Shown: positions 1-64,000 of the stretch, one piece after another | Layout of the letters: every line of letters starts with the position of its first letter | Numbering within the stretch: the first letter of the stretch is position 1 | NCBI GenBank assembly: GCA_963780855.1 | Contig: CAWADF010000002.1 | Span: 207,100 to 271,099 of the forward strand | Direction of reading: 5' to 3' | Length of the DNA stretch: 64,000 bases | DNA from: an uncultured Acidobacteriota bacterium | GTDB taxonomy: Bacteria > Acidobacteriota > Vicinamibacteria > Vicinamibacterales > SCN-69-37 | Translations under genes and position numbers: made by a program | The notes under the pieces: model-generated | What the model was told of the DNA's origin: nothing | Seen by the model: the letters and a program-made list of their open reading frames with translations, nothing else | The model's database searches: none

Positions 1-119
1 GGTACGCGAGCCAGGAACCGGGCGCCAGGCAGCTCACAAAGACGAGCGGTTTGAAGAAACGCCAGCCCGACGAGGATCGTCCGAGAACGCGGCTCGAATG
101 CCGGCGCGGCAGCGGCCAT
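1..119 (-). CDS. msrQ: MsrQ (YedZ-type) membrane subunit of MsrPQ, 5' part only (runs off window), one apparent frameshift
   Basis: Minus-strand ATG at 119-117 lies 1 nt from the msrP stop (123-121). Translation gives [21 protein letters not shown], then after a 1-nt shift [19 protein letters not shown], matching the first TM helix of MsrQ. Position downstream of msrP fits msrPQ operons. Confidence 0.5.
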
Positions 120-120
120 C

Positions 121-1098
121 TCAGAAGTTCTTCCTCAGGTCCATGCCCGCGTAGAGGCTCGCGACCTGGTCGCCGTAGCCATTGAACATCAGCGTCTTGC
201 GCTTCGAGCAGCTCGCCGATGCGCCGCTCGGTCGCCTGGCTCCAGCGCGGGTGGTCCACGGTCGGATTGACGTTGGCGTAGAAGCCGTACTCGTTGGGCG
301 TCTGCACGGCCCACGTGTTGTGCGGCTGCTTGTCGGTGAACTCGAATGCGCACGATCGACTTGCCGCTCTTGAACCCGTACTTCCACGGCACGTGAACGC
401 GGAGCGGCGCGCCGTTCTGATTCGGCAGCACCTTGCCGTAGAGGCCGACGACCATCGAGCGTGAGCGGGTGCATGGCCTCGTCCAGCCGCAGGCCCTCGA
501 CGTACGGGAACGGAAGCCGGCCGTCTGCAGGCCCGGCATCTCGCTCGCGCGCATCAGCGTCGTGAACTCGACGAACTTCGCCTGCGAGGTCGGCTGCACT
601 GTGTCGATGAGCGTCTTGAGCGGGAAGCCCACCCAGGGGACCACCATCGACCAGCCTTCGACGCAGCGATGGCGATAGATGCGCTCCTCGAGCTGGTTGA
701 AGTCTGATCAGATCCTCGACGCCGTAGCCGCCCGGCTTGCCGACCATCCCGTCGATCTTGACGGTCCAAGGGCGCGTCGTGAGACGGCCGGCGTAGTGCG
801 CCGGGTCGGACTTCCCGGTGCCGAACTCGTAGTAGTTGTTGTAGTTGGTGATCTGCTCGTAGGTGTTCGTCGGATCGACCTTGGGATCAGGGACGAACGA
901 GGTCTGCTTGACGTTGGGCAACGCGGCCAGGCCCTGCGGCGTCTGGCTCGCGTCGGCGCGTCCGAGGACCGAAGCCGCGACGGCCCCCACCGTCCCGGCC
1001 GCGGCGACTTTGATGAAGTCGCGCCGGGAATGATACGCGCCTTCGGGCGTGACCTCGGAATACGGCAAATCCCAGGGCTTCTTCGATCGAGTCAGCAT
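121..1098 (-). CDS. msrP: Protein-methionine-sulfoxide reductase catalytic subunit MsrP (YedY, Moco enzyme), frameshifted in this sequence (at least 3-4 shifts)
   Basis: Tat signal [19 protein letters not shown]. Motifs [77 protein letters not shown] and [13 protein letters not shown]. Homology hops between ORF 121..1134, ORF 189..647 and the third minus frame. Confidence 0.85.
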
Positions 1099-1233
1099 GG
1101 AACCCCCACGGTCGGTACTGTAATTACACCACACCGCCCGGTTATTCCGGCCGGGACCGCATCTCCTGCTACCATACTGAGTTCGCCGTGCCTTCCGGGT
1201 GTGATGCCTGGACCGCGCAGGACGTTACAACTC

Positions 1234-2593
1234 ATGGCGCCAACGTTGACCACTCTGCCCGCGACCGCTGAAGCGCTTCGCCACAAACTTGCCTCCCGCA
1301 CGGCACACGTCGGGGTGGTCGGCCTCGGGTACGTCGGGCTGCCGCTCGCGGTCGAGTTGGCGCGCGCGGGATTCAAGACGACCGGCATCGACCTCGACAC
1401 GCGCAAGGTCGACGCGATCAACCGCGGCGAGTCCTACATCCAGGACGTGCCGACGGCCGACGTCGCCCAGTTCCAGAAGGCCGGCAAGCTCTCCGCTACG
1501 ACCGACCCGGCCGTCGCCGCCACGCTCGACACGATCAACATCTGCGTGCCGACGCCGCTGCGCAAGACCAAGGACCCGGATCTCTCCTACGTCGTCTCGG
1601 CCGTCGAGATGATCGCCGCGCACCTGCACCGTGGCCAGCTCGTCGATTCTCGAATCGACCACCTACCCGGGTACGACGGAGGAAGTCGTCCAGCCGATTC
1701 TCGAAAAGGGCGGGCTGAAGGCCGGCGAGGACTTCTTCCTGGCGTTCTCACCCGAGCGCGTCGATCCCGGCAACGAGAAATGGACGACGAAGAACGTGCC
1801 GAAGGTCGTGGGCGGGCTGACGCCGGCATGTTCGGCGCTCGCCAGCGCACTCTACTCCGCCTCGATCGATCGCGTCGTCGAAGTCAGCTCGCCGAAAGTC
1901 GCGGAGATGGTGAAGCTGCTCGAGAACACGTTCCGGGCGGTCAACATCGGCCTGGTGAACGAGCTGGCGCTGATGTGCGACCGGCTCGGCCTGAGCGTGT
2001 GGGAGGTGGTCGACGCGGCCGCGACCAAGCCGTTCGGCTTCATGCCGTTCTATCCGGGGCCCGGGCTCGGCGGCCACTGCATCCCGATCGATCCGTTCTA
2101 CCTGTCGTGGAAGGTGAAGGAAGTCGGCTTCGAGGCGCGCTTCATCGAGCTGGCCGGGCAGGTGAACGGCGCGATGCCGCATCACGTCGTGGACAAGGTG
2201 GCCGACGCGCTCAACTCGCAGAGCAAGGCCGTGCGCGGCGCGAACGTGCTCGTCGTCGGGATTTCCTACAAGCGCGACATCGACGACATGCGCGAGTCAC
2301 CGGCGCTCGACCTGATGGCCGTGCTGCAGCAGAAGGGCGCGAAGATCAGCTACCACGACCCGTACGTGCCGACGCTTGCCGCGCGCGACTGGCCCGGGAG
2401 CACGGATCTGGCGTCCGTGCCGCTCGACGCGAACACGCTCGCGGCAGCCGATTGCGTCGTGATCGTGACCGACCACAAGGTGCTCGACTACCCCGCCATC
2501 GTCTCGGGCGCCAGGCTGATCGTCGACTCGCGCAACGCGATCAAGACGCCGCACCCGCACGTGTTCCGGCTGGGCGCGCCGGCGGCAAAGTAG
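1234..2593 (+). CDS. Nucleotide-sugar dehydrogenase (UDP-N-acetyl-D-glucosamine/mannosamine dehydrogenase family), one frameshift near 1640
   Basis: Rossmann motif VGVVGLGYVGLPLAVELA in the frame of ORF 679..2673. It continues in ORF 1631..2593 with ESTTYPGTTEE, LAFSPERVDPGN and catalytic GLGGHCIPIDPFYL, plus the C-terminal UDP-binding domain VLVVGISYKRDIDDMRESP. Confidence 0.85.
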
Positions 2594-2597
2594 CTGA

Positions 2598-2670
2598 GCC
2601 CGGCACTGGGCAAGAGGCACTGGGCACTGGCGCGCGTCGTCATGCTGAGCAATGCCCAGTGCCCAATGCC
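2598..2670. repeat. Imperfect palindrome of GGCACTGG/GGCATTGG words (right arm continues at 3699-3707, split by IS630)
   Basis: Left arm GGCACTGGGCAAGAGGCACTGGGCACTGG, about 20-nt loop, right arm AATGCCCAGTGCCCAATGCC[TA-IS630-TA]GTGCCTGAC. Lies between the convergent stops of the dehydrogenase and the GH3 gene. Confidence 0.7.
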
Positions 2671-2691
2671 TAAAGCGTTTTTCATGATCCT

Positions 2692-3298
2692 TTAGCGACC
2701 ACCGTAGCCGCAGTGGCGAAAATAGTTGCGGCACTCGGCGGCCGAGAAGCGCGTCAGGCAGTCGCCGAGCAGCGGCCACAGGGTCTCGGTCGACCGACAG
2801 CGCGCCGCTCGAAGGATCGCCTTCAGTTTCGCGAAGCAGAGTTCAATCGGATTGAAGTCGGGGCTGTAGGGCGGCAGGTACCAGAGCTCGGCACCGGTGG
2901 CCGCGATGCGGTCCTCGATGCCGTCGACGCGATGGGCCGGCAGATTGTCAGCCACAACGATGTCGCCGGCCTGGAGCGTGGGCGCCAGGATCTGGTCGAC
3001 GTAGGCGAAGAAACTCTCGCCATCCATCGGCCCATCGAACACGCCGGGCGCCGTCAGGCCATGCACGCGGAGGGCGGCGATGAAGGTGCTCGTCTGCCAC
3101 CGGCCCTGCGGCGTGTGGTCGGCGACGCGCTGGCCCCGCAGGCTGCGCCCGTATCGACGGAGCAGATTCGTGGTCACGCCGCTTTCGTCAAGAAATACAA
3201 GGTGCGCCGGGTCCAGCGTCGGCGCGATCGCCTGCCAGTGGCGCCGCGCTGCCCGAATGTCAGGCCGGTCGTGCTCGGACGCGCGTACCGTTTTTTTT
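2692..3298 (-). CDS. IS630 transposase, DDE catalytic part (orfB; joins orfA at the A8 run)
   Basis: VFLDESG ... VADNLPAHR ... YSPDFNPIELCFAKLK form the DDE triad context of IS630/Tc1-mariner transposases. The frame opens inside the A8 run at 3291-3298. Confidence 0.8.
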
Positions 3299-3622
3299 GA
3301 CCGTAAATGTGAGGGCATCTACGGCCCGCCATATCGTCGCGAGACTGGCGTCGGTGGCCAGGGCGGCTTTCAATTCCACCAGCGTCTGGTCGGGCTGCGC
3401 CTGGATGAGCTCGGCCAAGCGGTGCAGGTGCGGCTCGAGCTTCCGCCGCGGCCCATGCCGCTGCGCACGCGGCGCCACTTCGCCCGTCTCACGACGGCGT
3501 TGCTTCAGCAACCGCACCCACGATCCGCTCACCTGGTACTTCGCCGCGACGTCCGCCGCCTTCATGCCGGCATCACTATCGCGAAGCGCCCGCACGCGCA
3601 GATCCATCGAATACGCTCGCAT
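3260..3622 (-). CDS. IS630 transposase, N-terminal HTH part (orfA)
   Basis: MRAYSMDLRVRALRDSDAGMKAADVAAKYQVSGSWVRLLKQRRRETGEV is the typical IS630/Tc1 paired-like HTH. This frame stops 30 nt after an A8 run. Confidence 0.8.
   Translation of the reverse strand: MRAYSMDLRVRALRDSDAGMKAADVAAKYQVSGSWVRLLKQRRRETGEVAPRAQRHGPRRKLEPHLHRLAELIQAQPDQTLVELKAALATDASLATIWRAVDALTFTVKKNGTRVRARPA
3291..3298 (-). promoter_or_regulatory. A8 homopolymer at the orfA/orfB junction: candidate transcriptional-slippage / recoding site (or a homopolymer miscall)
   Basis: Minus strand reads GTC AAA AAA AAC GGT. Removing one A (or adding two) fuses orfA to orfB as ..FTVKKKTVRASEHDRP.. Confidence 0.4.
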
Positions 3623-3695
3623 CGGTCCCTCCTCCGCGTGCGGACAGAGGTACCATCCGGCCGTCTTCAGGTACAAGACCTATCTGAAAAACGCT

Positions 3696-6368
3696 TTAGT
3701 GCCTGACTGTTACCTCACCCCTGAGCCTGATGTCCTTCGACGACGCGCCGATCAGAATTCGAAAGGCGCCCGGCTCGACGACCCAGTGCAGATAGCGATC
3801 GAGCAGCTTCAAATCCTCGCGTCCGACGCTGAACGTCACGTCGCGGCGCTCGCCTGGCTCGAGATGGACGCGCTGAAACTGCTTGAGCGCGATGATGGGC
3901 TGTGCCACCGACGCCAGCAGATCGCGGATGTAGAGCTGTACGACTTCGTCGCCCGCGCGGCGGCCTGAGTTCGTAATGGCGCAGCGCACGGTCGCCGTGC
4001 CGTCGGGACCAATCTCCGCGGGCTCGATCGAAAGGTCCGAGTACTCGAACGTCGTGTAGCTCAGGCCAAACCCGAACGGAAACAGCGGCTGGCCAGTGAG
4101 ATCGACGTAGTCGTCGCCGCGGCCGGTCGGCTTGTGATCGTAATAGAGCGGCAGCTGGCCTTCGGCGACGGGGAAGGTGATGGGCAGCCGGCCCGCGGGA
4201 TTGGCGTCACCGACGATCACGTCGGCCACGGCGTCGCCGCCCGCCTCACCCGAATACCACGCGTCGACGACCGCCGCCACGCGATCGAGCCACGGCATCG
4301 TGATCGCGCTTCCGCCGACGAGAACGACGATGGTTGGCTTCCCCGTCGCAGCCACCGCGCGAATCAACTCGTCCTGCCTGCCCGGCAACCCGAGGAGCGC
4401 GCGGTCGCGGAACTCGCCTTCCTCGATTCCCGCGACGACGACCGCCTCGTCTGCGTCCTTCGCCACGGCCACGGCGTCCGCAATGGCGCGATCGGAGTCG
4501 TCGACGATGCCGGCGTTCCAGATCAGCCTGAGTCGGGCGTTGCCGGTCTCCTCGAAGTACTCGAGGCGGATCGCGTGACGCGAGCCCGGCTCGAACGACA
4601 CCGGCGTCGTCTTGACGCCGTACGACTGCTTCTTCCAGTCGTCGATCGCCAGCCGATCGTCGAGGTAGAGGCGAAAGCCGTCGTTGCCCTCGACGCCGAT
4701 CCGCGTCACGCCCGACGCGGGCACAACGACCGTGCCGCTCCAGCGCACCGAATACCAATCGAACGGGATGCCGCGGCCGGGCGCGTTCAGCGTCCAACGA
4801 AAGTCCATGCGCGCGTCGGTGCGCGTCAGTCGAGGTGCGCCGTCGAGCTTCGGATTGTCGAAGTACTCGCCCATGAGACCCTGCACGCCCTGGCCGTTGA
4901 GCTGTGACGCGAGCGCGGCCACGGGCACGACGTCGAATTCGCGAATCGTGCGCCCGGGGCCTCGCGCGTAGCGAACGGCGCCGGCCGTCGTGAGCGCCCG
5001 CTCGAGACCCGCCCGAATCGAGACGGTGTGGTTGCCGGGGCCGCTGTAGTCGCCGAGCCGCACCTCGTCGGCGTCGGCGCCGATGAGCGCGATCGCGCGC
5101 GCGGATCGGGCGATCGGCAGCACGCCCGCGTCGTTCTTGAGCAGCACGATCGACTCGCGGGCGGCCTCGCGGGCGAGCGCGCGATGCGCGTCGCTGTTCG
5201 CCTCCGCGGCCGCGCGATCGGGATCGGCGTACGGGTGCTCGAACAGCCCCAGCTCGAACTTCACGCGCAGCACGCGCGCCACGGCGGCGTCGATCACCGC
5301 CGTCGGAATCAGCCCGCGCCGAAAAGCATCCAGATACGGACGCTGCTGGCCGTACGCCGACTGAAAGACGACGTCGAGCCCCGCGTTGAAGGCGTCGGTC
5401 GCGGCCGCGGCCGTGTTTGGCTCCGTCATGTGGAGCACCGTCGCCCCGCTCGTCCCGGAGGCGTCCGAGATCACGAACCCGGGAAAGGCCCAGTCGCCCT
5501 TGAGCACGTCGGTGAGCAGGTGCCGATTCTGCGTCGCCGGCGTGCCGTCGACCGAGTTGTATGCCGCCATGATCGACCGCGCGCCGGCCTGAATCGACGC
5601 GACGAACGGCGGGTCGTACCGCTCGAGCAGCGCGCGCTCGCTGCGATCGATCGGATAGCTGTCGCGCCCGCCCTCGCCCACGTTCGCGACGAAGTGCTTC
5701 GGCGTGGTCACGACGCCCGCCCGCTCGAACGCCGTCACGAACGCGCGCGCCATTCCCGACGCGAGCACGGGGTCTTCGCCGTACGTCTCCGCCACTCTCC
5801 CCCAGCGCACGTCGTCGGCGATGTTGACGACGGGCGAGAGCACCTGACGGATGCCGCGCGACGCGGTCTCGCTCGCGATCGCGCCGGCGACGCGCGACAT
5901 GAGCGCAGGATCCCACGTGGCCGCGAGCGCGATCGCCGACGGATACACGGTGGCGCCGTCACGCGCGAGACCATGGACGGCTTCCTCGAAGGGGAGGATC
6001 GGAATGCCCAGCCGCGTGCGCTCCACGAAGTAGCGCTGAATCGCGTTGATGCGATCGGCGTGCGCGCGGGCCGCCGCCGGCGCGGACTGCTCGGACCGGC
6101 CGCGGGTCGTGCCAACCTGCAGCCCGAAAATGCCGTGCGAGTAGTCGTTCGCGGGATTGTCCAGATCGCCCGGGATCATGAACAACTGCCAGAACTTCTC
6201 CTCGAGGGTCATGCGCGAGACGAGGTCGCGCACGCGCTCGTCGATCGGCCGTGACGCGTCCTTGTACGGCGGGACTTGCGGAACGGCACCCCGCCACGCC
6301 GCGGTCGCTGCGACCAGACAGATCGCGATGCCCGCTCGCGCGACGGCGAATCTCGTCGAGCCGATCAC
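3696..6368 (-). CDS. bglX: Secreted glycoside hydrolase family 3 beta-glucosidase with PA14 insert
   Basis: Intact 890-aa ORF with an N-terminal signal. GH3 N-domain (KHFVANVGEGGRDS; nucleophile context GFVISDASG). PA14-like insert (GLMGEYFDNPKLDG...FRLYLDD). GH3 C-domain and Fn3-like tail. Confidence 0.9.
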   Translation of the reverse strand: MIGSTRFAVARAGIAICLVAATAAWRGAVPQVPPYKDASRPIDERVRDLVSRMTLEEKFWQLFMIPGDLDNPANDYSHGIFGLQVGTTRGRSEQSAPAAARAHADRINAIQRYFVERTRLGIPILPFEEAVHGLARDGATVYPSAIALAATWDPALMSRVAGAIASETASRGIRQVLSPVVNIADDVRWGRVAETYGEDPVLASGMARAFVTAFERAGVVTTPKHFVANVGEGGRDSYPIDRSERALLERYDPPFVASIQAGARSIMAAYNSVDGTPATQNRHLLTDVLKGDWAFPGFVISDASGTSGATVLHMTEPNTAAAATDAFNAGLDVVFQSAYGQQRPYLDAFRRGLIPTAVIDAAVARVLRVKFELGLFEHPYADPDRAAAEANSDAHRALAREAARESIVLLKNDAGVLPIARSARAIALIGADADEVRLGDYSGPGNHTVSIRAGLERALTTAGAVRYARGPGRTIREFDVVPVAALASQLNGQGVQGLMGEYFDNPKLDGAPRLTRTDARMDFRWTLNAPGRGIPFDWYSVRWSGTVVVPASGVTRIGVEGNDGFRLYLDDRLAIDDWKKQSYGVKTTPVSFEPGSRHAIRLEYFEETGNARLRLIWNAGIVDDSDRAIADAVAVAKDADEAVVVAGIEEGEFRDRALLGLPGRQDELIRAVAATGKPTIVVLVGGSAITMPWLDRVAAVVDAWYSGEAGGDAVADVIVGDANPAGRLPITFPVAEGQLPLYYDHKPTGRGDDYVDLTGQPLFPFGFGLSYTTFEYSDLSIEPAEIGPDGTATVRCAITNSGRRAGDEVVQLYIRDLLASVAQPIIALKQFQRVHLEPGERRDVTFSVGREDLKLLDRYLHWVVEPGAFRILIGASSKDIRLRGEVTVRH

Positions 6369-6389
6369 GGCGTCCCGTGCCGCAACGCG

Positions 6390-7355
6390 CTAGCGGAGAT
6401 TGAGCTTCTTCGCCGCGAACGGCCGCACGAACGCGCCCGGCGGGTTGTGCGCCGTGGCGTTGTCATAGGCAGTCTGATATTCCGCCTTGGCCTTGTCGGC
6501 TTGGCCGAGCTTCTCGTACGTCATTCCCAGCAGGCAGTGCATGAACGGATCGTTCTGGTTGCCCTGCAGGCCGACGGCCTTGGTCAGCTCGGCCTCGGCC
6601 GTCTTCAGATCGTTCGTGTAGAGCGCGACGTAGCCGACCATGTACGGGAAGAAGCGCTCCTGCTGCTCGGCCATCTTGGGATCGCTGTCGAGGAGGCGTC
6701 GCGCCTCGGCGATCTGCTTCTTGGCTTCGGCCGCGTCGCCGCGACGCGCGGCGATTCGTCCGAGCGCGTGCGCCAGGCGGTAATCCCAGAGGCTCTTCGG
6801 GTGCGTCTCGTTGCCCGGCTCCTTCAGCCCGAGGCGCGCCCCTTCGCGGTACCAATGCTCGGCCTCGTCGAGCTTGCCGGCGTCGATGCAGACGCGCGCA
6901 CCTTCGTTGGCCATCTCGCCTTCCTGGTAGAACGCGTTCTGCGGCTCGGCCTGCTCGCGCGTCACCCAGTAGGCGATCACCATCTGCTCGTACTTGATCG
7001 TGTTGGCGCAGTCGCCCTGAAAGGCATACGACATCGCCATCCCGCGCTGGGCCGCGGCCTTGGCGGCGGGATCGGTCGCGGTGTCGATGATCCGCTGGAA
7101 CACGGCGCGGGCGTCGTCGTGCGCCCCGAGCGTGTCGAGCATGTTGGCCGCCGACGTGGACGTCGGGTTGGCCTTCAGCTCTTCCCGCACGGCCGCGAGC
7201 GCATCGGCCGTGCGTCCGGCGCGCATCGCCTCGGACGCCTGGCGCAGGTTCGCCGACTGGTTGCCGCGGCCCTGCGCGCCCGCGAGGGCGGGCGCGACGG
7301 AGCACGCGACGAGAAAGACGAACAGCCGCTGGAAACGAGGGGAAATTGTCTTCAT
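6390..7355 (-). CDS. Secreted TPR-repeat protein
   Basis: Intact 321-aa ORF with signal peptide MKTISPRFQRLFVFLVACSVAPALAGA, followed by repeated 34-aa TPR-like A/Y/L patterns. Confidence 0.65.
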   Translation of the reverse strand: MKTISPRFQRLFVFLVACSVAPALAGAQGRGNQSANLRQASEAMRAGRTADALAAVREELKANPTSTSAANMLDTLGAHDDARAVFQRIIDTATDPAAKAAAQRGMAMSYAFQGDCANTIKYEQMVIAYWVTREQAEPQNAFYQEGEMANEGARVCIDAGKLDEAEHWYREGARLGLKEPGNETHPKSLWDYRLAHALGRIAARRGDAAEAKKQIAEARRLLDSDPKMAEQQERFFPYMVGYVALYTNDLKTAEAELTKAVGLQGNQNDPFMHCLLGMTYEKLGQADKAKAEYQTAYDNATAHNPPGAFVRPFAAKKLNLR

Positions 7356-7379
7356 CCCGCGATTCTACGCCCGGCCGCG

Positions 7380-8648
7380 CTACTTTCGCATCCGGTTGCT
7401 GATGACATACCAGCTCGTGCCGGCGAGGCCGATCGCGCCCCCGATGAGGAACGTCTTGTCTGGCCCGATTTCCTGCCACAGGTAGGCGGCCACGATCGGC
7501 GCCGGGAAGAAGGCAAAGGACCGCAGCCCCCAGTAGAGACCAACGGCGCGCGCGCGGACGTGAGGCGGGAACCCGGTGGCAATCAAGGCCTTGCGCGCCG
7601 GCTCCCCGAGCTCGCGCAGGCCGTTGACGATGTACGTCAACACGAAGCCGAGGACGACGGGCAAGCCGAAGGCCTCGCACAATCGCGGGAGCAGCACGAG
7701 ACAGATGGGAAACAGCGAGAACAGCAGGAACGTCGTCCCGATGAACGGCCGCGGTGACGCCGAGCGATCCACCCACTTCGCGACGGGCACGTACGTCGCG
7801 AGTGCCACCAGGCCCATCAGCGCGATCAAATAGCCGGTCGTGCTGTCCGCGGCCTCCTTGGTCCAGCCAAATCGATCGATCAGCACGGTCACGACGTACA
7901 GCGGCGCGAAGCTGCGCGCGAACCAGTCGCCCCAGCGGATGAAGATCTCGGCGCTCAGGAGCAGCCGGAGTTCGCGCGGCATGTCATGAAGGATGGTTCG
8001 GAACGGGACGTGCGCCGGATCCCTCTTGGCCTTCATGCGCGACGTGAGCCCGAGCTGCAGGACGACGGACAGGCCGACGAGCGCGAACGCCAGGGTGAGG
8101 TTGAGCCAGTAGCCGACCGCGCCGATGAGGATGCCGCCGATCGCCGGCCCGATGACCTTGGGCAGGCGCTTCTGGATGCTCTGAACCGCGAAGGCAATCG
8201 TCCGGCGATTCTTGGGCACCTCGCTGCCGACGACGTCGAACGTCGCGGGCACGGACAGCGGTTCCCAGTTGGTCATCAGCAGCGCGCCGGCCGCAATCCA
8301 CATGGGATTGTGCGTCGAGAGCATCACCGTGAAGCCGATGGCCATCGGTACCGCGGACACCGCGAGCGCCACGCGCGGCCCCATCTTGTGGGCGATCGTG
8401 CCGCCGATGATGTAGCCGAAGCCCTCGAGCAGGTTGGTGATCGAGGCGATGACGCCGACGTACGCCGCGGCTTTGAGCACAGCCCCGGTGACGTCCGCCA
8501 AGTGCAGCGACAGGAAGTTGTTCCAGAGCTCTTCGCTGAGGCCCAGGCAGCCGATGACGACGAGGACGGCGACGGTTGCGCGGTTGAGGCCGAGCCAGCT
8601 TGCCAGGGATTCGCGCGGCGCGGCCGCGCCTTGGACAGGATCGCTCAT
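7380..8648 (-). CDS. MFS transporter
   Basis: Intact 422-aa ORF, about 12 hydrophobic segments, MFS-type loop GGTIAHKMGPR after TM2. Confidence 0.85.
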   Translation of the reverse strand: MSDPVQGAAAPRESLASWLGLNRATVAVLVVIGCLGLSEELWNNFLSLHLADVTGAVLKAAAYVGVIASITNLLEGFGYIIGGTIAHKMGPRVALAVSAVPMAIGFTVMLSTHNPMWIAAGALLMTNWEPLSVPATFDVVGSEVPKNRRTIAFAVQSIQKRLPKVIGPAIGGILIGAVGYWLNLTLAFALVGLSVVLQLGLTSRMKAKRDPAHVPFRTILHDMPRELRLLLSAEIFIRWGDWFARSFAPLYVVTVLIDRFGWTKEAADSTTGYLIALMGLVALATYVPVAKWVDRSASPRPFIGTTFLLFSLFPICLVLLPRLCEAFGLPVVLGFVLTYIVNGLRELGEPARKALIATGFPPHVRARAVGLYWGLRSFAFFPAPIVAAYLWQEIGPDKTFLIGGAIGLAGTSWYVISNRMRK

Positions 8649-8662
8649 TCGTTCTGCGCCAC

Positions 8663-8668
8663 TATAAT
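8663..8668 (+). promoter_or_regulatory. Candidate -10 hexamer TATAAT for mmsA (very short leader)
   Basis: Perfect TATAAT lies 15 nt upstream of the mmsA ATG, in a 35-bp divergent gap. No Shine-Dalgarno between them. Confidence 0.35.
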
Positions 8669-8683
8669 GGCGACTCCTCGACG

Positions 8684-10130
8684 ATGTCGATTGCCATCGT
8701 TCCGAACTTCGTCGGCGGACGCTGGGTCGATGCCGGCACGGCGTCGACGGTCGACGTGCACAACCCGGCCCGCGGCACGGTCATCGCGCGGACGCCGCTC
8801 TCCGGCGCGCGGGAGGTGGACGCGGCCGTCCAGGCCGCGGCCGCGGCGTTTCCAGGCTGGCGCGACACACCGCCAGTCGTTCGCGCGCGCGTGATGTTCG
8901 CGTTCAAGGCCGCGCTCGAGGCGCACTTCGAGGAGATCGCACGCATCATCACCACGGAGCACGGCAAGACGCTGGACGAAGCGCGCGGGAGTCTGCGGCG
9001 CGGCATCGAGTGCGTCGAGGTCGCGTGCGCCGCGCCGTCGCTGCTGATGGGCGCCGGGCTGGAGAACGTCGCGCCCGCCATCGACTGCACGCTCGTGCGC
9101 CAGCCCCTGGGCGTCACCGCGGCCATCGCCCCGTTCAACTTCCCTGCGATGGTCCCGCTCTGGTTCCTGCCCTTCGCCGTCGTCTGCGGCAATACCTTCA
9201 TCCTCAAGCCCTCGGAGCAGGTCCCGCTCTCGATGCAGCGCATCGTCAAGCTGCTGGCCGGGTGCGATCTGCCGCCGGGCGTCGTCAATCTCGTCAACGG
9301 CGGCCGCGAAGCGGTCGAGGCGCTGTGCGATCATCCTGGCATCCGGGCTGTGTCGTTCGTCGGATCGACGCCGGTCGCCCGCGCGCGTGTACCAGCGCGC
9401 AACGCACGCCGGCAAGCGCGTCCAGGCGCTGGGCGGCGCGAAGAACTTCATTGTCGTGCTGCCGGATGCGGACCTCGATCGCGCGATCCCGGCAATCGCC
9501 GAGTCGCTCTACGGGTGCGCCGGCGAGCGATGCCTCGCGGGAAGCGTGCTGCTGCCGATCGGATCGGCCCGCGGCGAGGTGCGGGCGCGGCTCGCCGGGG
9601 TGGCCGAGTCGATGACCATCGGTGACGGCCTCGATCCGGGCGTGCAGATGGGACCCGTGATCAGCGCCCGGCATCTCGAGCGCGTGCGCGGGTACGTCGC
9701 GCAAGGTGCGAGCGACGGCGCCCGGCTGGTGGTGGACGGGCGCGCGCGGTCGCTTCCGAAGGACGGCTTCTTCGTCGGCCCGACGGTGTTCGACGAGGTC
9801 GCGCCGGCGATGACCATCGCGCGCGACGAGATCTTCGGGCCCGTCGCGTCGATCTGCGGAGTCAAGGACATAGACGAAGCGCTGCGGATCATGGACGCCC
9901 ATCCCAACGCAAACGCGACCTCAATCTTCACGACGAGCGGCCGCGCGGCCCGCGAGTTCGCGCGGCGCGCAACGGCGTCGATGGTTGGCGTCAACATCGG
10001 CGTGGCGGCGCCGATGGCGTACTTTCCGTTCGGCGGCGCGCGCGACAGCTTCTTCGGCGACCTGAAGGTGCACGGCCGGGACGCGTTCGAGTTCTACACG
10101 GACAAGAAGGTGACCATTGCCCGATGGTAA
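8684..10130 (+). CDS. mmsA: CoA-acylating methylmalonate-semialdehyde dehydrogenase, one frameshift near 9385
   Basis: ALDH motifs FNFPAMVPLW and ILKPSEQVP in the ORF 8600..9625 frame. It continues in ORF 9387..10130 with GAKNFIVVLPDAD, catalytic Cys context GCAGERCLAGS and the C-terminal FGGARDSFFGDLKVHG typical of MmsA. Confidence 0.85.
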
Positions 10131-11453
10131 AACCGCCGCTGCGGCGTCCATGACGAGCGAGGAGATGGTCGCACTCGCGCGGCGGCACACGATGTTCGAG
10201 TGGTCCGCGCAGGACTCGGTGGACCCGATTCCCGTCGCGCGGGCCAGAGGCGTGTACTTCTGGACGCCCGACGGGCGCCGGTTCCTCGACTTCAACAGCC
10301 AGCTGATGTGCGTGAACATCGGCCACGGCGACCCGCGCGTCGTCCGCGCCATCCAGGCGCAGGCCGAGGTCCTCGCCTACGCGAATCCGTTCATGGCGAC
10401 CGAGCCGCGCGCGCGGCTTGGCGCAAAACTCGCCGAGATCACGCCCGGCGACATCGACGTCTTCTTCTTCACGAACGGCGGCGCGGAGGCGAACGAGCAC
10501 GCGATGAAGATTGCGCGCTGGGCCACCGGCCGGCAGAAGATTCTTGCGTTCTACCGTTCGTACCACGGCGCCACCGCCGGTGCGATTGCCGCGACCGGCG
10601 ATCCGCGGCGATGGACCGAGCCGCGGCTTCCGGGCATCGTCCACGTGCTCGATCCGTACCACGGCATCGAGCGCGGCTGGGACACGGTGGAGACCGCGCT
10701 CGCCTACCTCGACGAGGTCATCCAGCTCGAGGGACCCGCGACGATTGCCGCGTTCATCCTCGAGCCCGTCACCGGCACCAACGGCGTGCTCGTGCCGCCG
10801 GACGGCTATCTGCAGGGCGTCAGCGCGCTCTGTGATCGCCACGGCATCCTGATGATTGCCGACGAGGTGATGTCGGGCTTCGGCCGGACCGGCGAATGGT
10901 TTGCCGTCAATCACTGGGGCGTCGTGCCGGACTTGATCACGATGGCGAAGGGGCTGACGAGCGCGTACGTGCCGCTCGGCGCGGTCGGCATGCGGCGGTC
11001 GATCGCCGAGAAGTTTCGCGATCGGACATTCTCGAGCGGCCTGACCTACAACAGCCATCCGCTGGCGTGCGCGGCCGCGCTGGCGACGATTGGCGTCATG
11101 GAAGAGGATCGGCTCGTCGACCGCGCGCGCGAGATGGGTCGGTTGATGGCGTCGCTGCTTGCCGATCTCCAGGCGCGGCATCCCTGCGTCGGCGCCGTGC
11201 GATCGATCGGATTGTTCGGCATCGTCGAACTGGTGCGCGGTCGTACGACGCGCGAGCCGCTCGCGCCGTTCGGCGGCACGTCGCCGGAGATGGCGGCGCT
11301 CGGCCGGTTCTTCCGCACCAAGGGCTGTACACGTTCGTCCGCTGGCACTCGTTCTTCACCAACCCGCCGCTCTCGATCACCGAGGCGGAGCTGCGCGAAG
11401 GCTTCGCGATCATCGATCGCGGGCTGGCGGAGATCGATCGCGCGATCGCCTGA
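10117..11453 (+). CDS. Class-III (omega) aminotransferase, beta-alanine/pyruvate type, one frameshift near 11325
   Basis: ADEVMSGFGRTG and PLP-lysine context DLITMAKGLTS. The last about 40 aa (LYTFVRWHSFFTNPPLSITEAELREGF) lie in the frame of ORF 10896..11453. The start overlaps the end of mmsA. Confidence 0.8.
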
Positions 11454-11470
11454 AGGCGATCGCCACGCGG

Positions 11471-11929
11471 TCACACCGAATCGACCGCCGCCGGTTCGGC
11501 GGTGAGGATCTCGATCTCCAGGTGCGTCACGGCGGTCAGCGACCGCGTGATCAGGCACGTCTCCTCGGCGCGGGTGAGAATCCGCCGCGCCTGCTCCTCC
11601 GACGTGCCGGCCGGGATCCTCAGGCGGGCCCGAATCACGAGATCCGTGAATCGGGTGACGCGTTCGGGGCGCTCCAGCCGACCGGTGACGTCGCATGCGA
11701 GCGACTCCCACGCCATCCGGGACGCGCGCGCGATGCCGCGGAACGTCAGCAGGAAGCAGTCCGCGACGGCCGCCACGAACAGCGTCTCCGGCGACCACCG
11801 ACCGCCCGGGCCGTCGAATTCGGCCGGTGTATTGGTGGCGAGCGGCGGAAGCCCCGGACTCTGAAGCTCGATGTCGCCGTCGGAACTCGCGGCGGCGCTG
11901 ACGTTGTAGAGGTGCGGGAACGGGTGCAT
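11471..11929 (-). CDS. OsmC/Ohr-family peroxiredoxin-like protein
   Basis: 153 aa from MHPFPHLY. Carries the two conserved Cys contexts AVADCFLLTF and AEETCLITRS of the OsmC family. Confidence 0.8.
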   Translation of the reverse strand: MHPFPHLYNVSAAASSDGDIELQSPGLPPLATNTPAEFDGPGGRWSPETLFVAAVADCFLLTFRGIARASRMAWESLACDVTGRLERPERVTRFTDLVIRARLRIPAGTSEEQARRILTRAEETCLITRSLTAVTHLEIEILTAEPAAVDSV

Positions 11930-12047
11930 ATGGTGATGTTGCAGCAACAGCCGTGCCGGCCTGGCGCCGGGGCAGTTTCGGCTCGGCCGCACCGGGAACA
12001 GCCGACAATTCCACGCCCGTGCGGAAATTTCCCCAGCGGCCGGCCGC

Positions 12048-12078
12048 TTGACCCTGGAACGATTCCAGCCTGTAGTGT
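12048..12078 (+). promoter_or_regulatory. MerR-type promoter: TTGACC - 19-bp spacer containing dyad CTGGAAcgaTTCCAG - TAGTGT
   Basis: The over-long 19-bp spacer with a perfect 6+6 dyad is the architecture MerR-family activators remodel. It lies about 30 nt upstream of an operon that ends with a merR-family gene. Confidence 0.6.
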
Positions 12079-12106
12079 GGGGAGCGGGCTCGAGGAGGCC
12101 CCCCTC

Positions 12107-12608
12107 ATGCGACTCGCTTTGACATGCACGGCGTTGGCATTCGGTACTGACCGCTGCTCCGATGGCGGCTCGGCAGGATCCGCAGATGCAACACCGCGGC
12201 GACATGGTGATGGGCTTCGACCAGACGAAGACGACGCATCACTTTTCCCTGTATGAGGACGGCGGCGCGATCGAAGTGTCGGTGAAGGATCCGAAGGACA
12301 CGACGAATCGCGACGCCATCCGCGCGCATCTCCCGCACATCGCGCAGATGTTTGGCGAAGGCAATTTCGACGCGCCGATGGAAGTGCACGCGCAGCAGGT
12401 ACCCGGCACCGCGGAAATGACGAAGCTCAAGGACAAGCTGGCGTTCACGTACGTCGAGACCCCGCGCGGCGGACGCGTGGACGTCGTCACGCAGGACAAG
12501 GACGCGCTCGCGGCTGTTCATGCGTTCCTGACGTTTCAGATTCAGGATCACAAGACCGGCGACTCGACGCGCGTGACCAAGCGGCCGAAGGGGCCTGGCG
12601 ATGAGTGA
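12107..12608 (+). CDS. Exported His-rich hypothetical protein, first gene of the MerR operon; one frameshift near 12145
   Basis: GGAGG RBS, then MRLALTCTALAFG (signal peptide). After a 1-nt shift it continues as LTAAPMAARQDPQMQHRGDMVMGFDQTKTTHHFSLYEDGG...HAFLTFQIQDHKTGD (ORF 12162..12608). No family recognised. Confidence 0.5.
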
Positions 12609-13086
12609 CGGCACGATAGGACCGGCGGGACTCGCGGCCGAAACCGGCGTCAGCACGGATACGCTGCGCCACTACGAGCGCAAGGGGCTGCTCGCGCGCC
12701 CGCAGCGCACGCGCGCGGGTTACCGGCGGTATCCGGCGCACGCGGTGACGCGCGTGCGCCTCATCCAGCGCGCGCTGGTCGTCGGGTTCAGCCTGGACGA
12801 GCTGGGGCGCGTGCTTCGCGAGCGCGACCGCGGCGGGACGCCGTGCCGCGGCGTGCGCGCGCTGCTTGCGACGAGGATGAGCGATCTGGACGCGCAGCTC
12901 TACGCGCTCAAGACCTTGCGGCGCGAGCTGACGGCGCTCGCGCGCGACTGGGACGCGAAACTGGCCGCGACGCCCCCGGGCGTCGCGGCGCGGCTGCTCG
13001 ACGATCTCCCAGATCGCCGCGGGCTCGACCGGCCGGCCCGGCGAGAGCGCGTGCCGCGCCCTACTTCTTCTCCGCGACGCGCTTGA
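12601..13086 (+). CDS. MerR-family transcriptional regulator
   Basis: HTH GLAAETGVSTDTLRHYERKGLL, a coiled-coil dimerisation helix and a single Cys (GGTPCRG). The start overlaps the upstream stop (ATGA). Confidence 0.85.
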   Translation: MSDGTIGPAGLAAETGVSTDTLRHYERKGLLARPQRTRAGYRRYPAHAVTRVRLIQRALVVGFSLDELGRVLRERDRGGTPCRGVRALLATRMSDLDAQLYALKTLRRELTALARDWDAKLAATPPGVAARLLDDLPDRRGLDRPARRERVPRPTSSPRRA

Positions 13087-13597
13087 GGTTGTCGAGCTGG
13101 CTCGCGAGCACGCCGTCGACCGCCGGCGCGAGCTGCTCGAAGCCGCCCGGCTGGTAGCCGGTGACGGCGTAGGTCCACGTGAGATCGGTGCCGTCGCCGG
13201 CCGCCTTGAATTCCCAGGTCATCGCGCCGGTGGCGGCCATCGACTGCAGCGGGCCGAGGCCGCCCGCAAAGCGCAGCAGCTTCGCGGGATCGACGAACAC
13301 CACCTCCATGTGGCGGACGCCGCCGCCGTTGACGAGCTGCTCACACCAGCAGCCACCCGGCTTCGGGTCAATCGTCATGTTGCCGGCCACGCCCGAAAAG
13401 GTGTGATCCGATCCCCACCAGGTGCCGATGGCCAGCGCCGTCGCGAAGGCCTTCGCCGGCGGCACGGCCACGTGCCTGACGATTTTGATGGTGAAGCCGT
13501 TCGCCCCGACGTCCACGACTTCGGCGCGAAGCCGCGGCGCCGCACCGACCGTGATCGCGAGCGCGAGCCCCGCGACGCCCATTCGCACACCCGTCAT
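13061..13597 (-). CDS. SRPBCC (START/AHSA1-like) family protein with signal peptide
   Basis: Intact 178-aa ORF with an N-terminal signal (MGVAGLALAITVGAAP) and an AHSA1-like beta-grasp pattern (WWGSDHTFSG...GGCWCEQL). Confidence 0.6.
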   Translation of the reverse strand: MTGVRMGVAGLALAITVGAAPRLRAEVVDVGANGFTIKIVRHVAVPPAKAFATALAIGTWWGSDHTFSGVAGNMTIDPKPGGCWCEQLVNGGGVRHMEVVFVDPAKLLRFAGGLGPLQSMAATGAMTWEFKAAGDGTDLTWTYAVTGYQPGGFEQLAPAVDGVLASQLDNLKRVAEKK

Positions 13598-14283
13598 GTC
13601 GTCCTCCCGGCGGTCGTCGCCGCCAGCCCTAGAAACTCCGCGCTCGCCTGCCAGATCGTCTCGATCGAATGCGTCAGCTGATGCTCGTCGTCGAGCAGCC
13701 GCAGATCGACGGTCGATCGCGCGCGCGCCCAGCGTTGGACCATCGACGGATCGACGGACGCGTCGCGCACGCCCTGGAAAACGAGCGCCGGCAGCCCGAG
13801 GTTCACGGCGAACGCGTCATAGCGCGCCGCGTCCTCGTAGAGGGCGTACCCGACGTCGCGCTCGGCGTGGTGTGCGTAGTGGAACACCCGGAGTGTGCCG
13901 GCGCGCCGCCACTCGTCGATGCCGTGCTCGCCGAGCCGCCGCAGGCGGTTGCCGCCGAAATCGAGCGCGGGCGCCATCAACACGAGCCGATCGACGCGCG
14001 GGTGCGCGCTTCGCGCGTCGCTGACGGCTGCGTGAACCGCGACGAACGCGCCCAGGCTCGAGCCGACCAGCGCGACCGGCCCCGCCGGCGCCCCGGCAAT
14101 CGCCGCGGCTGTCTGGTCGAGCATGCGCGTCACCGTCAGCGTCTCGAACACCGGCTCGTTGAAATCGGGACACGAGTACGCGACGCCGCGTGCGTCGAGC
14201 TCCGCGGCAAAGCGATGCGCCTTCGACGAATCGGGAGACGAGGCGAAACCGTGCAAGTAGATGACTGACCGGACTGGGCGCAT
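13594..14283 (-). CDS. YqiA-like alpha/beta-hydrolase esterase
   Basis: VIYLHGFASSPDSSKA start and nucleophile elbow GSSLGA. Length (229 aa) is typical of the UPF0227/YqiA family. Confidence 0.65.
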   Translation of the reverse strand: MRPVRSVIYLHGFASSPDSSKAHRFAAELDARGVAYSCPDFNEPVFETLTVTRMLDQTAAAIAGAPAGPVALVGSSLGAFVAVHAAVSDARSAHPRVDRLVLMAPALDFGGNRLRRLGEHGIDEWRRAGTLRVFHYAHHAERDVGYALYEDAARYDAFAVNLGLPALVFQGVRDASVDPSMVQRWARARSTVDLRLLDDEHQLTHSIETIWQASAEFLGLAATTAGRTT

Positions 14284-14292
14284 GGGACGGCC

Positions 14293-15672
14293 CTATGGTA
14301 TCGGACCGTGCCGGCCTCTCAGGTCGAGCGCCCCGAAGAGCCGGGCCGCACAGACGAAATTCGAGAACACCGCATCGAACGGCCCGCACAGATTGCCGCC
14401 GCCGTCGATGAAGCCATCGAGCGGTGTGAGATACGGTCCGTTGGAGTCGCCCAGATCGTTGCCCTGGATCAGGTTGCGCTGGACACTCCCGGGCATCGTG
14501 ATCCGGATCGCCGGACTCTTGGTGCCCGTCGACGTGCCCGGCGCCGGATCGTGAAACAGGTTGCCGACGAATTGATTGTCACTGAACGCCGCCGGCACGA
14601 TCGGCCCGCACTTCGACCCGGTGTCGTAGAAGATGTAGACGAGCCTCGGCGCGGATGTCACGCTATTCCCCTGCGCGCTCGTGTTCGTCCACGCCGTGCA
14701 CCAGTACCAGGACACGCCCGCCACGCCGACGTTCGCGATCGTGTTGTTCGCCAGCCTCGCGCCGATGACCGAGCCCACGCCTTCGATGCCGGCGTCGTAG
14801 TAGTTGCTGATGGCATTGTCTTCGATCACGTCGCCGCTTTCGTTGGCGATGATAACGCCGTCATCCGTGCCCACGTCGGCACTGCCGCCGTTGTACCCGC
14901 CGGTCATCGTGTTGTGCAGCACCTTGTTGTTCGAGCCGCTGTCGAGGACCACCGTCGCGCCGAGTCCGGTGCCCGTCACGGCGAGCGTGTTCCCAGTGAA
15001 CACCACGCTGGTGCTCTGCACCGCCCACAGGATTCCCGTGAGTATCGTCGACCCGGAAACCGTGACATCAACGGCACTCGTCATCTTGATGTTCGCGGCC
15101 ACGGTGCAGCCTGTGATGGTGGCGTGGCTGACGTGGTCGAGCACGATCGCTCTCATCCAGTGGCCCAGACAATCGATCTGCACGTTCGCGATGTTCGACA
15201 ACGTGAAGCACGGCGATTTGTCGGGCATGTCGCGATCGACGACATACCGGCCCGGGCTCGTGATGTTCGTGCACGCGGTGAGGACGATCGTCGAGCTCCC
15301 GGACGGCTGGACGAGCACCGTGGTGGAGCCGCGGCCGTTGACGGACTCGGCGGTGGCGGTGATCGTCGACGTGCCGTCAGCGATCGCCGTGACGAGTCCG
15401 TTCGGCGAAACAGTCGCGACGGCTGGCGTGGCTGAGGTCCACGTCACGCCGGTCACCGTCGAACCGTCGAGTCCGCGGGCCGTCAGCTGACTGGTCATGC
15501 CGGCGCTGAGAATCGTCTGGCCGGCGATGTCGAGCGCGACCGCCGCTGGCGCGGGCGTCTGAGACGGTGCCGGCGACGGTGCCGCCGGCGCACCGCTTGA
15601 GCCGCACGAGGACGCCACGGCCGCAATCAGGCAGGTCAGACACGCCCGAATCGCGAGGTGGTAGGAGTGCAT
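14293..15672 (-). CDS. Lipoprotein with Big_2 Ig-like domain and right-handed parallel beta-helix domain
   Basis: Lipobox [10 protein letters not shown]. Big_2 segment [32 protein letters not shown]. Stacked beta-helix rungs ITGCTV / VTVSGSTI / VVFTGNTL / NKVLHNTM / DVIEDNAI / ARLANNTI. Confidence 0.7.
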
Positions 15673-15731
15673 CTCAATGGTCCTGCGGTTCGACGCCAGG
15701 GGATGGTAGCCCAGGGCACGAGCACGCTGCT

Positions 15732-15740
15732 TGTTATACT
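15732..15740 (+). promoter_or_regulatory. Extended -10 promoter TGTTATACT; the radical-SAM ATG starts 6 nt later (leaderless mRNA candidate)
   Basis: TGnTATACT is followed by GACGTG and the ATG at 15747. There is no room for a Shine-Dalgarno sequence. Confidence 0.4.
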
Positions 15741-15746
15741 GACGTG

Positions 15747-16749
15747 ATGCGCCTGCTGCGCAAGGCCGGCCGGAATGCCCGCGTCGTGCGGAAGTTCGTC
15801 CACGGCCTCGTGGACACGGACCACCCGCTGCTCGTCCACATCGTCCCGATCCGGCGCTGCAACATCGACTGCGGCTACTGCAACGAGTACGACAAGGTCT
15901 CGCCAGCCGGTGCCGACGGAGGTGATGGAGCGCCGGATCGCGAAGCTCGCGGCGCTCGGCACTTCGGTCGTCGCGTTCAGCGGCGGCGAGCCGATGCTGC
16001 ACCCGGACCTCGACGGCATCGATTCGCGCGATCCGCCGGCACGGCATGATGGCGGGCCTGATCACCAACGGCTACTTCCTGTCGCCGAAGCGGATCGAGG
16101 CGCTGAACGACGCCGGGCTCGACTTCCTGCAGATCAGCATCGACAACATCGAGCCCGACGAGGTCTCGAAGAAGAGCCTGCGCGTGCTCGACAAGAAGCT
16201 GCAGTGGCTGGCCGAGCACGCCGAGTTCGACGTCAACATCAACTCCGTCCTCGGCGGCGGCATCAAGAACCCCGAGGACGCGCGCGTCATCAACCTGCGC
16301 GCGCGCGAGCTCGGCTTCTCGACCTCGATCGGCATCATCCACGACGGCGACGGCCTGCTCAAGCCGCTCGGCGGCCCGCGAGCGCAAGGTGTTCGACGAC
16401 GTCACGGCGGCGGTCAACGGTCCGCGGCAGGTTCTCAAGAACCTGTACACCGGGCATCCGCGGCTTCCAGGAGAACCTCGCCGACGGCAAGCCGAACGAA
16501 TGGTACTGCCGCGCCGGCGCGCGCTACCTCTACATCTGCGAGGACGGGCTCGTGCACTACTGCTCGCAGCAGCGCGGCACGCCCGGCATCCCGCTCGAGG
16601 ACTACACGGTCGACGACATCCGCCGCGAGTTCATGACGCCGAAGTCGTGCGCGCCCTACTGCACGATCGGCTGCGTCCATCGCGTCTCGACGATGGATTA
16701 CTGGCGAAAGCCGCAGGACGGAAGTTCGAAGTTGGAAGTTCGAAGTTAG
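15747..16749 (+). CDS. Radical SAM protein with Cys-rich C-terminal (SPASM/twitch-like) region, about 4-5 frameshifts
   Basis: [11 protein letters not shown] (CxxxCxxC), then [40 protein letters not shown], and [24 protein letters not shown]...[11 protein letters not shown]. The pieces are spread over ORFs 15567.., 15775.., 16046.. and 16389... Confidence 0.75.
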
Positions 16750-16836
16750 AAGGTCGAAGTTCGACGCGGAGCTTCGAGGGTCGGCCGCGCCCTCTGATTC
16801 TGAACTTCACACTTCATACTTCGAACTTCTAACTTG
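16720..16836. repeat. Imperfect palindrome of GAAGTTC words
   Basis: Left arm (GAAGTTC GAAGTTG GAAGTTC GAAGTTA GAAGGTC GAAGTTC), about 30-nt centre, right arm TGAACTTCACACTTCATACTTCGAACTTCTAACTT. The radical-SAM stop codon lies inside the left arm. Confidence 0.7.
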
Positions 16837-16863
16837 ATCCCGATCGTGCTAGAACCTTCCGTC

Positions 16864-18164
16864 ATGACCCCTCATGTTGCCCGGCTGTCCACGCTCAGTG
16901 TCGTCTGCGTCGGATTTCTCATGGCGTTGGCCACGCTTGGCGCCCACCAGGGGCGCGGGGCGGGCGCGGCGCCGGCCGGCCAGCAGGCGGCCGGACAGGG
17001 CCGAGGCCAGGGGCGCGGGCGCGGCGGCGCGCCGGTGACGATCCATGCCGCGCGCATCCTCGACGGCAGGGGCGGCGTCATCGACAACGGCGTCATCACG
17101 ATTCAGGGATCGAAGATCACGGCCGTCGGCCCGGCCACCGCGGGCGCGACGTACACGTACGACCTCGGCTCGGCGACCGTGCTGCCGGGCATGATCGACG
17201 TGCACGTCCACCTGAACTGGTACTTCGGGCCGAACGGCAAATACGGCGAGCCGAACGTCCCACCGGACTACGTCGGCCAGGCGATTCAGGCCAACGCGCG
17301 CGCCACGCTGATGGCCGGGTTCACGACCGTGCAGTCGGTCGGCTGGAACGGCGATCCGGCGCTGCGCGACGCGATTGCCGCCGGCATCATCACCGGCCCG
17401 CGGCTGCTGACGTCCGTCCTGCAGATCCAGGGCGGCAACTCGACGCCCGACCAGCTGCGCGAGCGCGTGCGGCAGGCCAAGGCGCAGGGCGCGGACCTGA
17501 TCAAGTTCTTCGCGTCGGGCAGCATCCGCGACGGCGGCAAGATGAACGTGACACAGGAACAGGTGGACGCCGTCTGCGGTGAGGCCAAGGCGCAGGGCCT
17601 CCGCTCGCTTGTCCACGCGCACGATCCGCAGTCGATCATCGCCTCGGTCAAGGCCGGCTGCTCGGAGATCGAGCACGGCCTGTTCGCCGACGATGCGGCG
17701 ATCAAGGCGATGAAGGACGCCGACGTGTATTTCGATCCCGAACATCGGGCTCGTGCTGCAGAACTACCTCGAGAACAAGGACAAGTTCATGGGCAGCGGC
17801 AACTTCAACGCCGAGGGCTTCGCGTCGATGGAAGGCGCGCTGCCCAACCTGGCGGTCGTCTTCAAGAAGGCGCTCGCCGCCGGCCTCAAGATGCCGATGG
17901 GCACTGACGCCGTCGCCGGCGCGCACGGCCAGAACGCGCGCGAGATCGTCGCGCGCGTCGCCGCCGGACAGAAGCCGATGGACGCGATCATCGGCGCGAC
18001 TTCGCTCTCGGCCGACATCGATGAACCTCGGCGACACGATCGGCACGATCGCGCCCGGCTTCGAGGCCGACATCGTCGCCATTCCGGGCAACCCGTTGAC
18101 GGACATCTCGGCGGTCCGGAACGTGAGCTTCGTCATGAAGGGTGGCCGAGTGTACAAGAAGTAG
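16864..18164 (+). CDS. Secreted metal-dependent amidohydrolase (imidazolonepropionase/prolidase-like), two frameshifts (about 17745 and 18010)
   Basis: Signal peptide. Metal motif GMIDVHVHLNW, LVHAHD, and C-terminal IAPGFEADIVAIPGNPLTDI...MKGGRVYKK in a third frame. Confidence 0.8.
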
Positions 18165-18245
18165 GTTCGACTCACTCGCCGCGCGACGGCGCTGCACGCA
18201 TCAGCAGGTTGCGGACACAAGCTGACAATTGACGATATCCGTAGC

Positions 18246-18305
18246 GGACTCTCGGAAGTCAACAGAACGCGGGTTCTCAGACGCTTGCACCCCATCGCGG
18301 GGCCT
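18246..18305. repeat. Copy A of the IS91 terminal hairpin module (direct repeat of 19408-19466)
   Basis: TCTCGGAAGTCAACAGAACGCGGGTTCTCAGACGCTTGCACCCCATCGCGGGG versus copy B TCTCTCAAGTCAACAGAACGCGGGTTCTCAGACGCTGACACCCGATCGCGGGG. Contains stem-loops AGAAC-GCGG-GTTCT and CCCC..GGGG. Confidence 0.6.
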
Positions 18306-18569
18306 GGTCCGAATCGAAGAACTGTTCGTAGGTGAGCGAAATGATCGACTGAAGGAGCACGATGCCGGCCGCGACCGCAAGACAGAGGCCGAGCCCGTTT
18401 CGCCACGCGATGCCGTCGGAGCCTCGCAAGAGCGGGGGGGGACGATGCCGATGGAGCCGCGCTCACGGTCGCCGCATTCTATGGCAGCCGGTAGCGGGAA
18501 GAGACAGCCGTATGAAGCGCGGCGCCCGAATAGCCCACGGCGCTGAAGAGAGCGGCAGCCTCGGTCGGC

Positions 18570-18872
18570 CTAGTCGACGACTCTGAAGATCTCGCGATGG
18601 CCCGACTCCACATGCGGCGTGAATTTCTGGTACGCCGCCTGCCAGCGACTCTCGCCGGAGATCTTCGGCATGGTCTGCTCGAACGCTGCGAGGTTCTCGA
18701 ACGTGAGCTCGCTGACGATGGTGTAGTTCGTGCCGGTCACGTCGGTGAGGACGCGGATGGGCACGGCGTTGACGGTCGTCTGTCTGGCGATGCCGACGAC
18801 TTCCTTGTAGGCCTCCATCGCGTCGCGAGCCTTGCCAAACTTCACCGTGAACACGTTGCGGACGATGATCAT
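18570..18872 (-). CDS. Small dimeric alpha/beta-barrel (NIPSNAP/ABM-like) protein
   Basis: AGGAG RBS 7 nt before MIIVRNVFTVKFGKARDAMEAYKEVV...HREIFRVVD. It is 100 aa; the fold assignment rests on pattern only. Confidence 0.45.
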   Translation of the reverse strand: MIIVRNVFTVKFGKARDAMEAYKEVVGIARQTTVNAVPIRVLTDVTGTNYTIVSELTFENLAAFEQTMPKISGESRWQAAYQKFTPHVESGHREIFRVVD

Positions 18873-18988
18873 GAGAGCTCCTGTGGGATGAAACGCTTTC
18901 CTGGTCGGGTGCCCGCCCAATCAAAGCACATCCCGTGCGCCTTGGCGAGTCAGCGACGACGCGGCAAGCCCGTCGCGCCGCCTGCGCG

Positions 18989-19378
18989 TCAACCCTGCCG
19001 CAGCTGATACGTCCCTCGCGCGTGCATGGTCGCGAATCCTTCGGCGACGAGCGCGCGGTTGCCGAGGCCGGCGTCCGGTCGGGTGAGGCCGGTCACGCGC
19101 GCCAGCTCGCCTGGGACGGTCAGACCCGCGCCCGTCAGGAAACAGCGGGCAATCTCGCGGAGCGCTGTCTCGCGGCTGATGCGCCGGCGCAAGCCGTCGG
19201 GAAAGCGGCCGACGCCGAGCGTCCAGATGTAGGTGAACGGCGTGTAGACCACGTCGCCCGGGATCACGATCATCGCGGCCTGCAGCTCGTCGAGTGCGCG
19301 CGTGAACGCCGCGCGATCCTTCACGCCGGACTCGGCGCGCAGATCGGCCGTGCCCATCTCCCATTCGTGCCGGAGCAC
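18989..19378 (-). pseudogene. 5'-truncated gene fragment for a winged-helix protein (family uncertain), cut at IS91 module copy B
   Basis: The ORF opens immediately after an in-frame TAA at the edge of copy B and has no plausible start or RBS. C-terminal wHTH-like [30 protein letters not shown]. Confidence 0.35.
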
Positions 19379-19407
19379 CTGGAGGATCGCCGATAGTCCG
19401 CATTAAG

Positions 19408-19466
19408 GGGGTCTCTCAAGTCAACAGAACGCGGGTTCTCAGACGCTGACACCCGATCGCGGGGGT
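19408..19466. repeat. Copy B of the IS91 terminal hairpin module (about 140 nt 3' of the transposase stop)
   Basis: See copy A. A CAAG tetranucleotide immediately precedes TCAACAGAAC. Confidence 0.6.
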
Positions 19467-19610
19467 ACATTAGAGACACGGCGTGGATCGGAGCGATGAT
19501 CCGCCCGCTTCGCCTCGGCGTCAACCCCAACCGACACGTTCTGAGCGCCCCCTGGGGCAGGCCTCCGTCCCTCTGCGACAGCGCGATGAATGCCGCCGTG
19601 CTGATGTGGC

Positions 19611-21132
19611 TCAGTCCGCCGCGGCGACAACGTCCCCCTCCAGCTCGTGCGGTGGCGCCCGCGATGGCCGTGCCACGGGCATGGCCTCCGGCAACCCCAA
19701 GTGACGCAGGATGCGTTCCACCACCGGCTTCGCCTGAATCAGCGCCACCAGCCGCAAGCGCCCCCGACAGCGCGGACAGGCCAACACGTCGAACCCGAAC
19801 CCCCGCCGCATCAGTTCCGCCCAAGTCGAGTTCGGCGCGCGCCGTGCGTCGGCGGCCGGCGTGGCTCCCTTGGCCTCCTGCGCATCGACGACCGGCGCCG
19901 CCGGGACGATGTTGCGCCGCCAGGCGGCTCGCGGCGCCAGCACGCCGTGATACAGGATCAGATTCACCCGCGGCCGCGGCACCAGCGCCGCCAGCCGCTC
20001 GAGCAACTCGATCGGCTCGAACAGCACGTGCGTCGTGCCATCACGCCAGCGCCGGTGAAGCTCGAGCACGATCGTCCCGTCCGCCATCGCCTGCAGCCGC
20101 ATCTGTCCCACCGCCGGTCTCAGCGCGTAGCGGCACAGCCGCTCGAGCCGGTCGCGCGCCTTCGCCGGGACGCGAATGCCGGCGTGCAGATCGAAGCCCT
20201 CCTCGTGCGCGTGCCAGGCCATCGCCGTGGCCGCGCCGGGCGCGTCGATCGCCTCATCGCCGCCCCAGCGCCGCGCCGGGACGCCTGCACGGCGACCGAG
20301 CGCGGCGACGCCATGGACCGAGGCCGCGGCGAGTCCCGCCAGTGCCGGCGCCGTCTCCGTCCACGCGTCCGGCACGTCGTCGGCACCGAACCCGCCCGCC
20401 AGGCCGCGCCGGGCCAGGAGGCGATCGATCCCCCGCGCGATGCGACCGAGCAGCCGTGACAAATCCGGCGACGTCCCGCGCGGATCGCGCCAGAACCGCA
20501 CGCGCCCGCCCGGGCCGCGCGCGAAGACGCCGTCGAGCACGAGCGCGTGGACGTGCACGTTGAGATTGAGTGCGCTGCCGAATCGCTGCACGATCGCGAC
20601 CGCACCGAAGCGGCCGCCGACCACACCGCGTCGGCGTGCCCGGGCCCGGAGCCAGCCGCCCACCGCGCGCAGATACACACCGACCACTGCGCGGCAGAGG
20701 GCATGGTCCCACGCGAGCAGATACCGCAGCCGGAGCGGCAGGGTCAGGACCCACTGGCGCACGGGCACCGACGGGAAGACACGACTGGCCAGGTGCGCCG
20801 CGCGCCCGGTCATGCGCCGGCCGCCGCCCCTCGACGATGCTCGGGGTGGCCCTGAGCCCGGTCGAAGGGCCGCAGCTCGGACAGAAGCCGCGGCCCTTGC
20901 AGGAGAACGCGACGAGGCGATCGAGGCCGCACGCCGGGCAGCGAAACCGCGCGAAGCCGCCCGCGAGACTCCCGCACGTCAAAAACTGACGAAACTCCCG
21001 CTCGATGAACGCCGGCAGGCGGTCCCCGCGCCGCCGCGCCGCGCGGGCGAGAAATGTCTCGAGGTGGTCCCGCACGAGCCCATGCAGGATCTCGCGCTCG
21101 GGCGTGCGTGGGCGATAGGCGGCCGACGCCAT
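19611..21132 (-). CDS. IS91-family transposase, one frameshift near 20830-20870
   Basis: N-terminal zinc-binding part FRCPACGLDRLVAFSCKGRGFCPSCG (ORF 20254..21132). Catalytic part with HUH-type LNLNVHVHALVLDGVF and Tyr region ERLCRYALRPAV (ORF 19611..20813). Confidence 0.85.
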
Positions 21133-21356
21133 GGCCGCGCCCGTCGCACGACGCGTGCCGGGTGCGTCAACGCGCCAACCACCATCCCGTCAATCAGTAG
21201 CGCCTCGGCACCCGGGAGACGGTAGCAACGGCGGCGATCAGGCACCTGGTAGAGATCGCAGAAACTTCCACGTGCGGACGTCGGCATTTGACCTCGGCTG
21301 GAAACGAAATGGATCAGCGGCGCCGATTCGATGGTCCCGTGCAGCGTCACAGCTCG

Positions 21357-24300
21357 CTAGTAGAAGTCGTGTGACGCGACCTCCGGCCCTTCATGCCGGA
21401 GCGCGTCCACACGATCGGCTTTGACCGAGACCGCGCCATCCTGATTCTGCAGCACGCCTTCGACCAGCAGATACGGCGCGTCGACGATCGTCCGCTTGTA
21501 CGCGCCGAACACGTCGGGCGTGACGATGACGTTGGCGATGCCGGTTTCGTCCTCGAGCGAGAGAAAGACAAAGCCCTTCGCGGTGCCGGGACGCTGGCGG
21601 ACGAGTACGGCGCCGGCGACGCGCACGCGCCGGCCCGCGCGCGCGCGCAGCAGATCGATCGCGCGCTGCACGCCGCGCGTCGCGAGTGAGGCGCGCAGGA
21701 ACGACATCGGATGCGGCCCAATCGTGAGGCCCGTCCCGTCGTAGTCCGCACGGACGCGATCGGGGAGGGACATGGCGGGCAGAGGAGAGCTCACGTCGGG
21801 CACTGGGCATTGGGCACTAAGCACTGGCGTTGGCGCTGGCGCCGGCTCAGCGTGATCCTCACCAATGCCCAATGCCCAATGCCCAATGCCTGATCCGTCT
21901 GTGTCCATCAACAACGGCCCGGCCGGCCGGCCCGCGCGCTCGGCCTGCCAGAGCGCGGATCGGCGATCGCCGCCGAGCGACGCGAGCGCGCCGATCTCCG
22001 CAAGCGTGCGCAATTCGTCCTGGCGCAGCCCGGCGCGCGCGACCAATTCGTCCAGGGATCGAAAGCGCATGAGATCAGGCACGAGGCATTGGGCGCTAGG
22101 CACTAGCATCGCACGCGTGTCACTCGCCAGTGCCGAATGCCTAATGCCTGGTGCCTGACTTTCTATCCTCTTCCCCACGTCATCTCTCAGCCCTCGTACG
22201 TACCGGAGTCCCAATCGAATCGTCCCGTCGTTTTGCACGACGCAATTCCACTTCGAGATCTGCACGTCAATCGGCGCGAAGCGCACGCCGTGGCGCTGCG
22301 CGTCCTTGACGAGCGTGGCCGGCGAGTAAAACCCCATCGGCTGGTTGTTGAGCAGCGCCGTGTAGAACGCCGCGGGGTAATGCGCTTTCAGATACGCGCT
22401 CGCGTAGACGATCAGCGCGAAGCTTGCCGCGTGCGATTCGGGAAACCCGTAGAGCGCGAACGACGTGATCGACAGCACGATGTCGTCGGCGGCCTGACCG
22501 GTGATGCCGTTCTTCGCCATGCCGTCGCGCAGCCGCTGTTCGATCTGCTGCATCCGCTTCACCGACCGCTTGAAACCCATCGCGCGCCGCAGCTCCTCCG
22601 CCTCACCGCCGGTGAAGCCGGCGACGACCATCGCCATCCGCAGCAGCTGCTCCTGGAACAGCGGCACGCCGAGCGTCCGCTCGAGCACCGGCTCGAGCGC
22701 CGGATGCGCGTAGGTCACCGGCTGGTCGCCCCGGCGGCGCGCCAGGTACGGATGCACCATCTTCCCGACGATCGGCCCGGGCCGGATGATCGCGACTTCG
22801 ACGACCAGATCGTAGAAGTGCTCCGGCTTGAGCCGCGGCAGCGTCGCCATCTGCGCGCGCGACTCCACCTGAAAGACGCCGATGGTGTCGGCGGCCTGCA
22901 GCATGCGATAGACGGCGGGGTCGTCGGGGGGAAGGTGCGCGAGATCGACACGATCAGGCCTCAGGCATTGGGCACCAGGCACTGGCAAGCGGGCATTGGG
23001 CATGAGGCATTGGGCACTCGACGCAGACAGCGGATCATCAGCCACTGCCTGATGCCTGACGCCCGATGCCTGCTCTTCTAGTGCCCGATGCCCAATGCCT
23101 AATGCCTGCTCTCCATTGACAATGACAAGCGCTTCTTCCAATGCCGCCATCATGCCCAGCCCCAGCAGATCGACCTTGATGATCCCGAGGTCCGCGCAGT
23201 CGTCCTTGTCCCACTGCACGACGACGCGGCCGGGCATCGACGCGTTTTCGAGCGGTACGATCTCGTCGAGCCGGCCCTGGCAGACGACCATCCCGCCCGA
23301 GTGCTGGCCCAAATGGCGCGGCAGGTCCTGCATCTGCTGCCACAACCTGGCGAAGAGTCGATACCGCTGGTCGTCGGGATCGAGGCCGGTCTCGCGCAGA
23401 TTGCGCGCGATCGTTTCTTCGGGATCGACGAACTCGAACTGGCTCATCAGCCGCGCCAGCCGGTCGATCTCTGCCGCGTCCAGGTCGAGCACCTTGCCGA
23501 CTTCACGCGTCGCGCTGCGGCCGCGATAGGTGATCACATTGGCGGTCATCGCGGCGCCGAGCGTGCCGTAGCGCTCGTACACGTACTGAATGACGCGCTC
23601 GCGCCGGTCGCCGCTCGGCAGATCGAGATCGATGTCCGGCCACTCGCCGCGCTCCTCCGACAGAAACCGCTCGAAGAGCAGCTCCATCCCCACCGGATCG
23701 ACGGCCGTGATGCCGAGCGCGTAGCACACGGCGCTATTGGCGGCCGACCCGCGCCCCTGCACGAGAATCCCCTGCTGCCGGCAGAAATTGACGAGGTCCC
23801 AGACGATGAGGAAGTAGCCGGCGAGGTCGAGCTTCTCGATCAGATCGAGCTCGCGCTGGATCTGTGCGCGGGCGCGGTCGTGATACGGCCGGTAGCGATC
23901 GCGCGCGCCGACCTGCGCGAGGCGCCGCAGGAACGACGCCTGCGTCTCGCCGTCGGGGACCGGGTAATCGGGAAACTTGTAGCCGAGATCGGCGAGCGTG
24001 AACTCGAGTTGCTCGGCGAGCGCCTCGGTGCCGGCGAGTGCCTGCGGATGATCCGAGAACAGCCGCGCCATGTGGTCGGGCGGTTTGAGATAACGCTCCG
24101 CGTTTGCCGTCAGCCGCCGCCCCGCCCGCGCGAGCGTCGTCTTGTGCCGCAGGCAGGTGAAGACATCGTAGAGCGGACGACCCTCGGGCGCCGCGAAGCG
24201 CACGCCGTTGGTGGCGACGAGCGGCACGCGGAACGCCGCCGACAAATCGACGAGCGATTGCAATGTCGTCTGCTCGTCGCGGCGGAAGTGGCGCTGCAGC

Positions 24301-24878
24301 TCGATCCACACGTTGCGCCGGCCGAACAGGCCGACGAGCCGATCGACGAGGCCGCCGACGCCGTGCCGACGCGCGTCGAGCGCCGACGACCCGACGATCG
24401 CCCGCAGCCCCGCGGTGTGGCCGGCGAAGTCGTCCAGATTGAGCCACGACTCGCCTTTCGGCGCGCGCAGCTTCGCGCGCGTGATGAGCCGGCAGAGGTT
24501 GCGATAGCCCTCGGCGGAGGCGACGAGGACAGGGAGGCTCCAGGCAGGCATTAGGCACTGGGCATTAGGCACTCGCATTGCACGCGCGTCACGCGCGTCA
24601 CTCGCTAATGCCTGATGCCTAGGGCCCAGTGCCTGCTCTCCAGTGCCCAATGCCCGCTCTCCAGTGCCCGCGCCTATCGTCAGTTCCGCGCCGACGATCG
24701 CCTTGATTCCCGCGGCGCGCGCGGCGCGATAGAACTGCGGCGCGCCGTAGACGCCGTCGCGATCGAGCAGCGCCATCGTGGGATAGCCGAGCGCGGCCGC
24801 CCGCTCGACGAGCGTCTCGGGCAGCGATGCGCCATCGAGAAACGAAAACGCCGACGCGGCGTGCAGTTCGATGTACAC
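21357..24878 (-). CDS. dnaE2: Error-prone DNA polymerase DnaE2 (ImuC), intact but carrying four in-frame repeat insertions
   Basis: 1173-aa ORF with PHP start MYIELHAASAFSFLDGAS, pol III alpha core (GVFQVESRAQMATLPRLKP, FYSPATLVKDAQRHG) and a C-terminal OB fold. Third gene of the imuA-imuB-dnaE2 cassette. Confidence 0.95.
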   Translation of the reverse strand: MYIELHAASAFSFLDGASLPETLVERAAALGYPTMALLDRDGVYGAPQFYRAARAAGIKAIVGAELTIGAGTGERALGTGEQALGPRHQALASDARDARAMRVPNAQCLMPAWSLPVLVASAEGYRNLCRLITRAKLRAPKGESWLNLDDFAGHTAGLRAIVGSSALDARRHGVGGLVDRLVGLFGRRNVWIELQRHFRRDEQTTLQSLVDLSAAFRVPLVATNGVRFAAPEGRPLYDVFTCLRHKTTLARAGRRLTANAERYLKPPDHMARLFSDHPQALAGTEALAEQLEFTLADLGYKFPDYPVPDGETQASFLRRLAQVGARDRYRPYHDRARAQIQRELDLIEKLDLAGYFLIVWDLVNFCRQQGILVQGRGSAANSAVCYALGITAVDPVGMELLFERFLSEERGEWPDIDLDLPSGDRRERVIQYVYERYGTLGAAMTANVITYRGRSATREVGKVLDLDAAEIDRLARLMSQFEFVDPEETIARNLRETGLDPDDQRYRLFARLWQQMQDLPRHLGQHSGGMVVCQGRLDEIVPLENASMPGRVVVQWDKDDCADLGIIKVDLLGLGMMAALEEALVIVNGEQALGIGHRALEEQASGVRHQAVADDPLSASSAQCLMPNARLPVPGAQCLRPDRVDLAHLPPDDPAVYRMLQAADTIGVFQVESRAQMATLPRLKPEHFYDLVVEVAIIRPGPIVGKMVHPYLARRRGDQPVTYAHPALEPVLERTLGVPLFQEQLLRMAMVVAGFTGGEAEELRRAMGFKRSVKRMQQIEQRLRDGMAKNGITGQAADDIVLSITSFALYGFPESHAASFALIVYASAYLKAHYPAAFYTALLNNQPMGFYSPATLVKDAQRHGVRFAPIDVQISKWNCVVQNDGTIRLGLRYVRGLRDDVGKRIESQAPGIRHSALASDTRAMLVPSAQCLVPDLMRFRSLDELVARAGLRQDELRTLAEIGALASLGGDRRSALWQAERAGRPAGPLLMDTDGSGIGHWALGIGEDHAEPAPAPTPVLSAQCPVPDVSSPLPAMSLPDRVRADYDGTGLTIGPHPMSFLRASLATRGVQRAIDLLRARAGRRVRVAGAVLVRQRPGTAKGFVFLSLEDETGIANVIVTPDVFGAYKRTIVDAPYLLVEGVLQNQDGAVSVKADRVDALRHEGPEVASHDFY
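21798..21896. repeat. GGCAYTGG-word palindrome inserted in frame in dnaE2 (insert A)
   Basis: GGGCACTGGGCATTGGGCACTAAGCACTGG ... CCAATGCCCAATGCCCAATGCCCAATGCC. Translated (minus) as SGIGHWALGIGEDH...VLSAQCPVPD. Confidence 0.65.
22077..22159. repeat. GGCAYTGG-word palindrome inserted in frame in dnaE2 (insert B)
   Basis: AGGCACGAGGCATTGGGCGCTAGGCACTAGCATCGCACGCGTGTCACTCGCCAGTGCCGAATGCCTAATGCCTGGTGCCTGAC. Translated as QAPGIRHSALASDTRAMLVPSAQCLVPD. Confidence 0.65.
22956..23108. repeat. GGCAYTGG-word palindrome inserted in frame in dnaE2 (insert C, about 150 bp)
   Basis: AGGCCTCAGGCATTGGGCACCAGGCACTGGCAAGCGGGCATTGGGCATGAGGCATTGGGCACT ... GCCTGATGCCTGACGCCCGATGCC..GTGCCCGATGCCCAATGCCTAATGCCTG. 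Translated as EQALGIGHRALEEQASGVRHQ...SAQCLMPNARLPVPGAQCLRP. Confidence 0.65.
24541..24671. repeat. GGCAYTGG-word palindrome inserted in frame in the dnaE2 PHP domain (insert D)
   Basis: CAGGCAGGCATTAGGCACTGGGCATTAGGCACTCGCATTGCACGCGCGTCACGCGCGTCACTCGCTAATGCCTGATGCC...CAGTGCCCAATGCCCGC. Its loop core GCACGCG.GTCACTCGC is shared with insert B. Confidence 0.65.
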
Positions 24879-24899
24879 AGCGATCCCGTCCGCGCCTCG

Positions 24900-26270
24900 T
24901 CAATCGACGAGTCCCTCGATGACCCACTGCCGCGTCGCGCGATCCCGGGCGAGGCGATAAATGCCGCCGCCGGCCACCTCGACGTCCCACTCTTCCCGAT
25001 CCCACTGGGCGCCGTCGAAGGTCCACCAGGCCCCCGATGTTCGCCAGGGGCCGGCGCAGGCGAGCACGCGGCCGCCGGCCAACCCGCGCGCCGACGGATC
25101 GACGCGCACCGGCGCGCCCTCGGCCACGACGACACGCGCGGCGATCGGCAACCGAAGGCGCCGAAGACCGGCCGCCGGCTGCGCGCCGGACGTTTCGCGA
25201 TCGTCGAGCCGCGCGTCCGGCCGCATGCGCGCGACGTGCGCCGGCACGCGGAACTCGGCCATCGCGACGGCGCGATCGTCATAGGTGTCGACGAGCGCGG
25301 GCGCGCCGACGCGCGATTCCCCGGCGAGCGCGCGCAGCCGGGCCACGAGCGTCGCGAGATCCTCGGCCGACGGCAGCGTCCGGCCGAGCAGCGATCCCTG
25401 CAGGATCGCGCCGGGCGCGACGGCCACCTCGACTTCGACCCAGTCGATGGCCGCCGCGGGCGGGTGCGATTCGAGGTCGAGCAGGATGAGCGTCCGCAGC
25501 ACGCGCGCGTCGCGCATGGGTGCCGGCAGATGCAGCGCGCGCACGTGCATCGCGCGGGTAACGAGCCGCAGCCGCAGCTCGACGTCCACGGCGCCGCGAT
25601 CGGCGCGCTCGAGCGATCCCGACAGGGCCTCGCACAGCCGCGCCAGCACGAACGACAGCGGCTCGAGGCCCTCGATTGGCCATTCCAGCTCGAGCCGCTC
25701 GACGAAGCGCGGCGTCTCGGGATCGGGCACGAAGAGCGCGATCGCCTCGCCGCACGCCGCCCGATGCCAGCGCACGCCGAGCGGCCCGAGCCGCGCGTGC
25801 ACGTCGGCGCGCGGCAGCCGGGCGAGATCGCCCAGCGTGACGAGCCCCCAGCGGGACAGAATCCGCAGCCCTTCGGGCACGGTTGCGACCGCCGGCGATC
25901 CGAGGCTCAGCTCGAGAATGGCCAGCGTGTTGATGGACAGTTCGCGCACCGCCGCGGCCGCGGTCGTCGGCGCCACGGTAATCCCCGGACGCGCGTGGGC
26001 GAGCAGCCACGCGGCGGTCGAGGTGCCAGCCAGCGCGATGCGGGCGTCGAGCCCCCGACCCTGCGCCAGCCGCTGCACTTCCCGCGCGATGTCGGCGGGC
26101 AATCCAATCGCGCGCGCCAGGCCGGCGGCGTCGAAGACGACCGCGCGCGTGCCGTGCCGCTCGACGCGCGGCGAGCAGGCGTGCGCGATGGCGTCGAGCG
26201 CGTCGGGCGCGGGCGTCGCCGAGACGAGGCAGCACGACAGAGCCCGCGCGGGAAGCGTCGACGGCGCCAC
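24900..26270 (-). CDS. imuB: ImuB, Y-family-polymerase-like accessory protein of the mutagenesis cassette
   Basis: Intact 456-aa ORF. Y-family little-finger/thumb-like pattern (LRILSRWGLVTLGDLARLP) without the catalytic acidic triad context. Sits between imuA and dnaE2. Confidence 0.9.
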   Translation of the reverse strand: MAPSTLPARALSCCLVSATPAPDALDAIAHACSPRVERHGTRAVVFDAAGLARAIGLPADIAREVQRLAQGRGLDARIALAGTSTAAWLLAHARPGITVAPTTAAAAVRELSINTLAILELSLGSPAVATVPEGLRILSRWGLVTLGDLARLPRADVHARLGPLGVRWHRAACGEAIALFVPDPETPRFVERLELEWPIEGLEPLSFVLARLCEALSGSLERADRGAVDVELRLRLVTRAMHVRALHLPAPMRDARVLRTLILLDLESHPPAAAIDWVEVEVAVAPGAILQGSLLGRTLPSAEDLATLVARLRALAGESRVGAPALVDTYDDRAVAMAEFRVPAHVARMRPDARLDDRETSGAQPAAGLRRLRLPIAARVVVAEGAPVRVDPSARGLAGGRVLACAGPWRTSGAWWTFDGAQWDREEWDVEVAGGGIYRLARDRATRQWVIEGLVD

Positions 26271-26274
26271 GGCT

Positions 26275-26985
26275 CTACTCGACCGCGGCCCGCGCGGCGG
26301 TCACGCCCGTGCGGAATTGCACGCGCAGTCCCGTCAAGCGGCGGCTCTGCCGGCTCTCGCCGGTCCAGCACGACGTCGTCTCGAGATGCACGGTGGCGCC
26401 GCGCGGGCTCTTGCCCATCGGCGCGGCGCCGACGAGCAGGCCGACCGTGTCGCGGCCCTCGTTGGCATGGGCCAGACGCAGCCAGGTCGTCCAGGGCAAC
26501 GTCCGCAGATCGCGTGCGGGGATGTCCGCCAGATCGAGCACGACGAGCGCGAACCCGCCGGCGCGCACGATCAAATCGAACGCGCGCACGGCCTGATGTA
26601 CGGCGCGCGCAATCATGGCCGAACGCGCCAGCTCGACCGTGAGCATCGGCCCGCGCACCCACAGCACGCGATCCAGATCGAGCCCGGTCCCGGCCGCCGC
26701 CCGGGGATCGAAGCGATCCACGGCATCGACGAGCCCCACGACATCTCCCCGCGCGGTCGCCGCCGCCATCGTCTGCCACAGCACGCGGGTCCGGCCGCTG
26801 GACGGACGCCCGACGACTTCCGAGACCTCCCCGCGGCGCCAGCCGCCTCCAAGCACGGTGTCCAGATCAGCCAGCCCCGAGGAGACCACACGCGCCCTCA
26901 GGTCGAGCCGGGACCCGACGAGCGTGCCATCCAGCTTCTTTGTCTGGAGCAGCGATTCGAGGCGGAAAATAGCTGTGGATTTCAT
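26275..26985 (-). CDS. imuA: ImuA (RecA/SulA-like) protein of the mutagenesis cassette
   Basis: Intact 236-aa ORF. SSGLADLDTVLGGGWRRGEVSEVVG and FALVVLDLADI are a degenerate RecA-fold pattern. First gene of the cassette. Confidence 0.85.
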   Translation of the reverse strand: MKSTAIFRLESLLQTKKLDGTLVGSRLDLRARVVSSGLADLDTVLGGGWRRGEVSEVVGRPSSGRTRVLWQTMAAATARGDVVGLVDAVDRFDPRAAAGTGLDLDRVLWVRGPMLTVELARSAMIARAVHQAVRAFDLIVRAGGFALVVLDLADIPARDLRTLPWTTWLRLAHANEGRDTVGLLVGAAPMGKSPRGATVHLETTSCWTGESRQSRRLTGLRVQFRTGVTAARAAVE

Positions 26986-27018
26986 GATTTTCGCTTTGTT
27001 TTCGCCTTAAGAGGAGTC

Positions 27019-27047
27019 AGTATAGGACGAACGCGCGAGGCGATCAA
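27019..27047 (-). promoter_or_regulatory. Sigma-70-type promoter of imuA: TTGATC-17 nt-TATACT
   Basis: Minus strand reads CTCTTGATCGCCTCGCGCGTTCGTCCTATACTGACTCC, with the -10 about 33 nt upstream of the imuA ATG. The leader contains the direct repeat GCGAAAAC-AAA-GCGAAAAT. Confidence 0.55.
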
Positions 27048-27066
27048 GAGGCGAAACTGCATCCAT

Positions 27067-27317
27067 GGAAATGGGGAAATGAGTGAAACGGGTGAATGGG
27101 TGAATGGGTGAGCGTGGAAATGGGTGAAACCGGTGAATGGAGGAAAGGGTGAATGGGAGGTGGGGAAATGGGTGAATGGGTGAGTGGGTGAATCGGAACG
27201 GGCGAGGCGTCATTCACTCATTCCCTCATTCCCTCCTTCACCCGTTTCACCCGTTTCACCCGTTTCACCCGTTTCACCCATTTCACCCATTTCCCCGTTT
27301 CACCCATTTCACGAATG
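27067..27317. repeat. About 250-bp imperfect palindrome of GGTGAAT/GGGTGAA words (arms about 128 and 105 nt)
   Basis: The left arm has degenerate 8-nt units (GGTGAATG GGTGAATG GGTGAGCG ...). Centre is GGAACGGGCGAGGCGTC. The right arm has 9-nt units (CCGTTTCAC x4, CCATTTCAC x3). Fills the divergent imuA/MFS intergenic region. Confidence 0.75.
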
Positions 27318-27341
27318 AGCAGAGGATAAGATCGGCCATCC

Positions 27342-28625
27342 GTGTCCCCTGAGTCTCCCGCGACCACTACAGCCGCAGATGCCGAAGTCGCCCGCCCCTG
27401 GCTCCAGCGGGTGGCCGGCGCGCTGACGCATCGCAACTTCCGGCTGCTCTGGCTGGCGGCACTCGGGTCGACCATCGGCACGTGGATGCAGAACTACGCG
27501 CAGGCGTGGCTGGTGTTCGACCTGACCAAGTCGAATTTCTACCTCGGCCTCGACACGTTTCTCGCCCAGCTGCCCGTGCTGCTCTTCATGCTCATCGGCG
27601 GGGTCATCGCCGATCGCCACGATCGCCGGCGGCTGCTCACCGGGTCGCAGTACGTGCAGATGTTCTCGGCCTTCACGCTGACCGCGCTGATCCTGTCGGG
27701 CCACGTGAAGGTCTGGTACATCTTCCTCCTCTCGTTCATCTCCGGCTGCGGTCAGGCGTTCGGCGGGCCCGCGTACCAATCGCTGATTCCGCAGCTGGTG
27801 CCGCGGCGCGATCTGCCGAACGCCATCGCGCTCAACTCGACGCAGTTCAACCTCTCGCGCGTCCTCGGCCCGACGGCCGGCGGCGTCGTGCTGGCGCTCA
27901 TCGGCACGGCCGGCTGCTTCGCGGTCAACGGCCTCTCGTTCTTCTTCGTCGTCTTCGCGCTGGCGTCGCTGCAGCTGCCACCGCACTTGCCGCAGACGGG
28001 CCGCCCGGCGCTGGCGGAAGAGCTGAAGAGCGGCCTGCGCTTCGTGCGCAACGACCGGCTCCTGCTGACGCTCACGATCCTCGTCTTCGTCAGCACGTTC
28101 CTCACGATGCCGATTCTGACGATGCTGCCGGCGTTCGCGAAGGACGTGCTGACGGCCAACGATCACGCGCCGGAAATCCGGCTGTCGATGCTGCTCGCCT
28201 GCCAGGGCATCGGCTCGATCATCGGCGCGCTCACGATCGGGTCGCTCGGCCGCTTCAAGCACATGGGCCGCGTGCTGCTTCTCGTGCAGGTCGTGCTGGG
28301 CGTGCTCATCGCGGCGTTCGCGGTGTCCACCACGCTCTCGCTGAGCCTCGTGCTGCTGCTCGTCGGCGGCACGTTCTTCATGGCCGTGTTCTCGATCAGC
28401 TTCTCGCTGGTCCAGCTGACGGCTCCAGATCACCTGCGCGGGCGCGTCGTGAGCATCTACATGGTCGCGCTGCGCGGCGGGTGGCCAATCGGCAGCCTGG
28501 TCGCGGGCGCGATGGCCGACAAGTTCTCGGCGCCGCACGTCATGGTGGTCAACGGCCTGCTGCTGTCGGTGGTGGCGGCCTGCCTGCTGCTCTTCCGTCG
28601 CAACACCGCGCTGATGCGCGCGTAG
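27342..28625 (+). CDS. MFS transporter (MFS_3 / enterobactin-exporter-like family)
   Basis: Intact 427-aa ORF (GTG start). FRLLWLAALGSTIGTWMQNYAQAWLV is typical of this MFS clade. About 12 TM segments. Confidence 0.85.
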   Translation: MSPESPATTTAADAEVARPWLQRVAGALTHRNFRLLWLAALGSTIGTWMQNYAQAWLVFDLTKSNFYLGLDTFLAQLPVLLFMLIGGVIADRHDRRRLLTGSQYVQMFSAFTLTALILSGHVKVWYIFLLSFISGCGQAFGGPAYQSLIPQLVPRRDLPNAIALNSTQFNLSRVLGPTAGGVVLALIGTAGCFAVNGLSFFFVVFALASLQLPPHLPQTGRPALAEELKSGLRFVRNDRLLLTLTILVFVSTFLTMPILTMLPAFAKDVLTANDHAPEIRLSMLLACQGIGSIIGALTIGSLGRFKHMGRVLLLVQVVLGVLIAAFAVSTTLSLSLVLLLVGGTFFMAVFSISFSLVQLTAPDHLRGRVVSIYMVALRGGWPIGSLVAGAMADKFSAPHVMVVNGLLLSVVAACLLLFRRNTALMRA

Positions 28626-28665
28626 AGCGCCGCCGGGGCCGACACTCGAAGGGACGGACGCGCAG

Positions 28666-29358
28666 GTGAGCCGCATTCTGGTCGTCGAAGACAGCCCGGA
28701 CATCGCGGATCTCATCCGCCACTACCTGACGCGCGCGGGGCACGAAGTCGAGGGGCTGTCGGTGGGCACGCAGGTGCTGCCGCGCGCCAGGAGCTGGCAG
28801 CCGGCGCTGATCATCCTGGATCTCATGCTGCCGGGCATGGACGGACTGCTGGTCTGCCAGGCGCTCCGCCACGACCGCGCAACGGCGGCCATTCCCGTGA
28901 TCATGCTGACCGCCCGCGGCGAGGAGAGCGACCGCATCCGGGGTCTCGAGCTGGGCGCCGACGACTACGTCACCAAGCCGTTCAGCCCGAAGGAGCTGGT
29001 CGCGCGCGTGGCCGCGCTGCTGCGCCGCACGCAGGCGCCGTCGGTGCCGTCCACGATCCTGCGCTACGGCCCGCTCACGATGGACATCGATCGCCATCAG
29101 GTCCATCTCGACGACCACGAACAGCGACTGACGGCGAAGGAGTTCCTGCTGCTCCGCTACCTGCTCGAGCATCGCGGCCGCGTGCTCTCGCGCGACCTGC
29201 TGCTCTCCGACGTGTGGGGCTACCGCTACACCGGCGGCACGCGGACGGTGGACGTTCACGTCCGCCGCCTGCGCGAGAAGCTGCCGCTGCTCCAGACCGC
29301 GCTCTCCACCATCAAGCAGTTCGGCTACAGACTCGAAGATCAGCCGCCACGCGCGTGA
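28666..29358 (+). CDS. OmpR/PhoB-family response regulator
   Basis: Receiver domain ([29 protein letters not shown]) plus winged-helix output ([15 protein letters not shown]...[12 protein letters not shown]). Translationally coupled to the kinase. Confidence 0.9.
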
Positions 29359-31106
29359 CGTTCCGCACCCGCACCTTTCTCGGCGCCATGCTCGCGGCTC
29401 TGCTGGCCGTCGGCGCGGCCACGTGGGTCACGGAGCGGGAGGTCCGGGCATCGCTCTACGAGGAGGTCCGGCAGGGACTCCTGACCGAGGCGCGCCTGGC
29501 CGCCGTGCTCCTGGGGGCGCGACCCTCACTGGGCGATCCGGATGACGAGGCCGATGCCATCGGCGCGCGGATCGACTCGCGCGTCACGTTCATCGCCGCC
29601 GACGGCGTCGTCCTCGGCGACTCCGAGGTCGCCAAGGCCGACCTCGGCACGCTCGAGAACCACGCCACGCGCGAAGAAATCCTTCAAGCCGCGCACACCG
29701 GCGAAGGGACCGGTCGCCGGCAGAGCCACACGACCGGCGTCTGGACGATGTACGCGGCGGTCAAGGTGTCGAGCGGACCGATTGCGTTCGCGCGGGTGGC
29801 GCTGCCGCTCACCGAGGCGGACGCGCGCGTGGCGCACGTCCGCCAACTGGCGCTCGTCGGCCTGGCCGCCGGCCTGCTGAGCGCCGTGGCCCTCGGCTGG
29901 ATTACCTCGGTGCTGCTCAATCGGCGCATTCGGGCCGTCGCCGAGGTCGCCCACCGGTACCGGGCCGGCGATTTCGACGAGGCCGCGCGCGACTACGGCC
30001 GCGACGAAATCGGCACGGTCGCCACGGTCCTCGACGAAACCGCGCGCGAACTGGGCGCCCGGCTCGCCGAGATCGCGCGCGAGCGCGCCCACATGGACGC
30101 GATTCTCACGGGCATGGCAGAAGGCGTCGTGCTGGTCAACCGCGCCGGCCGGCTCGTGCTCACCAACCCGGCTGTGCGCGCGATGCTGCGCCTGCCGGCC
30201 GCCCTCGGCGAACAGCACTTCCTGGAGGTCGTGCGGCAGCCGGATATCGCCGCGCAGGTCGCGCAGGCGCTGGCCGGCGAGCAGCCCGCGCCCGTCGAGG
30301 TGCAGCTCGACCGCGAAGGCCGGCGGACGCTCGTCGGCCACGCGGTGCCGGTGGCGCGCGAGCGCGGCGGCGGCGCCGTGCTCGTGCTCCACGACGTCAC
30401 CGAACAACGGCGCGCCGATCAGGTGCGGCGGGACTTCGTCGCCAACGTCTCGCACGAGCTCCGCACGCCGCTGACGGCGATCCGCGGCTACGTCGAGGCG
30501 CTCGCCGATCAACCTTCGGCGGAAGACACGCAGCGCTTCGTGGACATCATCGCGCGCCACGCGCTGCGCATGGAGCGACTGGTCCGGGATCTGCTCCGGC
30601 TTGCCCGCCTCGACGCCGGCCAGGAGTCGCTCGAACGGGCCGAGTGCAATCTTGCGACGCTCGTGGCCGGTGTCGCGCACGATCTGGAGCCCGCCCTCGA
30701 CGGACGCCGCCAGGACGTGATCGTGCGCCTTGCCGACGACGCCAGCACGGTCCCCGGCGATCCCGCCAAGCTGCACGACGTCCTCCGCAATCTGATCGAG
30801 AACGCGAGCAACTACAGCCCGGAGGGCGGCGCGATCGAGGTGGAGTCGCGGCGAGACGAGTCGACGGTCGCGATTACGGTCGCCGATCGCGGCCCGGGCA
30901 TCCCCGCGGCCGACCTGCCGCGCATCTTCGAGCGCTTCTACCGCGTCGATCGCTCACGCACGCGCGACCCGGGTGGGACGGGGCTGGGCCTGTCGATCGT
31001 CCGGCATCTCGTCGAGCTGCACGGCGGATCGGTCGCGGCGGCCAACCGCGACGGCGGCGGCGCGATGATCACCGTCAGGCTGCCGGCCGGCGGGCCCCCG
31101 GCATGA
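29355..31106 (+). CDS. phoR: PhoR-like sensor histidine kinase (TM-HAMP-PAS-HisKA-HATPase)
   Basis: The GTG start overlaps the regulator stop. H-box [21 protein letters not shown]-box [12 protein letters not shown]-boxes DRGPGIP and [10 protein letters not shown]. Confidence 0.85.
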
Positions 31107-31723
31107 TCCCGGGCCTCGCGGCGTACTCGTCCGTGACGCTGATCTTCGCGCTCACGCCCGGGGCGACGACCGCGGTGGTGGTGCGGAACGCCATCGAAGG
31201 CGGCTGGCGCACCGGCATGCGCGCGGCCCTTGGCGCCGCCGGCGGGAACACCTGCCAGGCCCTGGCCGCCGGACTCGGCCTCGCCATGCTCGTCCGCCAG
31301 GCGCCGCGCCTCTGGACGACGGTGCAGGTCGCGGGCGTGGCGTACCTCGCATGGCTCGGCGCGCAGAGCTTCCTGCGAATGTGGCGCGGGGCGCCGCGCG
31401 CCGTCGCACCGACCGCGGCGGGCTCGTCGTCGAGCGGGGCGGCCGTCCGGCAGGGCTTCCTCACGAACGTGCTCAATCCGTCGATCGGCACGTTCTATCT
31501 GGTGATCGTGCCGAGCTTCCTGCCAGCGTCGCCGCCGGCCTCGCTCTTCGCGCTGTTTGCGGTCGTCCACATCTCGACGGCATTCATGTGTCACTGCTTC
31601 TGGGCGGCGGCGTTCAACGCGTTGCGGAAGGCGTTCGCGCAGCCGGGCTTCGTGCGCGCCGTGGAAGGACTGACCGGCGCCGCGCTGCTGCTGCTCGCGT
31701 GGCGTCTGGCGGTCAGAATCTGA
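31103..31723 (+). CDS. LysE/RhtB-family amino-acid exporter
   Basis: 206 aa, six hydrophobic segments, [13 protein letters not shown] and [15 protein letters not shown] motifs. The start overlaps the kinase stop. Confidence 0.8.
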
Positions 31724-32711
31724 AGAGCCGCGCAATCGAGTACGTCAGCGCGCCGATCAGCGCGGACGCCGGAATCGTGAGGATCCACGCCCAGACGATT
31801 TGGCCGGCCACGCCCCACCGGACGGCGCTCAACCGGCGCGTCGCGCCGACGCCGACGATGGCGCCGGTGATCGTGTGGGTCGTGCTGATGCCGACACCCA
31901 TCGCCGTGGCCGTGTAGATCGCGACCGCCGCGCCCGTCTCGGCCGCAAACCCCATCGCCGGCGTCAGCTTCGTAATCTTCGAGCCCATCGTCTTGATGAT
32001 CCGCCAGCCGCCACTCAACGTGCCGAGGCTGATGGCCGTATAGGAGAGCAGCTCCACCCAGAAGGGCACCTCGAACTTGGACAGGTAGCCGCCGGTCATC
32101 AGCGCGCCCGTGATGATCCCCATCGTCTTCTGCGCGTCGTTCGCGCCGTGCATCAGGCTGTACGCGGCCGCCGAGAGGAGCTGCAGCTTCCGGAACCACC
32201 GATCGACGCGCGCCGGAGTCGAGTCGCGGAAGCCCCAGTAGATCGCCGTCATCACGAGGAGCCCGACCACCAGCCCGATGAGCGGCGCCACGACGATGAA
32301 GACGATCGTCTTCGTCCAGCCGGACGCGATAATGGCGCCGAAGCCCGCCTTGGCCACGGCGGCGCCCGCGTAGCCGCCAAACAGCGCGTGCGACGAGCTG
32401 GTCGGCAGGCCGGAATACCACGTGATCAGGTTCCATGCGATCGCGCCGGCCAGGCCGGAGAGGATCACGGCGTAGGTCACGGCGTTGAGATCGACCATGC
32501 CCGTGCCGACCGTCTTGGCGACGCCGGTGCCGACGCCGAAGGCCGCCGCGAAGTTGAAGAACGCCGCCCAGGCCACGGCCTGGAGCGGCGACAGCACGCG
32601 GGTCGACACCACGGTCGCGATCGAGTTCGCGGCATCGTGGAACCCGTTGATGTAGTCGAACACGAGCGCGACCGTGATGATCGCGACGATGACGGAGATC
32701 GCCGGCGTCAC
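31713..32711 (-). CDS. pitA: PiT-family inorganic phosphate transporter
   Basis: Intact 332-aa ORF carrying the PHO4 signature twice (GFHDAANSIAT, HGANDAQKTMGIIT). Confidence 0.9.
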   Translation of the reverse strand: MTPAISVIVAIITVALVFDYINGFHDAANSIATVVSTRVLSPLQAVAWAAFFNFAAAFGVGTGVAKTVGTGMVDLNAVTYAVILSGLAGAIAWNLITWYSGLPTSSSHALFGGYAGAAVAKAGFGAIIASGWTKTIVFIVVAPLIGLVVGLLVMTAIYWGFRDSTPARVDRWFRKLQLLSAAAYSLMHGANDAQKTMGIITGALMTGGYLSKFEVPFWVELLSYTAISLGTLSGGWRIIKTMGSKITKLTPAMGFAAETGAAVAIYTATAMGVGISTTHTITGAIVGVGATRRLSAVRWGVAGQIVWAWILTIPASALIGALTYSIARLFRF

Positions 32712-32714
32712 AGG

Positions 32715-33338
32715 TTACCCGTGCTTGACGACCACGCCTTCGATGACGTTGGCAACGTCTTCACACGCATCGGTGACCTGCTCGAGCACGTCGTAGAGCT
32801 CCTTCCACTTCATGATGACGATGGGATCGGTCTCGGTCTCGAACAGCGTCCGGATCGCTTCCTGATACTCGCGGTCCGCTTCGTTCTCGAGCCGGTTGAC
32901 TTCGACGGCGTGGGGCTGCACGGGCTTGCGGCTCGCCAGCGCCACCAGCGCGCTGTGCAGGCTCTCGGCGGAAAGCGAGACGATGTGCGCCAGCTCGCGG
33001 GCACCCGGGCGGATGGTCTGAATCCCGTACAGCCGGAGCAGCGTCGCGACGTGGTCGATGGCGTCCATGACCGTGTCGAGCGACGTGGCCAGGGCGTACA
33101 GATCCTCGCGATCGAAGGGCGTCACGAACGTGCGGTGGAGCCGCTGGATGGCGTCGTGCGTCAGCGTGTCGCACCGGTGCTCGGCGTCTCTGATGAGGTC
33201 CGCCTTGCGTCCGTCCGGCCCCGCACCAGCGAGCATTTCCTCGAGGAGCTTCGCGGCCGCGCGAATCTCGTCCGCCATCTGGTTGTAGAGGTCGAAAAAC
33301 TGCCCGTCCCGGGGAAGGAAGCTGAATTTGAGGGGCAC
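32715..33338 (-). CDS. DUF47 (PhoU-like) Pit accessory protein
   Basis: Intact 207-aa ORF immediately upstream of pit. Helical PhoU-like repeat pattern (FFDLYNQMADEI..., EADREYQEAIRTLF). Confidence 0.8.
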   Translation of the reverse strand: MPLKFSFLPRDGQFFDLYNQMADEIRAAAKLLEEMLAGAGPDGRKADLIRDAEHRCDTLTHDAIQRLHRTFVTPFDREDLYALATSLDTVMDAIDHVATLLRLYGIQTIRPGARELAHIVSLSAESLHSALVALASRKPVQPHAVEVNRLENEADREYQEAIRTLFETETDPIVIMKWKELYDVLEQVTDACEDVANVIEGVVVKHG

Positions 33339-33399
33339 TGGTCGCTCGCGGGCGAAATTCTAGCAAAGAAACTGTAACGACTGTGCAAACGGCGGGCGC

Positions 33400-33420
33400 G
33401 TAACCGACATTTAACGGGCA
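33400..33420 (+). promoter_or_regulatory. Weak Pho-box-like pair GTAACCGACAT-TTAACGGGCA in the pit / response-regulator divergent region
   Basis: Two TAAC-core units with 11-bp phasing. They resemble the stronger pairs at 37455 and 40521. Confidence 0.3.
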
Positions 33421-33465
33421 CGATACGGCCGGGAAACCCCGGTTGGCTACCCTCTGGCCAGGGGA

Positions 33466-34164
33466 TTGCCTGTGACCACTGCCTCACGCATTCTGGTCGT
33501 CGAAGACGAAGTCGACATCGCGCAGCTCATCAAGCACACGCTCGAACGGGGGGGCGACACCCAGGTGGAGGTGGTCACCAGCGGAGACGCGGCGCTCAAG
33601 GCCGTCGGCGATCGCCAGCCCGATCTCGTGATCCTGGATCTGAACCTGCCCGTTCTGGACGGCACCGAGGTTTGTCGCCTGCTGCGCGCGCGCCCGGCCA
33701 CGGCGACGCTGCCGATCATCATGCTCACGGCGCGCACGGGCGAGGCGGACCGCGTCTCCGGGCTGGACCTGGGCGCCGACGATTACGTGACGAAGCCGTT
33801 CAGTCTGCGCGAACTCGCGGCGCGCGTCCGCGCGGTCCTGCGCCGCAAGGCCGGTGCCCGCGGATCGGCGATGTCGATCTACCGCGGCAAGCACCTCGTC
33901 GCGGACTTCGACGCGGTGTCGGTGACCGTGGACGGCGAGCCGGTGCGGCTCACGCGGCGGGAGTTCGAACTGCTCAAATGCCTCGTGGAAAACCGCAACC
34001 GCGTGCTGTCCCGCGACCGCCTGCTCGAGCGCGTCTGGGGCTACGAGCAGTTCATCGAGACGCGATCAGTGGACGTGCACGTCGGCCGCCTGCGATCGAA
34101 GCTCGGCCCGGCAGGCGACCAGATCGAAACGGTCGTGGGTCTGGGCTATCGGTTCGTCGAGTAG
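33466..34164 (+). CDS. OmpR/PhoB-family response regulator (no adjacent kinase)
   Basis: Intact 232-aa ORF (TTG start). ILVVEDEVDI, LVILDLNLPVLDG and a wHTH output domain (LTRREFELLKCLVEN...VDVHVGRLRSKL). Confidence 0.9.
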   Translation: MPVTTASRILVVEDEVDIAQLIKHTLERGGDTQVEVVTSGDAALKAVGDRQPDLVILDLNLPVLDGTEVCRLLRARPATATLPIIMLTARTGEADRVSGLDLGADDYVTKPFSLRELAARVRAVLRRKAGARGSAMSIYRGKHLVADFDAVSVTVDGEPVRLTRREFELLKCLVENRNRVLSRDRLLERVWGYEQFIETRSVDVHVGRLRSKLGPAGDQIETVVGLGYRFVE

Positions 34165-34173
34165 AAAGCGGCG

Positions 34174-34224
34174 TCGTCCAGCGTCCAGGGTCCAAAGTCC
34201 AGGGTCCAAGGTCCGCGCTGGACC
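34174..34224. repeat. GTCCAGG-word array closed by the stem GTCCAGCG/CGCTGGAC; candidate bidirectional terminator
   Basis: TCCAGCG TCCAGGG TCCAAAG TCCAGGG TCCAAGG TCCGCGCTGGACC, between convergent stops at 34164 and 34228. Confidence 0.55.
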
Positions 34225-34227
34225 TCC

Positions 34228-34419
34228 CTACCTCGCCCCTTCGTCGCGGCAGTTCAGTTCGAACACCCGGATGGCGCGCTCGACGCGGTGCCAGTCGGTG
34301 TAGTTGATGTCGCGGACGACGCGGTCGTCCTGCTCCTCCCGCACCGCCCAGCCGGCGTCGCTTCTCGTGATGGTGACGCGCTTGGTGTGTCCGGCGTGCA
34401 CGAACTCGCGGGTCAACAT
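34228..34419 (-). CDS. Small hypothetical protein (63 aa)
   Basis: AGGAG-N5-ATG start. Sequence is MLTREFVHAGHTKRVTITRSDAGWAVREEQDDRVVRDINYTDWHRVERAIRVFELN. No family recognised. Confidence 0.4.
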   Translation of the reverse strand: MLTREFVHAGHTKRVTITRSDAGWAVREEQDDRVVRDINYTDWHRVERAIRVFELNCRDEGAR

Positions 34420-34452
34420 GTCAGCTCCTGGCCCCATGTCAGCTCCTGGCCC
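34417..34452. repeat. Perfect 18-bp tandem duplication covering the SD-ATG of the small ORF
   Basis: Plus strand reads CATGTCAGCTCCTGGCCC twice. On the minus strand this is GGGCCAGGAGCTGACATG x2, giving two in-frame SD-ATG units 18 nt apart. Confidence 0.8.
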
Positions 34453-34601
34453 CATCGGGGGGCCCATTGATACCGCGAAAGGCCGGGTCGGCATGTAAAC
34501 TCTTCGTAACATTTGGGCCAACCGCTGCAGGACTGGCGGTTTCCGGCCGACATTCTTGACTTGCCTTCAAGTCCGACGTGCTCGCATAGGATGTACGCCA
34601 C

Positions 34602-35855
34602 ATGAACGACGTGCTCACCATTGTCCTCGGCGGTGGCCGGGGCACCCGGCTCTTCCCGCTGACGCACCTGCGATCCAAACCCGCCGTTCCAATTGGCGGC
34701 AAGTACCGCCTGATCGACGTGCCCATCAGTAACTGCCTCCACGCGGGCCTCAAGCGCATCTACGTGCTGACGCAGTTCAACTCGGCCTCGCTCAATCGGC
34801 ACGTGGCGCAGACGTACCGGATGGACTTGTTTTCGGGCGGCTTCGTCGAGGTCCTCGCCGCCGAGCAGACGCCCGAGGGCGAGCAGTGGTTCCAGGGCAC
34901 CGCGGACGCGGTGCGGCAGGCGGCGCGCCACTTCCGCGATGTCGAAGCCGAGTACTACCTGATCCTCGCGGGCGATCACATCTACCGCATGGACTTCGCG
35001 GAACTGATCGAAACGCACATCGAGCGCGACGCGGACATCACGATCGCCGCGCAGCCCGTGACGTCCGACGACGCGACGCAGATGGGCATCTTCCGGTTCG
35101 ACGCCACCGGTCAGATCCTCGGCTTCGAGGAAAAGCCGCGCTCGGAGCGCCTGGCGCAGATGGGCTCGAGCGCGCCGGCGCATTCACCGGCGGGCCTGCT
35201 GACGGCCGACAAGCCGTTTGTCGCGTCGATGGGCATCTACGTGTTCTCCCGCGAGGTGCTGTACGACGTGCTGGCGCGCGATCGGGCGGTCGACTTCGGG
35301 CGCGAGATCATCCCGCACGCGCTCGGCACGCACCGCGTGCACACGTATCTCTACCGCGGCTTCTGGGCGGACGTCGGAACGGTCAGCTCGTTCTACGACG
35401 TCAACCTGATGCTGACGCGGCGCGGCGCGCCGTTCAGCTTCTACCACCCGACGCGGCCCATCTACACGCGACCGCGCTTCCTCCCGGCCGCGCGCGTGCA
35501 CGCGTGCCGCATCGACGAGTCGCTCGTCGCCGATGGCGCGTACCTCGACACGTGCGAGATCGAGCAGACCGTCGTCGGCGTCCGGATGTCGGTCCATCGC
35601 GGCACGAAGGTCACCCGGTCCGTGCTGCTTGGCGCGGACTACTACGAGGAGCAGGTCGGCGATCTGCCGCTCGGCGTCGGGCGCAACGTCGTGCTCGACC
35701 GGGTGATCGTGGACAAGAACGCGCGCATCGGCGACGGCGCGCGACTGGTGAACGAACGCGGAATCCAGGACGTGGACGGCGACGGGTACTACATCCGCAG
35801 CGGCATCATCATCGTGCCCAAAGGCGGCGTCGTCAAGCCGGGTACTGTCGTTTGA
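34602..35855 (+). CDS. glgC: Glucose-1-phosphate adenylyltransferase
   Basis: Intact 417-aa ORF with LGGGRGTRLFPLT, PAVPIGGKYRLIDVPISN, FQGTADAV and a C-terminal left-handed beta-helix. Confidence 0.95.
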   Translation: MNDVLTIVLGGGRGTRLFPLTHLRSKPAVPIGGKYRLIDVPISNCLHAGLKRIYVLTQFNSASLNRHVAQTYRMDLFSGGFVEVLAAEQTPEGEQWFQGTADAVRQAARHFRDVEAEYYLILAGDHIYRMDFAELIETHIERDADITIAAQPVTSDDATQMGIFRFDATGQILGFEEKPRSERLAQMGSSAPAHSPAGLLTADKPFVASMGIYVFSREVLYDVLARDRAVDFGREIIPHALGTHRVHTYLYRGFWADVGTVSSFYDVNLMLTRRGAPFSFYHPTRPIYTRPRFLPAARVHACRIDESLVADGAYLDTCEIEQTVVGVRMSVHRGTKVTRSVLLGADYYEEQVGDLPLGVGRNVVLDRVIVDKNARIGDGARLVNERGIQDVDGDGYYIRSGIIIVPKGGVVKPGTVV

Positions 35856-35860
35856 TTGAG

Positions 35861-35954
35861 GGGAAACCGGTGAATTTGTGAATGAGGTGAATGAGTGAAT
35901 GCGGAGCATTCCGTGATTCACCCGTTTCACCCATTCACTAGTTCACCCGTTTAC
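35861..35954. repeat. Imperfect palindrome of GTGAAT words (same subfamily as 27067-27317)
   Basis: GGGGAAACCGGTGAATTTGTGAATGAGGTGAATGAGTGAATG - CGGAGCATTCCG - TGATTCACCCGTTTCACCCATTCACTAGTTCACCCGTTTAC. Shares the 18-mer TTCACCCGTTTCACCCAT with the 27.2-kb element. Lies between convergent glgC and sixA. Confidence 0.7.
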
Positions 35955-35964
35955 GAGAGCCCTG

Positions 35965-36468
35965 TCACGCGAGAGCGCGAAGCATCTTGGGCGTCGCGAA
36001 CCAGACGAGCTGGCCGCCGCGCCCCGAGGGCTGATCCGGAAAATCGATCCGGCAGATGCCGCCCTTGCGGAACGGCAACGGGGTGCGCGCGCTGATGAAC
36101 CACGCGGCGAGCTCGCCGAGGCTCGGCTCGTGGCCGACCAGCGCGACGGCGCGGGCCTCGCGGTCGAAGGTGATCGCCTCGGCCACCTTCGGGGGAGCGC
36201 CTCCCGGCGCGAGCGGCGTGAGCGGACGAAGGATCGGCGCCGGCTTCAGTCCCGCGACCAGAATCTCGGCCGTCTCGATCGCCCGCACGAGCGGACTCGT
36301 GTAGACCAGCTCAATCTTGACGTCGAGCTCGCGCAGCCCCGACACGAGCTTCCGCATCTTGGCGGCGCCTTCGTGCGTGAGCGGCCGCTTCGTATCATCC
36401 GGCCAGTCCTCGCCGCGCTCGGCGGCGATGGCGTGACGGACGAGATATAGCGTGCCTCCGGCGCTCAT
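35965..36468 (-). CDS. sixA: Phosphohistidine phosphatase SixA
   Basis: Intact 167-aa ORF. Histidine-phosphatase RHG-type start LYLVRHAIAAERG and VALVGHEPSLGEL. Confidence 0.85.
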   Translation of the reverse strand: MSAGGTLYLVRHAIAAERGEDWPDDTKRPLTHEGAAKMRKLVSGLRELDVKIELVYTSPLVRAIETAEILVAGLKPAPILRPLTPLAPGGAPPKVAEAITFDREARAVALVGHEPSLGELAAWFISARTPLPFRKGGICRIDFPDQPSGRGGQLVWFATPKMLRALA

Positions 36469-37436
36469 CGGTCCCCCGTTCGGCGCGCGGATCGCATCGC
36501 GTCACGCGCCTTCGACGCGCCCACCGTGGCCTTGGCCATGCGCGGGCGCCGACCAAGCAGCGCCGCGAGGACCTCGTTGGTCCCGCGTGTCGCGAGGTCC
36601 CCGAGCGCCGCGCGCTTCGCGAGAAACGTCGCGTGCAGCTCGCGGCATTCGCGGTCGAGCGACAGCGCGATGTCTTCCTGCCGGGCGGCCGATCGCTCGC
36701 CCAGGCCGATCGACATCCCGCGGACCCGCAATGCCAGCACCTCGAGATCGTGCATCCGCCCGAGCGTGTCCTGCTGCCGCCTCAACGGGGCGACCATCGG
36801 CTCGACCGGCAGGCCAATGGCATCGCGGACCACTTCCAGGGTGTACCGCAGTTTCTTGGCGGCGATCCGGACGGCGTGCAGCGCCTCGGTCGCGTACAGC
36901 GTGCCGGCCGCCTCGATCGCGGCCACGAGGCTCGCGGCTCGGCGCTTCAGGCGGCGTGCCACGGCGCGTTCCGCGACCGACCGCGTGCGGTGGTCCGCCA
37001 CGGCCTGTGCGATGTCTTCGAGCCTGGTGCGGAGTCGATCGGCATCGATGGCCTCCAGCCGTCGGCGGACGTCGTCGGCCAACCTCCGGCGCTCGTCGTC
37101 GAGCTGACGGCCGATGCGGTCGACGACGACGGCGTCCCACGGATGCTGCTCGGCCCCCTGCGACAACTCGGCGATCGCGACGTCGAGCTCGCGGACTTTC
37201 CCGAGCAGCCTCGTCACACGGCGCACGTCGCGACGCGCCCGATCGATCCCGGCCCCCGGCGCGGCTGAAGCCGCCACGGGCAGCAGCTCGCGCAGCCGCC
37301 GCGACGAGGTCCGGGCGAGGTGCACGCCGCGCGGCTCACCGCGGCGGGCACGCCCCAGCTCGGCCGAGAGCGTGAGTGTCTGCGACGTCAGCGCGTCGGC
37401 CAGGGCCGATCCGGACGTCGTGGTAGCATGAGCCAT
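36465..37436 (-). CDS. CHAD-domain protein (polyphosphate-granule associated family)
   Basis: Intact 323-aa ORF from MAHATTT. Repeated helical R/H-rich CHAD pattern (HLARTSSRRLRELL, HAVRIAAKKLRYTLEV, LGRMHDLEVL). The stop overlaps the sixA start. Confidence 0.8.
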   Translation of the reverse strand: MAHATTTSGSALADALTSQTLTLSAELGRARRGEPRGVHLARTSSRRLRELLPVAASAAPGAGIDRARRDVRRVTRLLGKVRELDVAIAELSQGAEQHPWDAVVVDRIGRQLDDERRRLADDVRRRLEAIDADRLRTRLEDIAQAVADHRTRSVAERAVARRLKRRAASLVAAIEAAGTLYATEALHAVRIAAKKLRYTLEVVRDAIGLPVEPMVAPLRRQQDTLGRMHDLEVLALRVRGMSIGLGERSAARQEDIALSLDRECRELHATFLAKRAALGDLATRGTNEVLAALLGRRPRMAKATVGASKARDAMRSARRTGDR

Positions 37437-37454
37437 CAGTTTCGGTCTCCACCC

Positions 37455-37472
37455 GTAACACCTGTGTAACAC
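37455..37472 (+). promoter_or_regulatory. Pho-box-like direct repeat GTAACAC-CTGT-GTAACAC (11-bp phasing) in the CHAD/ppx divergent gap
   Basis: Two perfect 7-mers 11 bp apart. They end at the ppx ATG (37473) and lie 19-36 nt upstream of the CHAD ATG. Confidence 0.45.
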
Positions 37473-39048
37473 ATGCGCATCGCGGCCATCGACATCGGCA
37501 CCAACTCGGTCCACATGATCGTGTGCCGGATTCGGCCGGATCTGTCGTTCGAGGTCATCGACCGCGAAAAGGACATGGTCCGGCTGGGCGCCGGCGGCCT
37601 CGACGGCCGGAATCTGCGCCGACTCGAACATCACCGCGGCCCTCCAGACGCTGGCCAAGTTCCGGCGGCTGGCGGAGTCCCACGGCGTCGACGAGATCAT
37701 CGCCGCCGCGACGAGCGCCGTCCGCGAGGCCGAAAACGGCGGCGATTTCATCGCAGCCGTGCCGCCGCGATGGGCATCCGCGTCCGCGTCATTTCCGGCA
37801 CCGAGGAGGCCCGCCTGATTCACCTGGCGGCGGCCTACGCCGTCGGCGTCGGCCGCCGGGCGGTCGTCGTCATCGACATCGGCGGCGGCAGCACGGAGAT
37901 CACGCTCGGCACGGCATCGCGCGTCGAGCTCGGACGCAGCTTCAAGCTCGGCGTCATCCGCCTGACCGAGCGGTTCGTGCAGATCCGATCCGCTGATCGG
38001 CCGCGACGAGCGCAAGCTCGTCCAGCATCATACGCGCGAGACGCGCGGCTACCTCGCGACAGATTCGCGAAGCGCGGCTTCGAGCGCGTCATCGGCACGT
38101 CGGGCACGATCCTCGTCGCTCGGCGCGCTCGCCGGCGCGGCGCCAAGCGGCCGCCGGGCGAGGTGCGGCAACCGGCGCGTCAGCGCCAAGGCGATCCACG
38201 CGTCTGCGCCGGCCGCCTGACCTCGATGACGCTCGACGAGCGGCTGCAGCTGCCGGGCCTCGATCCGCGCCGCGCCGATCTCGCCGTCGCCGGCGGCGTC
38301 CTGCTCGACACGCTGCTCGGCGGCTGCGGCGCCGACGAGATCACGCTCTGCGACTTCGCGCTGCGCGAGGGACTCGTCCTCGACTACATCCAGAGCAACG
38401 CGCGCACATCCGGACAGGTCGATCGCTATCCCGACGTCCGGCGGCGCAGCGTCGTCGAGCTCGGCCGAGCGGTGCAGCTACTGGCCGGCGCACGCGCAGC
38501 AGGTCGCGCGGCTGGCGCTGGCCCTCTTCGACGAGACGCGCGGCGAGCACGGCCTGGGCGACCGCGAGCGCGAGTGGCTCGAGTACGCCGCGCTCCTGCA
38601 CGACATCGGCGTGCACATCAGCTACGAGCGGCACCACAAGCATTCGTACTACCTGATCAAGAACGGCGACCTGCGCGGCTTCGAGCCGGACGAGGTCGAG
38701 ATCATCGCGCTCGTCGCGCGCTATCACCGGCAGGCGACGCCCAAGAAGGACGCACGACGGCTTCGGCGACGCTGCCGCGGCGGCGCGGCGCACCGTCCGG
38801 ATGCTCGCCGCCATCGCTGCGGCTGGCCGAGGGCCTCGACCGCAGCCACGCGCAGGCGGTCGCAGGCGTCGACCGTGTGCCACGACAGACGGCGCGACTG
38901 CGTCGTCCGGCTGCGGCCGGCCGGCGACGCCGAACTGGAGCTGTGGGCCGCGCACCGCCACGCGGCGCCGCTCGCAGCGCTGCTCGACCGCCGCATCCGC
39001 TTCGAAGCTGCGCCGGCGCCCAAGCGGCGCCGAAGGACCCGACTGCCC
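37473..39048 (+). CDS. ppx: Exopolyphosphatase / pppGpp phosphohydrolase (Ppx/GppA) with HD domain, heavily frameshifted; 3' end approximate
   Basis: MRIAAIDIGTNSVHMIV, ISGTEEARLIHLAA, VVIDIGGGSTEITL, ERVIGTSGTI, LPGLDPRRADLAVAG and HD part LLHDIGVHISYERHHKHSYYLIKNGDLRGF, found in alternating frames. No stop is visible in any frame before the next start. Confidence 0.8.
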
Positions 39049-39745
39049 ATGCTCAACAACCTCGACCACGCCGCACGAGTATCCGGGCAAGCTGTTCGTC
39101 GTCGAAGGCATCGACGGCTCGGGCAAGACGACGCAGCTCGGCGCTGCTGGCCAAGTGGCTGAGCGCCGACCGGCCATCGGGTGTTCGTCACCGAATGGAA
39201 CTCGTCGGCGCTCGTCAAGGCGGCCACCAAGACCGGCAAGAAGAAGAACGCGCTGACGCCGATGACGTTCAGCCTGCTGCACGCGACGGACTTCGCCGAC
39301 CGGCTGCTCTACAAGATCATTCCGCCGCTCAAGGCCGGCATGATCGTGCTGGCCGATCGCTACGCCTACACGGCGTTCGCGCGCGACGCGCGCGCGGCGT
39401 CGACCGGCAGTGGGTGCGCGAGCTGTACAGCTTCGCCGTGCAGCCCGATCTGGCGGTCTACTTCCGCGTGCCGATCGACGTCTCGCTCGACCGGCTGCTG
39501 GCGCGGCGCGTGAAGCTGAAGTTCTACGAGGCGGGCATGGACATGGGCTGGAGCGCCGAACCCGATCGAGAGCTTCCGGCTGTTTCAGGGCAAGGTGCTC
39601 GACGAGTACGACCAGCTCGTGCGACGGAGTTCGGCCTGGAGCGTGATCGACGCGGCCGGCAGCATCACCGACCAGCAGCGGCGTGTTCCGCCAGCTGGTG
39701 TCCGCAGCATCTGGAGACCGACAGCACTGGAGCACGAGCGCATGA
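39049..39745 (+). CDS. Thymidylate-kinase-family P-loop protein, paralog 1, frameshifted
   Basis: GAAGGA RBS. MLNNLDH..PHEYPGKLFVVEGIDGSGKTTQL, VFVTEWNSSALVKAATKTGKK, LLHATDFADRL, IVLADRYAYTAFARD, PDLAVYFRVPIDVSLDRL, KFYEAGMDMG. The stop overlaps the next ATG (ATGA). Confidence 0.6.
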
Positions 39746-40543
39746 CGACCGCAGACGAGCCACGGGCGCTCACGGCGGCGTGCACGCCCGGGCCACTACT
39801 ACGGCCACGGCATCCCGTACCTGCCGATCGACAGCTATCCCGGGCAAGCTCATCGCCATCGAGGGCACCGACGGCGTCGGCCGCTCGCACGCAGATCCAG
39901 CTGCTGCGCGAATGGCTCGAAGTGCAGGGCTACGGCGTGGTCGAGACCGGCTGGACGCGCTCGCCGCTGATGCAGCCGACGATCGAGCTGGCCAAGTCGA
40001 GCAACACGCTCAACAAGCTGACGTTCGTGCTGCTGTACGCGTACCGACTTCGCCGACCGGCTCGAGAAGGAGATCATCCCGGCGCTCAAGGCCGGCTTCA
40101 TCGTGCTGGCCGATCGCTACATCTTCACGGCGCTCGCGCGCGCCGGCGTCCGCGGCGTCGACCGCGCAGTGGATCCGCAGCCTGTACGGCTTCGCGATCG
40201 CGCCGCACCTGGTCTTCTACCTGAAGATCGACGCGAAGACGCTCATCGCGCCGCGTGCTCGAGGCGCGCGGCATGGACTACTGGGAATCGGGCATGGACA
40301 TGAAGCCGGCGACGACATCTACGACAGCTTCCGCAGCCTACCAGCGGCAGCTGCTGAAGGAGTACGCGTCGATGGCCGACGAGTTCGGCTTCCGCGTCCT
40401 CGACGGGCGGCGGTCGGTCGAACGCGATCCAGGACGAGCTGCGCAGGCAGGTCGGCGAGTTCCTCGACCGGGTCGAACGAGCCCGCGGTACGCCGAGTCT
40501 CGATGCCGGGACCGCAGCCGTTACACGGAATTTACACGGCTGA
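39742..40543 (+). CDS. Thymidylate-kinase-family P-loop protein, paralog 2, frameshifted; 3' end approximate
   Basis: [115 protein letters not shown]. Confidence 0.6.
40521..40542 (+). promoter_or_regulatory. Pho-box-like direct repeat TTACACGGAAT-TTACACGGCTG (11-bp phasing) upstream of pstB
   Basis: Two TTACACGG units exactly 11 bp apart, 42-63 nt upstream of the pstB ATG at 40584. Confidence 0.45.
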
Positions 40544-40555
40544 AACCGGCCGTGA

Positions 40556-41432
<877 letters not shown>

Positions 41433-41433
<1 letters not shown>

Positions 41434-42164
41434 TGGCACGATCGACCGAACGCGACGTTCCGCATTTCCAGGAGGAGCTCGAACAGCTCAAGGCGCGGCT
41501 GCTCGAGATGGGCGGCCTGGCCGAGGAGCGCGTGCGCCTCGGCGGTGCGAGCGCTCGTCGAGCGCGACCGCGGCGCTGGTCGAGCGCGTGCTCGCGCGGC
41601 GACGGCGCCGATCAACCAGCTGCACATCGAGATCGACAACCGCTGCTTCAAGCTGCTGGCGCTGCACCAGCCGATGGCGGTGGACCTGCGCGCCATCGTC
41701 TCGGCGGTGAAGATCAACACCGACCTCGAGCGCGTCGGCGACCTCGCCGTCAACATCGCCGAGGCGGCGCGGCGCTACCTGCAGCACCCGCCGGTCAAGA
41801 AGCTGATCGACATCCCGCGGATGGCGGACATCGCGCAGGACATGCTGCGCGACGCGCTCGACGCCTTCGTCCGCCGCGACACCGAGCTCGCCCAGCACGT
41901 GCTGAACGAGGACGACGAGCTCGACGCGCTGAAGACGCAGATCTTCCGCGAGCTGCTCGACCTACATGCTGCAGGACCCGGCCACGATCGAGCCGGCGCT
42001 CGACCTGATCCTGGTCTCGCGCCACCTCGAGCGGATCGGCGACCACGCCACCAACATCGCCGAGGACGTCATCTTCATGGTCTCGGCCAAGGACGTCCGC
42101 CACCACGCCGGCCGAAGGTCGGCAGCCTCGCACCGCGTCGTCCGGTTGGCCGTCCGGTGCCTGA
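41433..42164 (+). CDS. phoU: Phosphate signalling complex protein PhoU, frameshifted; 3' end approximate
   Basis: The ATG overlaps the pst[50 protein letters not shown] and the second repeat [35 protein letters not shown]. Confidence 0.85.
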
Positions 42165-42182
42165 GGCCTATAGAATGGCCGG

Positions 42183-42369
42183 ATGCGAGCCGCGACGCTG
42201 TGCGTCGTATCTGCCGGCAGCGTCCGGCGGATCCGGCCTGGCGGCCGTTCTGCAGCGAGCGCTGCAAGCTGGCGGATCTGGCGCGCTGGCTGGCGGGCGA
42301 CTACCGGGTCCGGCCGCCGACGAGCCGCCGACGACCGACGACCTCGATGACGGGAGGCTGACGCCCTGA
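42183..42369 (+). CDS. yacG: DNA gyrase inhibitor YacG-like zinc-finger protein, frameshifted
   Basis: MRAATLCVVC..RQRPADPAWRPFCSERCKLADLARWLAGDYRV, i.e. the CxxC...PFCSxRC...DLxxW signature. TAGAAT -10-like hexamer about 8 nt upstream. Confidence 0.6.
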
Positions 42370-42379
42370 CGGCCACGCT

Positions 42380-43679
<1,300 letters not shown>

Positions 43680-43710
43680 ACGTCATAGGCCGACGCCCGA
43701 CGGAGGCACT

Positions 43711-44670
43711 GTGGTCGCGCGCGTCGGCTCCTGGCAGGCGCTCGTCGCCGCTCGCGGCCGGCGTCGGGCGCCCGCTCCGGCTCGGCGCGGCCGGCGCCCC
43801 GCAGGCTCCCGCCGTCGATCGCGGAGTCGCCGTTCGACGCGGCCGTGCGTGGGAGCACCTGCGCCAGATGGTCGCGATCGGCCCGCGGCCGGCCGGCTCG
43901 GCGGCCATCGAGCAGACGCGCGCCTACATCACGCGCCAGCTGTCGGCGCGCCGGCCTGACCGTCGAGGAGCAGCCGTTCACCGCCGAGACGCCGATCGGC
44001 CCGTCGACATGGTGAACCTGATCGTGACGCTCCCCGGCCGCCGGACCGGATCGCGATCTGCTCATCGCCGGCCACTACGACACGAAGCTCTTGCCGAATT
44101 CGCGTTCGTCGGCGCGAGCGACGGCGCGTCGAGCGCGGCGTTCCTCATCGAGCTGGCGCGCGTGCTCGAAGGCCCGGCCCCACGAATCCGACCTACGAGC
44201 TCGTCTGGTTCGACGGCGAGGAGGCCATCTGCCGGACTGGGACGATGCGGCACGCCGGACTCCCCGACAACCTACGGCAGCCGCCACTACGTGCAGGCCG
44301 CGCAGCAAGGCCAACGCGCTCGGCTCGATCAAGGCGCATGATCCTCGTCGACATGATCGGCGACCGCGACCTCAAGTCCGGCGCGAGACGGCAACTCGAC
44401 GCCGCTGGCTGACCGACATCGTCTGGGCCGCCGCCAGGCGCCTCGGCTACGCACGACGTTCCTCGATCGGACACCGACCGATCGAGGACGACCACCTGCC
44501 GTTCCTCGACGGCCGGCGTCCCGTCGGTCGACATCATCGATCTCGACTACCCGCAGTGGCACACCAGCCGCAGCGACGACCTGCGCACGTCTCGGCGCAG
44601 CAGCCTGCAGGTCGTCGGCGACGTCGTGCTCGCGGCGCTGCCGGACATCGAGCGACGCGTCTGGCGATAG
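43711..44670 (+). CDS. Secreted M28-family metallopeptidase (aminopeptidase / glutaminyl-cyclase-like), frameshifted
   Basis: GGAGG RBS plus [107 protein letters not shown]. Confidence 0.7.
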
Positions 44671-44698
44671 CGACGGCGCCGCGCCGTGGTCCGGCGCT

Positions 44699-45925
44699 TC
44701 AGCCTTCAGCCAGCTCCGAGCCTTCGATCTCGCCCTCGGTCAGCACCGCATCGGCGCTCTTGGCTTCCGCGAAGATCCGATCGACGCGCTCGTCGGTGGC
44801 CTCGAGGCCGCGGCGTCTCCAGCCAGAAGACGACGTTCGACTCGCCCGGACATCGGGCCGATGTCGATCGCCTGCTCGCGGCCGACCAGGCTGGCCGGCA
44901 CGCCGGAGTACACGGCGTCGACGAGCGCCGCGTCGCCCTTCTTGAACGCCTTGATGACGGCCGCGGCGTGCACGCCGGTCGCCGTGCGGAACGCGTCGCG
45001 CCCGACCACGGGATAGTTCGGCGGGATCGGCACGCCGCACGCCTCGCGACACGGCCGTCGCAGTACTCGCCGAGCGTCGTCAGGTCGCGCGTCGCGGCGT
45101 CCCATCAGCACGAGGTTGACGAGCAGCAGGTCCATCGGCGTGTTGCCGACGCGCTCGCCGATGCCGATCGCCGCGCCGTGCAGCCGCGTGGCGCCGGCCT
45201 CCATCGCCGCCAGGCTGTTGGCGACGCGCGAGGTCGCGGTCGCGGTGGCCGTGCCAGTCGATGCCGATGCCGCCGCCGCACTCGTCGACGACCGACTGCG
45301 ACGAAGCGCACGACCGCGCGCGCGCCCGGCCGGCGTCGCGTGGCCGACCGTGTCGGCGATGCACACGCGGCGTCGCGCCGGCGCGGATCGCCGTCGAGTA
45401 CAGCGCGCGCAGCGATTCCGGGATCGGCGCGCGTCGTGTCCTCGGTCACGTACATCACCGGCAGGCCTTCGCGCGACCGCGAACGTCACCGCCTCCTCGG
45501 TCAGCCGCTGCAGCTGGTCGAGCGTCCAGTCCTCGGCGTACTGGCGGATCGGACTCGATCCGATGAACGTGCAGCACTCGATCGGCAGGCCCGACGCGCT
45601 GCGCGATCTCGACGATCGGGCCTGATGTCGGCGATCACCGTGCGCGCCGCGCAGTTGGCGCGCGACGCGCAGCCGCGCGTCCGACGATCTCGCGCGCCAG
45701 CCGCTCGACGTCGCGCGACGACGTGCGGTCCGGCGCCGGGCAGGCCGATGTCGGCCGTGTCGATGCCGAGCGCGTCGATGAGGTGCAGGATGCGGATCTT
45801 CTCGTCGATCGTCGGCGTGCGCACCGACGGCGACTGCAGCCCGTCGCGCAGCGTCTCGTCGTCGAGCAGGCACCGGCCGGCGGCCGGGCGGCCGACGGGT
45901 TCCAGTCGTAGATCAGCGGATGCAT
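44699..45925 (-). CDS. HMGL-like 2-isopropylmalate/homocitrate-synthase family protein, frameshifted
   Basis: LLDDETLRDGLQSPSV, IDALGIDTADIGLPGAG, IADTVGHATP, IGIDWHGHRDRDLAVANSLAAMEAGATRLHG, GIGERVGNTPMDLLLVNL, FRTATGVHAAAVIKA. Confidence 0.75.
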
Positions 45926-46208
45926 GGTCGCCTCGATCCGGCGGTGCCGTCGGACGTCGCGCCGTGCGCTGCGAGCACGATCGTCGCACGCCGCGCGATG
46001 ACGACGACCGCCCAGATCGACGCGGCGACGATGCCGTCGTGCGTCGCGTCGCCATGACGTCGGCCATCGACGCGCGGCCCGAGCCCGAGATCGGCTTCGG
46101 CCGCTTCTGCCGTACTCCCGCGCGCCGCGCGAGACGTAGAGATCGAAGAAGCCGTTCCAGACGGCGACGCCGACGACCAGCCAGAGCGCGCCAGCGCGCG
46201 GCCGCACG

Positions 46209-47845
46209 TCAGGCGCCCGGCCCAGGTAGCGGAGCACCATCACCGTGATGTCGTCGCTCTGCGGCGCGCCGCGGTGAACGCGCGCACGGCGGCGACGACG
46301 CGCTCGACAGCGCCGCGGGCGATCGCCGACGGCATCGACGCCGCCTGCAGCCGCGTCGTCGCCGAACTCCTCGCCGGCCGCTGTTGAGCGCCTCCGACAC
46401 GCCGTCGCTGAAGATCACGACGGTGTCGCCCGGCGTCGAGCTGCACGGTCTCCTGCTCGTACGGCGCGAACTCGAGCAGGCCGACGACGGGCCCGCCCGG
46501 CCTCGAGCCGCCGCACGCCGCGACTTGCCGACGACGAGCGGCGGATTGTGGCCGGCGTTGCAGTAGGTCAGCGCGCCGTCGCGCCGAGACGATGCCGAAC
46601 ATCAGCGTGACGAAGCGCGACTCGATGCCCGCGGCGGCACAGCGCCTTGTTCATGTTGCGTCGACGGCCGTCGGCCGGGCCGTCGGCGTAGCTGCGCCTG
46701 CGCCGCGAACATGCCCTGCATCAGCGCGCTCAGCAGCGCGGCCGGCGGTCCCTTGCCGGCGACGTCGCCCGAGCGTGAAGCCGAACGACCGCCCGGGCTG
46801 GTCGACGTAGTCGAAGAAGTCGCCGCCGATCGACCGGCACGGGAAGCTGGCCGCGGCGGCCTCGACGAACGCCGAGGCTCGCGACGCGGCTTCGGCAGCA
46901 GCGCCTGCTGGATCTCGGCGGCGATCCGCATCTCCTGCTCCATCTGCGCCTTCTCGAGCGTCTCGCGGTAGAGCCGCGCGTTCTCGATGGCGACCGCGGC
47001 CTCGGCGGCCAGCGTCTCGAGCGCCGAGCGCGTCGCGCTCGAGAGCAGGCTGCCCCTCTCGCGGCTGTCGAGATACAGCACGCCGATGCGGCGGTCCTCG
47101 CCGCGCGCGTCGGCCGACTCGACGTACTGCACGAAGTTGCAGCGGCACGCAGAGGACGTGGCGGATGCCGAGCGCGACGGTGCCCATGTGCACGTCGGCG
47201 AAGGTCGCCGTCGAGCAGGTCCGCCACGACCTCGCGTCTGCCCGGTCCGGAACACCTCCTCGGGAATCTTGCGGCTCGTCGCGAAGGTCGCTGTCCGTCA
47301 GCGTCTGCTTGTCGCGGCCGCGCGCCAGCTTGAACTCGAGCTCGCTCGTCCGGCGTCGCCAGCATGATGAACCCGCGCTCGGCGCCGGACACCTCGATGC
47401 GCCGCGTCGAGCACCAGCGCCAGCACTTCCTCCAGCACGCGGCCCGATCCGAGCGCGCGGAAGCCCTCGAGCAGCGCCGTGATCTGGCGCAGGTCGTCGC
47501 GCGCGCCGGTCGACGATCGGCCGCTGACGCGACGCGGTCGTCGTCGCCGGTCAGGAAGACGAGATCGGCGCCGCCGCCGCGGCCGAGCCGGATGCGGTCG
47601 CCCGGACGGAGCTCGCATTCGGTGACCGGCTCGCCGTTGACGAACGTGCCGTAGCGCGACTCGCGGTCGCGCAGGACGTACGCGGCCGTTGTCCGAGGAC
47701 GATCTCGGCGTGCTCGCGCGACACCTCGCTGCCGCCGAGCCGCAGGTCGTTGGTCTCGCGGCGGCCGATGGTGAACGGGAAGCCGATCGAGCGGTCACGA
47801 CGCGCTCGCCGAGCACGTCGCGCACTTCCAGCCGGGCACCGCCAT
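46209..47845 (-). CDS. FHA-GAF-PP2C (SpoIIE/RsbU-type) serine/threonine phosphatase, heavily frameshifted
   Basis: FHA: FPFTIGRRETNDLRLGGSEVSREHAEIV..YGTFVNGEPV. GAF: LEEVLALVLDAA..GFIMLA..IGVLYLDSRE..LAAEAAVAIENARLY. PP2C: AAEIQQALLP, SIGGDFFDYV, FTLGDVAGKGPPAALL, VVIFSDGVSEA, SDDITVMVLRY. Confidence 0.75.
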
Positions 47846-47856
47846 GTCAGCCGTCA

Positions 47857-48160
47857 GTCTACACGAAGCCCGCCGGTGCGGCAGGTCGAGCCGCGGCCAG
47901 CGCGGATCGACAGCGCCGACACGAGCGGTGGCCGCCAGCCCGCCGACGACGCCTCGATGAACGCGCGATGCTCAGGCCGCACGCCGACCAGGCGACGACC
48001 GCCGCCAGTGAGCGCGGTCGACGGTCGCCGCGGCCAGCGCCCGGGCGCCGTCGCCGCGCGGCGTCGGCTCGGCGCGACCGGCTCGGCCGTCGGCGTCGCC
48101 GCACCGGTAGCAGACGATGGCCTTGTCGGCGATCTCGCGTCCGCACGACCGGCACTTCAC
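47857..48160 (-). CDS. Small zinc-ribbon protein with hydrophobic tail, frameshifted; ends approximate
   Basis: AAGGGAG RBS. GTG-KCRSCGREIADKAIVCYRCG (CxxC-N11-CxxC), followed by a hydrophobic stretch in another frame. Confidence 0.4.
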
Positions 48161-48218
48161 CCGACAGCGCGACGCTCCCTTATACTGACGGGCTGGCGTA
48201 CGCGTCGATCGCCGCCCG

Positions 48219-48891
48219 ATGATTCCGCTTCGAGACGTCATCCCGTCGCGCACGACGCCCTGGGTCACGCTGCGTGCTCATCGCCGTCAACGTCGCCGTC
48301 TTTGTCTACGAACTGGTCCTGCCCGCCGCGCGCGCTGCCGCGCTTCTTCTACGCGCACGGCCTGGTCCCGCGCCCGTTTACCTGGGCCACGGCGGTCACC
48401 TCGATGTTCCTGCACGGCGGCTGGCTGCACATCGGCGGCAACATGCTGAGCGCTCTGGATCTTCGGCGACAACGTCGAGGATCGGATGGGCCACGTGCGC
48501 TTCCTGGTCTTCTACCTGCTCGGCGGCCTGATCGCCGCGCTCAGCGCAGACGCTGGGCCGACGCCGGCTCGACCGCTGCCGGTCGTCGGCGCCAGCGGCG
48601 CGATCGCCGGCGTCATGGGCGCGTATCTCGTGCTCTTCCCGCGTCGCGGGTGCTGGTGCTCGATCTTCCTGTTCTTCTTCGTCGACGTCGTCGAGATGCC
48701 GGCGGTGTTCTTCCTCGGCTTCTGGTTCCTGATGCAGATCGTCGGCGGCGTCGGCCGCTCGGCAACGCGACGGCGGCAGGCGTCGGCGTTCTGGGCGCAC
48801 GCCGGCGGCTTTCTGTCCGGGCATTGCCGGCGTCTGGCTGTTCAAGCGCCGCGAGCGCCAGCGCGTGGACTGGTGGAGCCAGGGAAGTTGA
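48219..48891 (+). CDS. Rhomboid-family intramembrane serine protease, frameshifted
   Basis: MIPLRDVIPSRTTPWVT, MFLHGGWLHIGGNML, catalytic Ser context VVGASGAIAGVMGAY, FWAHAGGFLSG (catalytic His). TATACT -10 at 48181-48186. Confidence 0.8.
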
Positions 48892-49070
48892 AGAGGTGAG
48901 AAGTGAAGAGAGCCAGAAGTGCGAAGTCAAAGCTGTCGCGCAGCGCCCGGACCCGCAGATCCATCGAGGTAGGCTCGCATCGGCCTCCTCCTCGCGCCGG
49001 AGAAGACCTACTTGAACAACGCCTTAGAACTTCCAACTTCGAACTTCTGGCTTCTCACTTCTCTTCTCCC
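48882..49070. repeat. Imperfect palindrome of GAAGTTC/GAGAAGT words (same subfamily as 16720-16836) with an IS630 fragment in its centre
   Basis: Left arm GGGAAGTTGAAGAGGTGAGAAGTGAAGAGAGCCAGAAGTGCGAAGTC. Right arm GAACTTCCAACTTCGAACTTCTGGCTTCTCACTTCTCTTCTCC. The right arm contains the reverse complement of the 21-mer GAAGTTCGAAGTTGGAAGTTC also present at 16721-16741. Confidence 0.7.
48929..49026 (-). mobile_element. Remnant (about 95 bp) of a second, diverged IS630 copy: terminal repeat plus the first about 13 codons of the transposase
   Basis: The reverse complement TAAGGCGTTGTTCAAGTAGGTC....ATGCGAGCCTACCTCGATGGATCTGCGGGTCCGGGCGCTGCGCGACAGC aligns with the tnp-proximal end of the intact copy (TAAAGCGTTTTTCAGATAGGTC....ATGCGAGCGTATTCGATGGATCTGCGCGTGCGGGCGCTTCGCGATAGT). 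Confidence 0.65.
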
Positions 49071-50055
49071 CCCTTGCGCCTCACATCACGCGAGACGACC
49101 GAGAGCTCGATGATGAGCTTTTCGAACTCCGCGTCGATACGCTTCGGCGGCGTCATCGAGGGACGCCGGCGCCGGAGGTCGTCCACCTGCTCGGTGAGCG
49201 CGCGCTGGCGCTCGAGGAGCTGCTGCATGCCGGGGTCGCTCGACGTCGCGCGACCGCGGCGTCCAGATACGTCAGGCGCGGCGACCGTGCCGGCGCCGCC
49301 GTCAACCGGCTTGTCGTGGGGCGCGCCGTCGCCGGTGTCGTCGAAGACCGCGTGTTCGGTGGCGATCCGCCGCGACTGCTCGTAGGACTGTTCGACGAGG
49401 TCGCGACGCGTAGACGAACGCCTCCGAGCAGCGAGACCCGGCCGTTCTTGTCCGTGGTCGGCGGCCGCCGCCGACAACGCCTGGATGAACGCGTCGGCGA
49501 ACACGGTGTGGTAGTGCTGCGCGAGCGTGCTCGTGGCCGTGATGATCACGCGGCCCGGCGCCGCCAGCCCGTCAGGAACGGAAAGCTCGCGCTGGTCGCG
49601 TCCACGAACGCCAGATGCCCGGCCACCGGCTTGAGCAGGTCGTTCCACTCCGACACGCTCAGATCGGGGCCGACGAGGTTGAACTTCGCGTCCGTCGCCG
49701 TCACCGCCGCCGTGTCCAATCAGCATCACGAAGAGCGAGGTCGTCCGGCTTGGTTGCTTTGGCGAACGTCGCCGAGCGCCGCCTTGACGCCCTCGGCGGT
49801 GGATTTCTCCTCGCCCGCGCTCGGGGTCTCCGCCAGCACGACCAAATGCGCGGCGTCGAAGCCGAACTTGGTCTTGAGCAGCGTCGACCAGCGCGTCGAG
49901 CCACTGGCGATGCAGCGTCGCGTAACTCGTCGTCGCCCGACACGCCTTCGACGACCAGCGCGTACCGCTGGCCGGCTGCTGAGCGAGCGCGGGTGCGACT
50001 CGCGACGGCGCGGCTGACCGCGGCCACGACCGCCGCGGCAGAGACCGCCCGCCAT
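49055..50055 (-). CDS. Secreted peptidase C13 (legumain/caspase-fold)-like protein, frameshifted
   Basis: Signal AVSAAAVVAAVS. QRYALVVEGVSGDDEY, DLLFVMLIGHGGGDG (His-Gly dyad context), GRVIITATSTLAQ, TDKNGRVSLLE-like segment, then a long charged C-terminal helix. The catalytic Cys could not be placed because of the frameshifts. Confidence 0.5.
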
Positions 50056-50089
50056 CGCGCGGCGCGCAGCTGTGCGGGTCCAGGAGGCG

Positions 50090-50733
50090 CGGGTCACGTC
50101 GACCCTGCCCAGCGCGGCAAGCAGCAGATCCTGCGCGCGCGCGAACGTCGGCGCCTCCTTCAGCGCGAGCGAGCGCCTGCCGCTTGGCCTCGTCGCTGCC
50201 GGCCGAGCTTCAGTAGAGCCTCGGCGACATCGGCGTGCGCGTCGGCCGCGGTTGGCCGGTCCGAGTCGCCAGCGCCGCCTGGAATTCGACGAGCGCGGGC
50301 GCATTCGCTGCCTTCGCGAGCAGCCGCTTGCCGAGCGCGCCGTGCGTCTGCGGCATCGAACGGGTCCAGATCGGCCACCAGCCGCAGCGCGAAGTCCTCG
50401 TCGTCGGTCGCCTGGCCTCGGCGGCCAGCTTCGCCAGCTCGCGCGCCGCGTCGACATTGGCGTGGTCGTACGTCGAGCAGCGCGCGCAGCTCGCTGCGCG
50501 CGCCTGTGTCCGGTCGTTCGGCTTTGATGGCAATTTCGGCGAGCAGCGCGTGCGGACTGCCGTCGCCGGTCGCCATCGGCGCGAGCGCCGCGGCGCGTTC
50601 GAGCGGCGCCTGCGGCGCCGGCGAGGTCGCCGGCCTTGAACAGCGCCTGGCCGTAGCGCCAGCTGGCTGACGAAGTTGCCGGGCGCGGCCTGGCGCGCGC
50701 GGCGCGAAGACCGGCGAGGTCGTCTGGGGCCAC
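50090..50733 (-). CDS. TPR-repeat protein (or C-terminal TPR extension of the upstream peptidase), frameshifted; 3' end approximate
   Basis: GTG lies 1 nt after the upstream TGA. YGQALFKAGDLAGA, HALLAEIAIKAERPD, DAARELAKLAAEA, ALGKRLLAKA, ADVAEALLKLGR, TFARAQDLLLAALG. Confidence 0.4.
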
Positions 50734-50734
50734 C

Positions 50735-52654
50735 TCACGCGGGCGGCGGCGCCATCGCGTCGCGCAGCGCGCCGTAGTTCTTCTCGACGAACGCGTTGTA
50801 CGACGCGTCGACCTCGTCGAGGCTCTTGCCGAACGCCGTCGTGAACGCCTCGGCGTCGGTCGCGCCGTCGGCGTACGCCTTGAGCAGCGTGCGCAGCCCC
50901 TCGTCGCCCTTCAGCTCGACGAGGTGCTCGACGACGAGCGACGCTTCGAAGTACGCGAGCGACAGGTTGCTCGGGATGCTTGAACGCCTCGGGCAGCCCC
51001 TTGACGCCGAAGGTCTGGCCGCTGCCCGAGCTCGGCGCGCGAACTCCAGCGTCAGCTCGCGGCCCCACGCCGGGTTGCGCCGGTGCTCCTCGAAGACCGA
51101 GATGCCTTCGGTCAGCCAGCGCGGCACGCGGTAGTTCGACAACTGCAGCGTGAAGACGTGCGCCAGCTCGTGCCACAGCGTCGCCTGCCAGCTGAATCTC
51201 GCCGGGCTGGCGCGCGCTGCGGCGAGTCCATCGAGACGACGCGGCCGAAGCAGGCGCCGAGCGCGCCGGCGATGCCCGGCAAGCCCGAGCGTGCGCACGG
51301 CGAAGTCGTCGTGCTTGCGGAAACACCTCGATCAGAATCGGCCCCTTGGGCGTGAAGCCGTAGCGCTGCTGGAAGGTCTTGATACGCCTCGCTCGCCGAG
51401 CGGCAGCGCGTACGGCTCGCAGCGCGGCCGACCTCCTGTCTGTCGGGAACTTGAAGATCGATCGGCCGTCGGGCACGACGCTCGAAGTCGTCGAGCTTGT
51501 CGAGCATGGTCGAGCAGGTTCTTCGTGACGCGATTGCTCTTGTCGAGCTCCCACGACGCGCTCGAGCGCTGGTCGCGCCGCCTTCTCGTCGCCCGGTGCG
51601 CAGCAGGTACAGGCCGAGATCGGACGTGCGCATCGGCGTCGTCGGCATCGATCGCGACGGCCCTTTCGCGCAGCGCCGACGGCGTCGTCGAACCGGTAGC
51701 TTCTGCGCGGCCTGCCCCGCCCGCCGCGCGGTACGCCTGCAGCCGAGAGCGGATCGATCTCCTTCGACGCGGGCCAGCGCCGCGTCGACGTCGGCCGGAT
51801 CGTGCTGCTGATACGCGAGCGACACGCGCATCGCCGCCTCGTCCATCGATTCCGCTCGGACTTTGGCCAGCGTGATCGAGCGCGTCGGCCGCGGCGGCGT
51901 AATCTTCCTCGTCGATCGCGCGCTCGGCGATGAGCAGCCAGACGTCGGGACTGTCGGGCGCGATTTTCTTCGCGGCCTCGAACTCGGCCTCCGCGGACTT
52001 CGGGTCGTCGTCGGCCGAACGCGCGCGCGAGCCCGAGATGCGCCGGGACCCACGCCGGATCGGCCGCCAGCGCCTTCTTGTAGTAGTCGGCCGCGTCGGC
52101 CGGCGCGTGGCGCTGCAAGAACAGATCGCCGTACTCGGCGTCTGAATGTCGGCGCGTCCCGCGTTTTCGATCTGCTGGAACGCGTCGTTGGCCAGCAGGT
52201 ACTCGCCGCGTCCGCCGGCGGCCCGCGCCGAGACGGAAGTAGTCCTCGGGACCGGCCAGGTTGCGATTGCTGGCGATGACGTCGAGGCGCCGCGGCCGTC
52301 CGCGCGCTGGCCGTGCCGCAGCTCGAGCAGGCCCAGTTCGAGCGCGGCGTCGCCCAGGGCGAGGCCGTCGCGATCGGCGTCAGCCGCGTCCGCGCCTCGT
52401 CGTCCTTGCCCTCGTAGATGTCGACGAGCGCGGCCGCAGTGTCGCGCGCCTCCGCCGACCCGGCGCGCCGCTCGCCAGTCGGCGCGCCTCGGCAAGGTTG
52501 CCGTGACCGAGCGCGGCGCGGACTTGTCGAATCAGCGGGTCCGGCTGGCCCGCCGTGCCACGGCCGGCTCTGCGCCGCCGCGGCCCGGCGGCCAGCGCGA
52601 TCACCAGCGACAGCGCGGTCCAGCGGCCGAAGTCGTCGAAGACTCGAATCTCAT
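50735..52654 (-). CDS. Secreted TPR-repeat protein with C-terminal peptidase-MA-like HExxH domain, heavily frameshifted
   Basis: Signal WTALSLVIALAAGP. Several TPR-like units. ILIEVFP..DDFAVRTLGLPGIAGALGACFGRVVSMDSP, then zinc motif ATLWHELAHVFTLQLSNYRVPRWLTEGISVFEE. Confidence 0.6.
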
Positions 52655-52699
52655 CGTGCGTGTGGACTCATTGCTATGACGCACGGACGCGTCCGCGGC

Positions 52700-53247
52700 T
52701 TACGCTTGCCGAGCGATCCCGAGCACCCGGCGCTCGAATCGCACGCGCGCCCAGAGCGCCAGTCCGAATGCCAGGATCGCCATGGGGCCCGGCAACGCGC
52801 GCTCCCATCATCATAGCCGCGCCGACCAGCTCGCCGACGACGCCGATGTAGTTCGGATGCGCGACATACCGATAGGGACCGCTCGTCACGAGCGGACGGC
52901 CCGGCAGGATGAGCACGCGAAACGACCAGCGCTCGCCCAGGCTGCGGATCGCCCAGTACTTGAGCGCCTTGGCCGCGACAAACAGCAGCACGCCGGCCGC
53001 GGCCATACGGGCCTGGCGACCGGCATCGCGCCGGTGGCCTGCGCTGCAGGCGCGCCACGAGCCTTCGAGGCCCATCGCCAGAAACGCCGCGGGATACAGC
53101 ACCGCCAGGGCGCGAGTACACGTCGCCCGGCGGCGCGACCGCGCCGCGAGCGCGCAGGCGCGGCCTCGTGCTGGCGCGACACGCCGGCTCTCCGCGAGCA
53201 TCAGCCCGACGATCGACGGCCAGTCAGTGAAGAGCGGCAGTGTTCAT
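52700..53247 (-). CDS. Isoprenylcysteine carboxyl methyltransferase (ICMT)-family membrane methyltransferase, frameshifted
   Basis: KALKYWAIRSLGERWSFRVLILPGRPLVTSGPYRYVAHPNYIGVVGELVGAAMMMGA is the ICMT/PEMT signature. The ATG overlaps the upstream TGA. Confidence 0.7.
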
Positions 53248-54402
53248 GCGGCGTCGCCGGCGTAGCGGACGACGCGGCCGACCAGGCCCGGCGCGACAGG
53301 CGCCGGCCACTCGGCCAGCGCGAATGGCCACGCGCGAGCCGACGAGCGCGCGCAACCGTGCGATTGAAGCGCAGCTTCGCGCCCAACTCGGTCTGCCGCG
53401 CGTCGGCCAGTCGGCAGGACGCGCCGATCGAACGTCCCCGACTTCGAGGGCGCGCAGGACCTCCTCGCGCGGCGAGCACGGCGCCGCGCATCGCGAGGTG
53501 GAGGCCGTCGCCCGTCATCGGGTCGATGAAGCCGGCCGCGTCGCCGGCCAGCAGCAGCCCGTCAACGCCCGGCGCCGCGCCTCGACCGCCAGCGGCCCGA
53601 GCACGCGACCGGCGCGACGAATTGAGCCGCTCGCGAAGCGGGTCGGCAGCGCGCGGGTCGCGCGCGATCGCCCGCCGGATCGACGTCGAGCGGCGTGCGC
53701 CCGACGGGCCGCGGGCCGGTCACGAGCGCAGACGTTCGCGCAGGTCCGTCGGCGAGCGGCGCGATGCCGAGGTAGTCGGCCCGGGCGAACGTGCATCTCG
53801 CCGACGTCCGACACGTCCCGCGATGCCGGTCGCGTACGCGCCGAACGCCCAGCGCCGCGGCCGCGCGGGATGCGCGGCTGAGGCCGAGGCCGCGCGCGAC
53901 GGCCGACCGGCGGCCGTCGGCGGCGATGCGTCATCGCCGCGGGCACGCGGGCGCGTCGGTCGCCGTGCCCGCGCCGGCGCAAGGACGAGGCCGCGCACGA
54001 GCCGGCCCGCTGTGCGTCGTGTCGAGCAGCGGGCCGCGGACGACCAGCCGCGGCTCGAACCGCGCGCCGGCGCGCAACGCCTGGTCGAGCAGCCAGCGCG
54101 TCCAACATCGCGGCGCGTGATCGCGCGCCCGACGTCGCCCGCGCGGGTAGCGGCCCGCACCCGCTGCGTGTGGCCGGTCACGAGCATGCCCGCGCAGCGG
54201 CGGCGCGCCGCGCCAGCGGGCCGCCGTCAGAGCCCGAGCGACGCGAGCAGGGCCACGCCGCCCGGATTGAGCGTGTCGCCGCACAGCTTGTCGCGCGGGA
54301 ACGCCTCGCGATCGACGATGAGCACGCGCGCGCCCGCGCGCGCGAGCAGCAGCGCGGCGACCGACCCGGCCGGCCCGGCCCCGCGATGAGGACGTCGAGC
54401 AT
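53244..54402 (-). CDS. FAD-dependent oxidoreductase of the geranylgeranyl-reductase family, frameshifted
   Basis: MLDVLIAGAGPAGSVAALLLARAGARVLIVDREAFPRDKLCGDTLNPGG (dinucleotide fold) and the late motif AGFIDPMTGDGLHLAMRGA. Confidence 0.7.
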
Positions 54403-54411
54403 GCGTGGCGC

Positions 54412-55703
54412 TCACCGACGTGCGCCCGAGCACGAGCGCGCTGTTCTTCGATCCGAAGCCGAGGCAGTTGCAGAGCGCGGCCTCGACCTGCGTCGCGCGC
54501 GCCGTGTTCGGGATGAAGTCGAGATCGCACGCCGGATCCGGATCGCGTGAGGTTGATCGTCGGCGGCAGGACGCCGCGATGACAGCGCGAGCGCCGCCGT
54601 GACGACGCCGGCGGCGCCGCTCGCGCCCTGCGGATGGCCGATCATCGACTTGGTCGACGATCCCGGCCAGCCGATCGGCGTGCCGCCGAACACCCGCCGC
54701 ACGCACCGCGACTCGACCGCGTCGTTGAGCACGGTCGACGTGCCGTGATAGTTGACGTAGCCGATCTCTTCGGGCGGCGCGGCCGGCCCGCTCGAGCGCG
54801 AGCGTCATCGCGCGGACGATCTCGGCGCCGTCGGGATCCATCTGCACGCGATGATAGGCGTCGCAGGTCGACCCGTAGCCGTCGATCGTCGCGTAGACGC
54901 GCGCGCCGCGCGCCCGCGCGCGATCCTCGCGCTCGAGCGTCATCATCCACGCGCCCTCGCCGAGCACGAAGCCGTCGCGGCCGCGGTCGAACGGCCGCGA
55001 CGCCTCGCGCGGGCCGGTCGTTGTAGCTGCGTCGACGACGACGCGCATCCGGCAGAAGCCGAAGATCATGCCCGGCGTCACGCACGCGTCGGCGCCGCCG
55101 GTCAGGAGCACGTCGGCCTCGCCGTGGCGGATGAGCGCCGCGGCGTAGCCGATCGCGTCGGTCGAGCTCGTGCAGCCGGTCGACAGCACGTGGCTGACGC
55201 CGCGCAGCCCGAGCGCGATCGAGATCTCGCTCGACACGATGCCGACGATCGACACGGGAATCGCGTACGGCGAGACGCGGTGCGCGCGCCGCTGAAGTAG
55301 TCGCCGTACTGCCGCTCGGCGACGTCGATGCCGCCCGCGCCGCTGCCGACGACCACGCCGGCGTCCTCGGCGCCCGGGTCGAGGCCGGCGTCGCGCAACG
55401 CCTCGCGCGCGGCGAGCACGGCGATGCGCGAGACCTTGGCGTAGCGCCGCGGATCGGCGCGGCCGCGCGTTCGGCGTCGGCTCGCCCGCATCGGCGCCCT
55501 GGGCGCCGAGCTGCGTCGAGCGCCGCGTCGGGCACCGAGCGCGGCGACCCGACAGGCCAGGTGCGACGCGTCGAAGTCGGTGATCGCGCGCGTGCCGCTC
55601 ACGCCGCGCGCGACGTGGCTCCAGAACAGCGTCGCGGCCGACGCCGAACGGCGAGACGACGCCGATGCCCGTGATCGCGACGCGCGGCCGCGGTCCGAGC
55701 CAT
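54412..55703 (-). CDS. Beta-ketoacyl-ACP synthase (KAS I/II, FabF/FabB-like), frameshifted
   Basis: VAITGIGVVSPFG, active-site Cys context VLSTGCTSSTDAIGYA, LLTGGADA, DGFVLGEGA, STCDAYHRVQMDPDG, SSTKSMIGHPQGASGA, NCLGFGSKNSALVLG. Confidence 0.85.
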
Positions 55704-55726
55704 CCCGTCTCTATAATACGACTCGG

Positions 55727-56495
55727 ATGTCACGCGCCGCCGCGCAACGGTCCGCCGACCCGCGATGCTTCGCCGCTAGCCGGCGGGCTGCTGTTCGTCG
55801 CGTCGCTCCTGTACTTCGGCGCGAGCTATGTCGTGGCGGTTCGACGCCGTGCCGGCGCCGGACGATCGCCTGGCTGGCGCCACGCTCGATCGATCGTCGC
55901 GCTGTTCACGGCGTTCGCGCTGCACCACTCGGTGTTCGCGCGCGCCGGGCTGAAGTCCTGGATCCGACGCGCCTGGCGCCGCCGGCGCTCGAGCGATCGA
56001 TCTACGTCTGGATCGCGAGCCTGCTGTTCGTCGCCGTGTGCGCGTGCTGGCAGCCCGTCCCCGGCGTGTGGCCTGGCCGGCCGGCGAGGCGGGCGTGTCG
56101 TTCTGCGCAGCCTGCGGCGGCCGCGCATGATCGCGGCGATGCTACTCTGGCCCGCCGGCTCGACGTGCTTCGATGCTCGCCGGCGTCCGGCAGGTCCTCG
56201 CCCGCGCGCCGCGCGAGCATCGCACGCGGCTCGAGCAGACGCGGTCCGTACGCCCTCGTCCGCCACCCGATCTACCTCGGCTGGTGGCTGCTCGTCGTCT
56301 GGCCGGCGCCGCGTCATGAACGGCACGCGGCTCGTCTTCGCCGTGAGCCGAGCATCGCGTCGTATCTCGTTCGCTGGCCGTGCCGTTCGAGGAGCGCGAT
56401 CTGCGCCGATTCTTCGGCGCGTCGTACGACGCCTACGCGCGGCGCGTGCGCTGGCGCATCGTCCCGGCGTGTACGCAGCGCCGAGTTACAGATAA
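55727..56495 (+). CDS. Membrane methyltransferase-family protein (PEMT/ICMT/NnrU-like), frameshifted
   Basis: TATAAT lies 9 nt upstream of the ATG. LAGGLLFVASLLYFGASYVV, ERSIYVWIASLLFVAVCACWQPVPG, RGPYALVRHPIYLGWWLLVVW, PFEERDLRRFFGASYDAYARRVRWRIVPGVY. Confidence 0.55.
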
Positions 56496-56776
56496 GACCA
56501 TCGACTGATGCGACGGATCTCGAACCGCCGGCGGCAGCGCGAGCAGTTCACGAAGTCGTCCACGCGATAGAGTGATCGCGCAGCTTCGCGTAGAGCGCGC
56601 GATCGCGCTCGTCCGCGCCCGGGCGGCAGCCGATCCTTCTTCGTCCGTCGCACCCACTTGATCTGGTAGTCGTCGCGATGCCGGCACTGCGGGCACGCCA
56701 GCGACATCGGCTTCGTCTCGATCTTCTCGGTGAAGAAATCCCGCTCGTTGAGCGACATATCGCCGATGTAGCACAT
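56486..56776 (-). CDS. Small hypothetical protein with two CxxC pairs (zinc-ribbon-like), frameshifted
   Basis: MCYIGDMSLNERDFFTEKIETKPMSLACPQCRHRDDYQIKWVRRTKKD ... VDDFVNCSRCRRRFEI. Confidence 0.35.
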   Translation of the reverse strand: MCYIGDMSLNERDFFTEKIETKPMSLACPQCRHRDDYQIKWVRRTKKDRLPPGRGRARSRALREAARSLYRVDDFVNCSRCRRRFEIRRISRWSYL

Positions 56777-56846
56777 GCGCGCGGGTCCCATGCACGGCAT
56801 CGGGGCGCACCGTGACGCCCGGCGTCCGTTCGCTGTAATGACACGC

Positions 56847-57967
56847 ATGAAGACTGCTCTTCTTCATCTCCGGCCACGGCTTCGGCCACGCGTCGCGCGA
56901 CGTCGAGGTCATCAACGCGCTGGGCGCCCTGCCCCGCCCGCCGCGGATCGTCATCCGATCGGCCGTCGCGCCCGATCTGCTGGCGCGAACGCTCCGCGGC
57001 CCGTACGAGCTGCGCCCGGGCGCCTGCGACACCGGCATCGTCCAGGCCGACAGCGTGGCGCACGACGACGCAGGCGACGGTGCGCGAGGCGCTGGCCTTC
57101 TACGCGACCTTCGACGCCGGATCGACGCCGAGGCGCGAGCGCTCGCCGGCGACGAGCGTCGCGCTCATCGTCGGCGACATCCCGCCGCTCGCGTTCGAGG
57201 TCGCGGCGCGGCTCGGCGTGCCGTCGCGTCGCGATCGGCAACTTCACCGTGGGACTGGATCTACGAGGCGCACCGCGGCATTCGCGCGTCGAGGCCGCGG
57301 GACTGCTGCCGCGGCTGCGGCACGCGTACGCCAGAGCCACGCTCGCGCTCGAGCTGCCGTTCGCCGGCGGCTTCGACGTCTTCCCAGCGCGTCCGCCGCA
57401 TGCCCCTCATCGCCCGGCGGCCGACCCGCGACCGCGCGACGACGCGCGCGCACTTCGGTCTGCCGCTCCACCGGCCCGTCGCGCTGCTGTCGTTCGGCGG
57501 CTACGGCCTGCCGTGCGCTCGACCTCGACCGCCTCGACTGCCTCGACGCCTGGACCGTGGTCGACGACCGATCGATCGGCCCCGTCGGCCACGCACGGCA
57601 GCCGCCATCGGGTGGTGCATCGCGGAGACGCGTGTTCGCTGCCACCGGCTTCCGGTACGAGGACCTGGTCGCGGCCGTCGGACGTCGTCGTCACGAAGCC
57701 GGGCTACGGGATCATCGCCGGAGTGCATCGCGACCGGCACGGCGATGCTCTACACGTCGCGCGGCGCGTTCCGCGAGTACGACCTGCTCGTCGCCGAGAT
57801 GCCGCGCTACGTGCGCTGCCGGTTCATCAGTCAGGCGGATCTGTTCGCCGGCCGCTGGCGGGAGGCGCTCGACGGCCCTCGCAGCCGCACCGCCTCCACC
57901 GAAACGCCTGGCGACGAACGGCGCGGAGGTCGCCGCGGGCATCCTGCGGGAGTTCCTGGACAGCTAG
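56847..57967 (+). CDS. GT-B-fold glycosyltransferase-like protein (GT1/GT28 C-terminal type), frameshifted
   Basis: MKTALLFISGHGFGHASRDVEVINAL, VALLSFGGYG, DVVVTKPGYGIIAECIATGTAMLYTSRGAFREYD. Confidence 0.5.
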
Positions 57968-58589
57968 CCGGCCGACGCCGCCAGCGCAGCACGAACGCCG
58001 GCGGGAAGTTCCGCAGCGACGAACGTGCGCTCGGCGCGCTGCCCCAGGCGCTCGCTCAGGTCGCGGCGGAAGGCGATCGCCGGCGGCAGAGCGAAGCCGT
58101 GCACGTACTGGAACGTCGTGAACGTGCCGCCCGGCCGAAGCACGCGCGCGATCGCCGTCGAGAATCGTCCGGGTGGTCGTCGCACCGGCAGACTCGCGAA
58201 CGGCAGGCCGGACACGATGTGATCGACCGGCGTCGAGCCCGTGAGCGGCCGCGAGCTGAACGAGCTCGACGGCCGACGCGCACACGCACCGTCGACCGCC
58301 GGGCAAGGACTGTCCGAGCCTGCCGGACGAACGCGGGTTCGATCTCGACGGCGAGGAATCGGCCGGTCGATCCGAGGCCGATCGACGATCGCGCCGGTGA
58401 ACGCGCCGGTGCCGGGACCAAGCTCGACGACCGGCGCTGCGCGCCGCCAGCACCCAGGCTCGCCACCATGGCGGCCGCGAGGTGACGGCTGCTCGGCGTG
58501 ACGGCGCCGACCGTCCCGGGCTGCCGCAGAAATGTCCGAGGAGCAGCGCCTGTTCGCGCCAGCGGGTTCGGACCGGACGACTCAGCCAT
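57964..58589 (-). CDS. Class I SAM-dependent methyltransferase, frameshifted
   Basis: FLRQPGTVGAVTPSSRHLAAAMV, motif I VVELGPGTGAFTGAI, VSGLPFASLP, LRPGGTFTTFQY. Confidence 0.6.
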
Positions 58590-60472
58590 GGCGCGCCGTC
58601 ACGCCGCGATCAGGACGTGCGCGCGCGGCGCCGAGCTCCGTGAGGACCCGCTCGGCGGTTTCGGGCGAGCCGTGCAGCGACGTCATCTGCACGCCCTCCA
58701 CGCGGTCGCGCAGCCAGCGCGCGATCTCGACCGTCGCCGCCAGCGCCTCGTCCGCGGGACGCTCGGCGCTGCGCAGCCGATCGAGCAGCGCGTCGGCCAC
58801 CCGCACGCCGACGACCTCGCTCGCCAGGAACTCGGCCTGCCGCACGCTCTCGAGCGCCGCGACGCCCGCCAGCGACGGGCAGGCCGGTCGCACGTCAGCC
58901 GCGGCCAGACCGCGTCGAACGCCGTCGAGATCGAGCACGGGCGGCGTCACGAGGAACTCGGCGCCGGCCTCGACCTTGTGCGCGAGCCGCCGCCACTCGG
59001 CGTCGGGATTCGGCGCGAAACGGGTTGACGCGCGACGCCGATGTGGAACCGCGTCGGCGCGCCGATCGGCTGGCCGCCGATGTCGAGCCCGTGGTTGAGC
59101 CGCGGCGACCATGTTGGTGAGGCCGATCGGCGTCGACGTCGAAGACCGAGGTCGCGTCCGCGTAGGTGCCCTGCGGCGCCGGGTTGCCCGTCGTCAGCAG
59201 CACGTTGCGGAGGCCCATCGCGTGCGCGCCGACGAGATCCGACTGCATGCCCGATCAGCGTGCGATCGCGGCACGAGTAGTGCAGCAGCGTCTCGACGCC
59301 GGCCTTGCTGCTCGATCAGCGACGCGAGCGCCAGCGCGCTCGCGCGCGCGCCGGCCTTCGGGTAGTCCGGCACGTTGACGGCCATCGCGCCGAGGTCGCT
59401 GGAACCGGCGCGCCTGCGCACGACGGCGGCCGCCAGATCGAGTCCGCGCGGCGCGGCGACCTCGGCGAGCACGACGAACTGCCGGTCGGCGAACGCGCGC
59501 GCCAGCGCGCGACTTCTCGCGCCGATCGACGGCCAGCGGCGTCGGCGGCCGGCGCCTCGACGACGACCGCCGGCGCGGGCCGGCGCGCGCCGGCGGGCGC
59601 CATCGCGCGCACGGCCAGCGCTGATCTGGCGCATGTGATCGGGCGTCGTGCCGCAGCAGCCGCCGACGAGCCGCACGCCGGCCGCGATGAACCGGCGCGC
59701 GTAGCTCGCCATGTACTCGGGCGAACCCAGATACAGGTTGCGGCCGTCGACGTCGCGCGGGCGGCCGGCGTTCGGCTGCGCGGACAGCCGCGCGCGCGTG
59801 AGCCGCGCCATGCGCTCGATCGTCTCGAGCATCGCCGCCGGCCCGACGCTGCAGTTGACGCCGATCACGTCGGCGCCGGCCCGCTCGAGCTCGGGCGCGA
59901 ACGTCTCGGGCGGCGTGCCGTCGAGACTGTTGCCGTCGTCGTCGGTCGTCATCTGCGCGACGATCGGCAGCGGCGACACGCGCGCGCACGGCGCGAATGG
60001 CGGCCTTCAACTCGTTCAGGTCGCGGAACGTCTCGAGGATGAACAGATCCACGCCGCCTTCGGCCAGCGCCGCGGCCTGCTCGCGAAAGGCGGCCTCGGC
60101 TTCGTCGACGCCCGTCTGGCCCCACGGCTCGATGCGGACGCCGAGCGGGCCGATCGATCCGGCGACCCAGGCGGCGTCGCGCGCCGCGTGCCGGGCGATG
60201 CGCGCGCCCTGGACGTTGATCGCGCGCGACCTGGTCGGACCAGGCCGAAGTTGGCGAGCTTGAAGCGGTTGGCGCCGAACGTGTTCGTCTCGAGCACGTC
60301 GGCGCCGGCGCGCACGTAGTCGCGATGGACGCTCGGCGACCAGGTCGGGCTGCGTCAGGTTCAGCTCGTCGAAGCAGCGATTGAGGAAGATGCCGCGGCG
60401 CGTACAGCATCGTGCCCATCGCGCCGTCACACACGAGCACGCGGGCATCGAGCGCGTCGAGAAAGGAGGGGG
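58582..60472 (-). CDS. Bifunctional homocysteine S-methyltransferase / 5,10-methylenetetrahydrofolate reductase (YitJ-like), heavily frameshifted; start approximate
   Basis: FLDALDARVLVCDGAMGTMLY, VHRDYVRAGADVLETNTFGAN, DLFILETF, VGVNCSVGP, VRLVGGCCGTTPDHM; then the MTHFR half FVVLAEVAAPRG, HYSCRDR, GLRNVLLTTGNP, EFLVTPPVLD. Confidence 0.8.
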
Positions 60473-60478
60473 CACGCT

Positions 60479-60620
60479 GGATCTACAAGGTTCTACAGGG
60501 TTCACGGGTCACGGGTCACCAGGTCGGCATGTTCTGAGCCAGCGAGTCGCTGAATCGCCTCCGCACATGTCGCAGAACCTGGAGAACCGTAGAACCTGTA
60601 GACCCGTGAACTTGTAGATC
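60479..60620. repeat. Imperfect palindrome of GTTCTAC/GTTCACG/GTCACGG words with perfect 10-bp termini GATCTACAAG
   Basis: GATCTACAAGGTTCTACAGGGTTCACGGGTCACGGGTCACC ... centre with palindrome CAGCGAGTCGCTG ... GAGAACCGTAGAACCTGTAGACCCGTGAACTTGTAGATC. Confidence 0.7.
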
Positions 60621-60629
60621 TCGTTGTCG

Positions 60630-61069
60630 CTACTTCCCTGTCGCCGCGGGCACGAGCAGGTCCTGCTTGTCCCAGATGAAGTCTTCGTTGCTGTAGACGG
60701 CCAGCTCGTAGTCCTTGCCCATGAAGATCGCCGACACCGGGCAGGCTTCTTCGCAGTAGCCGCAGAAGATGCAGCGCGTCTTGTGAATCTGGTAGATCGA
60801 CGCGTAGCGCGGCCCGGCCTGGACGGTGCCGTCGTTTTCGGCCGGCTCGAGGTAGATCGCGTCGGCGGGACACGCGACGGCGCACAGCCCGCACGCGACG
60901 CACTTCTCCAGGCCGTTCTCGTCCCGCATCAGCACCTGCTTGCCGCGGTACTTCGGGAACACCGGGCACCTTTTCGGCCGGATAGTTCACCGTGTTCGGC
61001 CTGCTTGAAGATGTGCTTGAACGTCGTGGCGAAGCCGATCAGGAACGGCCGGATCATGGGGGCAATCAT
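60630..61069 (-). CDS. nuoI: NuoI-like 2x[4Fe-4S] ferredoxin subunit of NADH:quinone oxidoreductase, two frameshifts near the 5' end
   Basis: MIAPMIRPFLIGFATTFKHIFK..PNTVNYPAEKVP..FPKYRGKQVLMRDENGLEKCVACGLCAVACP...CIFCGYCEEACP. No other nuo genes flank it. Confidence 0.75.
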
Positions 61070-61077
61070 ATCAAACG

Positions 61078-61175
61078 TGCCTGGTGCCAAGTGCCGCGTG
61101 CTTGGTGCGGTGCCCAGTGCGTGCTTGGTGCCGTGCTCGGTGCCGTGCTTGGTGCCGTGCTTGGTGCCGTGCCCT
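61078..61175. repeat. Left inverted arm (about 100 nt) of GGTGCC/GTGCTT words flanking the four-helix-bundle gene
   Basis: GTGCCTGGTGCCAAGTGCCGCGTGCTTGGTGCGGTGCCCAGTGCGTGCTTGGTGCCGTGCTCGGTGCCGTGCTTGGTGCCGTGCTTGGTGCCGTGCC. Confidence 0.7.
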
Positions 61176-61248
61176 GCGGGTCCTGTGTCCTGTGCAATGA
61201 CTGCGCCTTGCTGAGTGCTGAGCTGGCGCCTTGCTCATCGTTCATCAC

Positions 61249-61640
61249 TCATCCACGATCCGAGCCTGGACCGAGCGTCCTGTCGTCCGGATCTGGTGTG
61301 CTTCGGAGATCGCGATGGAGGGCGGTGAGCGACGCCATCGCCTTGCCGGCGAGCGCGTCCAGTGTTTCAGCTTCGTCGCTGGTGATAAAGCCAGACTCCT
61401 GCGCCTCGATGAGGTGATCCATGATCTCTCCCAGTGACGCGTGACTGGACGTCAGGGCATCGCCGCCATGCCCGCAACTCCCGCGGCTGCCTCGCTCCCA
61501 CGGATTCGTCCCCTGCAAGAATCGCCGCGGTCGTCGGACAGCGATTCTTGCGCTGTCGCGCGCGACGCGTGCAGTTCCTGCGATCGCGGAAGGATTCGGT
61601 GTCTGCAGAATCTTGCAACCAGTCGCGCGCGACACCGCGC
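61249..61640 (-). CDS. Four-helix-bundle protein (23S rRNA intervening-sequence protein family, PF05635-like), frameshifted; start approximate
   Basis: C-terminal half SLGEIMDHLIEAQESGFITSDEAETLDALAGKAMASLTALHRDL fits the GSxxE...(g)yi...L...L pattern of the family. Upstream ESFRD and an AEG-like segment are scattered over frames. Confidence 0.4.
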
Positions 61641-61716
61641 ACCGCGCGATGTCTCGACTCAGGGATCGAGACCAGGCACTCTTGGGGCAACGGCACCGAC
61701 CCCGCCCGCCCGCCGG

Positions 61717-61815
61717 GGCACCAAGCACCGCACGCGACACGGCACCGCCCAGGCACGGCACCAGGCACCGCACCAGGCACGCGCACCCGGCACCTGGCAC
61801 CCGGCACCTGGCACC
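61717..61815. repeat. Right inverted arm (about 100 nt), complement of the 61078-61175 word array
   Basis: GGCACCAAGCACCGCACGCGACACGGCACCGCCCAGGCACGGCACCAGGCACCGCACCAGGCACGCGCACCCGGCACCTGGCACCCGGCACCTGGCACC. Confidence 0.7.
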
Positions 61816-61845
61816 ATCTCGCAGTGCTATATTGATCCTGGCCTG

Positions 61846-63166
61846 ATGTCCCAAGAGGCCCGGTCGCTTTCTGCCGAGCAGTTCCTGCTCACGACACTGG
61901 TCGTCAAGCTGGCCGTCGCGGCCGCGCTGGCGACGTGCTGGTGCGTTTCCGCTGGTTCCGCCGCATCCTGCTCACCGAGAAACGAGACTGGCCCGAGCGG
62001 CTCATCTTCGCCGCCGGACTCGGGCTGCCCCTCGTCGTCGGCGTCGCCTGCCGGCTGCTGCTGCACTACGACGCCGCGGACCTGTCGCTCCCCGGCTCGT
62101 TCCTGGCCGGCCTGATCGCCGGGCCCCTACGCGGGCGCGCTGGTCGGCGCCGCGGTCGGCCTTCCGCCGCTCTTCGCCGGTGAATGGGCGGCCCTGCCCT
62201 TCGCGGTCGGGTGCGGATTTGCCGGCGGCGGCCTGCGGGAGATCTGTCCGAAAGAAGAGATCTGGCGATTCACGCCGTTCTTCGTGACGAAGCTGCACGA
62301 GTCGGCGTGGCGTCTGGTTCGCGCGTTCACCCTCGACTGGCAGGTCATCCTCGTGAGCGCGCCGGTCGCCGCTGGAGGTGCTGCGCCAGACCATCGCGCA
62401 CCGCTACCCGCTCCGGCTGTTCGACTTCGAGCCCACGACCTGGTGGCTGCGGCTGCTGGTGCTGCTCGACACAGTGCTCGGCGTCGCGATCCCCATCAAG
62501 ATCTGGAACAGCGCCCGGATCGAGCATCGCCTCGCGGAGCAGGAGAAGCTGCTGATGGCGGCCCGCGTCGAGGCGCTGGCCAATCAGATCAACCCGCACT
62601 TCCTGTTCAACACGCTGACGTCGATCTCGTCGCTCATCCGGTCGAAGCCTGAGACGGCGCGCATGCTCATCGTCAAGCTGTCGGCGCTGCTGCGGCGCCT
62701 GCTGCGCAGCCAGGAACACTTCGTGACGCTGCGTGAGGAGCTGGACGCCGTGGACGAGTATCTCGACATCGAGCGCGTGCGTTTCGGCCCCAGCCTCGTC
62801 GTCGAAAAGAGATCGACGACGCGAGCCTGGAGGTGGTCGTGCCGAGCATGATCCTGCAGCCGCTGGTCGAGAACTCGATCAAGCACGGACTGGGCCGCAA
62901 GGTCGGCGAAGGCCGCATCACGATTCGATCGTCACGCCGCGCCGGACACGCCGTCATCGAGGTCATCGACAACGGCGTCGGCATCCCGAGCGACCGGCTC
63001 GAATCGACGTCTCGAGCACGGCATCGGCCTGCGCAACGTCAACGAACGGCTGAGCGTGATTTACGGCGCGAACTATGCTCTCAAGCTGAACAGCGTGCCC
63101 GGCGAGGGCACGTCGGCGCGCATCGAGATCCCGGAGCTCCTGGTGTCGGAACGGGCCAGCGCATGA
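61846..63166 (+). CDS. LytS/YehU-type sensor histidine kinase (5TM-Lyt plus His_kinase/HATPase), about 5 frameshifts
   Basis: Multi-TM N-terminus. INPHFLFNTLTSISSLI (the H-box of LytS-type kinases). LREELDAVDEYLDIERVRFG, ILQPLVENSIKHG, DNGVGIP, GIGLRNVNERL. Confidence 0.8.
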
Positions 63167-63954
63167 CCTCAGACGCCCTTCGCGTGCTCGTCGTCGACGA
63201 CGAACAGCTGGCCCGGGAAGAACTGTGCTTTCTGCTGGACCAGATCGGCGGCATCGATCTCGTCGGCCAGGCGGCCGACGGCGTGGAGGCGCTGCGTCTG
63301 GCGGGCGACCTGGTGCCCGATCTGATCTTCCTCGACGTGCAGATGCCCGGCCTCACGGGCTTCGAGGTGGCCCGGCGCCTGGTGCAGGCCGACGTCGAAT
63401 CGCAGCTCGTGTTCGTGACCGCGTTCGACCAGTATGCCGTCGACGCATTTGCGGTCAGTGCCGTGGACTACGTGCTCAAACCGGTGGACGCGGGCCGGCT
63501 CGAGCAGACGGTCGACCGCGTGCGACGCCGGGTCGCGGAAACGCAGGCCGCGCGCCACCCGCTGTCGGCGGCCGATCTGGAACGTGTCGTCGAGGCGGTG
63601 CAGGCGCGGCAGGGCCGCCGCGATCAGCTGGCTATTCGCGTCGGCGAGAAATTCGTGCTCGTGCAGGCGAGCGACGTCGTCCACGCCTCACTCGTGGACG
63701 ATGCCATTCACGTGGTAACAAATTCGGTATCCGGGACGTCTAACTACAGGACGCTCGATGAATTGCAGGGGCGGCTCGACCCCGCAGTTTTTTGGCGCGT
63801 CCACCGGTCGCATCTTGTTAACATTACAAAGATCAAGGAGATCGTGCCCTGGTTCAGCCGGAATTTCCTTCTGAAAATGAGAGACCCGAAGGCGACCGAA
63901 ATCCCGGTCAGCCGGGCGCAAACGAAGCGCCTCCGGGAGTATCTCCAGCTCTGA
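63163..63954 (+). CDS. LytR/AlgR-family response regulator (receiver plus LytTR DNA-binding domain)
   Basis: Intact. LRVLVVDDEQLAREEL, LIFLDVQMPGLTG, VFVTAFDQYAVDAF; LytTR domain FWRVHRSHLVNITKIKEIVPWF. The ATG overlaps the kinase stop. Confidence 0.9.
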   Translation: MTSDALRVLVVDDEQLAREELCFLLDQIGGIDLVGQAADGVEALRLAGDLVPDLIFLDVQMPGLTGFEVARRLVQADVESQLVFVTAFDQYAVDAFAVSAVDYVLKPVDAGRLEQTVDRVRRRVAETQAARHPLSAADLERVVEAVQARQGRRDQLAIRVGEKFVLVQASDVVHASLVDDAIHVVTNSVSGTSNYRTLDELQGRLDPAVFWRVHRSHLVNITKIKEIVPWFSRNFLLKMRDPKATEIPVSRAQTKRLREYLQL

Positions 63955-64000
63955 CGTCCGGCACGCCGGCCGACTCGGACTGGTCGCGGCAGGCGTGGTC

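Follow-up and report, generated by a model that had tools for sequence, protein, structure and literature searches.

Inverted word arrays in the window

Palindromes built from short tandem words recur along a 64,000-nt stretch of DNA (hereafter the window) from a soil acidobacterium (Vicinamibacterales), which raises the question of what kind of repeat they represent, how they came to their sites, and how four of them can reside inside the gene for a DNA polymerase. The window contains 10 compact hairpins, 1 one-armed array and 1 long-range inverted pair. Each compact hairpin comprises a degenerate array of 7–9-nt words, a unique centre and the reverse-complement array, an architecture that an earlier note on this DNA had proposed and that the sequence, TRF and folding all bear out. 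Using TRF, paired arrays with a period of 7–9 were detected at each locus, and 19 scoring pairs were found in the window, ∼12 of which are the elements, against a mean chance level of 0.85 per window (20 dinucleotide shuffles). RNA folding predicted long imperfect hairpins with stems of 27–96 pairs, and z-scores taken against dinucleotide shuffles ranged from −9.5 to −1.9. Most elements are AT-richer than the window, as had been noted, with a GC content of 0.48–0.68 versus 0.695, but this description does not extend to the two arms of the long-range pair (0.69 for the arm at 61078 and 0.76 for that at 61717). No Rfam family reached its gathering score anywhere in the window. With genes called by a codon model for 1–37 kb and by Pfam on individual ORFs for 37–60 kb, six elements abut or overlap a stop codon, four lie inside dnaE2 and one lies between divergent genes, the rest being the long-range pair. 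The earlier impression that most copies sit at gene ends therefore narrows to about half, i.e. the six at a stop codon.

The intergenic elements are given here without strand. A GGCAYTG-word hairpin at 2598–2671 (−41.5 kcal/mol, z = −2.7 for 2594–2691) begins 5 nt past the stop codon of a UDP-glucose dehydrogenase gene (1631–2593, + strand; Pfam), and its right edge is adjoined by an IS630-like element with inverted repeats at 2670–2684 and 3685–3699, the first of which includes the sole T5 run (2678–2682). The GAAGTTC-word hairpin at 16720–16836 (z = −4.5, fold of 16715–16840) is flanked by a radical SAM gene (+) and an amidohydrolase gene (+), with the radical SAM stop codon (16747–16749) contained in its left arm. 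The divergent MFS/imuA spacer is filled by a 252-nt GGTGAAT-type hairpin at 27066–27317 (−146 kcal/mol, z = −9.5 for 27055–27325), which starts 19 nt upstream of the −35 in a promoter-like site for imuA. A one-armed GTCCAGG/GTCCAAA array with a short closing stem occupies 34175–34224 (z = −1.9), between convergent genes for a response regulator and a small ORF; here the array described earlier was recovered but the second arm of a palindrome was not, making it a weak member of the set, and the GTCCAGG word forms full hairpins in another locus (L185). GGTGAAT words recur in the hairpin at 35861–35954 (−50.5 kcal/mol, z = −8.2 for 35856–35964), located between a GlgC-like gene (stop 35855) and a convergent histidine phosphatase gene (stop 35965). 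The GAAGTGA/GAAGTTC-word hairpin at 48882–49070 (z = −2.3 for 48875–49075) has a centre of ∼100 nt and holds the stop codon of a rhomboid gene (48899) in its left arm and that of a convergent ORF (49055) in its right. Lastly, the GTTCTAC/GTTCACG-word hairpin at 60479–60620 (−71.1 kcal/mol, z = −6.4 for 60476–60625) lies 10 nt downstream of a ferredoxin stop codon (60630, − strand) and upstream of an S-methyltransferase gene.

The long-range pair is of another kind. Its left arm (61078–61172, GGTGCCGTGCTT words) and right arm (61717–61816, AAGCACGGCACC words), both without strand, are built from a 12-nt word and form a predicted RNA duplex of −160.9 kcal/mol that encloses 545 nt. These arms had been placed in the GGCAYTG family together with the 2598 hairpin and the four dnaE2 sites; the latter five belong there, while 61078 and 61717 are the arms of a single inverted repeat. 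The pair is located between the 5′ ends of divergently oriented genes (the ferredoxin gene and downstream + strand ORFs), and its interior contains a weak ORF remnant resembling a four-helix-bundle/23S rRNA IVS protein, with a below-threshold match to the C-terminal half of the S23p family (E = 0.023 and 0.12). Like a 23S rRNA IVS with its four-helix-bundle (S23p) ORF, it has a long terminal-inverted-repeat stem around a few hundred nucleotides; unlike one, the 61078–61816 unit lies outside any rRNA gene and its stem consists of 12-nt words.

Hairpins inside dnaE2

The error-prone DNA polymerase gene dnaE2 (21357–24878, − strand) is one unbroken ORF of 1173 aa. All four GGCAYTG hairpins within it, likewise on the − strand, are in frame, stop-free and situated in inter-domain loops; their in-frame status was absent from the earlier note. 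Insertion 1 (24540–24674; z = −3.9 for 24540–24675) carries an unpaired 21-nt higher-order extension (TRF period 21 × 2.2) and corresponds to aa 69–113 in a PHP-domain loop, where E. coli Pol III alpha has 10 residues. Insertion 2 is a 160-nt hairpin (22950–23111; −105.8 kcal/mol, z = −7.7 for 22945–23120) at the palm/fingers junction (aa 590–643), where the E. coli enzyme has 6 residues. The 90-nt insertion 3 (22068–22157; z = −6.0 for 22068–22158) interrupts the HHH_6 domain (about aa 908–937), and its centre, GCGAGTGACACGCGTG, recurs in a paralogous copy at site 4 of the related locus L001. Insertion 4 (21786–21899; −73.1 kcal/mol, z = −9.0 for 21790–21900) falls between the HhH and OB domains by their Pfam limits (about aa 994–1031), where aligned homologues have gaps. 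Inteins were dismissed, given that the inserts have no intein domains and their DNA is palindromic.

As 7 and 3 have no common factor, an in-frame array of 7-nt words read in any frame gives a 7-residue peptide repeat, so the dnaE2 copies are most likely translated; judged from the reading frame, the four inserts probably appear in the protein as low-complexity loops. A phmmer search with the 54-aa site-2 peptide against 1.84 billion proteins gave 0 hits at E ≤ 0.001, a result that says nothing on other host genes because the query is too short and of low complexity. A word-indexed protein search with the concatenated insert peptides returned no candidates for other host proteins.

Word families and arm growth

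The words fall into families with more in common than low complexity, as had been claimed. Within the 64 kb, GGCAYTG is used at 5 loci, GAAGTTC at 2 and GGTGAAT at 2, with identical multi-word strings. The 21-mer GAAGTTCGAAGTTGGAAGTTC occurs exactly at 16721–16741 (+) and 49027–49047 (−), with 0 expected, and the 18-mer TTCACCCGTTTCACCCAT exactly at 27264–27281 and 35917–35934. Allowing ≤1 mismatch, GGCAYTGGGCAYT has 22 matches versus 0.27 expected, all within the five GGCAYTG loci. Three non-orthologous copies, i.e. window sites 3 and 1 and L001 site 4, share even more: their arms, a unique 16-nt centre (GCGAGTGACRCGCGKG) and their ends (GATCAGGCA...TGCCTGATC), which contain GATC. Centres differ in other copies despite common words (16720 versus 48882, 27066 versus 35861, and three copies in L185). 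As most word-sharing copies differ in centre, copy-and-paste of a whole element is shown for one subfamily only.

The arms also change independently of each other. Higher-order periods of 14, 17, 21, 23 and 41 nt were detected inside arms by TRF. The two arms of the 27066 hairpin differ in unit size (8 versus 9) and in homogeneity, the left consisting of 8-nt words with a 41-nt super-repeat and the right of 9-nt words. The hairpin in the MFS/imuA spacer varies in length between orthologues (252 nt versus about 150 nt).

Related loci and orthologous sites

We compared the window with 83 related loci, comprising 80 metagenomic loci and L001–L003, and found at least one such hairpin in 33 of them. 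The design was also present in contigs of Gemmataceae, Longimicrobium and Acidobacteria gp7. Among 63 non-overlapping hairpins from all loci examined, the unit has a period of 7 in 39 and of 8 in 17. The G-rich arm is the 5′ arm in 24 of the 27 clearly G/C-asymmetric hairpins from all loci examined (P = 5 × 10−5), and counting by locus and word family gives 23 units versus 2. Word sets vary from genome to genome, and within one genome sites have words in common.

Intragenic copies are concentrated in imuB and dnaE2, as assessed by an open-frame upper bound and BLASTP against ImuB. The dnaE2 ORF is unbroken in all 18 related loci with hairpins inside it, with inserts in other genomes clustering at relative gene positions 0.06, 0.5 and 0.73–0.85, and ImuB homologues identified by BLASTP carry such hairpins in frame as well. 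Intragenic words are stop-free in all six frames in 28 of 31 cases, versus 26 of 42 for words outside genes.

Orthologous sites differ in the presence of an element, as the orthologue comparison proposed in the earlier note was meant to reveal. The MFS/imuA spacer carries a ATTGGGCT hairpin in L001, is empty in L002 and consists of 52 nt without words in L003. At dnaE2 site 3, the window and L001 have orthologous 90-nt copies and L002 has 9 nt, and site 2 is made up of GGCAYTG words in the window but of AACTTAG words in L002. Where a filled site could be set against an empty one (MFS/imuA spacer and dnaE2 site 3), target-site duplications were sought and none was seen; as these comparisons span 80–85% protein identity, a short one could be eroded. 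No recent insertion event was caught, because the nearest relative found shares only 85% identity in DnaE2 and the metagenomic relatives, at 50–70% identity, are too distant.

Origin of the hairpins

We consider it somewhat more probable than not (roughly 55%) that these are hairpin repeats dispersed by copying, enlarged by slippage and retained where the damage they cause is small. They are of the same structural kind as the GGGAATC inverted pairs of Xanthomonas, here in several word families. A unit of two opposed arrays of 7-nt (sometimes 8–9-nt) words around a short unique centre would be seeded at a new site by copying from another locus. Its arms would then lengthen and shorten independently through replication slippage of single words and multi-word blocks. 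A copy would last only at sites where neither the long hairpin nor its translation does much harm: just after stop codons, in intercistronic spacers and, for words that are stop-free in all six frames, in flexible loops between protein domains. We infer the spread of copies from the strings shared between distant loci, and the inserts may be neutral or selfish. Gene conversion between arrays or trans-acting templating could produce the within-genome word sharing instead. The G-rich 5′ arm and the concentration in imuB and dnaE2 are not predicted by a purely neutral model.

It is also possible, though distinctly less probable, that the hairpins are functional RNA elements under selection. Those at 3′ ends and in intercistronic spacers would serve as factor-independent terminators, 3′ exonuclease blocks or RNase III sites, and those inside or ahead of imuB and dnaE2 as throttles on the mutasome; the word structure would then offer mutation the simplest way to a long stem that tolerates register shifts. 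This possibility is consistent with the fact that 6 of the 8 intergenic elements in the window overlap a stop codon or begin no more than ∼10 nt from one, a bias shared by the Xanthomonas repeats, which are transcribed (PMC4692102). It is also consistent with the 13 hairpins found in related loci at ≤300 nt upstream of the start of dnaE2, and with the 16720 hairpin, whose position is kept in L001 with identical words (17865–17958). The terminator role suggested earlier is unsupported in its canonical form: terminator scans detected no intrinsic terminator at any hairpin, no T-run (U-tract in the RNA) follows any of them, and the stems, at 30–96 pairs, are far longer than a terminator needs. 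Canonical U-tract terminators in this genome show no excess over shuffles, which makes another 3′-end device plausible. Effects on transcripts may exist. Against this account, one large hairpin lies between divergent genes beside a promoter-like site, and orthologous sites can be empty. At dnaE2 site 3, the window and L001 differ at only three positions in the stem region, giving one broken pair, one wobble change and no compensatory pair, too few to be informative on compensatory change.

An origin purely in place, by polymerase slippage favouring a 7-nt step and inversion through fold-back or template switching with no movement between loci, appears unlikely. Words in common would then be due to convergence under mutational or compositional bias. 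Many bacteria have an excess of heptamer SSRs, and a polymerase-footprint slippage hypothesis has been put forward (Mrazek 2007, as cited in PMC4692102), and the higher-order repeats and independent expansion of the arms agree with such slippage, as do the centres, which usually differ between same-word copies. The empty MFS/imuA site of L002 (catcggcgattgcgc) even resembles two degenerate ATTGGGCT-like words. However, in-place birth does not readily account for identical 21-nt and 18-nt strings, with variant words in the same order, at distant loci, nor for the 16-nt centre and GATC-containing ends common to non-orthologous copies. The use of one word at 5 of 12 loci, out of about 1170 possible heptamer classes, also argues against it, as does the fact that relatives with 80% identity carry unrelated words at one and the same dnaE2 site.

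Classical non-autonomous transposons (MITE/REPIN) moved in trans by an IS630-family DDE, IS91 Y2 or RAYT enzyme are more doubtful still. The mobile-element role proposed before survives insofar as families are dispersed, one subfamily is shared across non-orthologous sites and presence/absence polymorphism exists; moreover, one hairpin has the IS630-like element (2670–3699) as its direct neighbour, and dnaE2 is adjacent to an IS91-like Y2 transposase gene. No target-site duplication and, within the window, no matching transposase end was found, however: the ends of both nearby transposase elements are unrelated to the hairpins, the IS630-like inverted repeats (CTAAAGCGTTTTTCA) matching none of the words, and RAYT was not among the subset of ORFs scanned. 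Nor do many word families in each genome, centres that vary and arms of tandem words fit MITE or REP sequences. Finally, apparent frameshifts in two genes indicate that the window assembly is not error-free, but there is next to no chance that the palindromes are chimeric artefacts of assembly or sequencing, as the same architecture occurs in dozens of independent assemblies (JGI, NCBI, ENA) and at orthologous positions, and the dnaE2 reading frame is always preserved.

A possible link to the SOS mutasome

Beyond copy dispersal and slippage, we tentatively raise a reading that we regard as rather unlikely, in which the hairpins, far from passive junk, would come from a DNA process that adds repeats directionally and is tied to the SOS mutasome. 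If so, the elements would be marks left where reiterative synthesis repaired breaks or gaps, or cis-regulators repeatedly recruited by the mutasome operon. The reiterative synthesis might be performed by the ImuA–ImuB–DnaE2 machinery near its own locus or by a templated enzyme. Three features are hard to obtain from neutral slippage: the G-rich 5′ arm on both strands, words that are common within a genome around centres that often are not, and the gathering of in-frame copies in imuB, dnaE2 and the surrounding spacers across Acidobacteriota. By analogy, the polarity would be that of two 3′ ends to which one and the same repeat had been added before they were joined head to head, as in a telomere–telomere fusion. 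Either version, if true, would represent a system resembling Rickettsia palindromic elements (RPEs; Ogata et al. 2000) that remodels proteins in free-living soil bacteria.

Comparison with known systems

The earlier note knew of no described repeat class that matches; this does not stand, since the same design is known for GGGAATC heptamers in Xanthomonas, where they form inverted pairs beside stop codons (Rehm et al. 2015, PLoS One; PMC4692102). Each Xanthomonas genome has 70–75 convergent inverted pairs, 89–93% of them intergenic, which overlap the upstream ORF or follow it by 28 nt on average, and gene context is usually kept across species with variable length (PMC4692102). The elements studied here agree with these pairs in having two closely spaced, opposed arrays of 7-nt words with stem-loop potential, in the convergent orientation with the G-rich array first, in a mostly intergenic location near or overlapping the upstream stop codon with an intragenic minority, and in keeping the same gene context between relatives at variable length. 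They differ in their words: Xanthomonas has one dominant word with G-quadruplex potential, whereas at least 6 unrelated words occur here in the 64 kb, and dozens across relatives, and no word (GGCAYTG, GAAGTTC, GGTGAAT, GTTCTAC, GTCCAGG or others) has G3 tracts in every unit. Long unique centres, one subfamily with a conserved centre and the systematic in-frame occupation of DnaE2/ImuB loops are further differences.

Tandem heptamers that are intergenic and abundant are also known as STRR arrays in the cyanobacteria Calothrix and Nostoc (Mazel et al. 1990, as cited in PMC4692102), and few heptamer pairs are reported in Nostoc (Rehm et al., PMC4692102). The GGCAYTG word itself is common to both: our scan for it matched mostly Nostoc, Calothrix and Microcoleus, with arrays in >100 cyanobacterial contigs. 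A reverse-complement partner within 400 nt was found for only 13 of 125 GGCAYTG arrays (about 90% cyanobacterial), so that STRRs are nearly all one-sided, while the window arrays are paired and their host is an acidobacterium. The design itself has thus already been described, as inverted heptamer pairs in Xanthomonas and one-sided arrays in cyanobacteria; what is new are the several word families per genome, the G-rich 5′ arm, and the in-frame, stop-free dnaE2 copies in inter-domain loops. The data suggest that the inverted-pair form reaches beyond Xanthomonas to phyla that are abundant in soil, namely Acidobacteriota and, with single contigs, Gemmatimonadota and Planctomycetota; it follows a polarity rule and can reside inside genes. 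To our knowledge, heptamer repeats are over-represented in bacteria yet almost unstudied. The elements make a concrete system in which to study the spread of such repeats, the preference for 7 nt, and a possible modulation of mutagenic-polymerase expression by hairpins. In practical terms, the inserts inflate and diversify protein lengths, yield low-complexity 'domains' in annotations and are likely to trouble assembly and PCR in such genomes.

CRISPR arrays were rejected, as the units here are 7–9 nt, contiguous and inverted, compared with direct 24–48-nt repeats with unique, similarly long spacers. A REP is a single conserved imperfect palindrome of 20–40 nt, tied to RAYT and strictly extragenic, and two inverted units form the long hairpin of a REPIN. 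REP, BIME and REPIN sequences resemble the present elements in forming hairpins and in lying extragenically at the ends of genes, in many cases convergent ones, but REPs lack a substructure of tandem words, are not divided into many families and are not known in frame. A close parallel for the intragenic copies is provided by the RPEs, selfish palindromes of about 100–150 nt, which reportedly occur both between genes and in frame within them, where they are said to contribute a stretch of peptide at a tolerant site on the protein surface. They are defined consensus sequences spread over many genes of an obligate intracellular alphaproteobacterium, and we know of no terminal repeats, target duplications or transposase associated with them. 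The likeness lies in palindromes that sit in frame inside genes without disrupting them (window dnaE2, 18 of 18 loci, ImuB homologues); here, unlike in RPEs, the arms consist of tandem words and the intragenic copies are concentrated in dnaE2 and imuB, with no sequence relationship to RPEs. The occupation of the same inter-domain loops of DnaE2 and ImuB, which is repeated, in frame and lineage-specific, is probably the second instance in nature, Rickettsia being the first, in which palindromic DNA makes protein segments.

Architecture of the word hairpins

At each of the loci named in the earlier note, we found the common plan that it described, i.e. a run of degenerate short words, a non-repetitive centre and the same words in reverse complement. 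Using Tandem Repeats Finder (TRF), arrays with a period of 7 were matched at most window loci, with a period of 8–9 at 27066 and 35861 (elements are named by their start positions) and of 12 at 61078/61717. At two places the description had to be redrawn: 34175–34224, reported as a full palindrome, is a one-armed array, and 61078 and 61717, reported as separate palindromes of the GGCAYTG family, are the two arms of one long-range inverted repeat with a 12-nt word of its own. In a census pairing TRF arrays with reverse-complement partners, the window holds 19 pairs compared with a mean of 0.85 in 20 shuffles; these include the ~12 elements, the rest being GC-rich low-complexity noise. The exact strings said to be shared between elements were verified, with a chance expectation of none. 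RNA folding, a check that the note had proposed, yielded long imperfect hairpins of −41 to −146 kcal/mol, with z-scores of −2.3 to −9.5 at ten loci against dinucleotide shuffles and z ≤ −3.9 in at least seven of the ten. Most elements are AT-richer than the window, as had been claimed for the whole family, but not every element is.

The arms of the long-range inverted repeat, 61078–61172 and 61717–61816 (~95 nt each), enclose 545 nt and would form a duplex of −160.9 kcal/mol. On the minus strand, the interior carries the end of an ORF weakly similar to the C-terminal half of four-helix-bundle/23S rRNA intervening-sequence proteins (TIGR02436, E = 0.023; PF05635, E = 0.12; both weak). Judged by these matches, the arms may enclose the remnant of a four-helix-bundle gene. 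The layout is like that of an rRNA intervening sequence, but the unit lies outside any rRNA gene.

In-frame hairpins within dnaE2

The long ORF at 21357–24878 (−) encodes DnaE2, the error-prone homologue of the Pol III alpha subunit, whose best relatives are annotated as Vicinamibacterales (Acidobacteriota), the closest being 85% identical. Upstream of it lie imuB and imuA, followed by a divergent MFS transporter gene, and this dnaE2–imuB–imuA–MFS synteny is common to three related contigs, L001–L003. An ORF with a Y2_Tnp domain (IS91-family rolling-circle transposase) is located at 19611–20813 (−), with ~540 nt separating it from the dnaE2 stop upstream; a link between this ORF and the hairpins was not established.

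The earlier note had listed four sites in dnaE2. The sites exist, yet it missed that they are in frame: the 1173-codon ORF passes uninterrupted through all four hairpins (sites 1–4 at 24540–24674, 22950–23111, 22068–22157 and 21786–21899, minus strand), which are the only intragenic copies among the ~55 genes of the window. The GGCAYTG word is stop-free in all six frames, and because 7 and 3 share no factor, the successive heptamers of a tandem array fall into each of the three frames by turns and give a 7-residue peptide repeat. The insert peptides are variations on G-I/T-G-H-W-A-L … S-A-Q-C-P-V/M-P. In an alignment with 16 homologues, gaps coincide exactly with the four insert sites, where two homologues (P0046 and P0088) are essentially insert-free. 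Where E. coli Pol III alpha has a 10-residue loop of the PHP domain, DnaE2 has insert 1 (45 aa), and insert 2 (51 aa) stands in place of a 6-residue palm/fingers junction; inserts 3 and 4 lie on either side of the helix-hairpin-helix region, ahead of the OB fold. Nothing at the protein level calls for palindromic coding DNA, so the hairpin is a property of DNA or RNA that the protein tolerates.

Gain, loss and replacement at orthologous sites

A comparison of presence and absence in related genomes, also proposed in the earlier note, revealed both filled and empty orthologous sites between the window and L001–L003. The MFS/imuA spacer holds a 252-nt hairpin of AATGGGTG/TTCACCCGT words in the window, a ~150-nt hairpin of ATTGGGCT words in L001, 20 nt without a hairpin in L002 and 52 unrelated nt in L003. 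At dnaE2 site 3, an orthologous 90-nt element is present in the window and L001, compared with 9 nt in L002. Site 2 is built from GGCAYTG words in the window, AACTTAG in L002 and a GGGCC-type word in L001, and the 16720 hairpin is kept in L001 with the same words. As these filled, empty and re-worded sites show, the gain, loss and replacement of elements takes place over the time in which proteins diverge to 80–85% identity.

Gene context of the intergenic copies

Flanking genes were identified by Pfam on the flanking ORFs. Hairpin 2598 begins 5 nt past the stop of a UDP-glucose dehydrogenase gene and 60479 lies 10 nt past that of a ferredoxin gene, while the stop of a radical SAM gene falls inside 16720, which precedes an amidohydrolase gene. 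Array 34175 and hairpins 35861 and 48882 are located between convergent genes, the arms of 48882 containing both stops. The 252-nt hairpin 27066 occupies the divergent MFS/imuA spacer, where it starts upstream of a promoter-like site, 19 nt from the −35. Only about half of all copies are at 3′ gene ends, whereas the earlier note had placed most of them at gene ends. The site adjoining 27066 is a sigma-70-like match, TTGATC-17-TATACT, at 27019–27047 (−); the block holding it, tttcgcctcttgatcgcc...tatact, is conserved upstream of imuA in L001–L003, and it probably serves the SOS mutasome operon as promoter or operator.

Such positions fit selected RNA elements, i.e. 3′ stabilisers, intercistronic processing sites or throttles of mutasome expression. 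The empty orthologous sites, the copy at a divergent promoter and the extreme stem lengths do not fit this explanation. A terminator role, which had also been suggested, is not supported: no T-run follows any intergenic window hairpin, and canonical terminator-like sites show no excess over shuffles anywhere in the scanned regions. The T5 run after the 2598–2671 hairpin is insertion sequence and no terminator tail, because an IS630-like element (2670–3699) has inserted flush with the right edge of that hairpin. Perfect terminal inverted repeats of 15 nt, CTAAAGCGTTTTTCA/TGAAAAACGCTTTAG, bound this element, and its DDE_3 transposase ORF lies at 2692–3318 (−). Searching the window against Rfam returned no family at gathering score.

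A rhomboid gene (47750–49015/48450–48899) and a homocysteine S-methyltransferase gene (59194–60505) are each split over two reading frames, and codon-model gene calling breaks down over most of 37–60 kb. These observations point either to assembly indel errors or to pseudogenes.

Dispersal between sites and growth of the arms

The best-supported explanation is that the hairpins are copy-dispersed repeats growing by slippage, of the kind of the Xanthomonas inverted heptamer pairs. When the GGCAYTG copies are aligned, sites 3 and 1 of the window and site 4 of L001 prove to have in common their arms, the unique centre GCGAGTGACRCGCGKG and GATCAGGCA...TGCCTGATC ends. Because these shared-centre copies are non-orthologous, whole units of ~85–90 nt have been copied between sites. 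The two GAAGTTC elements have common words but different centres, as do the two GGTGAAT elements and three GTCCAAA elements within one related dnaE2 (L185). Higher-order periods (14, 17, 21, 23 and 41 nt) occur inside the arms, and the two arms of 27066 differ: on the left, 8-mers form a heterogeneous array with a 41-nt super-repeat, and on the right, 9-mers form a nearly perfect one. It follows from the higher-order periods and these unlike arms that arms expand independently by slippage once a hairpin exists. Purely local birth without dispersal would account for such slippage signatures, but not for centres and multi-word strings being shared. A further candidate is the classical MITE or REPIN, as IS630-like and IS91-like genes lie nearby; however, we found no target duplication and no matching transposase end. 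The mobile-element role suggested in the earlier note is partly supported, by the copying of units between non-orthologous sites and by presence and absence at orthologous ones.

Under copying and slippage, a hairpin unit would be dispersed first and enlarged afterwards. It would be retained where least harmful, directly past stop codons and in spacers, and stop-free words would also persist in the flexible loops of DnaE2 and ImuB; copies in these loops are probably translated, as the unbroken frames indicate.

Occurrence in related genomes and in the mutasome operon

We scanned one genome per species with three GGCAYTG words, which returned >119 contigs, ~90% of them from filamentous cyanobacteria with STRR-type arrays; a reverse-complement partner was nearby in only 13 of 125 arrays. 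Among the few high-GC hits, word hairpins of the same clean design, using the GGCAYTG word of the window, were found on single contigs of Gemmataceae (Planctomycetota; L012 265–352, a perfect hairpin) and of Acidobacteria gp7, another acidobacterial class (L118 2329–2412). A Longimicrobium (Gemmatimonadota) contig, also a high-GC hit, carries clean word hairpins of this design at L119 1450–1534 and 2834–3112. Recurrence in independent assemblies excludes an assembly artefact.

A metagenome scan with DnaE2 gave 80 loci of 50–70% identity, or 83 with L001–L003, and 33 of these 83 hold at least one word hairpin. Among 63 non-overlapping hairpins pooled from all loci examined, the period is 7 in 39 and 8 in 17. 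Words vary between genomes and recur between sites within a genome (GTCCAAA in L185, CCGGGAT in L140 and L143). Inside dnaE2, hairpins cluster at relative positions ~0.06, 0.5 and 0.73–0.85, and the gene is a single unbroken frame in 18/18 loci with intragenic hairpins. Of the intragenic words, 28/31 are stop-free in six frames, compared with 26/42 of those outside.

Counting compact, non-overlapping hairpins over 850 kb (84 loci including the window), we found 20 in the dnaE2 interior, 13 within 300 nt upstream of the dnaE2 start and at most 12 in other open frames. Seven of eight checked other-frame hairpins are in frame within ImuB homologues (BLASTP E from 1e-51 to 0 for the checked cases): L001 9654–9720, L131 350–441, L132 1823–1909, L134 694–763, L136 671–745, L170 611–716 and L185 3090–3183. 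The positions of these seven in ImuB vary (~aa 120–145, 205–250 and 375–400), and the window imuB has none. The eighth hairpin (L127) belongs to a longer ORF and lies at its junction with the ImuB N-terminus. The enrichment in the mutasome operon is suggestive, in a sample ascertained through dnaE2. In L003, whose genome has 67% GC, a strongly AT-rich word hairpin ~180 nt long (9810–9989), GATTGAAAATTGATG... / ...CCAAATTCCCAAATTCC, is found in the imuB–dnaE2 spacer.

Arm polarity

In every window element, the word is G-rich in the 5′ arm and C-rich in the 3′ arm, which is true on both strands because the unit is palindromic. The G-rich arm is 5′ in 24 of the 27 hairpins with clearly asymmetric arms, out of the 63 pooled (binomial p = 5e-5), or in 23 versus 2 when counted per locus and word family. 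All three exceptions use the word CAACTCC (L131, L136). One possible cause of the polarity is selection against nascent RNA that exposes a C-rich 5′ arm, which would be a Rho loading site; another is an origin in which one G-rich repeat was added to both of two 3′ ends before these were joined. The window hairpins have the same arm arrangement as the Xanthomonas pairs termed 'convergent' by Rehm et al. (PMC4692102).

Relation to known repeats

In the literature, we found nothing on such repeats in Vicinamibacteria, Acidobacteria, imuB or dnaE2; the one related remark, in a survey of Pol III alpha homologues, is that the core length of DnaE2 is unusually heterogeneous (PMC3919608). Four features stand out: the large number of word families, the polarity of the arms, the phylum-wide presence in frame within mutasome proteins and the 61078–61816 unit. 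The palindromic elements of Rickettsia reside in frame within genes, and in this respect they are the closest known system, while the cyanobacterial STRR are closest in their tandem heptamers. The earlier note held that no described repeat class matches, yet both architecture and placement are close to the Xanthomonas inverted heptamer pairs (Rehm et al. 2015, PMC4692102), the closest system in these two respects. Overall, we rate the hairpins as an already known kind of repeat, here in a new form.

Follow-up and report, generated by a model that had tools for sequence, protein, structure and literature searches.

An ISCR-like rolling-circle element in a Vicinamibacterales chromosome with passenger DNA between its origin-position end and a solitary second copy of that end

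In IS91 and the ISCR elements, the transposase gene is preceded by the terminator terIS and followed by oriIS, where transposition starts; the oriIS of IS91 bears two subterminal palindromes, and mis-terminated, one-ended transposition takes along DNA located beyond terIS (PMC13181058, PMC13393415). The ISCR elements are important as builders of resistance-gene regions, in which the passengers lie on the oriIS side, an arrangement that plain one-ended transposition leaves unexplained. Transposition has been demonstrated for no ISCR element (PMC6218425). In the case of IS801, 26% of the insertions recovered in a trap were right-end fragments of 229-679 nt ending at an internal tetranucleotide (PMC3189936), and every fragment containing ori801 is potentially mobilizable (PMC6354349).

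The window analysed here, a stretch of 64,000 nt from a soil Vicinamibacterales chromosome, contains an element that can be compared with these systems. Between an amidohydrolase gene and dnaE2, comparison with congeners delimits a block of 3.1 kb with the following features.

16834-18164, plus strand: left flank, amidohydrolase gene (PF01979, E 1e-21; 82-87% identity to congeners G001-G004)
about 18213-21318, no strand: inserted block composed of solo end A, passenger, end B and IS; homology to congener G002 is lost after 18212 and is back at about 21319
about 18229-18302, plus strand: copy A of the terminal module, a solo fragment of about 70 nt of the putative ori end, defined by alignment with other module copies; no IS interior behind it
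18303-18561, no strand: passenger part 1, a non-coding remnant (no Pfam match for its ORFs)
18570-18920, minus strand: passenger part 2, an intact gene for a NIPSNAP-type small alpha/beta-barrel protein (PF07978, E 3.8e-5)
18989-19387, minus strand: passenger part 3, the C-terminal ~130 codons of an AlkZ-related gene, cut by the IS
19388-19466, plus strand: copy B, the transposase-distal end of the IS (in the position of oriIS) with three short hairpins, defined by alignment; AlkZ junction after GGAGGAT
19496-19524, minus strand: promoter-like site TTGACG-17-GATCAT (promoter-motif match), outward-facing, between the transposase stop and end B
19611-20813, minus strand: C-terminal 400 codons of the transposase, with Y2_Tnp domain and HUH motif (PF04986, E 5e-24)
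20823-20868, minus strand: 46-nt insert shifting the transposase frame (41 nt bounded by inverted 8-nt ends, and a duplicated GCGGC)
20869-21132, minus strand: N-terminal 88 codons of the transposase, zinc-binding domain (PF14319, E 8e-12)
21133-21271, minus strand: terIS-side end, defined by palindrome conservation, with the family palindrome GCAGAAnCTGC at 21257-21267 and a degenerate second copy at 21224-21234
21357-24878, minus strand: right flank, dnaE2 (error-prone polymerase), conserved in the congeners

The assignment to the IS91 family made in a preliminary description of this DNA is well founded, both diagnostic domains, Y2_Tnp (PF04986, 85.7 bits, cut-off 20.9) and Zn_Tnp_IS91 (PF14319, 45.4 bits, cut-off 26.3), scoring above cut-off. 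Against an intact relative, the C-terminal part of the transposase shows 63% identity to residues 88-473; the N-terminal part is 75% identical, up to CPSCG, to residues 1-84 of an intact relative. H174-x-H176 (NLNVHxHA) is invariant, as is one Tyr, Y316 in CRYxLRP; a second Tyr four residues from Y316 is absent in four intact relatives. The transposases of ISCR elements may likewise have a single Tyr. Among the NCBIfam models the best is ISCR clade Ia, and an intact relative remains below the cut-offs of both ISCR_clade_Ia (303 bits, far under the cut-off of 925) and the IS91 equivalog transpos_IS91 (106 bits, cut-off 125). This lineage is a distinct branch, nearer to ISCR; the identity of the transposase is 36% to ISCR1 and 42% to ISCR2 over 80-98% of the length. 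Like IS91, the element has an HUH transposase with a zinc-binding N-terminal part and ends that differ from each other and carry subterminal palindromes; the usual terminal inverted repeats are absent (PMC13181058). Unlike IS91, the element has no orf121 and no CTTG/GTTC target, and its passenger is on the ori side rather than past terIS.

The preliminary description had not noticed the 46-nt insert that interrupts the transposase gene. A second, identical copy of the insert is present only in the IS remnant at C9:810-855, and it was found in no other genome of the 71 searched in the family. The idea of a genome-wide miniature element was discarded, as there are just two copies, both within IS copies.

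On the side upstream of the transposase gene, the pair of GCAGAAnCTGC palindromes is kept in 25 relatives. Resemblance to the C9 copy stops at about 21263, and the real ter-side terminus lies somewhere within 21263-21318; the boundaries on this side were also derived from pairs of related copies.

On the other side, a directly repeated module bracketing 1.1 kb next to the transposase gene had been reported, and a repeat search recovers it as the single two-copy family: a 53-nt direct repeat (18250-18302 and 19412-19464) with 91% identity and a spacing of 1162 nt. In the whole window the 30-mer AAGTCAACAGAACGCGGGTTCTCAGACGCT is found at exactly two places, as compared with 0.00 expected (100 shuffles). 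While the two copies are real, their extent had been underestimated at about 55-60 bp, the module reaching about 20 nt further out when aligned with other copies. From the end of copy B to the stop codon (19611) there are 145 nt, close to the 140 nt first given. The first hairpin of copy A has suffered a 4-nt deletion, and this degeneracy speaks against the composite-transposon reading developed below; copy A has its closest genomic relative in copy B (93.6% identity along 47 nt), and A derives from the B lineage. The stem-loops attributed to the module fare less uniformly. Over 34 copies, 80% of cells keep the AGAAC/GTTCT helix paired, and nine sequences show a double change from G-C to U-A, but the folding energies of the modules are no different from those of shuffled sequences (z -0.2 to -0.5), so that the support for stem-loops is modest. 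Nor are the suggested GAAC/CAAG target tetranucleotides present at the block junctions, GAAC occurring only inside hairpin 2, and none of GAAC, CAAG, GTTC or CTTG is found next to the module end in the flanks of 10 copies in this genome (G000) and of >25 relatives. The 6-9 nt preceding AG(G/T)CCGCATTAG are common within a lineage and different between lineages. The promoter-like site is the only such match in 18150-21400, where 0.1 is expected; much of this stretch (GATGATCCGC...) is common to three other IS-linked copies in the genome, in only one of which the TTGACG hexamer is legible.

The module is the end of the IS, as had been proposed: of 80 related Vicinamibacterales loci, 41 have it in the same place, 150-300 nt past the stop codon of the transposase gene. 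Among five congeners only G003, which has transposase fragments, also has the module. A junction inside the AlkZ-related gene gives the same answer. G001 and G004 have intact orthologues of 268 aa (PF24741, 84.7 bits) to which the AlkZ fragment shows 90% identity, and this homology ends at 19387, the base before copy B, which is in keeping with the earlier remark that an ORF fragment opens exactly at the edge of B. In G001, G003 and G004 the orthologues continue unbroken across the position of the IS junction. The module thus entered an otherwise intact gene together with the IS. One could still regard it as a REP-like host repeat used as an IS target and not part of the IS, since sharp-edged solos lacking IS interior occur; but the module lies inside a gene that is unbroken in three congeners, is missing from the four congeners without transposase and, from genus to genus, changes in parallel with the transposase. 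We consider this reading extremely improbable, the AlkZ junction having effectively refuted it.

As to which end it is, the terminus lies 223 nt from the transposase stop, the corresponding distances being about 232 nt for ISCR1 and 237 nt for ISCR2, and all three have CCTAT at 3-5 nt from their tips. By analogy with an ISCR-type oriIS, found ~220-240 nt past the stop with a CCTAT-type tip, the module would be oriIS, the initiation end, and not the terminator. A model developed from the preliminary description has the opposite polarity, with a start on the transposase-proximal side, bypass of a terminator at B and a stop at A, as in the 3'-end bypass of Helitrons. These are eukaryotic elements that capture genes by end bypass, and the layout is indeed found in them: they are rolling-circle HUH elements whose hairpin end follows the transposase gene and whose duplicated ends enclose captured host fragments. 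However, the hairpin end is the terminator in Helitrons, their transposase is a Rep-helicase fusion and the homology is remote. Such a scheme predicts the same block boundaries, and the polarity of ISCR-like elements itself rests on analogy (PMC6218425). Against it, IS91 genetics places oriIS downstream of tnpA and terIS upstream, with one-ended products passing terIS (PMC13181058, PMC3189936), position and terminal motif agree with the oriIS of ISCR1 and ISCR2, and solos that keep this end are what an early stop after an ori start produces in IS801. We therefore hold a terminator at this end to be quite unlikely. With oriIS in this position, the passenger lies on the ori side, whereas the read-through at terIS that had been invoked for this locus captures DNA on the other side (PMC13181058, PMC13393415). 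Terminator read-through consequently does not yield the arrangement, while a start at the outer ori copy does.

The genes between the two copies are those described earlier, a NIPSNAP-type alpha/beta-barrel ORF and a fragment of an AlkZ-related gene, and the segment at 18.3-19.4 kb does come from elsewhere, as it is not syntenic here in genomes lacking the IS. Its parts have relatives in different places. From about 18300 onward, ~105 nt are 85% like C2:163134-163030, a stretch without module that adjoins a 671-aa ORF of no assigned family elsewhere on the contig; the interval 18562-18958 is 93% identical to G003:C152:8627-9017; and the AlkZ orthologue is found in G001 and G004 21-37 kb from the site, in opposite orientation. 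Since the AlkZ-IS junction is preserved, IS and passenger moved together. An IS remnant at C2:199k was rejected as donor, its orientation being wrong and its identity just 79%. Exactly at the native AlkZ position, this genome carries ~82 kb of extra IS-rich DNA, while the 20 kb from there to the site are still collinear with G004. Two observations count against a composite transposon: the NIPSNAP and AlkZ genes are 8.3 kb apart in G003, and this assembly lacks the 5' half of the AlkZ orthologue, no donor copy being left.

Relative to G002, the left synteny break (18212) falls 16 nt outside copy A, and the right one (~21319) at most ~50 nt from the ter-side end of the IS; the interval from about 18213 to 21318 is one insertion. 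A composite transposon does not account for 16 nt at the left edge of the block and 0-50 nt at its right edge, which also weighs against it. The amidohydrolase frame is disrupted in this assembly by two 1-nt insertions (1-nt gaps at 17740 and 18016 versus G002). In G001 the stop codons of the two flanking genes are separated by 58 nt, and the spacing across congeners takes values of 58 nt, 0.87, 2.9 and 4.2 kb. The site is thus hypervariable and there is no exact empty site, a further point against the composite-transposon reading; two exact-pattern scans of metagenomes for an empty site or donor gave 0 matches to the predicted empty junction and left flank. Could copy A be an independent miniature insertion at the edge of DNA brought in by an unrelated event? 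Miniature ori fragments of IS801 do insert alone (PMC3189936), and lone solos occur in this genome, for example at C8:1568190. Yet copy A is <= 16 nt from one synteny break, the other break is at the far end of the IS, and the AlkZ-IS junction shows that passenger and IS were joined beforehand, all of which makes such a coincidence very unlikely.

Solo ends are common and one-sided. This genome contains ~16 module copies in addition to many IS fragments; seven solos stop at ..GATCGCGG(G), while four IS-linked copies continue past this point. In the related loci L052, L061, L066, L068 and L093, the solos measure 57-196 nt and mostly match the IS end beside them at 92-100% identity. They share the outer terminus of the IS and have sharp inner boundaries with no IS interior behind them, their inner ends reading ..TACG (L052), ..CACG (L061) and ..ATCGCGG (solos of this genome); the ter-side palindrome is adjoined by ..CACG. 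Solos in direct orientation on the ori-outward side are found in L052, L061, L064, L068, L093 and L097, that is, at 6 of the 27 loci with both flanks present, versus 0 of 27 on the ter side. Four clusters in this genome are likewise one-sided, and solo trails extend to 33 kb in one genome. Only solos on the ori-outward side can be carried along by replication from ori to ter. As second empty-site examples, the C9 cluster has no homologue in the congeners and the C7 and C8 clusters are located in patchwork accessory DNA. In this genome 13 of the 16 modules point along the inferred fork direction; in 12 other genomes, 15 IS sites divide into nine with the transposase on the leading strand and six with it on the lagging strand (6 vs 4 at |z| >= 2). 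A fork-coupled origin of one-sided solos was dropped, there being no strand bias in these other genomes.

We favour by a modest degree the view that the block is a composite rolling-circle transposon, in which copy A serves as upstream origin and movement proceeds through passenger and IS to the terminator of the IS itself. The IS, which runs from 19388 to about 21271-21318 and has its transposase gene on the minus strand, would first have inserted into the AlkZ-related gene at its native locus. A miniature origin-end fragment of ~70 nt, copy A, may then have arrived 1.16 kb further out in the same orientation; fragments of this type arise in IS91-family elements from a start at oriIS followed by an early stop. 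The transposase, acting in cis or in trans, would have nicked at copy A rather than at copy B, and displacement would have passed the remnant, the NIPSNAP gene, the 3' fragment of the AlkZ gene, copy B and the transposase gene, ending at the terIS of the IS. The resulting 3.1-kb unit would have been pasted between the amidohydrolase gene and dnaE2, with later decay in the form of the 46-nt insert and the loss of 4 nt from copy A. The identity of the parts, the limits of the block, the foreign source of the passenger, the module as IS end and the frequent, one-sided solos are established; the polarity, the initiation at A and the order of these events are what we infer.

Recombination offers another route. 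A small circle, or a segment, with passenger DNA between two direct ori ends, formed at the AlkZ locus, would enter an IS already present at the dnaE2 site through homologous recombination over the 70-nt module, or several IS-mediated inversions and deletions would have taken place. Possible partners are provided by the many module copies and IS fragments in the genome and by the extra IS-rich DNA at the native AlkZ position, and a retrospective analysis attributed most genomic IS801 fragments to reorganisation over one-ended transposition (PMC3189936). A 2.9-kb kinase gene takes the place of the block in G002, so that deletion or replacement may also have happened. However, more steps are required, ~70 nt of homology at 91% make a poor substrate, and the 20 kb collinear with G004 exclude a simple inversion or deletion. 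We regard recombination as unlikely.

For the composite transposon, the precedent lies in the IS801 experiments (PMC3189936, PMC6354349), which the locus resembles in its short origin-end fragments with a discrete internal stop, in ori fragments that start the movement of the DNA that follows, and in a transposase acting in trans. It differs in that the IS801 studies trapped fragments and ter-side captures, whereas here a solo ori would lie outside an IS of intact length and the unit ends at the terminator of the IS; in addition, the transposase resembles that of ISCR and not that of IS801, and a GAAC-type tetranucleotide is missing. Compared with ISCR1 in complex class 1 integrons and ISCR2/ISVsa3 units with truncated copies, variable or captured DNA on the oriIS side is a common feature (PMC6218425), but the passengers are housekeeping fragments and not resistance genes, and the outer boundary is a 70-nt solo end instead of a second ISCR copy or a 3'-CS.

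On the favoured reading, the locus is a clear natural example of a known way of picking up neighbouring DNA; it is no new kind of element, and it represents an environmental case without selection for resistance. Donor junction (the IS inside the AlkZ gene), passenger and new site can all be told directly from comparison with congeners, and a bare 70-nt fragment of the putative origin forms the outer boundary. A wider generalisation is rather doubtful: ISCR-like elements might regularly leave miniature origin ends on their ori-outward side, and these outer origins, not terminator read-through, might be the usual route by which DNA beyond oriIS is captured. If true, outer-origin capture would explain why ISCR passengers lie on the 'wrong' side, and the one-sided solos and their long trails would record repeated co-mobilisation or a mechanism of directional local hopping. 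Together with these family-wide solos, the locus provides a concrete and testable route for ori-side capture.

A repeat search of the window returned a direct repeat of 53 nt in two copies (18250-18302 and 19412-19464; 91% identity, spacing 1162 nt), and exactly two instances of its 30-nt core are present where 100 shuffles gave none; this bears out the duplicated module in direct orientation reported in the preliminary description. When aligned with other copies in the source genome, the conserved unit begins about 20 nt further out. The module copies and the parts of the adjacent IS transposase gene lie as follows:

~18229-18300: copy A, the outer solo copy of the module, as aligned with other genome copies
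19388-19466: copy B, the module at the IS's own end, as aligned with other genome copies
20813-19611, minus strand: remaining 400 transposase codons (Y2_Tnp), 63% identical to residues 88-473 of an intact relative
20823-20868: frame-shifting insert of 46 nt between the transposase halves (41 nt bounded by 8-nt inverted ends, and a GCGGC duplication)
21132-20869, minus strand: N-terminal 88 transposase codons (Zn_Tnp_IS91), 75% identical to residues 1-84 of the intact relative and ending at CPSCG

The conserved unit contains three short hairpins, namely CCGC-ATTA-GCGG, AGAAC-N4-GTTCT and CCCG-ATCG-CGGG. Over 34 copies, 80% of cells are paired in the middle helix (AGAAC/GTTCT), where 9 sequences show a double change from G-C to U-A, and 58% in the first. 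The folding energies are no different from those of shuffles. The stem-loops described earlier are conserved sequence features, but their support as structures is modest. Copy A, whose closest relative is copy B, has a 4-nt deletion in hairpin 1. In three related Vicinamibacterales loci (L063:5646-5768, L097:5636-5764 and L064:5656-6063), the module contains short internal tandem duplications with units of 31-100 nt, the edges of which fall directly after the conserved ..CAGAC(C/G); this suggests repeated cleavage or re-joining at that point.

The assignment to the IS91 family stands, since both transposase domains and the end layout agree with it. Intact relatives, found in the Vicinamibacterales (Acidobacteriota), best match ISCR clade Ia among NCBIfam models (303 bits, cut-off 925), reach 106 bits against the IS91 equivalog (cut-off 125), and are 36% and 42% identical to the transposases of ISCR1 and ISCR2. 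By these comparisons the window element is a member of an ISCR-like branch of the IS91 family that differs from the family in scoring under both curated cut-offs and in its target: GAAC/CAAG-type tetranucleotides, proposed for the junctions, were searched for there and none was seen. An identical second copy of the 46-nt hairpin-forming insert lies at C9:810-855 of the source genome, within an internally deleted IS copy (C9:430-1075). Both inserts occupy the same codon, after CPSCG, in IS copies otherwise about 84% identical; no further copy was found in this genome, and a search of 71 genomes in the family gave none in any other. One genome has two ISCR-like copies, 72 kb apart and 88.6% identical overall, that share a nested IS between transposase gene and module (L070:5719-7092 and L077:5716-7089); the nested IS encodes a 458-aa HTH-domain transposase-like protein identical in both.

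Of 80 related loci, drawn from many genomes, 41 carry a match to a module HMM 150-300 nt past the transposase stop and with unchanged relative orientation, so that the module's position at the element end is confirmed. In the window, copy B adjoins the 3' fragment of an AlkZ-related gene, the sequence changing from ...GGAGGAT to CGCCGATAGTCCGCATTA..., while the orthologue runs uninterrupted across that junction in the congeners G001 (268 aa; PF24741, 84.7 bits), G003 and G004. The module thus arrived with the IS instead of being present beforehand as a target; that it is a host repeat is excluded by this junction and can practically be dismissed. Among the five congeners, transposase fragments and module both occur in G003 only.

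IS91 has terIS on the upstream side of orf121/tnpA and oriIS on the downstream side, with two subterminal palindromes in oriIS and one in terIS, and the active form is a bottom-strand circle (PMC13181058). ISCR elements are laid out likewise, their promoter falling within the terIS region, where ISCR1, ISCR2 and ISCR8 carry LexA boxes (PMC13393415). In the window the module tip lies 223 nt past the transposase stop; in plasmid records the ISCR1 and ISCR2 tips lie at ~232 and ~237 nt. The tips read ..TTCCTATACC in ISCR1, ..TTCCTATACG in ISCR2 and ..GGCCTATCGTC in the family of the window element. Relatives have in common a pair of GCAGAAnCTGC palindromes, spaced by about 25 nt, upstream of the transposase gene in the terIS/promoter region. 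On account of this layout, of tip distance and tip sequence, and of the upstream palindromes, we infer by analogy that the module is an oriIS-type end, although transposition has yet to be demonstrated for any ISCR element (PMC6218425). In two related elements, the ter-side and ori-side ends share 41-58 nt of inverted similarity (L065:3704-3750/5680-5737; L049:3792-3831/5622-5662), like IRL/IRR of IS91, and at L088 the ter-side region recurs as a 139-nt direct copy 0.8 kb past the ori end. The ori-side untranslated region of the window IS contains a candidate outward-facing promoter (TTGACG-17-GATCAT, 19496-19524, minus strand), reminiscent of the ISCR1 POUT promoters and largely common to three other IS-linked copies; it is directed towards the AlkZ fragment and NIPSNAP gene.

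The 1.1 kb between the copies is foreign to its site, as had been claimed: in G001 and G004, the counterpart of the AlkZ fragment (18984-19387; 90% identity) is an oppositely oriented gene 21-37 kb from the amidohydrolase-dnaE2 junction. For the NIPSNAP segment (18562-18958) the match, at 93% identity, is a G003 gene that shares contig and orientation with the G003 AlkZ gene but is 8.3 kb away. In each of the five congeners the amidohydrolase gene converges on its neighbour dnaE2, with stop codons 58 nt apart in G001 and gaps of 0.87, 2.9 (a Ser/Thr kinase gene with PD40 repeats) and 4.2 kb elsewhere; G003 has them on split contigs. This gap (18165-21356 in the window) is hypervariable in the genus. 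Homology to G002 ends at 18212 and returns at ~21319, so that the left break lies 16 nt outside copy A and the right within ~50 nt of the ter-side end, placed at 21263-21318 by copy comparisons; small unexplained stretches occupy both edges. These alignments identify the block as an insertion whose passenger came from elsewhere. No congener offers an exact empty site, and metagenome scans gave no match either to the empty junction or to the left flank. The amidohydrolase frame is broken by two single-base insertions relative to G002 (17740 and 18016); the source assembly (59.6% complete, 9 contigs) may contain indel errors and frameshift calls need care.

No donor copy survives in the source genome, whose assembly lacks the 5' half of the AlkZ orthologue. 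Compared with G004, the expected AlkZ position holds ~82 kb of additional DNA (C2:122600-204970), rich in module copies (four, at 185.5, 189.6, 191.9 and 199.1 kb) and with IS fragments, probably an IS-reworked island. A simple inversion or deletion is ruled out as an explanation of the arrangement because the 20 kb between the native AlkZ position and the site are still collinear with G004.

The source genome has ~16 module copies, of which four read on into the IS interior and the others halt sharply at ..GATCGCGG(G). Solos in other genomes measure 57-196 nt, have one discrete inner edge and are mostly 92-100% identical to the end of the adjacent IS. Of 27 loci with 2.6 kb or more on each side, six (L052, L061, L064, L068, L093, L097) have extra direct-orientation ori-end copies on the ori-outward side and none has any on the ter side, and the four IS-linked clusters of the source genome follow the same rule; no usable empty sites were found for its other clusters. 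The L061 genome has solos 2.4, 11.4, 15.4 and 33 kb outward, and that of L052 has them at 3.0 and 5.6 kb, plus one distant inverted copy. At L116 (C8:1566249-1569632 of the source genome), four solos of at least two sequence subfamilies lie within 3.4 kb, two facing each other ~100 nt apart. Module orientation looks biased relative to GC skew in the source genome, but 15 sites in 12 other genomes show no bias (9 vs 6), which leaves a replication-fork explanation of the one-sided solos unsupported.

We propose that the IS inserted into the AlkZ-related gene, that copy A, a same-lineage miniature ori fragment, was placed 1.16 kb outward in direct orientation, and that transposition then began at copy A and finished at the IS's terIS, so that copy A, passenger, copy B and IS moved together to the dnaE2 site. 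Such a movement, which we consider somewhat more probable than its alternatives together, would make the synteny breaks coincide with the outer edge of copy A and the far end of the IS, and would preserve the AlkZ-IS junction. Solos near an IS would always be ori-outward and direct because only such solos can be carried along. A module-bounded circle recombined into a resident IS, or a multi-step IS-mediated rearrangement, is a less probable origin of the block. Failure of IS91 termination carries along DNA beyond terIS (PMC13181058), and the read-through originally suggested, with reversed polarity, would yield the same block boundaries; it is at odds with the IS91/ISCR layout, which puts oriIS downstream of the transposase gene, and is rather improbable. 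The earlier interpretation was thus partly right, having apparently named the wrong end and mechanism. An independent miniature insertion, placed there by coincidence, is more improbable still. The weak points of initiation at copy A are the missing donor and exact empty site, the deletion in copy A, the edge stretches and a polarity assigned by analogy.

In an IS801 trap assay, 26% of insertions were right-end fragments of 229, 360 or 679 nt ending at an internal tetranucleotide (PMC3189936), and every fragment containing ori801 is potentially mobilizable (PMC6354349). The window unit would work like such ori-fragment mobilisation and, as in the ISCR units of resistance regions, its passenger lies on the oriIS side. 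The main value of this locus lies in its clean donor-junction evidence, together with the quantified one-sidedness of the solos.

Follow-up and report, generated by a model that had tools for sequence, protein, structure and literature searches.

Two inverted arrays of short tandem words bracket a small open reading frame between positions 61078 and 61815 of a 64,000-nt stretch of DNA from an uncultured Acidobacteriota bacterium (called the window in what follows). ORFs enclosed by a stem are carried by the intervening sequences (IVS) of 23S rRNA genes, and to our knowledge neither a role nor an origin has been established for these ORFs since the early 1990s. The locus raises the question of whether arrays and ORF belong together here as well, and what kind of element they would form. 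The original prediction was that of a four-helix-bundle (4HB) gene, obscured by frameshifts and placed in the loop of an IVS-like stem, which might be the master form of the short palindromes scattered in the same window. The reading that we favour, with a probability of roughly 0.7, is that the element is a decayed copy of a self-contained hairpin cassette of the IVS type.

Arms, leader and gene remnant of the window element

The element is intergenic, with a nuoI-like gene on one side and a LytS-like gene on the other; the flanking gene set further comprises a methionine-synthase-like gene (S-methyl_trans) and a LytTR response regulator. Tandem Repeats Finder reported a 12-nt unit, CGTGCTTGGTGC, in 6.4 copies at 61097-61172 on the left, and units of 7, 12 and 14 nt at 61741-61816 on the right. 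Many inverted pairs were returned by a repeat search between the two arrays, for instance 52 nt at 79% and 34 nt at 85% identity. Smith-Waterman alignment of 61050-61200 with the reverse complement of 61690-61840 gave a score of 40, against 6 for the direct comparison of both regions, 10.5 +/- 1.7 (maximum 17) for 300 dinucleotide shuffles, and 15.5 at most for 60 positional controls taken elsewhere in the window. The best-aligned arms were 61077-61168 and 61717-61814, with 548 nt in between. When the minus strand of 61070-61825 was folded as RNA, pairing of the arms produced a stem of some 100 bp (-412 kcal/mol, z = -9.8); folding of the element as DNA gave z = -7.7. The mirrored arrays, of about 100 nt each, are thus real. 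No rRNA or other Rfam family was detected at threshold in the window.

On the strand of the cargo, which is the minus strand, the 5′ arm lies on the lytS side at 61717-61815 and is made of GGTGCC/GGTGCY words (GGCACC on the plus strand); it was recovered by Tandem Repeats Finder, inverted pairs, alignment and RNA folding. The 3′ arm, at 61077-61175, is made of GGCACC and AAGCAC words (GGTGCC and GTGCTT on the plus strand), as found by repeats, inverted pairs and alignment. Its end is separated by 4 nt from a conserved TATGAT box, and by 18 nt from the first codon of the nuoI-like gene (ATG at 61058-61056). The G+T fraction of the 5′ arm is 0.69, so the G/T-rich arm comes first.

The peptide quoted in support of a 4HB gene is present in minus frame 2. 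Direct Pfam and NCBIfam scans of the three minus-strand frames matched its C-terminal part only, always below threshold: 13.8 bits with PF05635 (cut-off 33.8) and 15.7 bits with TIGR02436 (cut-off 24). A word-indexed homology search with this single peptide had as its sole match the 57-aa gene call of the source genome itself. Exhaustive phmmer searching brought out one true relative, P0003, a protein of 77 aa with 45% identity and the same STPDP tail; the other matches were repeat proteins, and were rejected as spurious. A two-sequence profile built from the window peptide and P0003 then collected 105 proteins, nearly all of them annotated PF05635, nearly all 124-135 aa long, and nearly all from Acidobacteriota/Vicinamibacterales. 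Positions 73-125 of the resulting subfamily HMM match 61285-61443 of the window (E 5.6e-10). The whole C-terminal half, also seen by tblastn and in the weak Pfam/TIGRFAM matches, occupies 61249-61443 on the minus strand, and ends with an 11-residue tail followed by a stop codon at 61249-61251. The subfamily profile matches PDB 2GSC (XCC0516, a solved pentameric four-helix bundle) with an E value of 8e-12, and full-length relatives (P0054, P0013 and the protein of locus L083) score 63-70 bits against Pfam, above threshold. By these profile similarities, the C-terminal half is a homologue of bona fide PF05635/TIGR02436 proteins, and the family assignment is sound, a result that the window ORF alone did not give.

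The same cannot be said of the other half. Profile positions 1-72 are absent from all six frames of the window, even with the filters of the subfamily HMM switched off; helices 1 and 2 are therefore missing, including the NIAEG motif of helix 2. A remnant start, ATG CCC TGA, was recognised at 61452-61460 (minus strand) by comparison with loci L043 and L046 and by frame-0 translation. Relatives read ATG CCC TGG (MPW) at this place, whereas codon 3 is a stop in the window. The remnant ATG stands about 7 codons ahead of the segment ‘ASLGE’, which corresponds to profile position 73, in a frame that differs from that of the C-terminal half. The coding region has an internal deletion of about 65 codons. 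What is left keeps 6 of the 8 invariant columns of the C-terminal half, and about 4 of the 11 nearly invariant ones.

Upstream, over 250 nt of the interior, the sequence has the features of the non-coding leader of the family, and this is what had been taken for the N-terminal half of the gene. Read from the sequence of the minus strand, they begin with TTGCAAGATTCTGCAG (GCA-N6-TGC, 61604-61619), some 140 nt ahead of the remnant start codon; this motif resembles an upstream activator site. About 105 nt upstream of the same codon comes GCAGGAACTGC, a GCAG-N3-CTGC palindrome (61571-61581, minus strand), followed by a perfect 11-bp hairpin, GCAAGAATCGC..GCGATTCTTGC, at 61515-61551, which is paired in both the RNA and the DNA folds. 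Finally, a remnant of a putative sigma-54-type -24/-12 promoter, AGCCGCGGGAGTTGCG (61473-61488, minus strand), ends 12 nt before the ATG. It matches TGGCGCGGGAGTTGCC of L043, where the layout is TGGCGCGGGAGTTGCC, 11 nt, ATG CCC TGG. The spacing to the ATG in the window is that of the family, and the GG of the -24 element is changed to GC.

These motifs recur in the leaders of related genes. The GCA-N4-6-TGC class was found in 21 of 29 long leaders at a density of 5.7 per kb, five-fold above a background of 1.1 per kb, and its members lie 80-130 nt upstream, a position that would suit an enhancer site; for GCAG-N3-CTGC the enrichment in leaders is 9-fold. A motif YGGCAC-N5-TTGCW ending 8-16 nt before the ATG was present at 50 of 77 loci, with a modal spacing of 11-12 nt (37 loci), and never in a control region situated 250 nt further upstream. 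The -12 GC was preceded by a T (T13) in 49 of the 50 motifs, though the filter did not demand it. This motif is the canonical sigma-54 -24/-12 pattern, and we call it a putative promoter by consensus match only. Ending mostly 11-12 nt before the start codon, it predicts an mRNA with hardly any leader. Moreover, since the putative promoter is inside the loop, the cassette's own transcript would contain the 3′ arm only and could not form the hairpin, for which read-through RNA or single-stranded DNA would be needed. A search of the window for an enhancer-binding protein motif gave nothing but a spurious frame match.

Could the first half of the gene nevertheless be present and merely broken by frameshifts? 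Ordinary genes of the window do contain indels and need several frames to be read, and in one frame a tblastn alignment with P0054 continues weakly into the upstream region. We read this continuation as a chance similarity over the leader; the HMM, with filters off, finds positions 1-72 in no frame. Leader motifs, promoter remnant and a start codon no more than about 7 codons ahead of the C-terminal half occupy the place where the N-terminal half should be. With no frame holding positions 1-72 and leader features lying upstream, the gene has lost about 65 codons rather than suffered frameshifts: there are none to correct, codon 3 is a stop, and a full-length gene at this site is hardly credible. 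The predicted 4HB gene thus comes down to its C-terminal 53 residues. A different possibility is that these residues are part of a working short form, a protein of some 60-70 aa consisting of helices 3-4 and the STPDP tail, the break in frame being an assembly error. Given the indels seen in ordinary genes of this assembly, one miscalled base between the ATG and the C-terminal half would suffice to hide a short form of about 70 aa. Genes in other genomes have lost internal segments several times independently while retaining the C-terminal half: variants with in-frame deletions join the N-terminus to the RIAKASE helix in P0007, P0010, P0051, P0067 (31 contigs) and P0074, and L001, the contig of P0003, carries a truncated gene that keeps promoter, ATG and the corresponding C-terminal half. 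The window half is also still recognisable at E 5.6e-10. However, the change from GG to GC in the -24 element and the TGA at codon 3 are substitutions, not indels, 2 of 8 invariant and about 7 of 11 nearly invariant C-terminal columns are altered, and P0067 itself falls below Pfam recognition. We consider a working short form quite unlikely; by sequence, the window copy appears decayed, or at best a short form. As for the 201-aa ORF called through the right array, it is an artefact: with a G+C content of 69.5% in the window, long ORFs are expected in every frame, and this one is no evidence of a gene. The short calls of 57-77 aa are remnants.

Inverted arrays around related genes

If arms and gene form one element, relatives of the gene should be bracketed as well. 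A scan of one public genome per species covered 80 loci of 560 confirmed relatives, mostly from Acidobacteriota. Comparison of the 350 nt upstream with the 350 nt downstream of the gene revealed inverted word arrays at 54 of the 80 loci, with scores of 20-82, while control flanks shifted by 1.2 kb scored 16 at most; the remaining 26 loci had no arms at the threshold used. The arms are tandem arrays of a word that varies from locus to locus, such as GGTGCGG, GGTTCAN, TGAATGG, GTTATTA or GTGCTTA. L001 and L083, two relatives found independently, are both bracketed by inverted arrays, and the order found in L001 (GGTGCC-type array, promoter, truncated gene, inverted array) is the architecture of the window element. 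On finished plasmids of cultured bacteria, 4 out of 4 genes examined, annotated ‘four helix bundle’ or ‘S23 ribosomal protein’, were bracketed too, by words reading GGGAAAA in Nostoc, GGGTGTA in Calothrix, AAAGGGA in Geminocystis and GGTTYAA in Riemerella; in these cyanobacterial and Riemerella copies the arms stand directly against the gene. The expectation that other members of the family are flanked by arrays was therefore borne out for most of the genes examined, in several phyla, and the stem-plus-ORF layout around related genes is not coincidental.

As in the window, no rRNA or other Rfam family was found at threshold in 40 related cassette loci. The G/T-rich arm came first in 52 of the 54 bracketed loci. 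A polarity tied to the direction of the gene was considered and rejected, because a palindrome reads alike on both strands; the G/T-first order is a property of this class of palindromes. Mismatches within arms showed no wobble bias (104 versus 127 G-U-compatible changes on the two strands, and 267 transversions), and so pairing cannot be assigned to the RNA rather than to the DNA level.

We found no literature linking PF05635 genes outside rRNA to flanking inverted arrays or to sigma-54, in a search that barely covered subscription journals. A figure legend in one CRISPR survey names ‘23S rRNA IVP’ among array-associated proteins, and gives no details.

Descent of arms and cargo

Are these arms also the source of the gene-less palindromes of the window? 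Those palindromes are short; they were missed by a strict blastn self-search and found at relaxed thresholds. Their words are GGCAYTG, GAAGTTC, GGGTGAA and GTCCAGG, all of them words that cassette arms seldom or never contain. GGTGC(N) and GGTTC(N) words predominate in the arms of Acidobacteriota cassettes, and the words of the window element, GGTGCC and GTGCTT, are of the GGTGC class typical of such arms, GGTGCC being common to 10 cassettes. In addition, GGCAC is found, relative to the centre, in opposite arms of the window element and of the GGCAYTG palindromes. With words so unlike, the window element is no source of the ORF-less palindromes of the window; the role of master form could not be upheld.

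Between arms and their own cargo the relation is close. Paralogous cassettes within one genome are 46-64% identical and have unlike words, and the fraction of repeated 6-mers that the arms of two loci share climbs from 0.03 at 30-40% cargo identity to 0.5-0.9 at 70% identity or more. This means that arms and cargo have usually been inherited together.

At the site beside nuoI, the closest among 80 relatives of the adjacent nuoI-like gene is L083, whose DNA is 86.7% identical over nuoI and the outer 30 nt of the 3′ arm, this part of the window arm being orthologous to the L083 arm. L083 has an intact PF05635 gene of 123 aa between arms of GTGCY words, in an orientation opposite to that of the window remnant. 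The C-terminal half of the window is 38% identical to the L083 gene, as against 45-49% to cassettes located elsewhere, which indicates that the cargo at this site was replaced or independently acquired. No nucleotide similarity of the window interior to the 80 cassette loci or to L083 was detected beyond the arms. In about 9 relatives that are more distant, the nuoI-side spot is occupied by ORF-less palindromes with short loops and unrelated words, and about 60 have neither cassette nor palindrome there. Loop sizes over all loci are bimodal, either 150 nt at most or 340-800 nt without intermediates, which means that cargo is gained or lost in one step and not gradually eroded.

Several of these observations would also fit a history in which the arms are separate from the cassette, palindromes arising alone at hot spots and 4HB genes inserting into their loops. 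The unrelated ORF-less palindromes upstream of nuoI in about 9 lineages, the outer arm common to the window and L083 around different and oppositely oriented cargo, and the bimodal loop sizes all point this way, as do the 70-75 pairs of inverted heptamer arrays reported without any gene in Xanthomonas (PMC4692102). Against it, arm words co-diverge with cargo identity, and the arms of Acidobacteriota cassettes are limited to the GGTGC/GGTTC classes, unlike the ORF-less palindromes of the window; neither conserved cargo termini nor target duplications were seen in an unsystematic look. Independent arms are thus possible, though we think them unlikely. A further alternative is that the arrays act as double-stranded DNA, as iteron-like sites that control the internal sigma-54 promoter and are bound by the 4HB protein or an enhancer-binding protein, the hairpin being incidental. 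An internal promoter of the sigma-54 type would need an upstream activator, the arrays lie 20-250 nt upstream, no RNA wobble signature exists in the arms, and the cassette's own transcript is without a 5′ arm. Such sites leave unexplained why there is always a second, inverted array beyond the stop codon, and why ORF-less palindromes with loops of 15-40 nt are frequent; on the cyanobacterial and Riemerella plasmids, moreover, the arms abut the gene, leaving no space for enhancer and promoter. We regard this last proposal as very unlikely.

Proposed working of the cassette and comparison with known elements

Under the favoured reading, a decayed copy of a self-contained hairpin cassette, the complete cassette would consist, in order, of a G/T-rich array in which words of 6-9 nt are repeated in tandem, a leader some 100-250 nt long with GCAG-N3-CTGC motifs, a putative sigma-54 (-24/-12) promoter ending 11-12 nt before the ATG, a PF05635 4HB gene of 125-135 aa, and an inverted C/A-rich array. 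The window copy would have kept arms and leader intact, and have suffered the mutation of the promoter GG, the stop at codon 3 and the deletion of about 65 codons. We infer that the cassette is inherited and has moved as a unit. Its arms would pair whenever single-stranded, so that read-through transcripts coming from outside would contain a long double-stranded stem. By analogy with the 23S IVS, cleavage of this stem by RNase III could permit residence at low cost between or within genes. The internal promoter, for its part, would transcribe the gene and the 3′ arm only. The arrays may grow and shrink by slippage and serve as recombination handles, leading to inversion, replacement or loss of the cargo. 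The 4HB protein, a relative of the nucleic-acid-binding homologue Avd, probably binds the arrays or array RNA. As to the window remnant, its only role is probably that of a large hairpin in the space from which the lytS-like and nuoI-like genes diverge.

The nearest known counterpart is the IVS of 23S rRNA, known in Coxiella burnetii, Leptospira, Brucella and Xanthomonas, which likewise has a 4HB ORF in the loop of a stem (PMC4990558). In Coxiella, the S23p ORF is enclosed by a 28-bp terminal stem cut by RNase III, is accompanied by tandem GACAGAT heptamers in variable number, and is decaying (PMC4990558). The 23S IVS and the window element are alike in having repeats beside an ORF that is often in decay, and in a size of about 430-760 nt. 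They differ in location (helix 25/45 of 23S rRNA versus an intergenic site) and in the stem, of 28 bp in the IVS and formed by arrays of about 100 nt in the window element; unlike the 23S IVS, the Acidobacteriota subfamily carries a putative sigma-54-type promoter inside the loop.

Arrays of similar appearance have been treated as simple repeats. The cyanobacterial heptamer repeats are known as STRR. In Xanthomonas, Rehm et al. described 70-75 pairs of convergent GGGAATC arrays, and in Nostoc heptamer repeats, in both cases unconnected with any gene (PMC4692102); in Nostoc and Anabaena the repeats read GGGGAYT (PMC4692102). Like the arrays studied here, these are intergenic tandem 7-nt words, often in convergent arrays in which either strand reads G-rich first. 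Unlike them, the window arrays enclose a 4HB remnant, whereas the Xanthomonas and Nostoc heptamers were described as quadruplex-forming simple repeats without an enclosed gene. The GGTGCC/GTGCTT units of the window have G runs of 2 only, short of the quadruplex criterion (at least 3 G in at least 4 units).

In REP/REPIN-RAYT systems too, gene-less palindromes are numerous, and a few copies are tied to a protein gene with like repeats. The cargo there is RAYT, an HUH tyrosine transposase, and not a 4HB protein, and the window ORF had no transposase match; furthermore, a REPIN is one conserved palindrome, whereas cassette arms are word arrays that differ between copies. In diversity-generating retroelements (DGR), the reverse transcriptase cannot do without its partner Avd. 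PF05635 has been recognised as the Avd family of these elements (PMC10053308), and Avd, a homologous pentameric four-helix bundle (PDB 4DWL; PMC10053308), acts with structured nucleic acid. Unlike the situation of Avd in a DGR, the genes flanking the window element include no reverse transcriptase, and no pair of template and variable repeats was seen.

The association of PF05635 genes with inverted arrays looks like a variant of the 23S IVS element beyond rRNA genes. Outside rRNA, family members show the stem-loop layout in Acidobacteriota, cyanobacteria, Bacteroidota and Alphaproteobacteria, which makes the rRNA case part of a wider class of elements. This offers many copies accessible to experiment, for example on Nostoc and Riemerella plasmids, ties a protein family to heptamer-array palindromes hitherto treated as simple repeats, and predicts in Acidobacteriota a sigma-54 regulon of cassettes whose mRNAs have almost no leader. 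Within this class the window copy is an ordinary one that has decayed, and it is the class that makes the old question of the IVS testable.

A bolder generalisation, which we put forward as doubtful, would unite PF05635 genes and their inverted arrays into one widespread and hitherto unrecognised class of semi-autonomous cassettes, with the 23S IVS as a special case, gene-less heptamer palindromes as non-autonomous offspring, and the 4HB protein as a word-binding array factor. If this were true, the GGGAATC pairs of Xanthomonas, the cyanobacterial STRR and the palindromes of this genome would all be non-autonomous offspring, and the 4HB protein would build, maintain or move arrays, as RAYT serves REPINs.

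A side observation concerns dnaE2, which in the window contains four GGCAYTG palindromes, all in frame. Rickettsia palindromic elements are palindromic repeats tolerated in unusual places; with no sequence relationship to the element studied here, they resemble instead these in-frame palindromes of dnaE2.

The site upstream of the nuoI-like gene

Among the relatives of the nuoI-like gene site collected from public genomes (L082–L161), the palindrome site, located 16–40 nt upstream of the nuoI-like start, lies between divergent lytS-like and nuoI-like genes and adjoins a conserved TATGAT box. Palindromes made of unrelated words were found at this site in about 11 of 75 lineages, in some of which the C/A-rich arm comes first. 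We concluded that the TATGAT-box site is a hot spot, where palindromes have been gained independently.

In the window, a second word-array palindrome, built of TCTACAG/GTTCACGG words around a loop of about 50 nt, was detected directly downstream of the nuoI-like gene (60470–60620), so that this small gene sits between two palindromes. Several reading frames are required to read the nuoI-like ferredoxin gene (60630–61058), and the same holds for the LytS-like kinase gene (61846–63000), which points to either assembly indel errors or real decay. In L083, the closest relative of the site, the nuoI reading is intact.

Unusual cassettes and possible short forms of the four-helix-bundle protein

In two cassette relatives, L010 and L021, the leader has an additional C/A-rich array (..CTTAGGCACC.. 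words) that follows the 5′ arm and precedes the promoter, suggesting nested or composite elements. A different layout was observed in L058, a Hyphomicrobiales MAG, where the flanks of the four-helix-bundle gene form strong direct repeats (score 74, for an inverted-repeat score of 9).

The protein itself also varies. Independent internal deletions, several of them in frame, were found in seven relatives of the window peptide (P0007, P0010, P0051, P0067, P0074, P0012 and P0003), the first 5–25 residues being fused straight to the ‘RIAKASE’ helix. One such protein, P0067, is present on 31 contigs. Instead of products of random decay, these proteins may be a short form that recurs.

According to a figure legend of a large CRISPR survey (PMC10910872), ‘23S rRNA IVP’ is among the proteins newly tied to CRISPR adaptation modules or arrays. 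It might be that the array finders behind this entry picked up the word arrays flanking four-helix-bundle genes.

Palindromes in dnaE2 and without ORF

The DnaE2-type polymerase ORF of the window (21357–24878, minus strand) is unbroken over 1173 aa, with PHP, NTPase, finger, HHH and OB domains all present, and contains four GGCAYTG-word palindromes (24546–24669, 22962–23106, 22077–22149 and 21798–21890). All four are in frame and are placed between or within domains, a situation similar to that of the in-frame palindromic elements of Rickettsia.

Two ORF-less palindromes of the window consist of GGGTGAAT words, one very large, with arms of about 120 nt (27070–27312), and the other smaller (35869–35949). 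This word class also occurs on the flanks of a Pseudaminobacter four-helix-bundle gene (L075).
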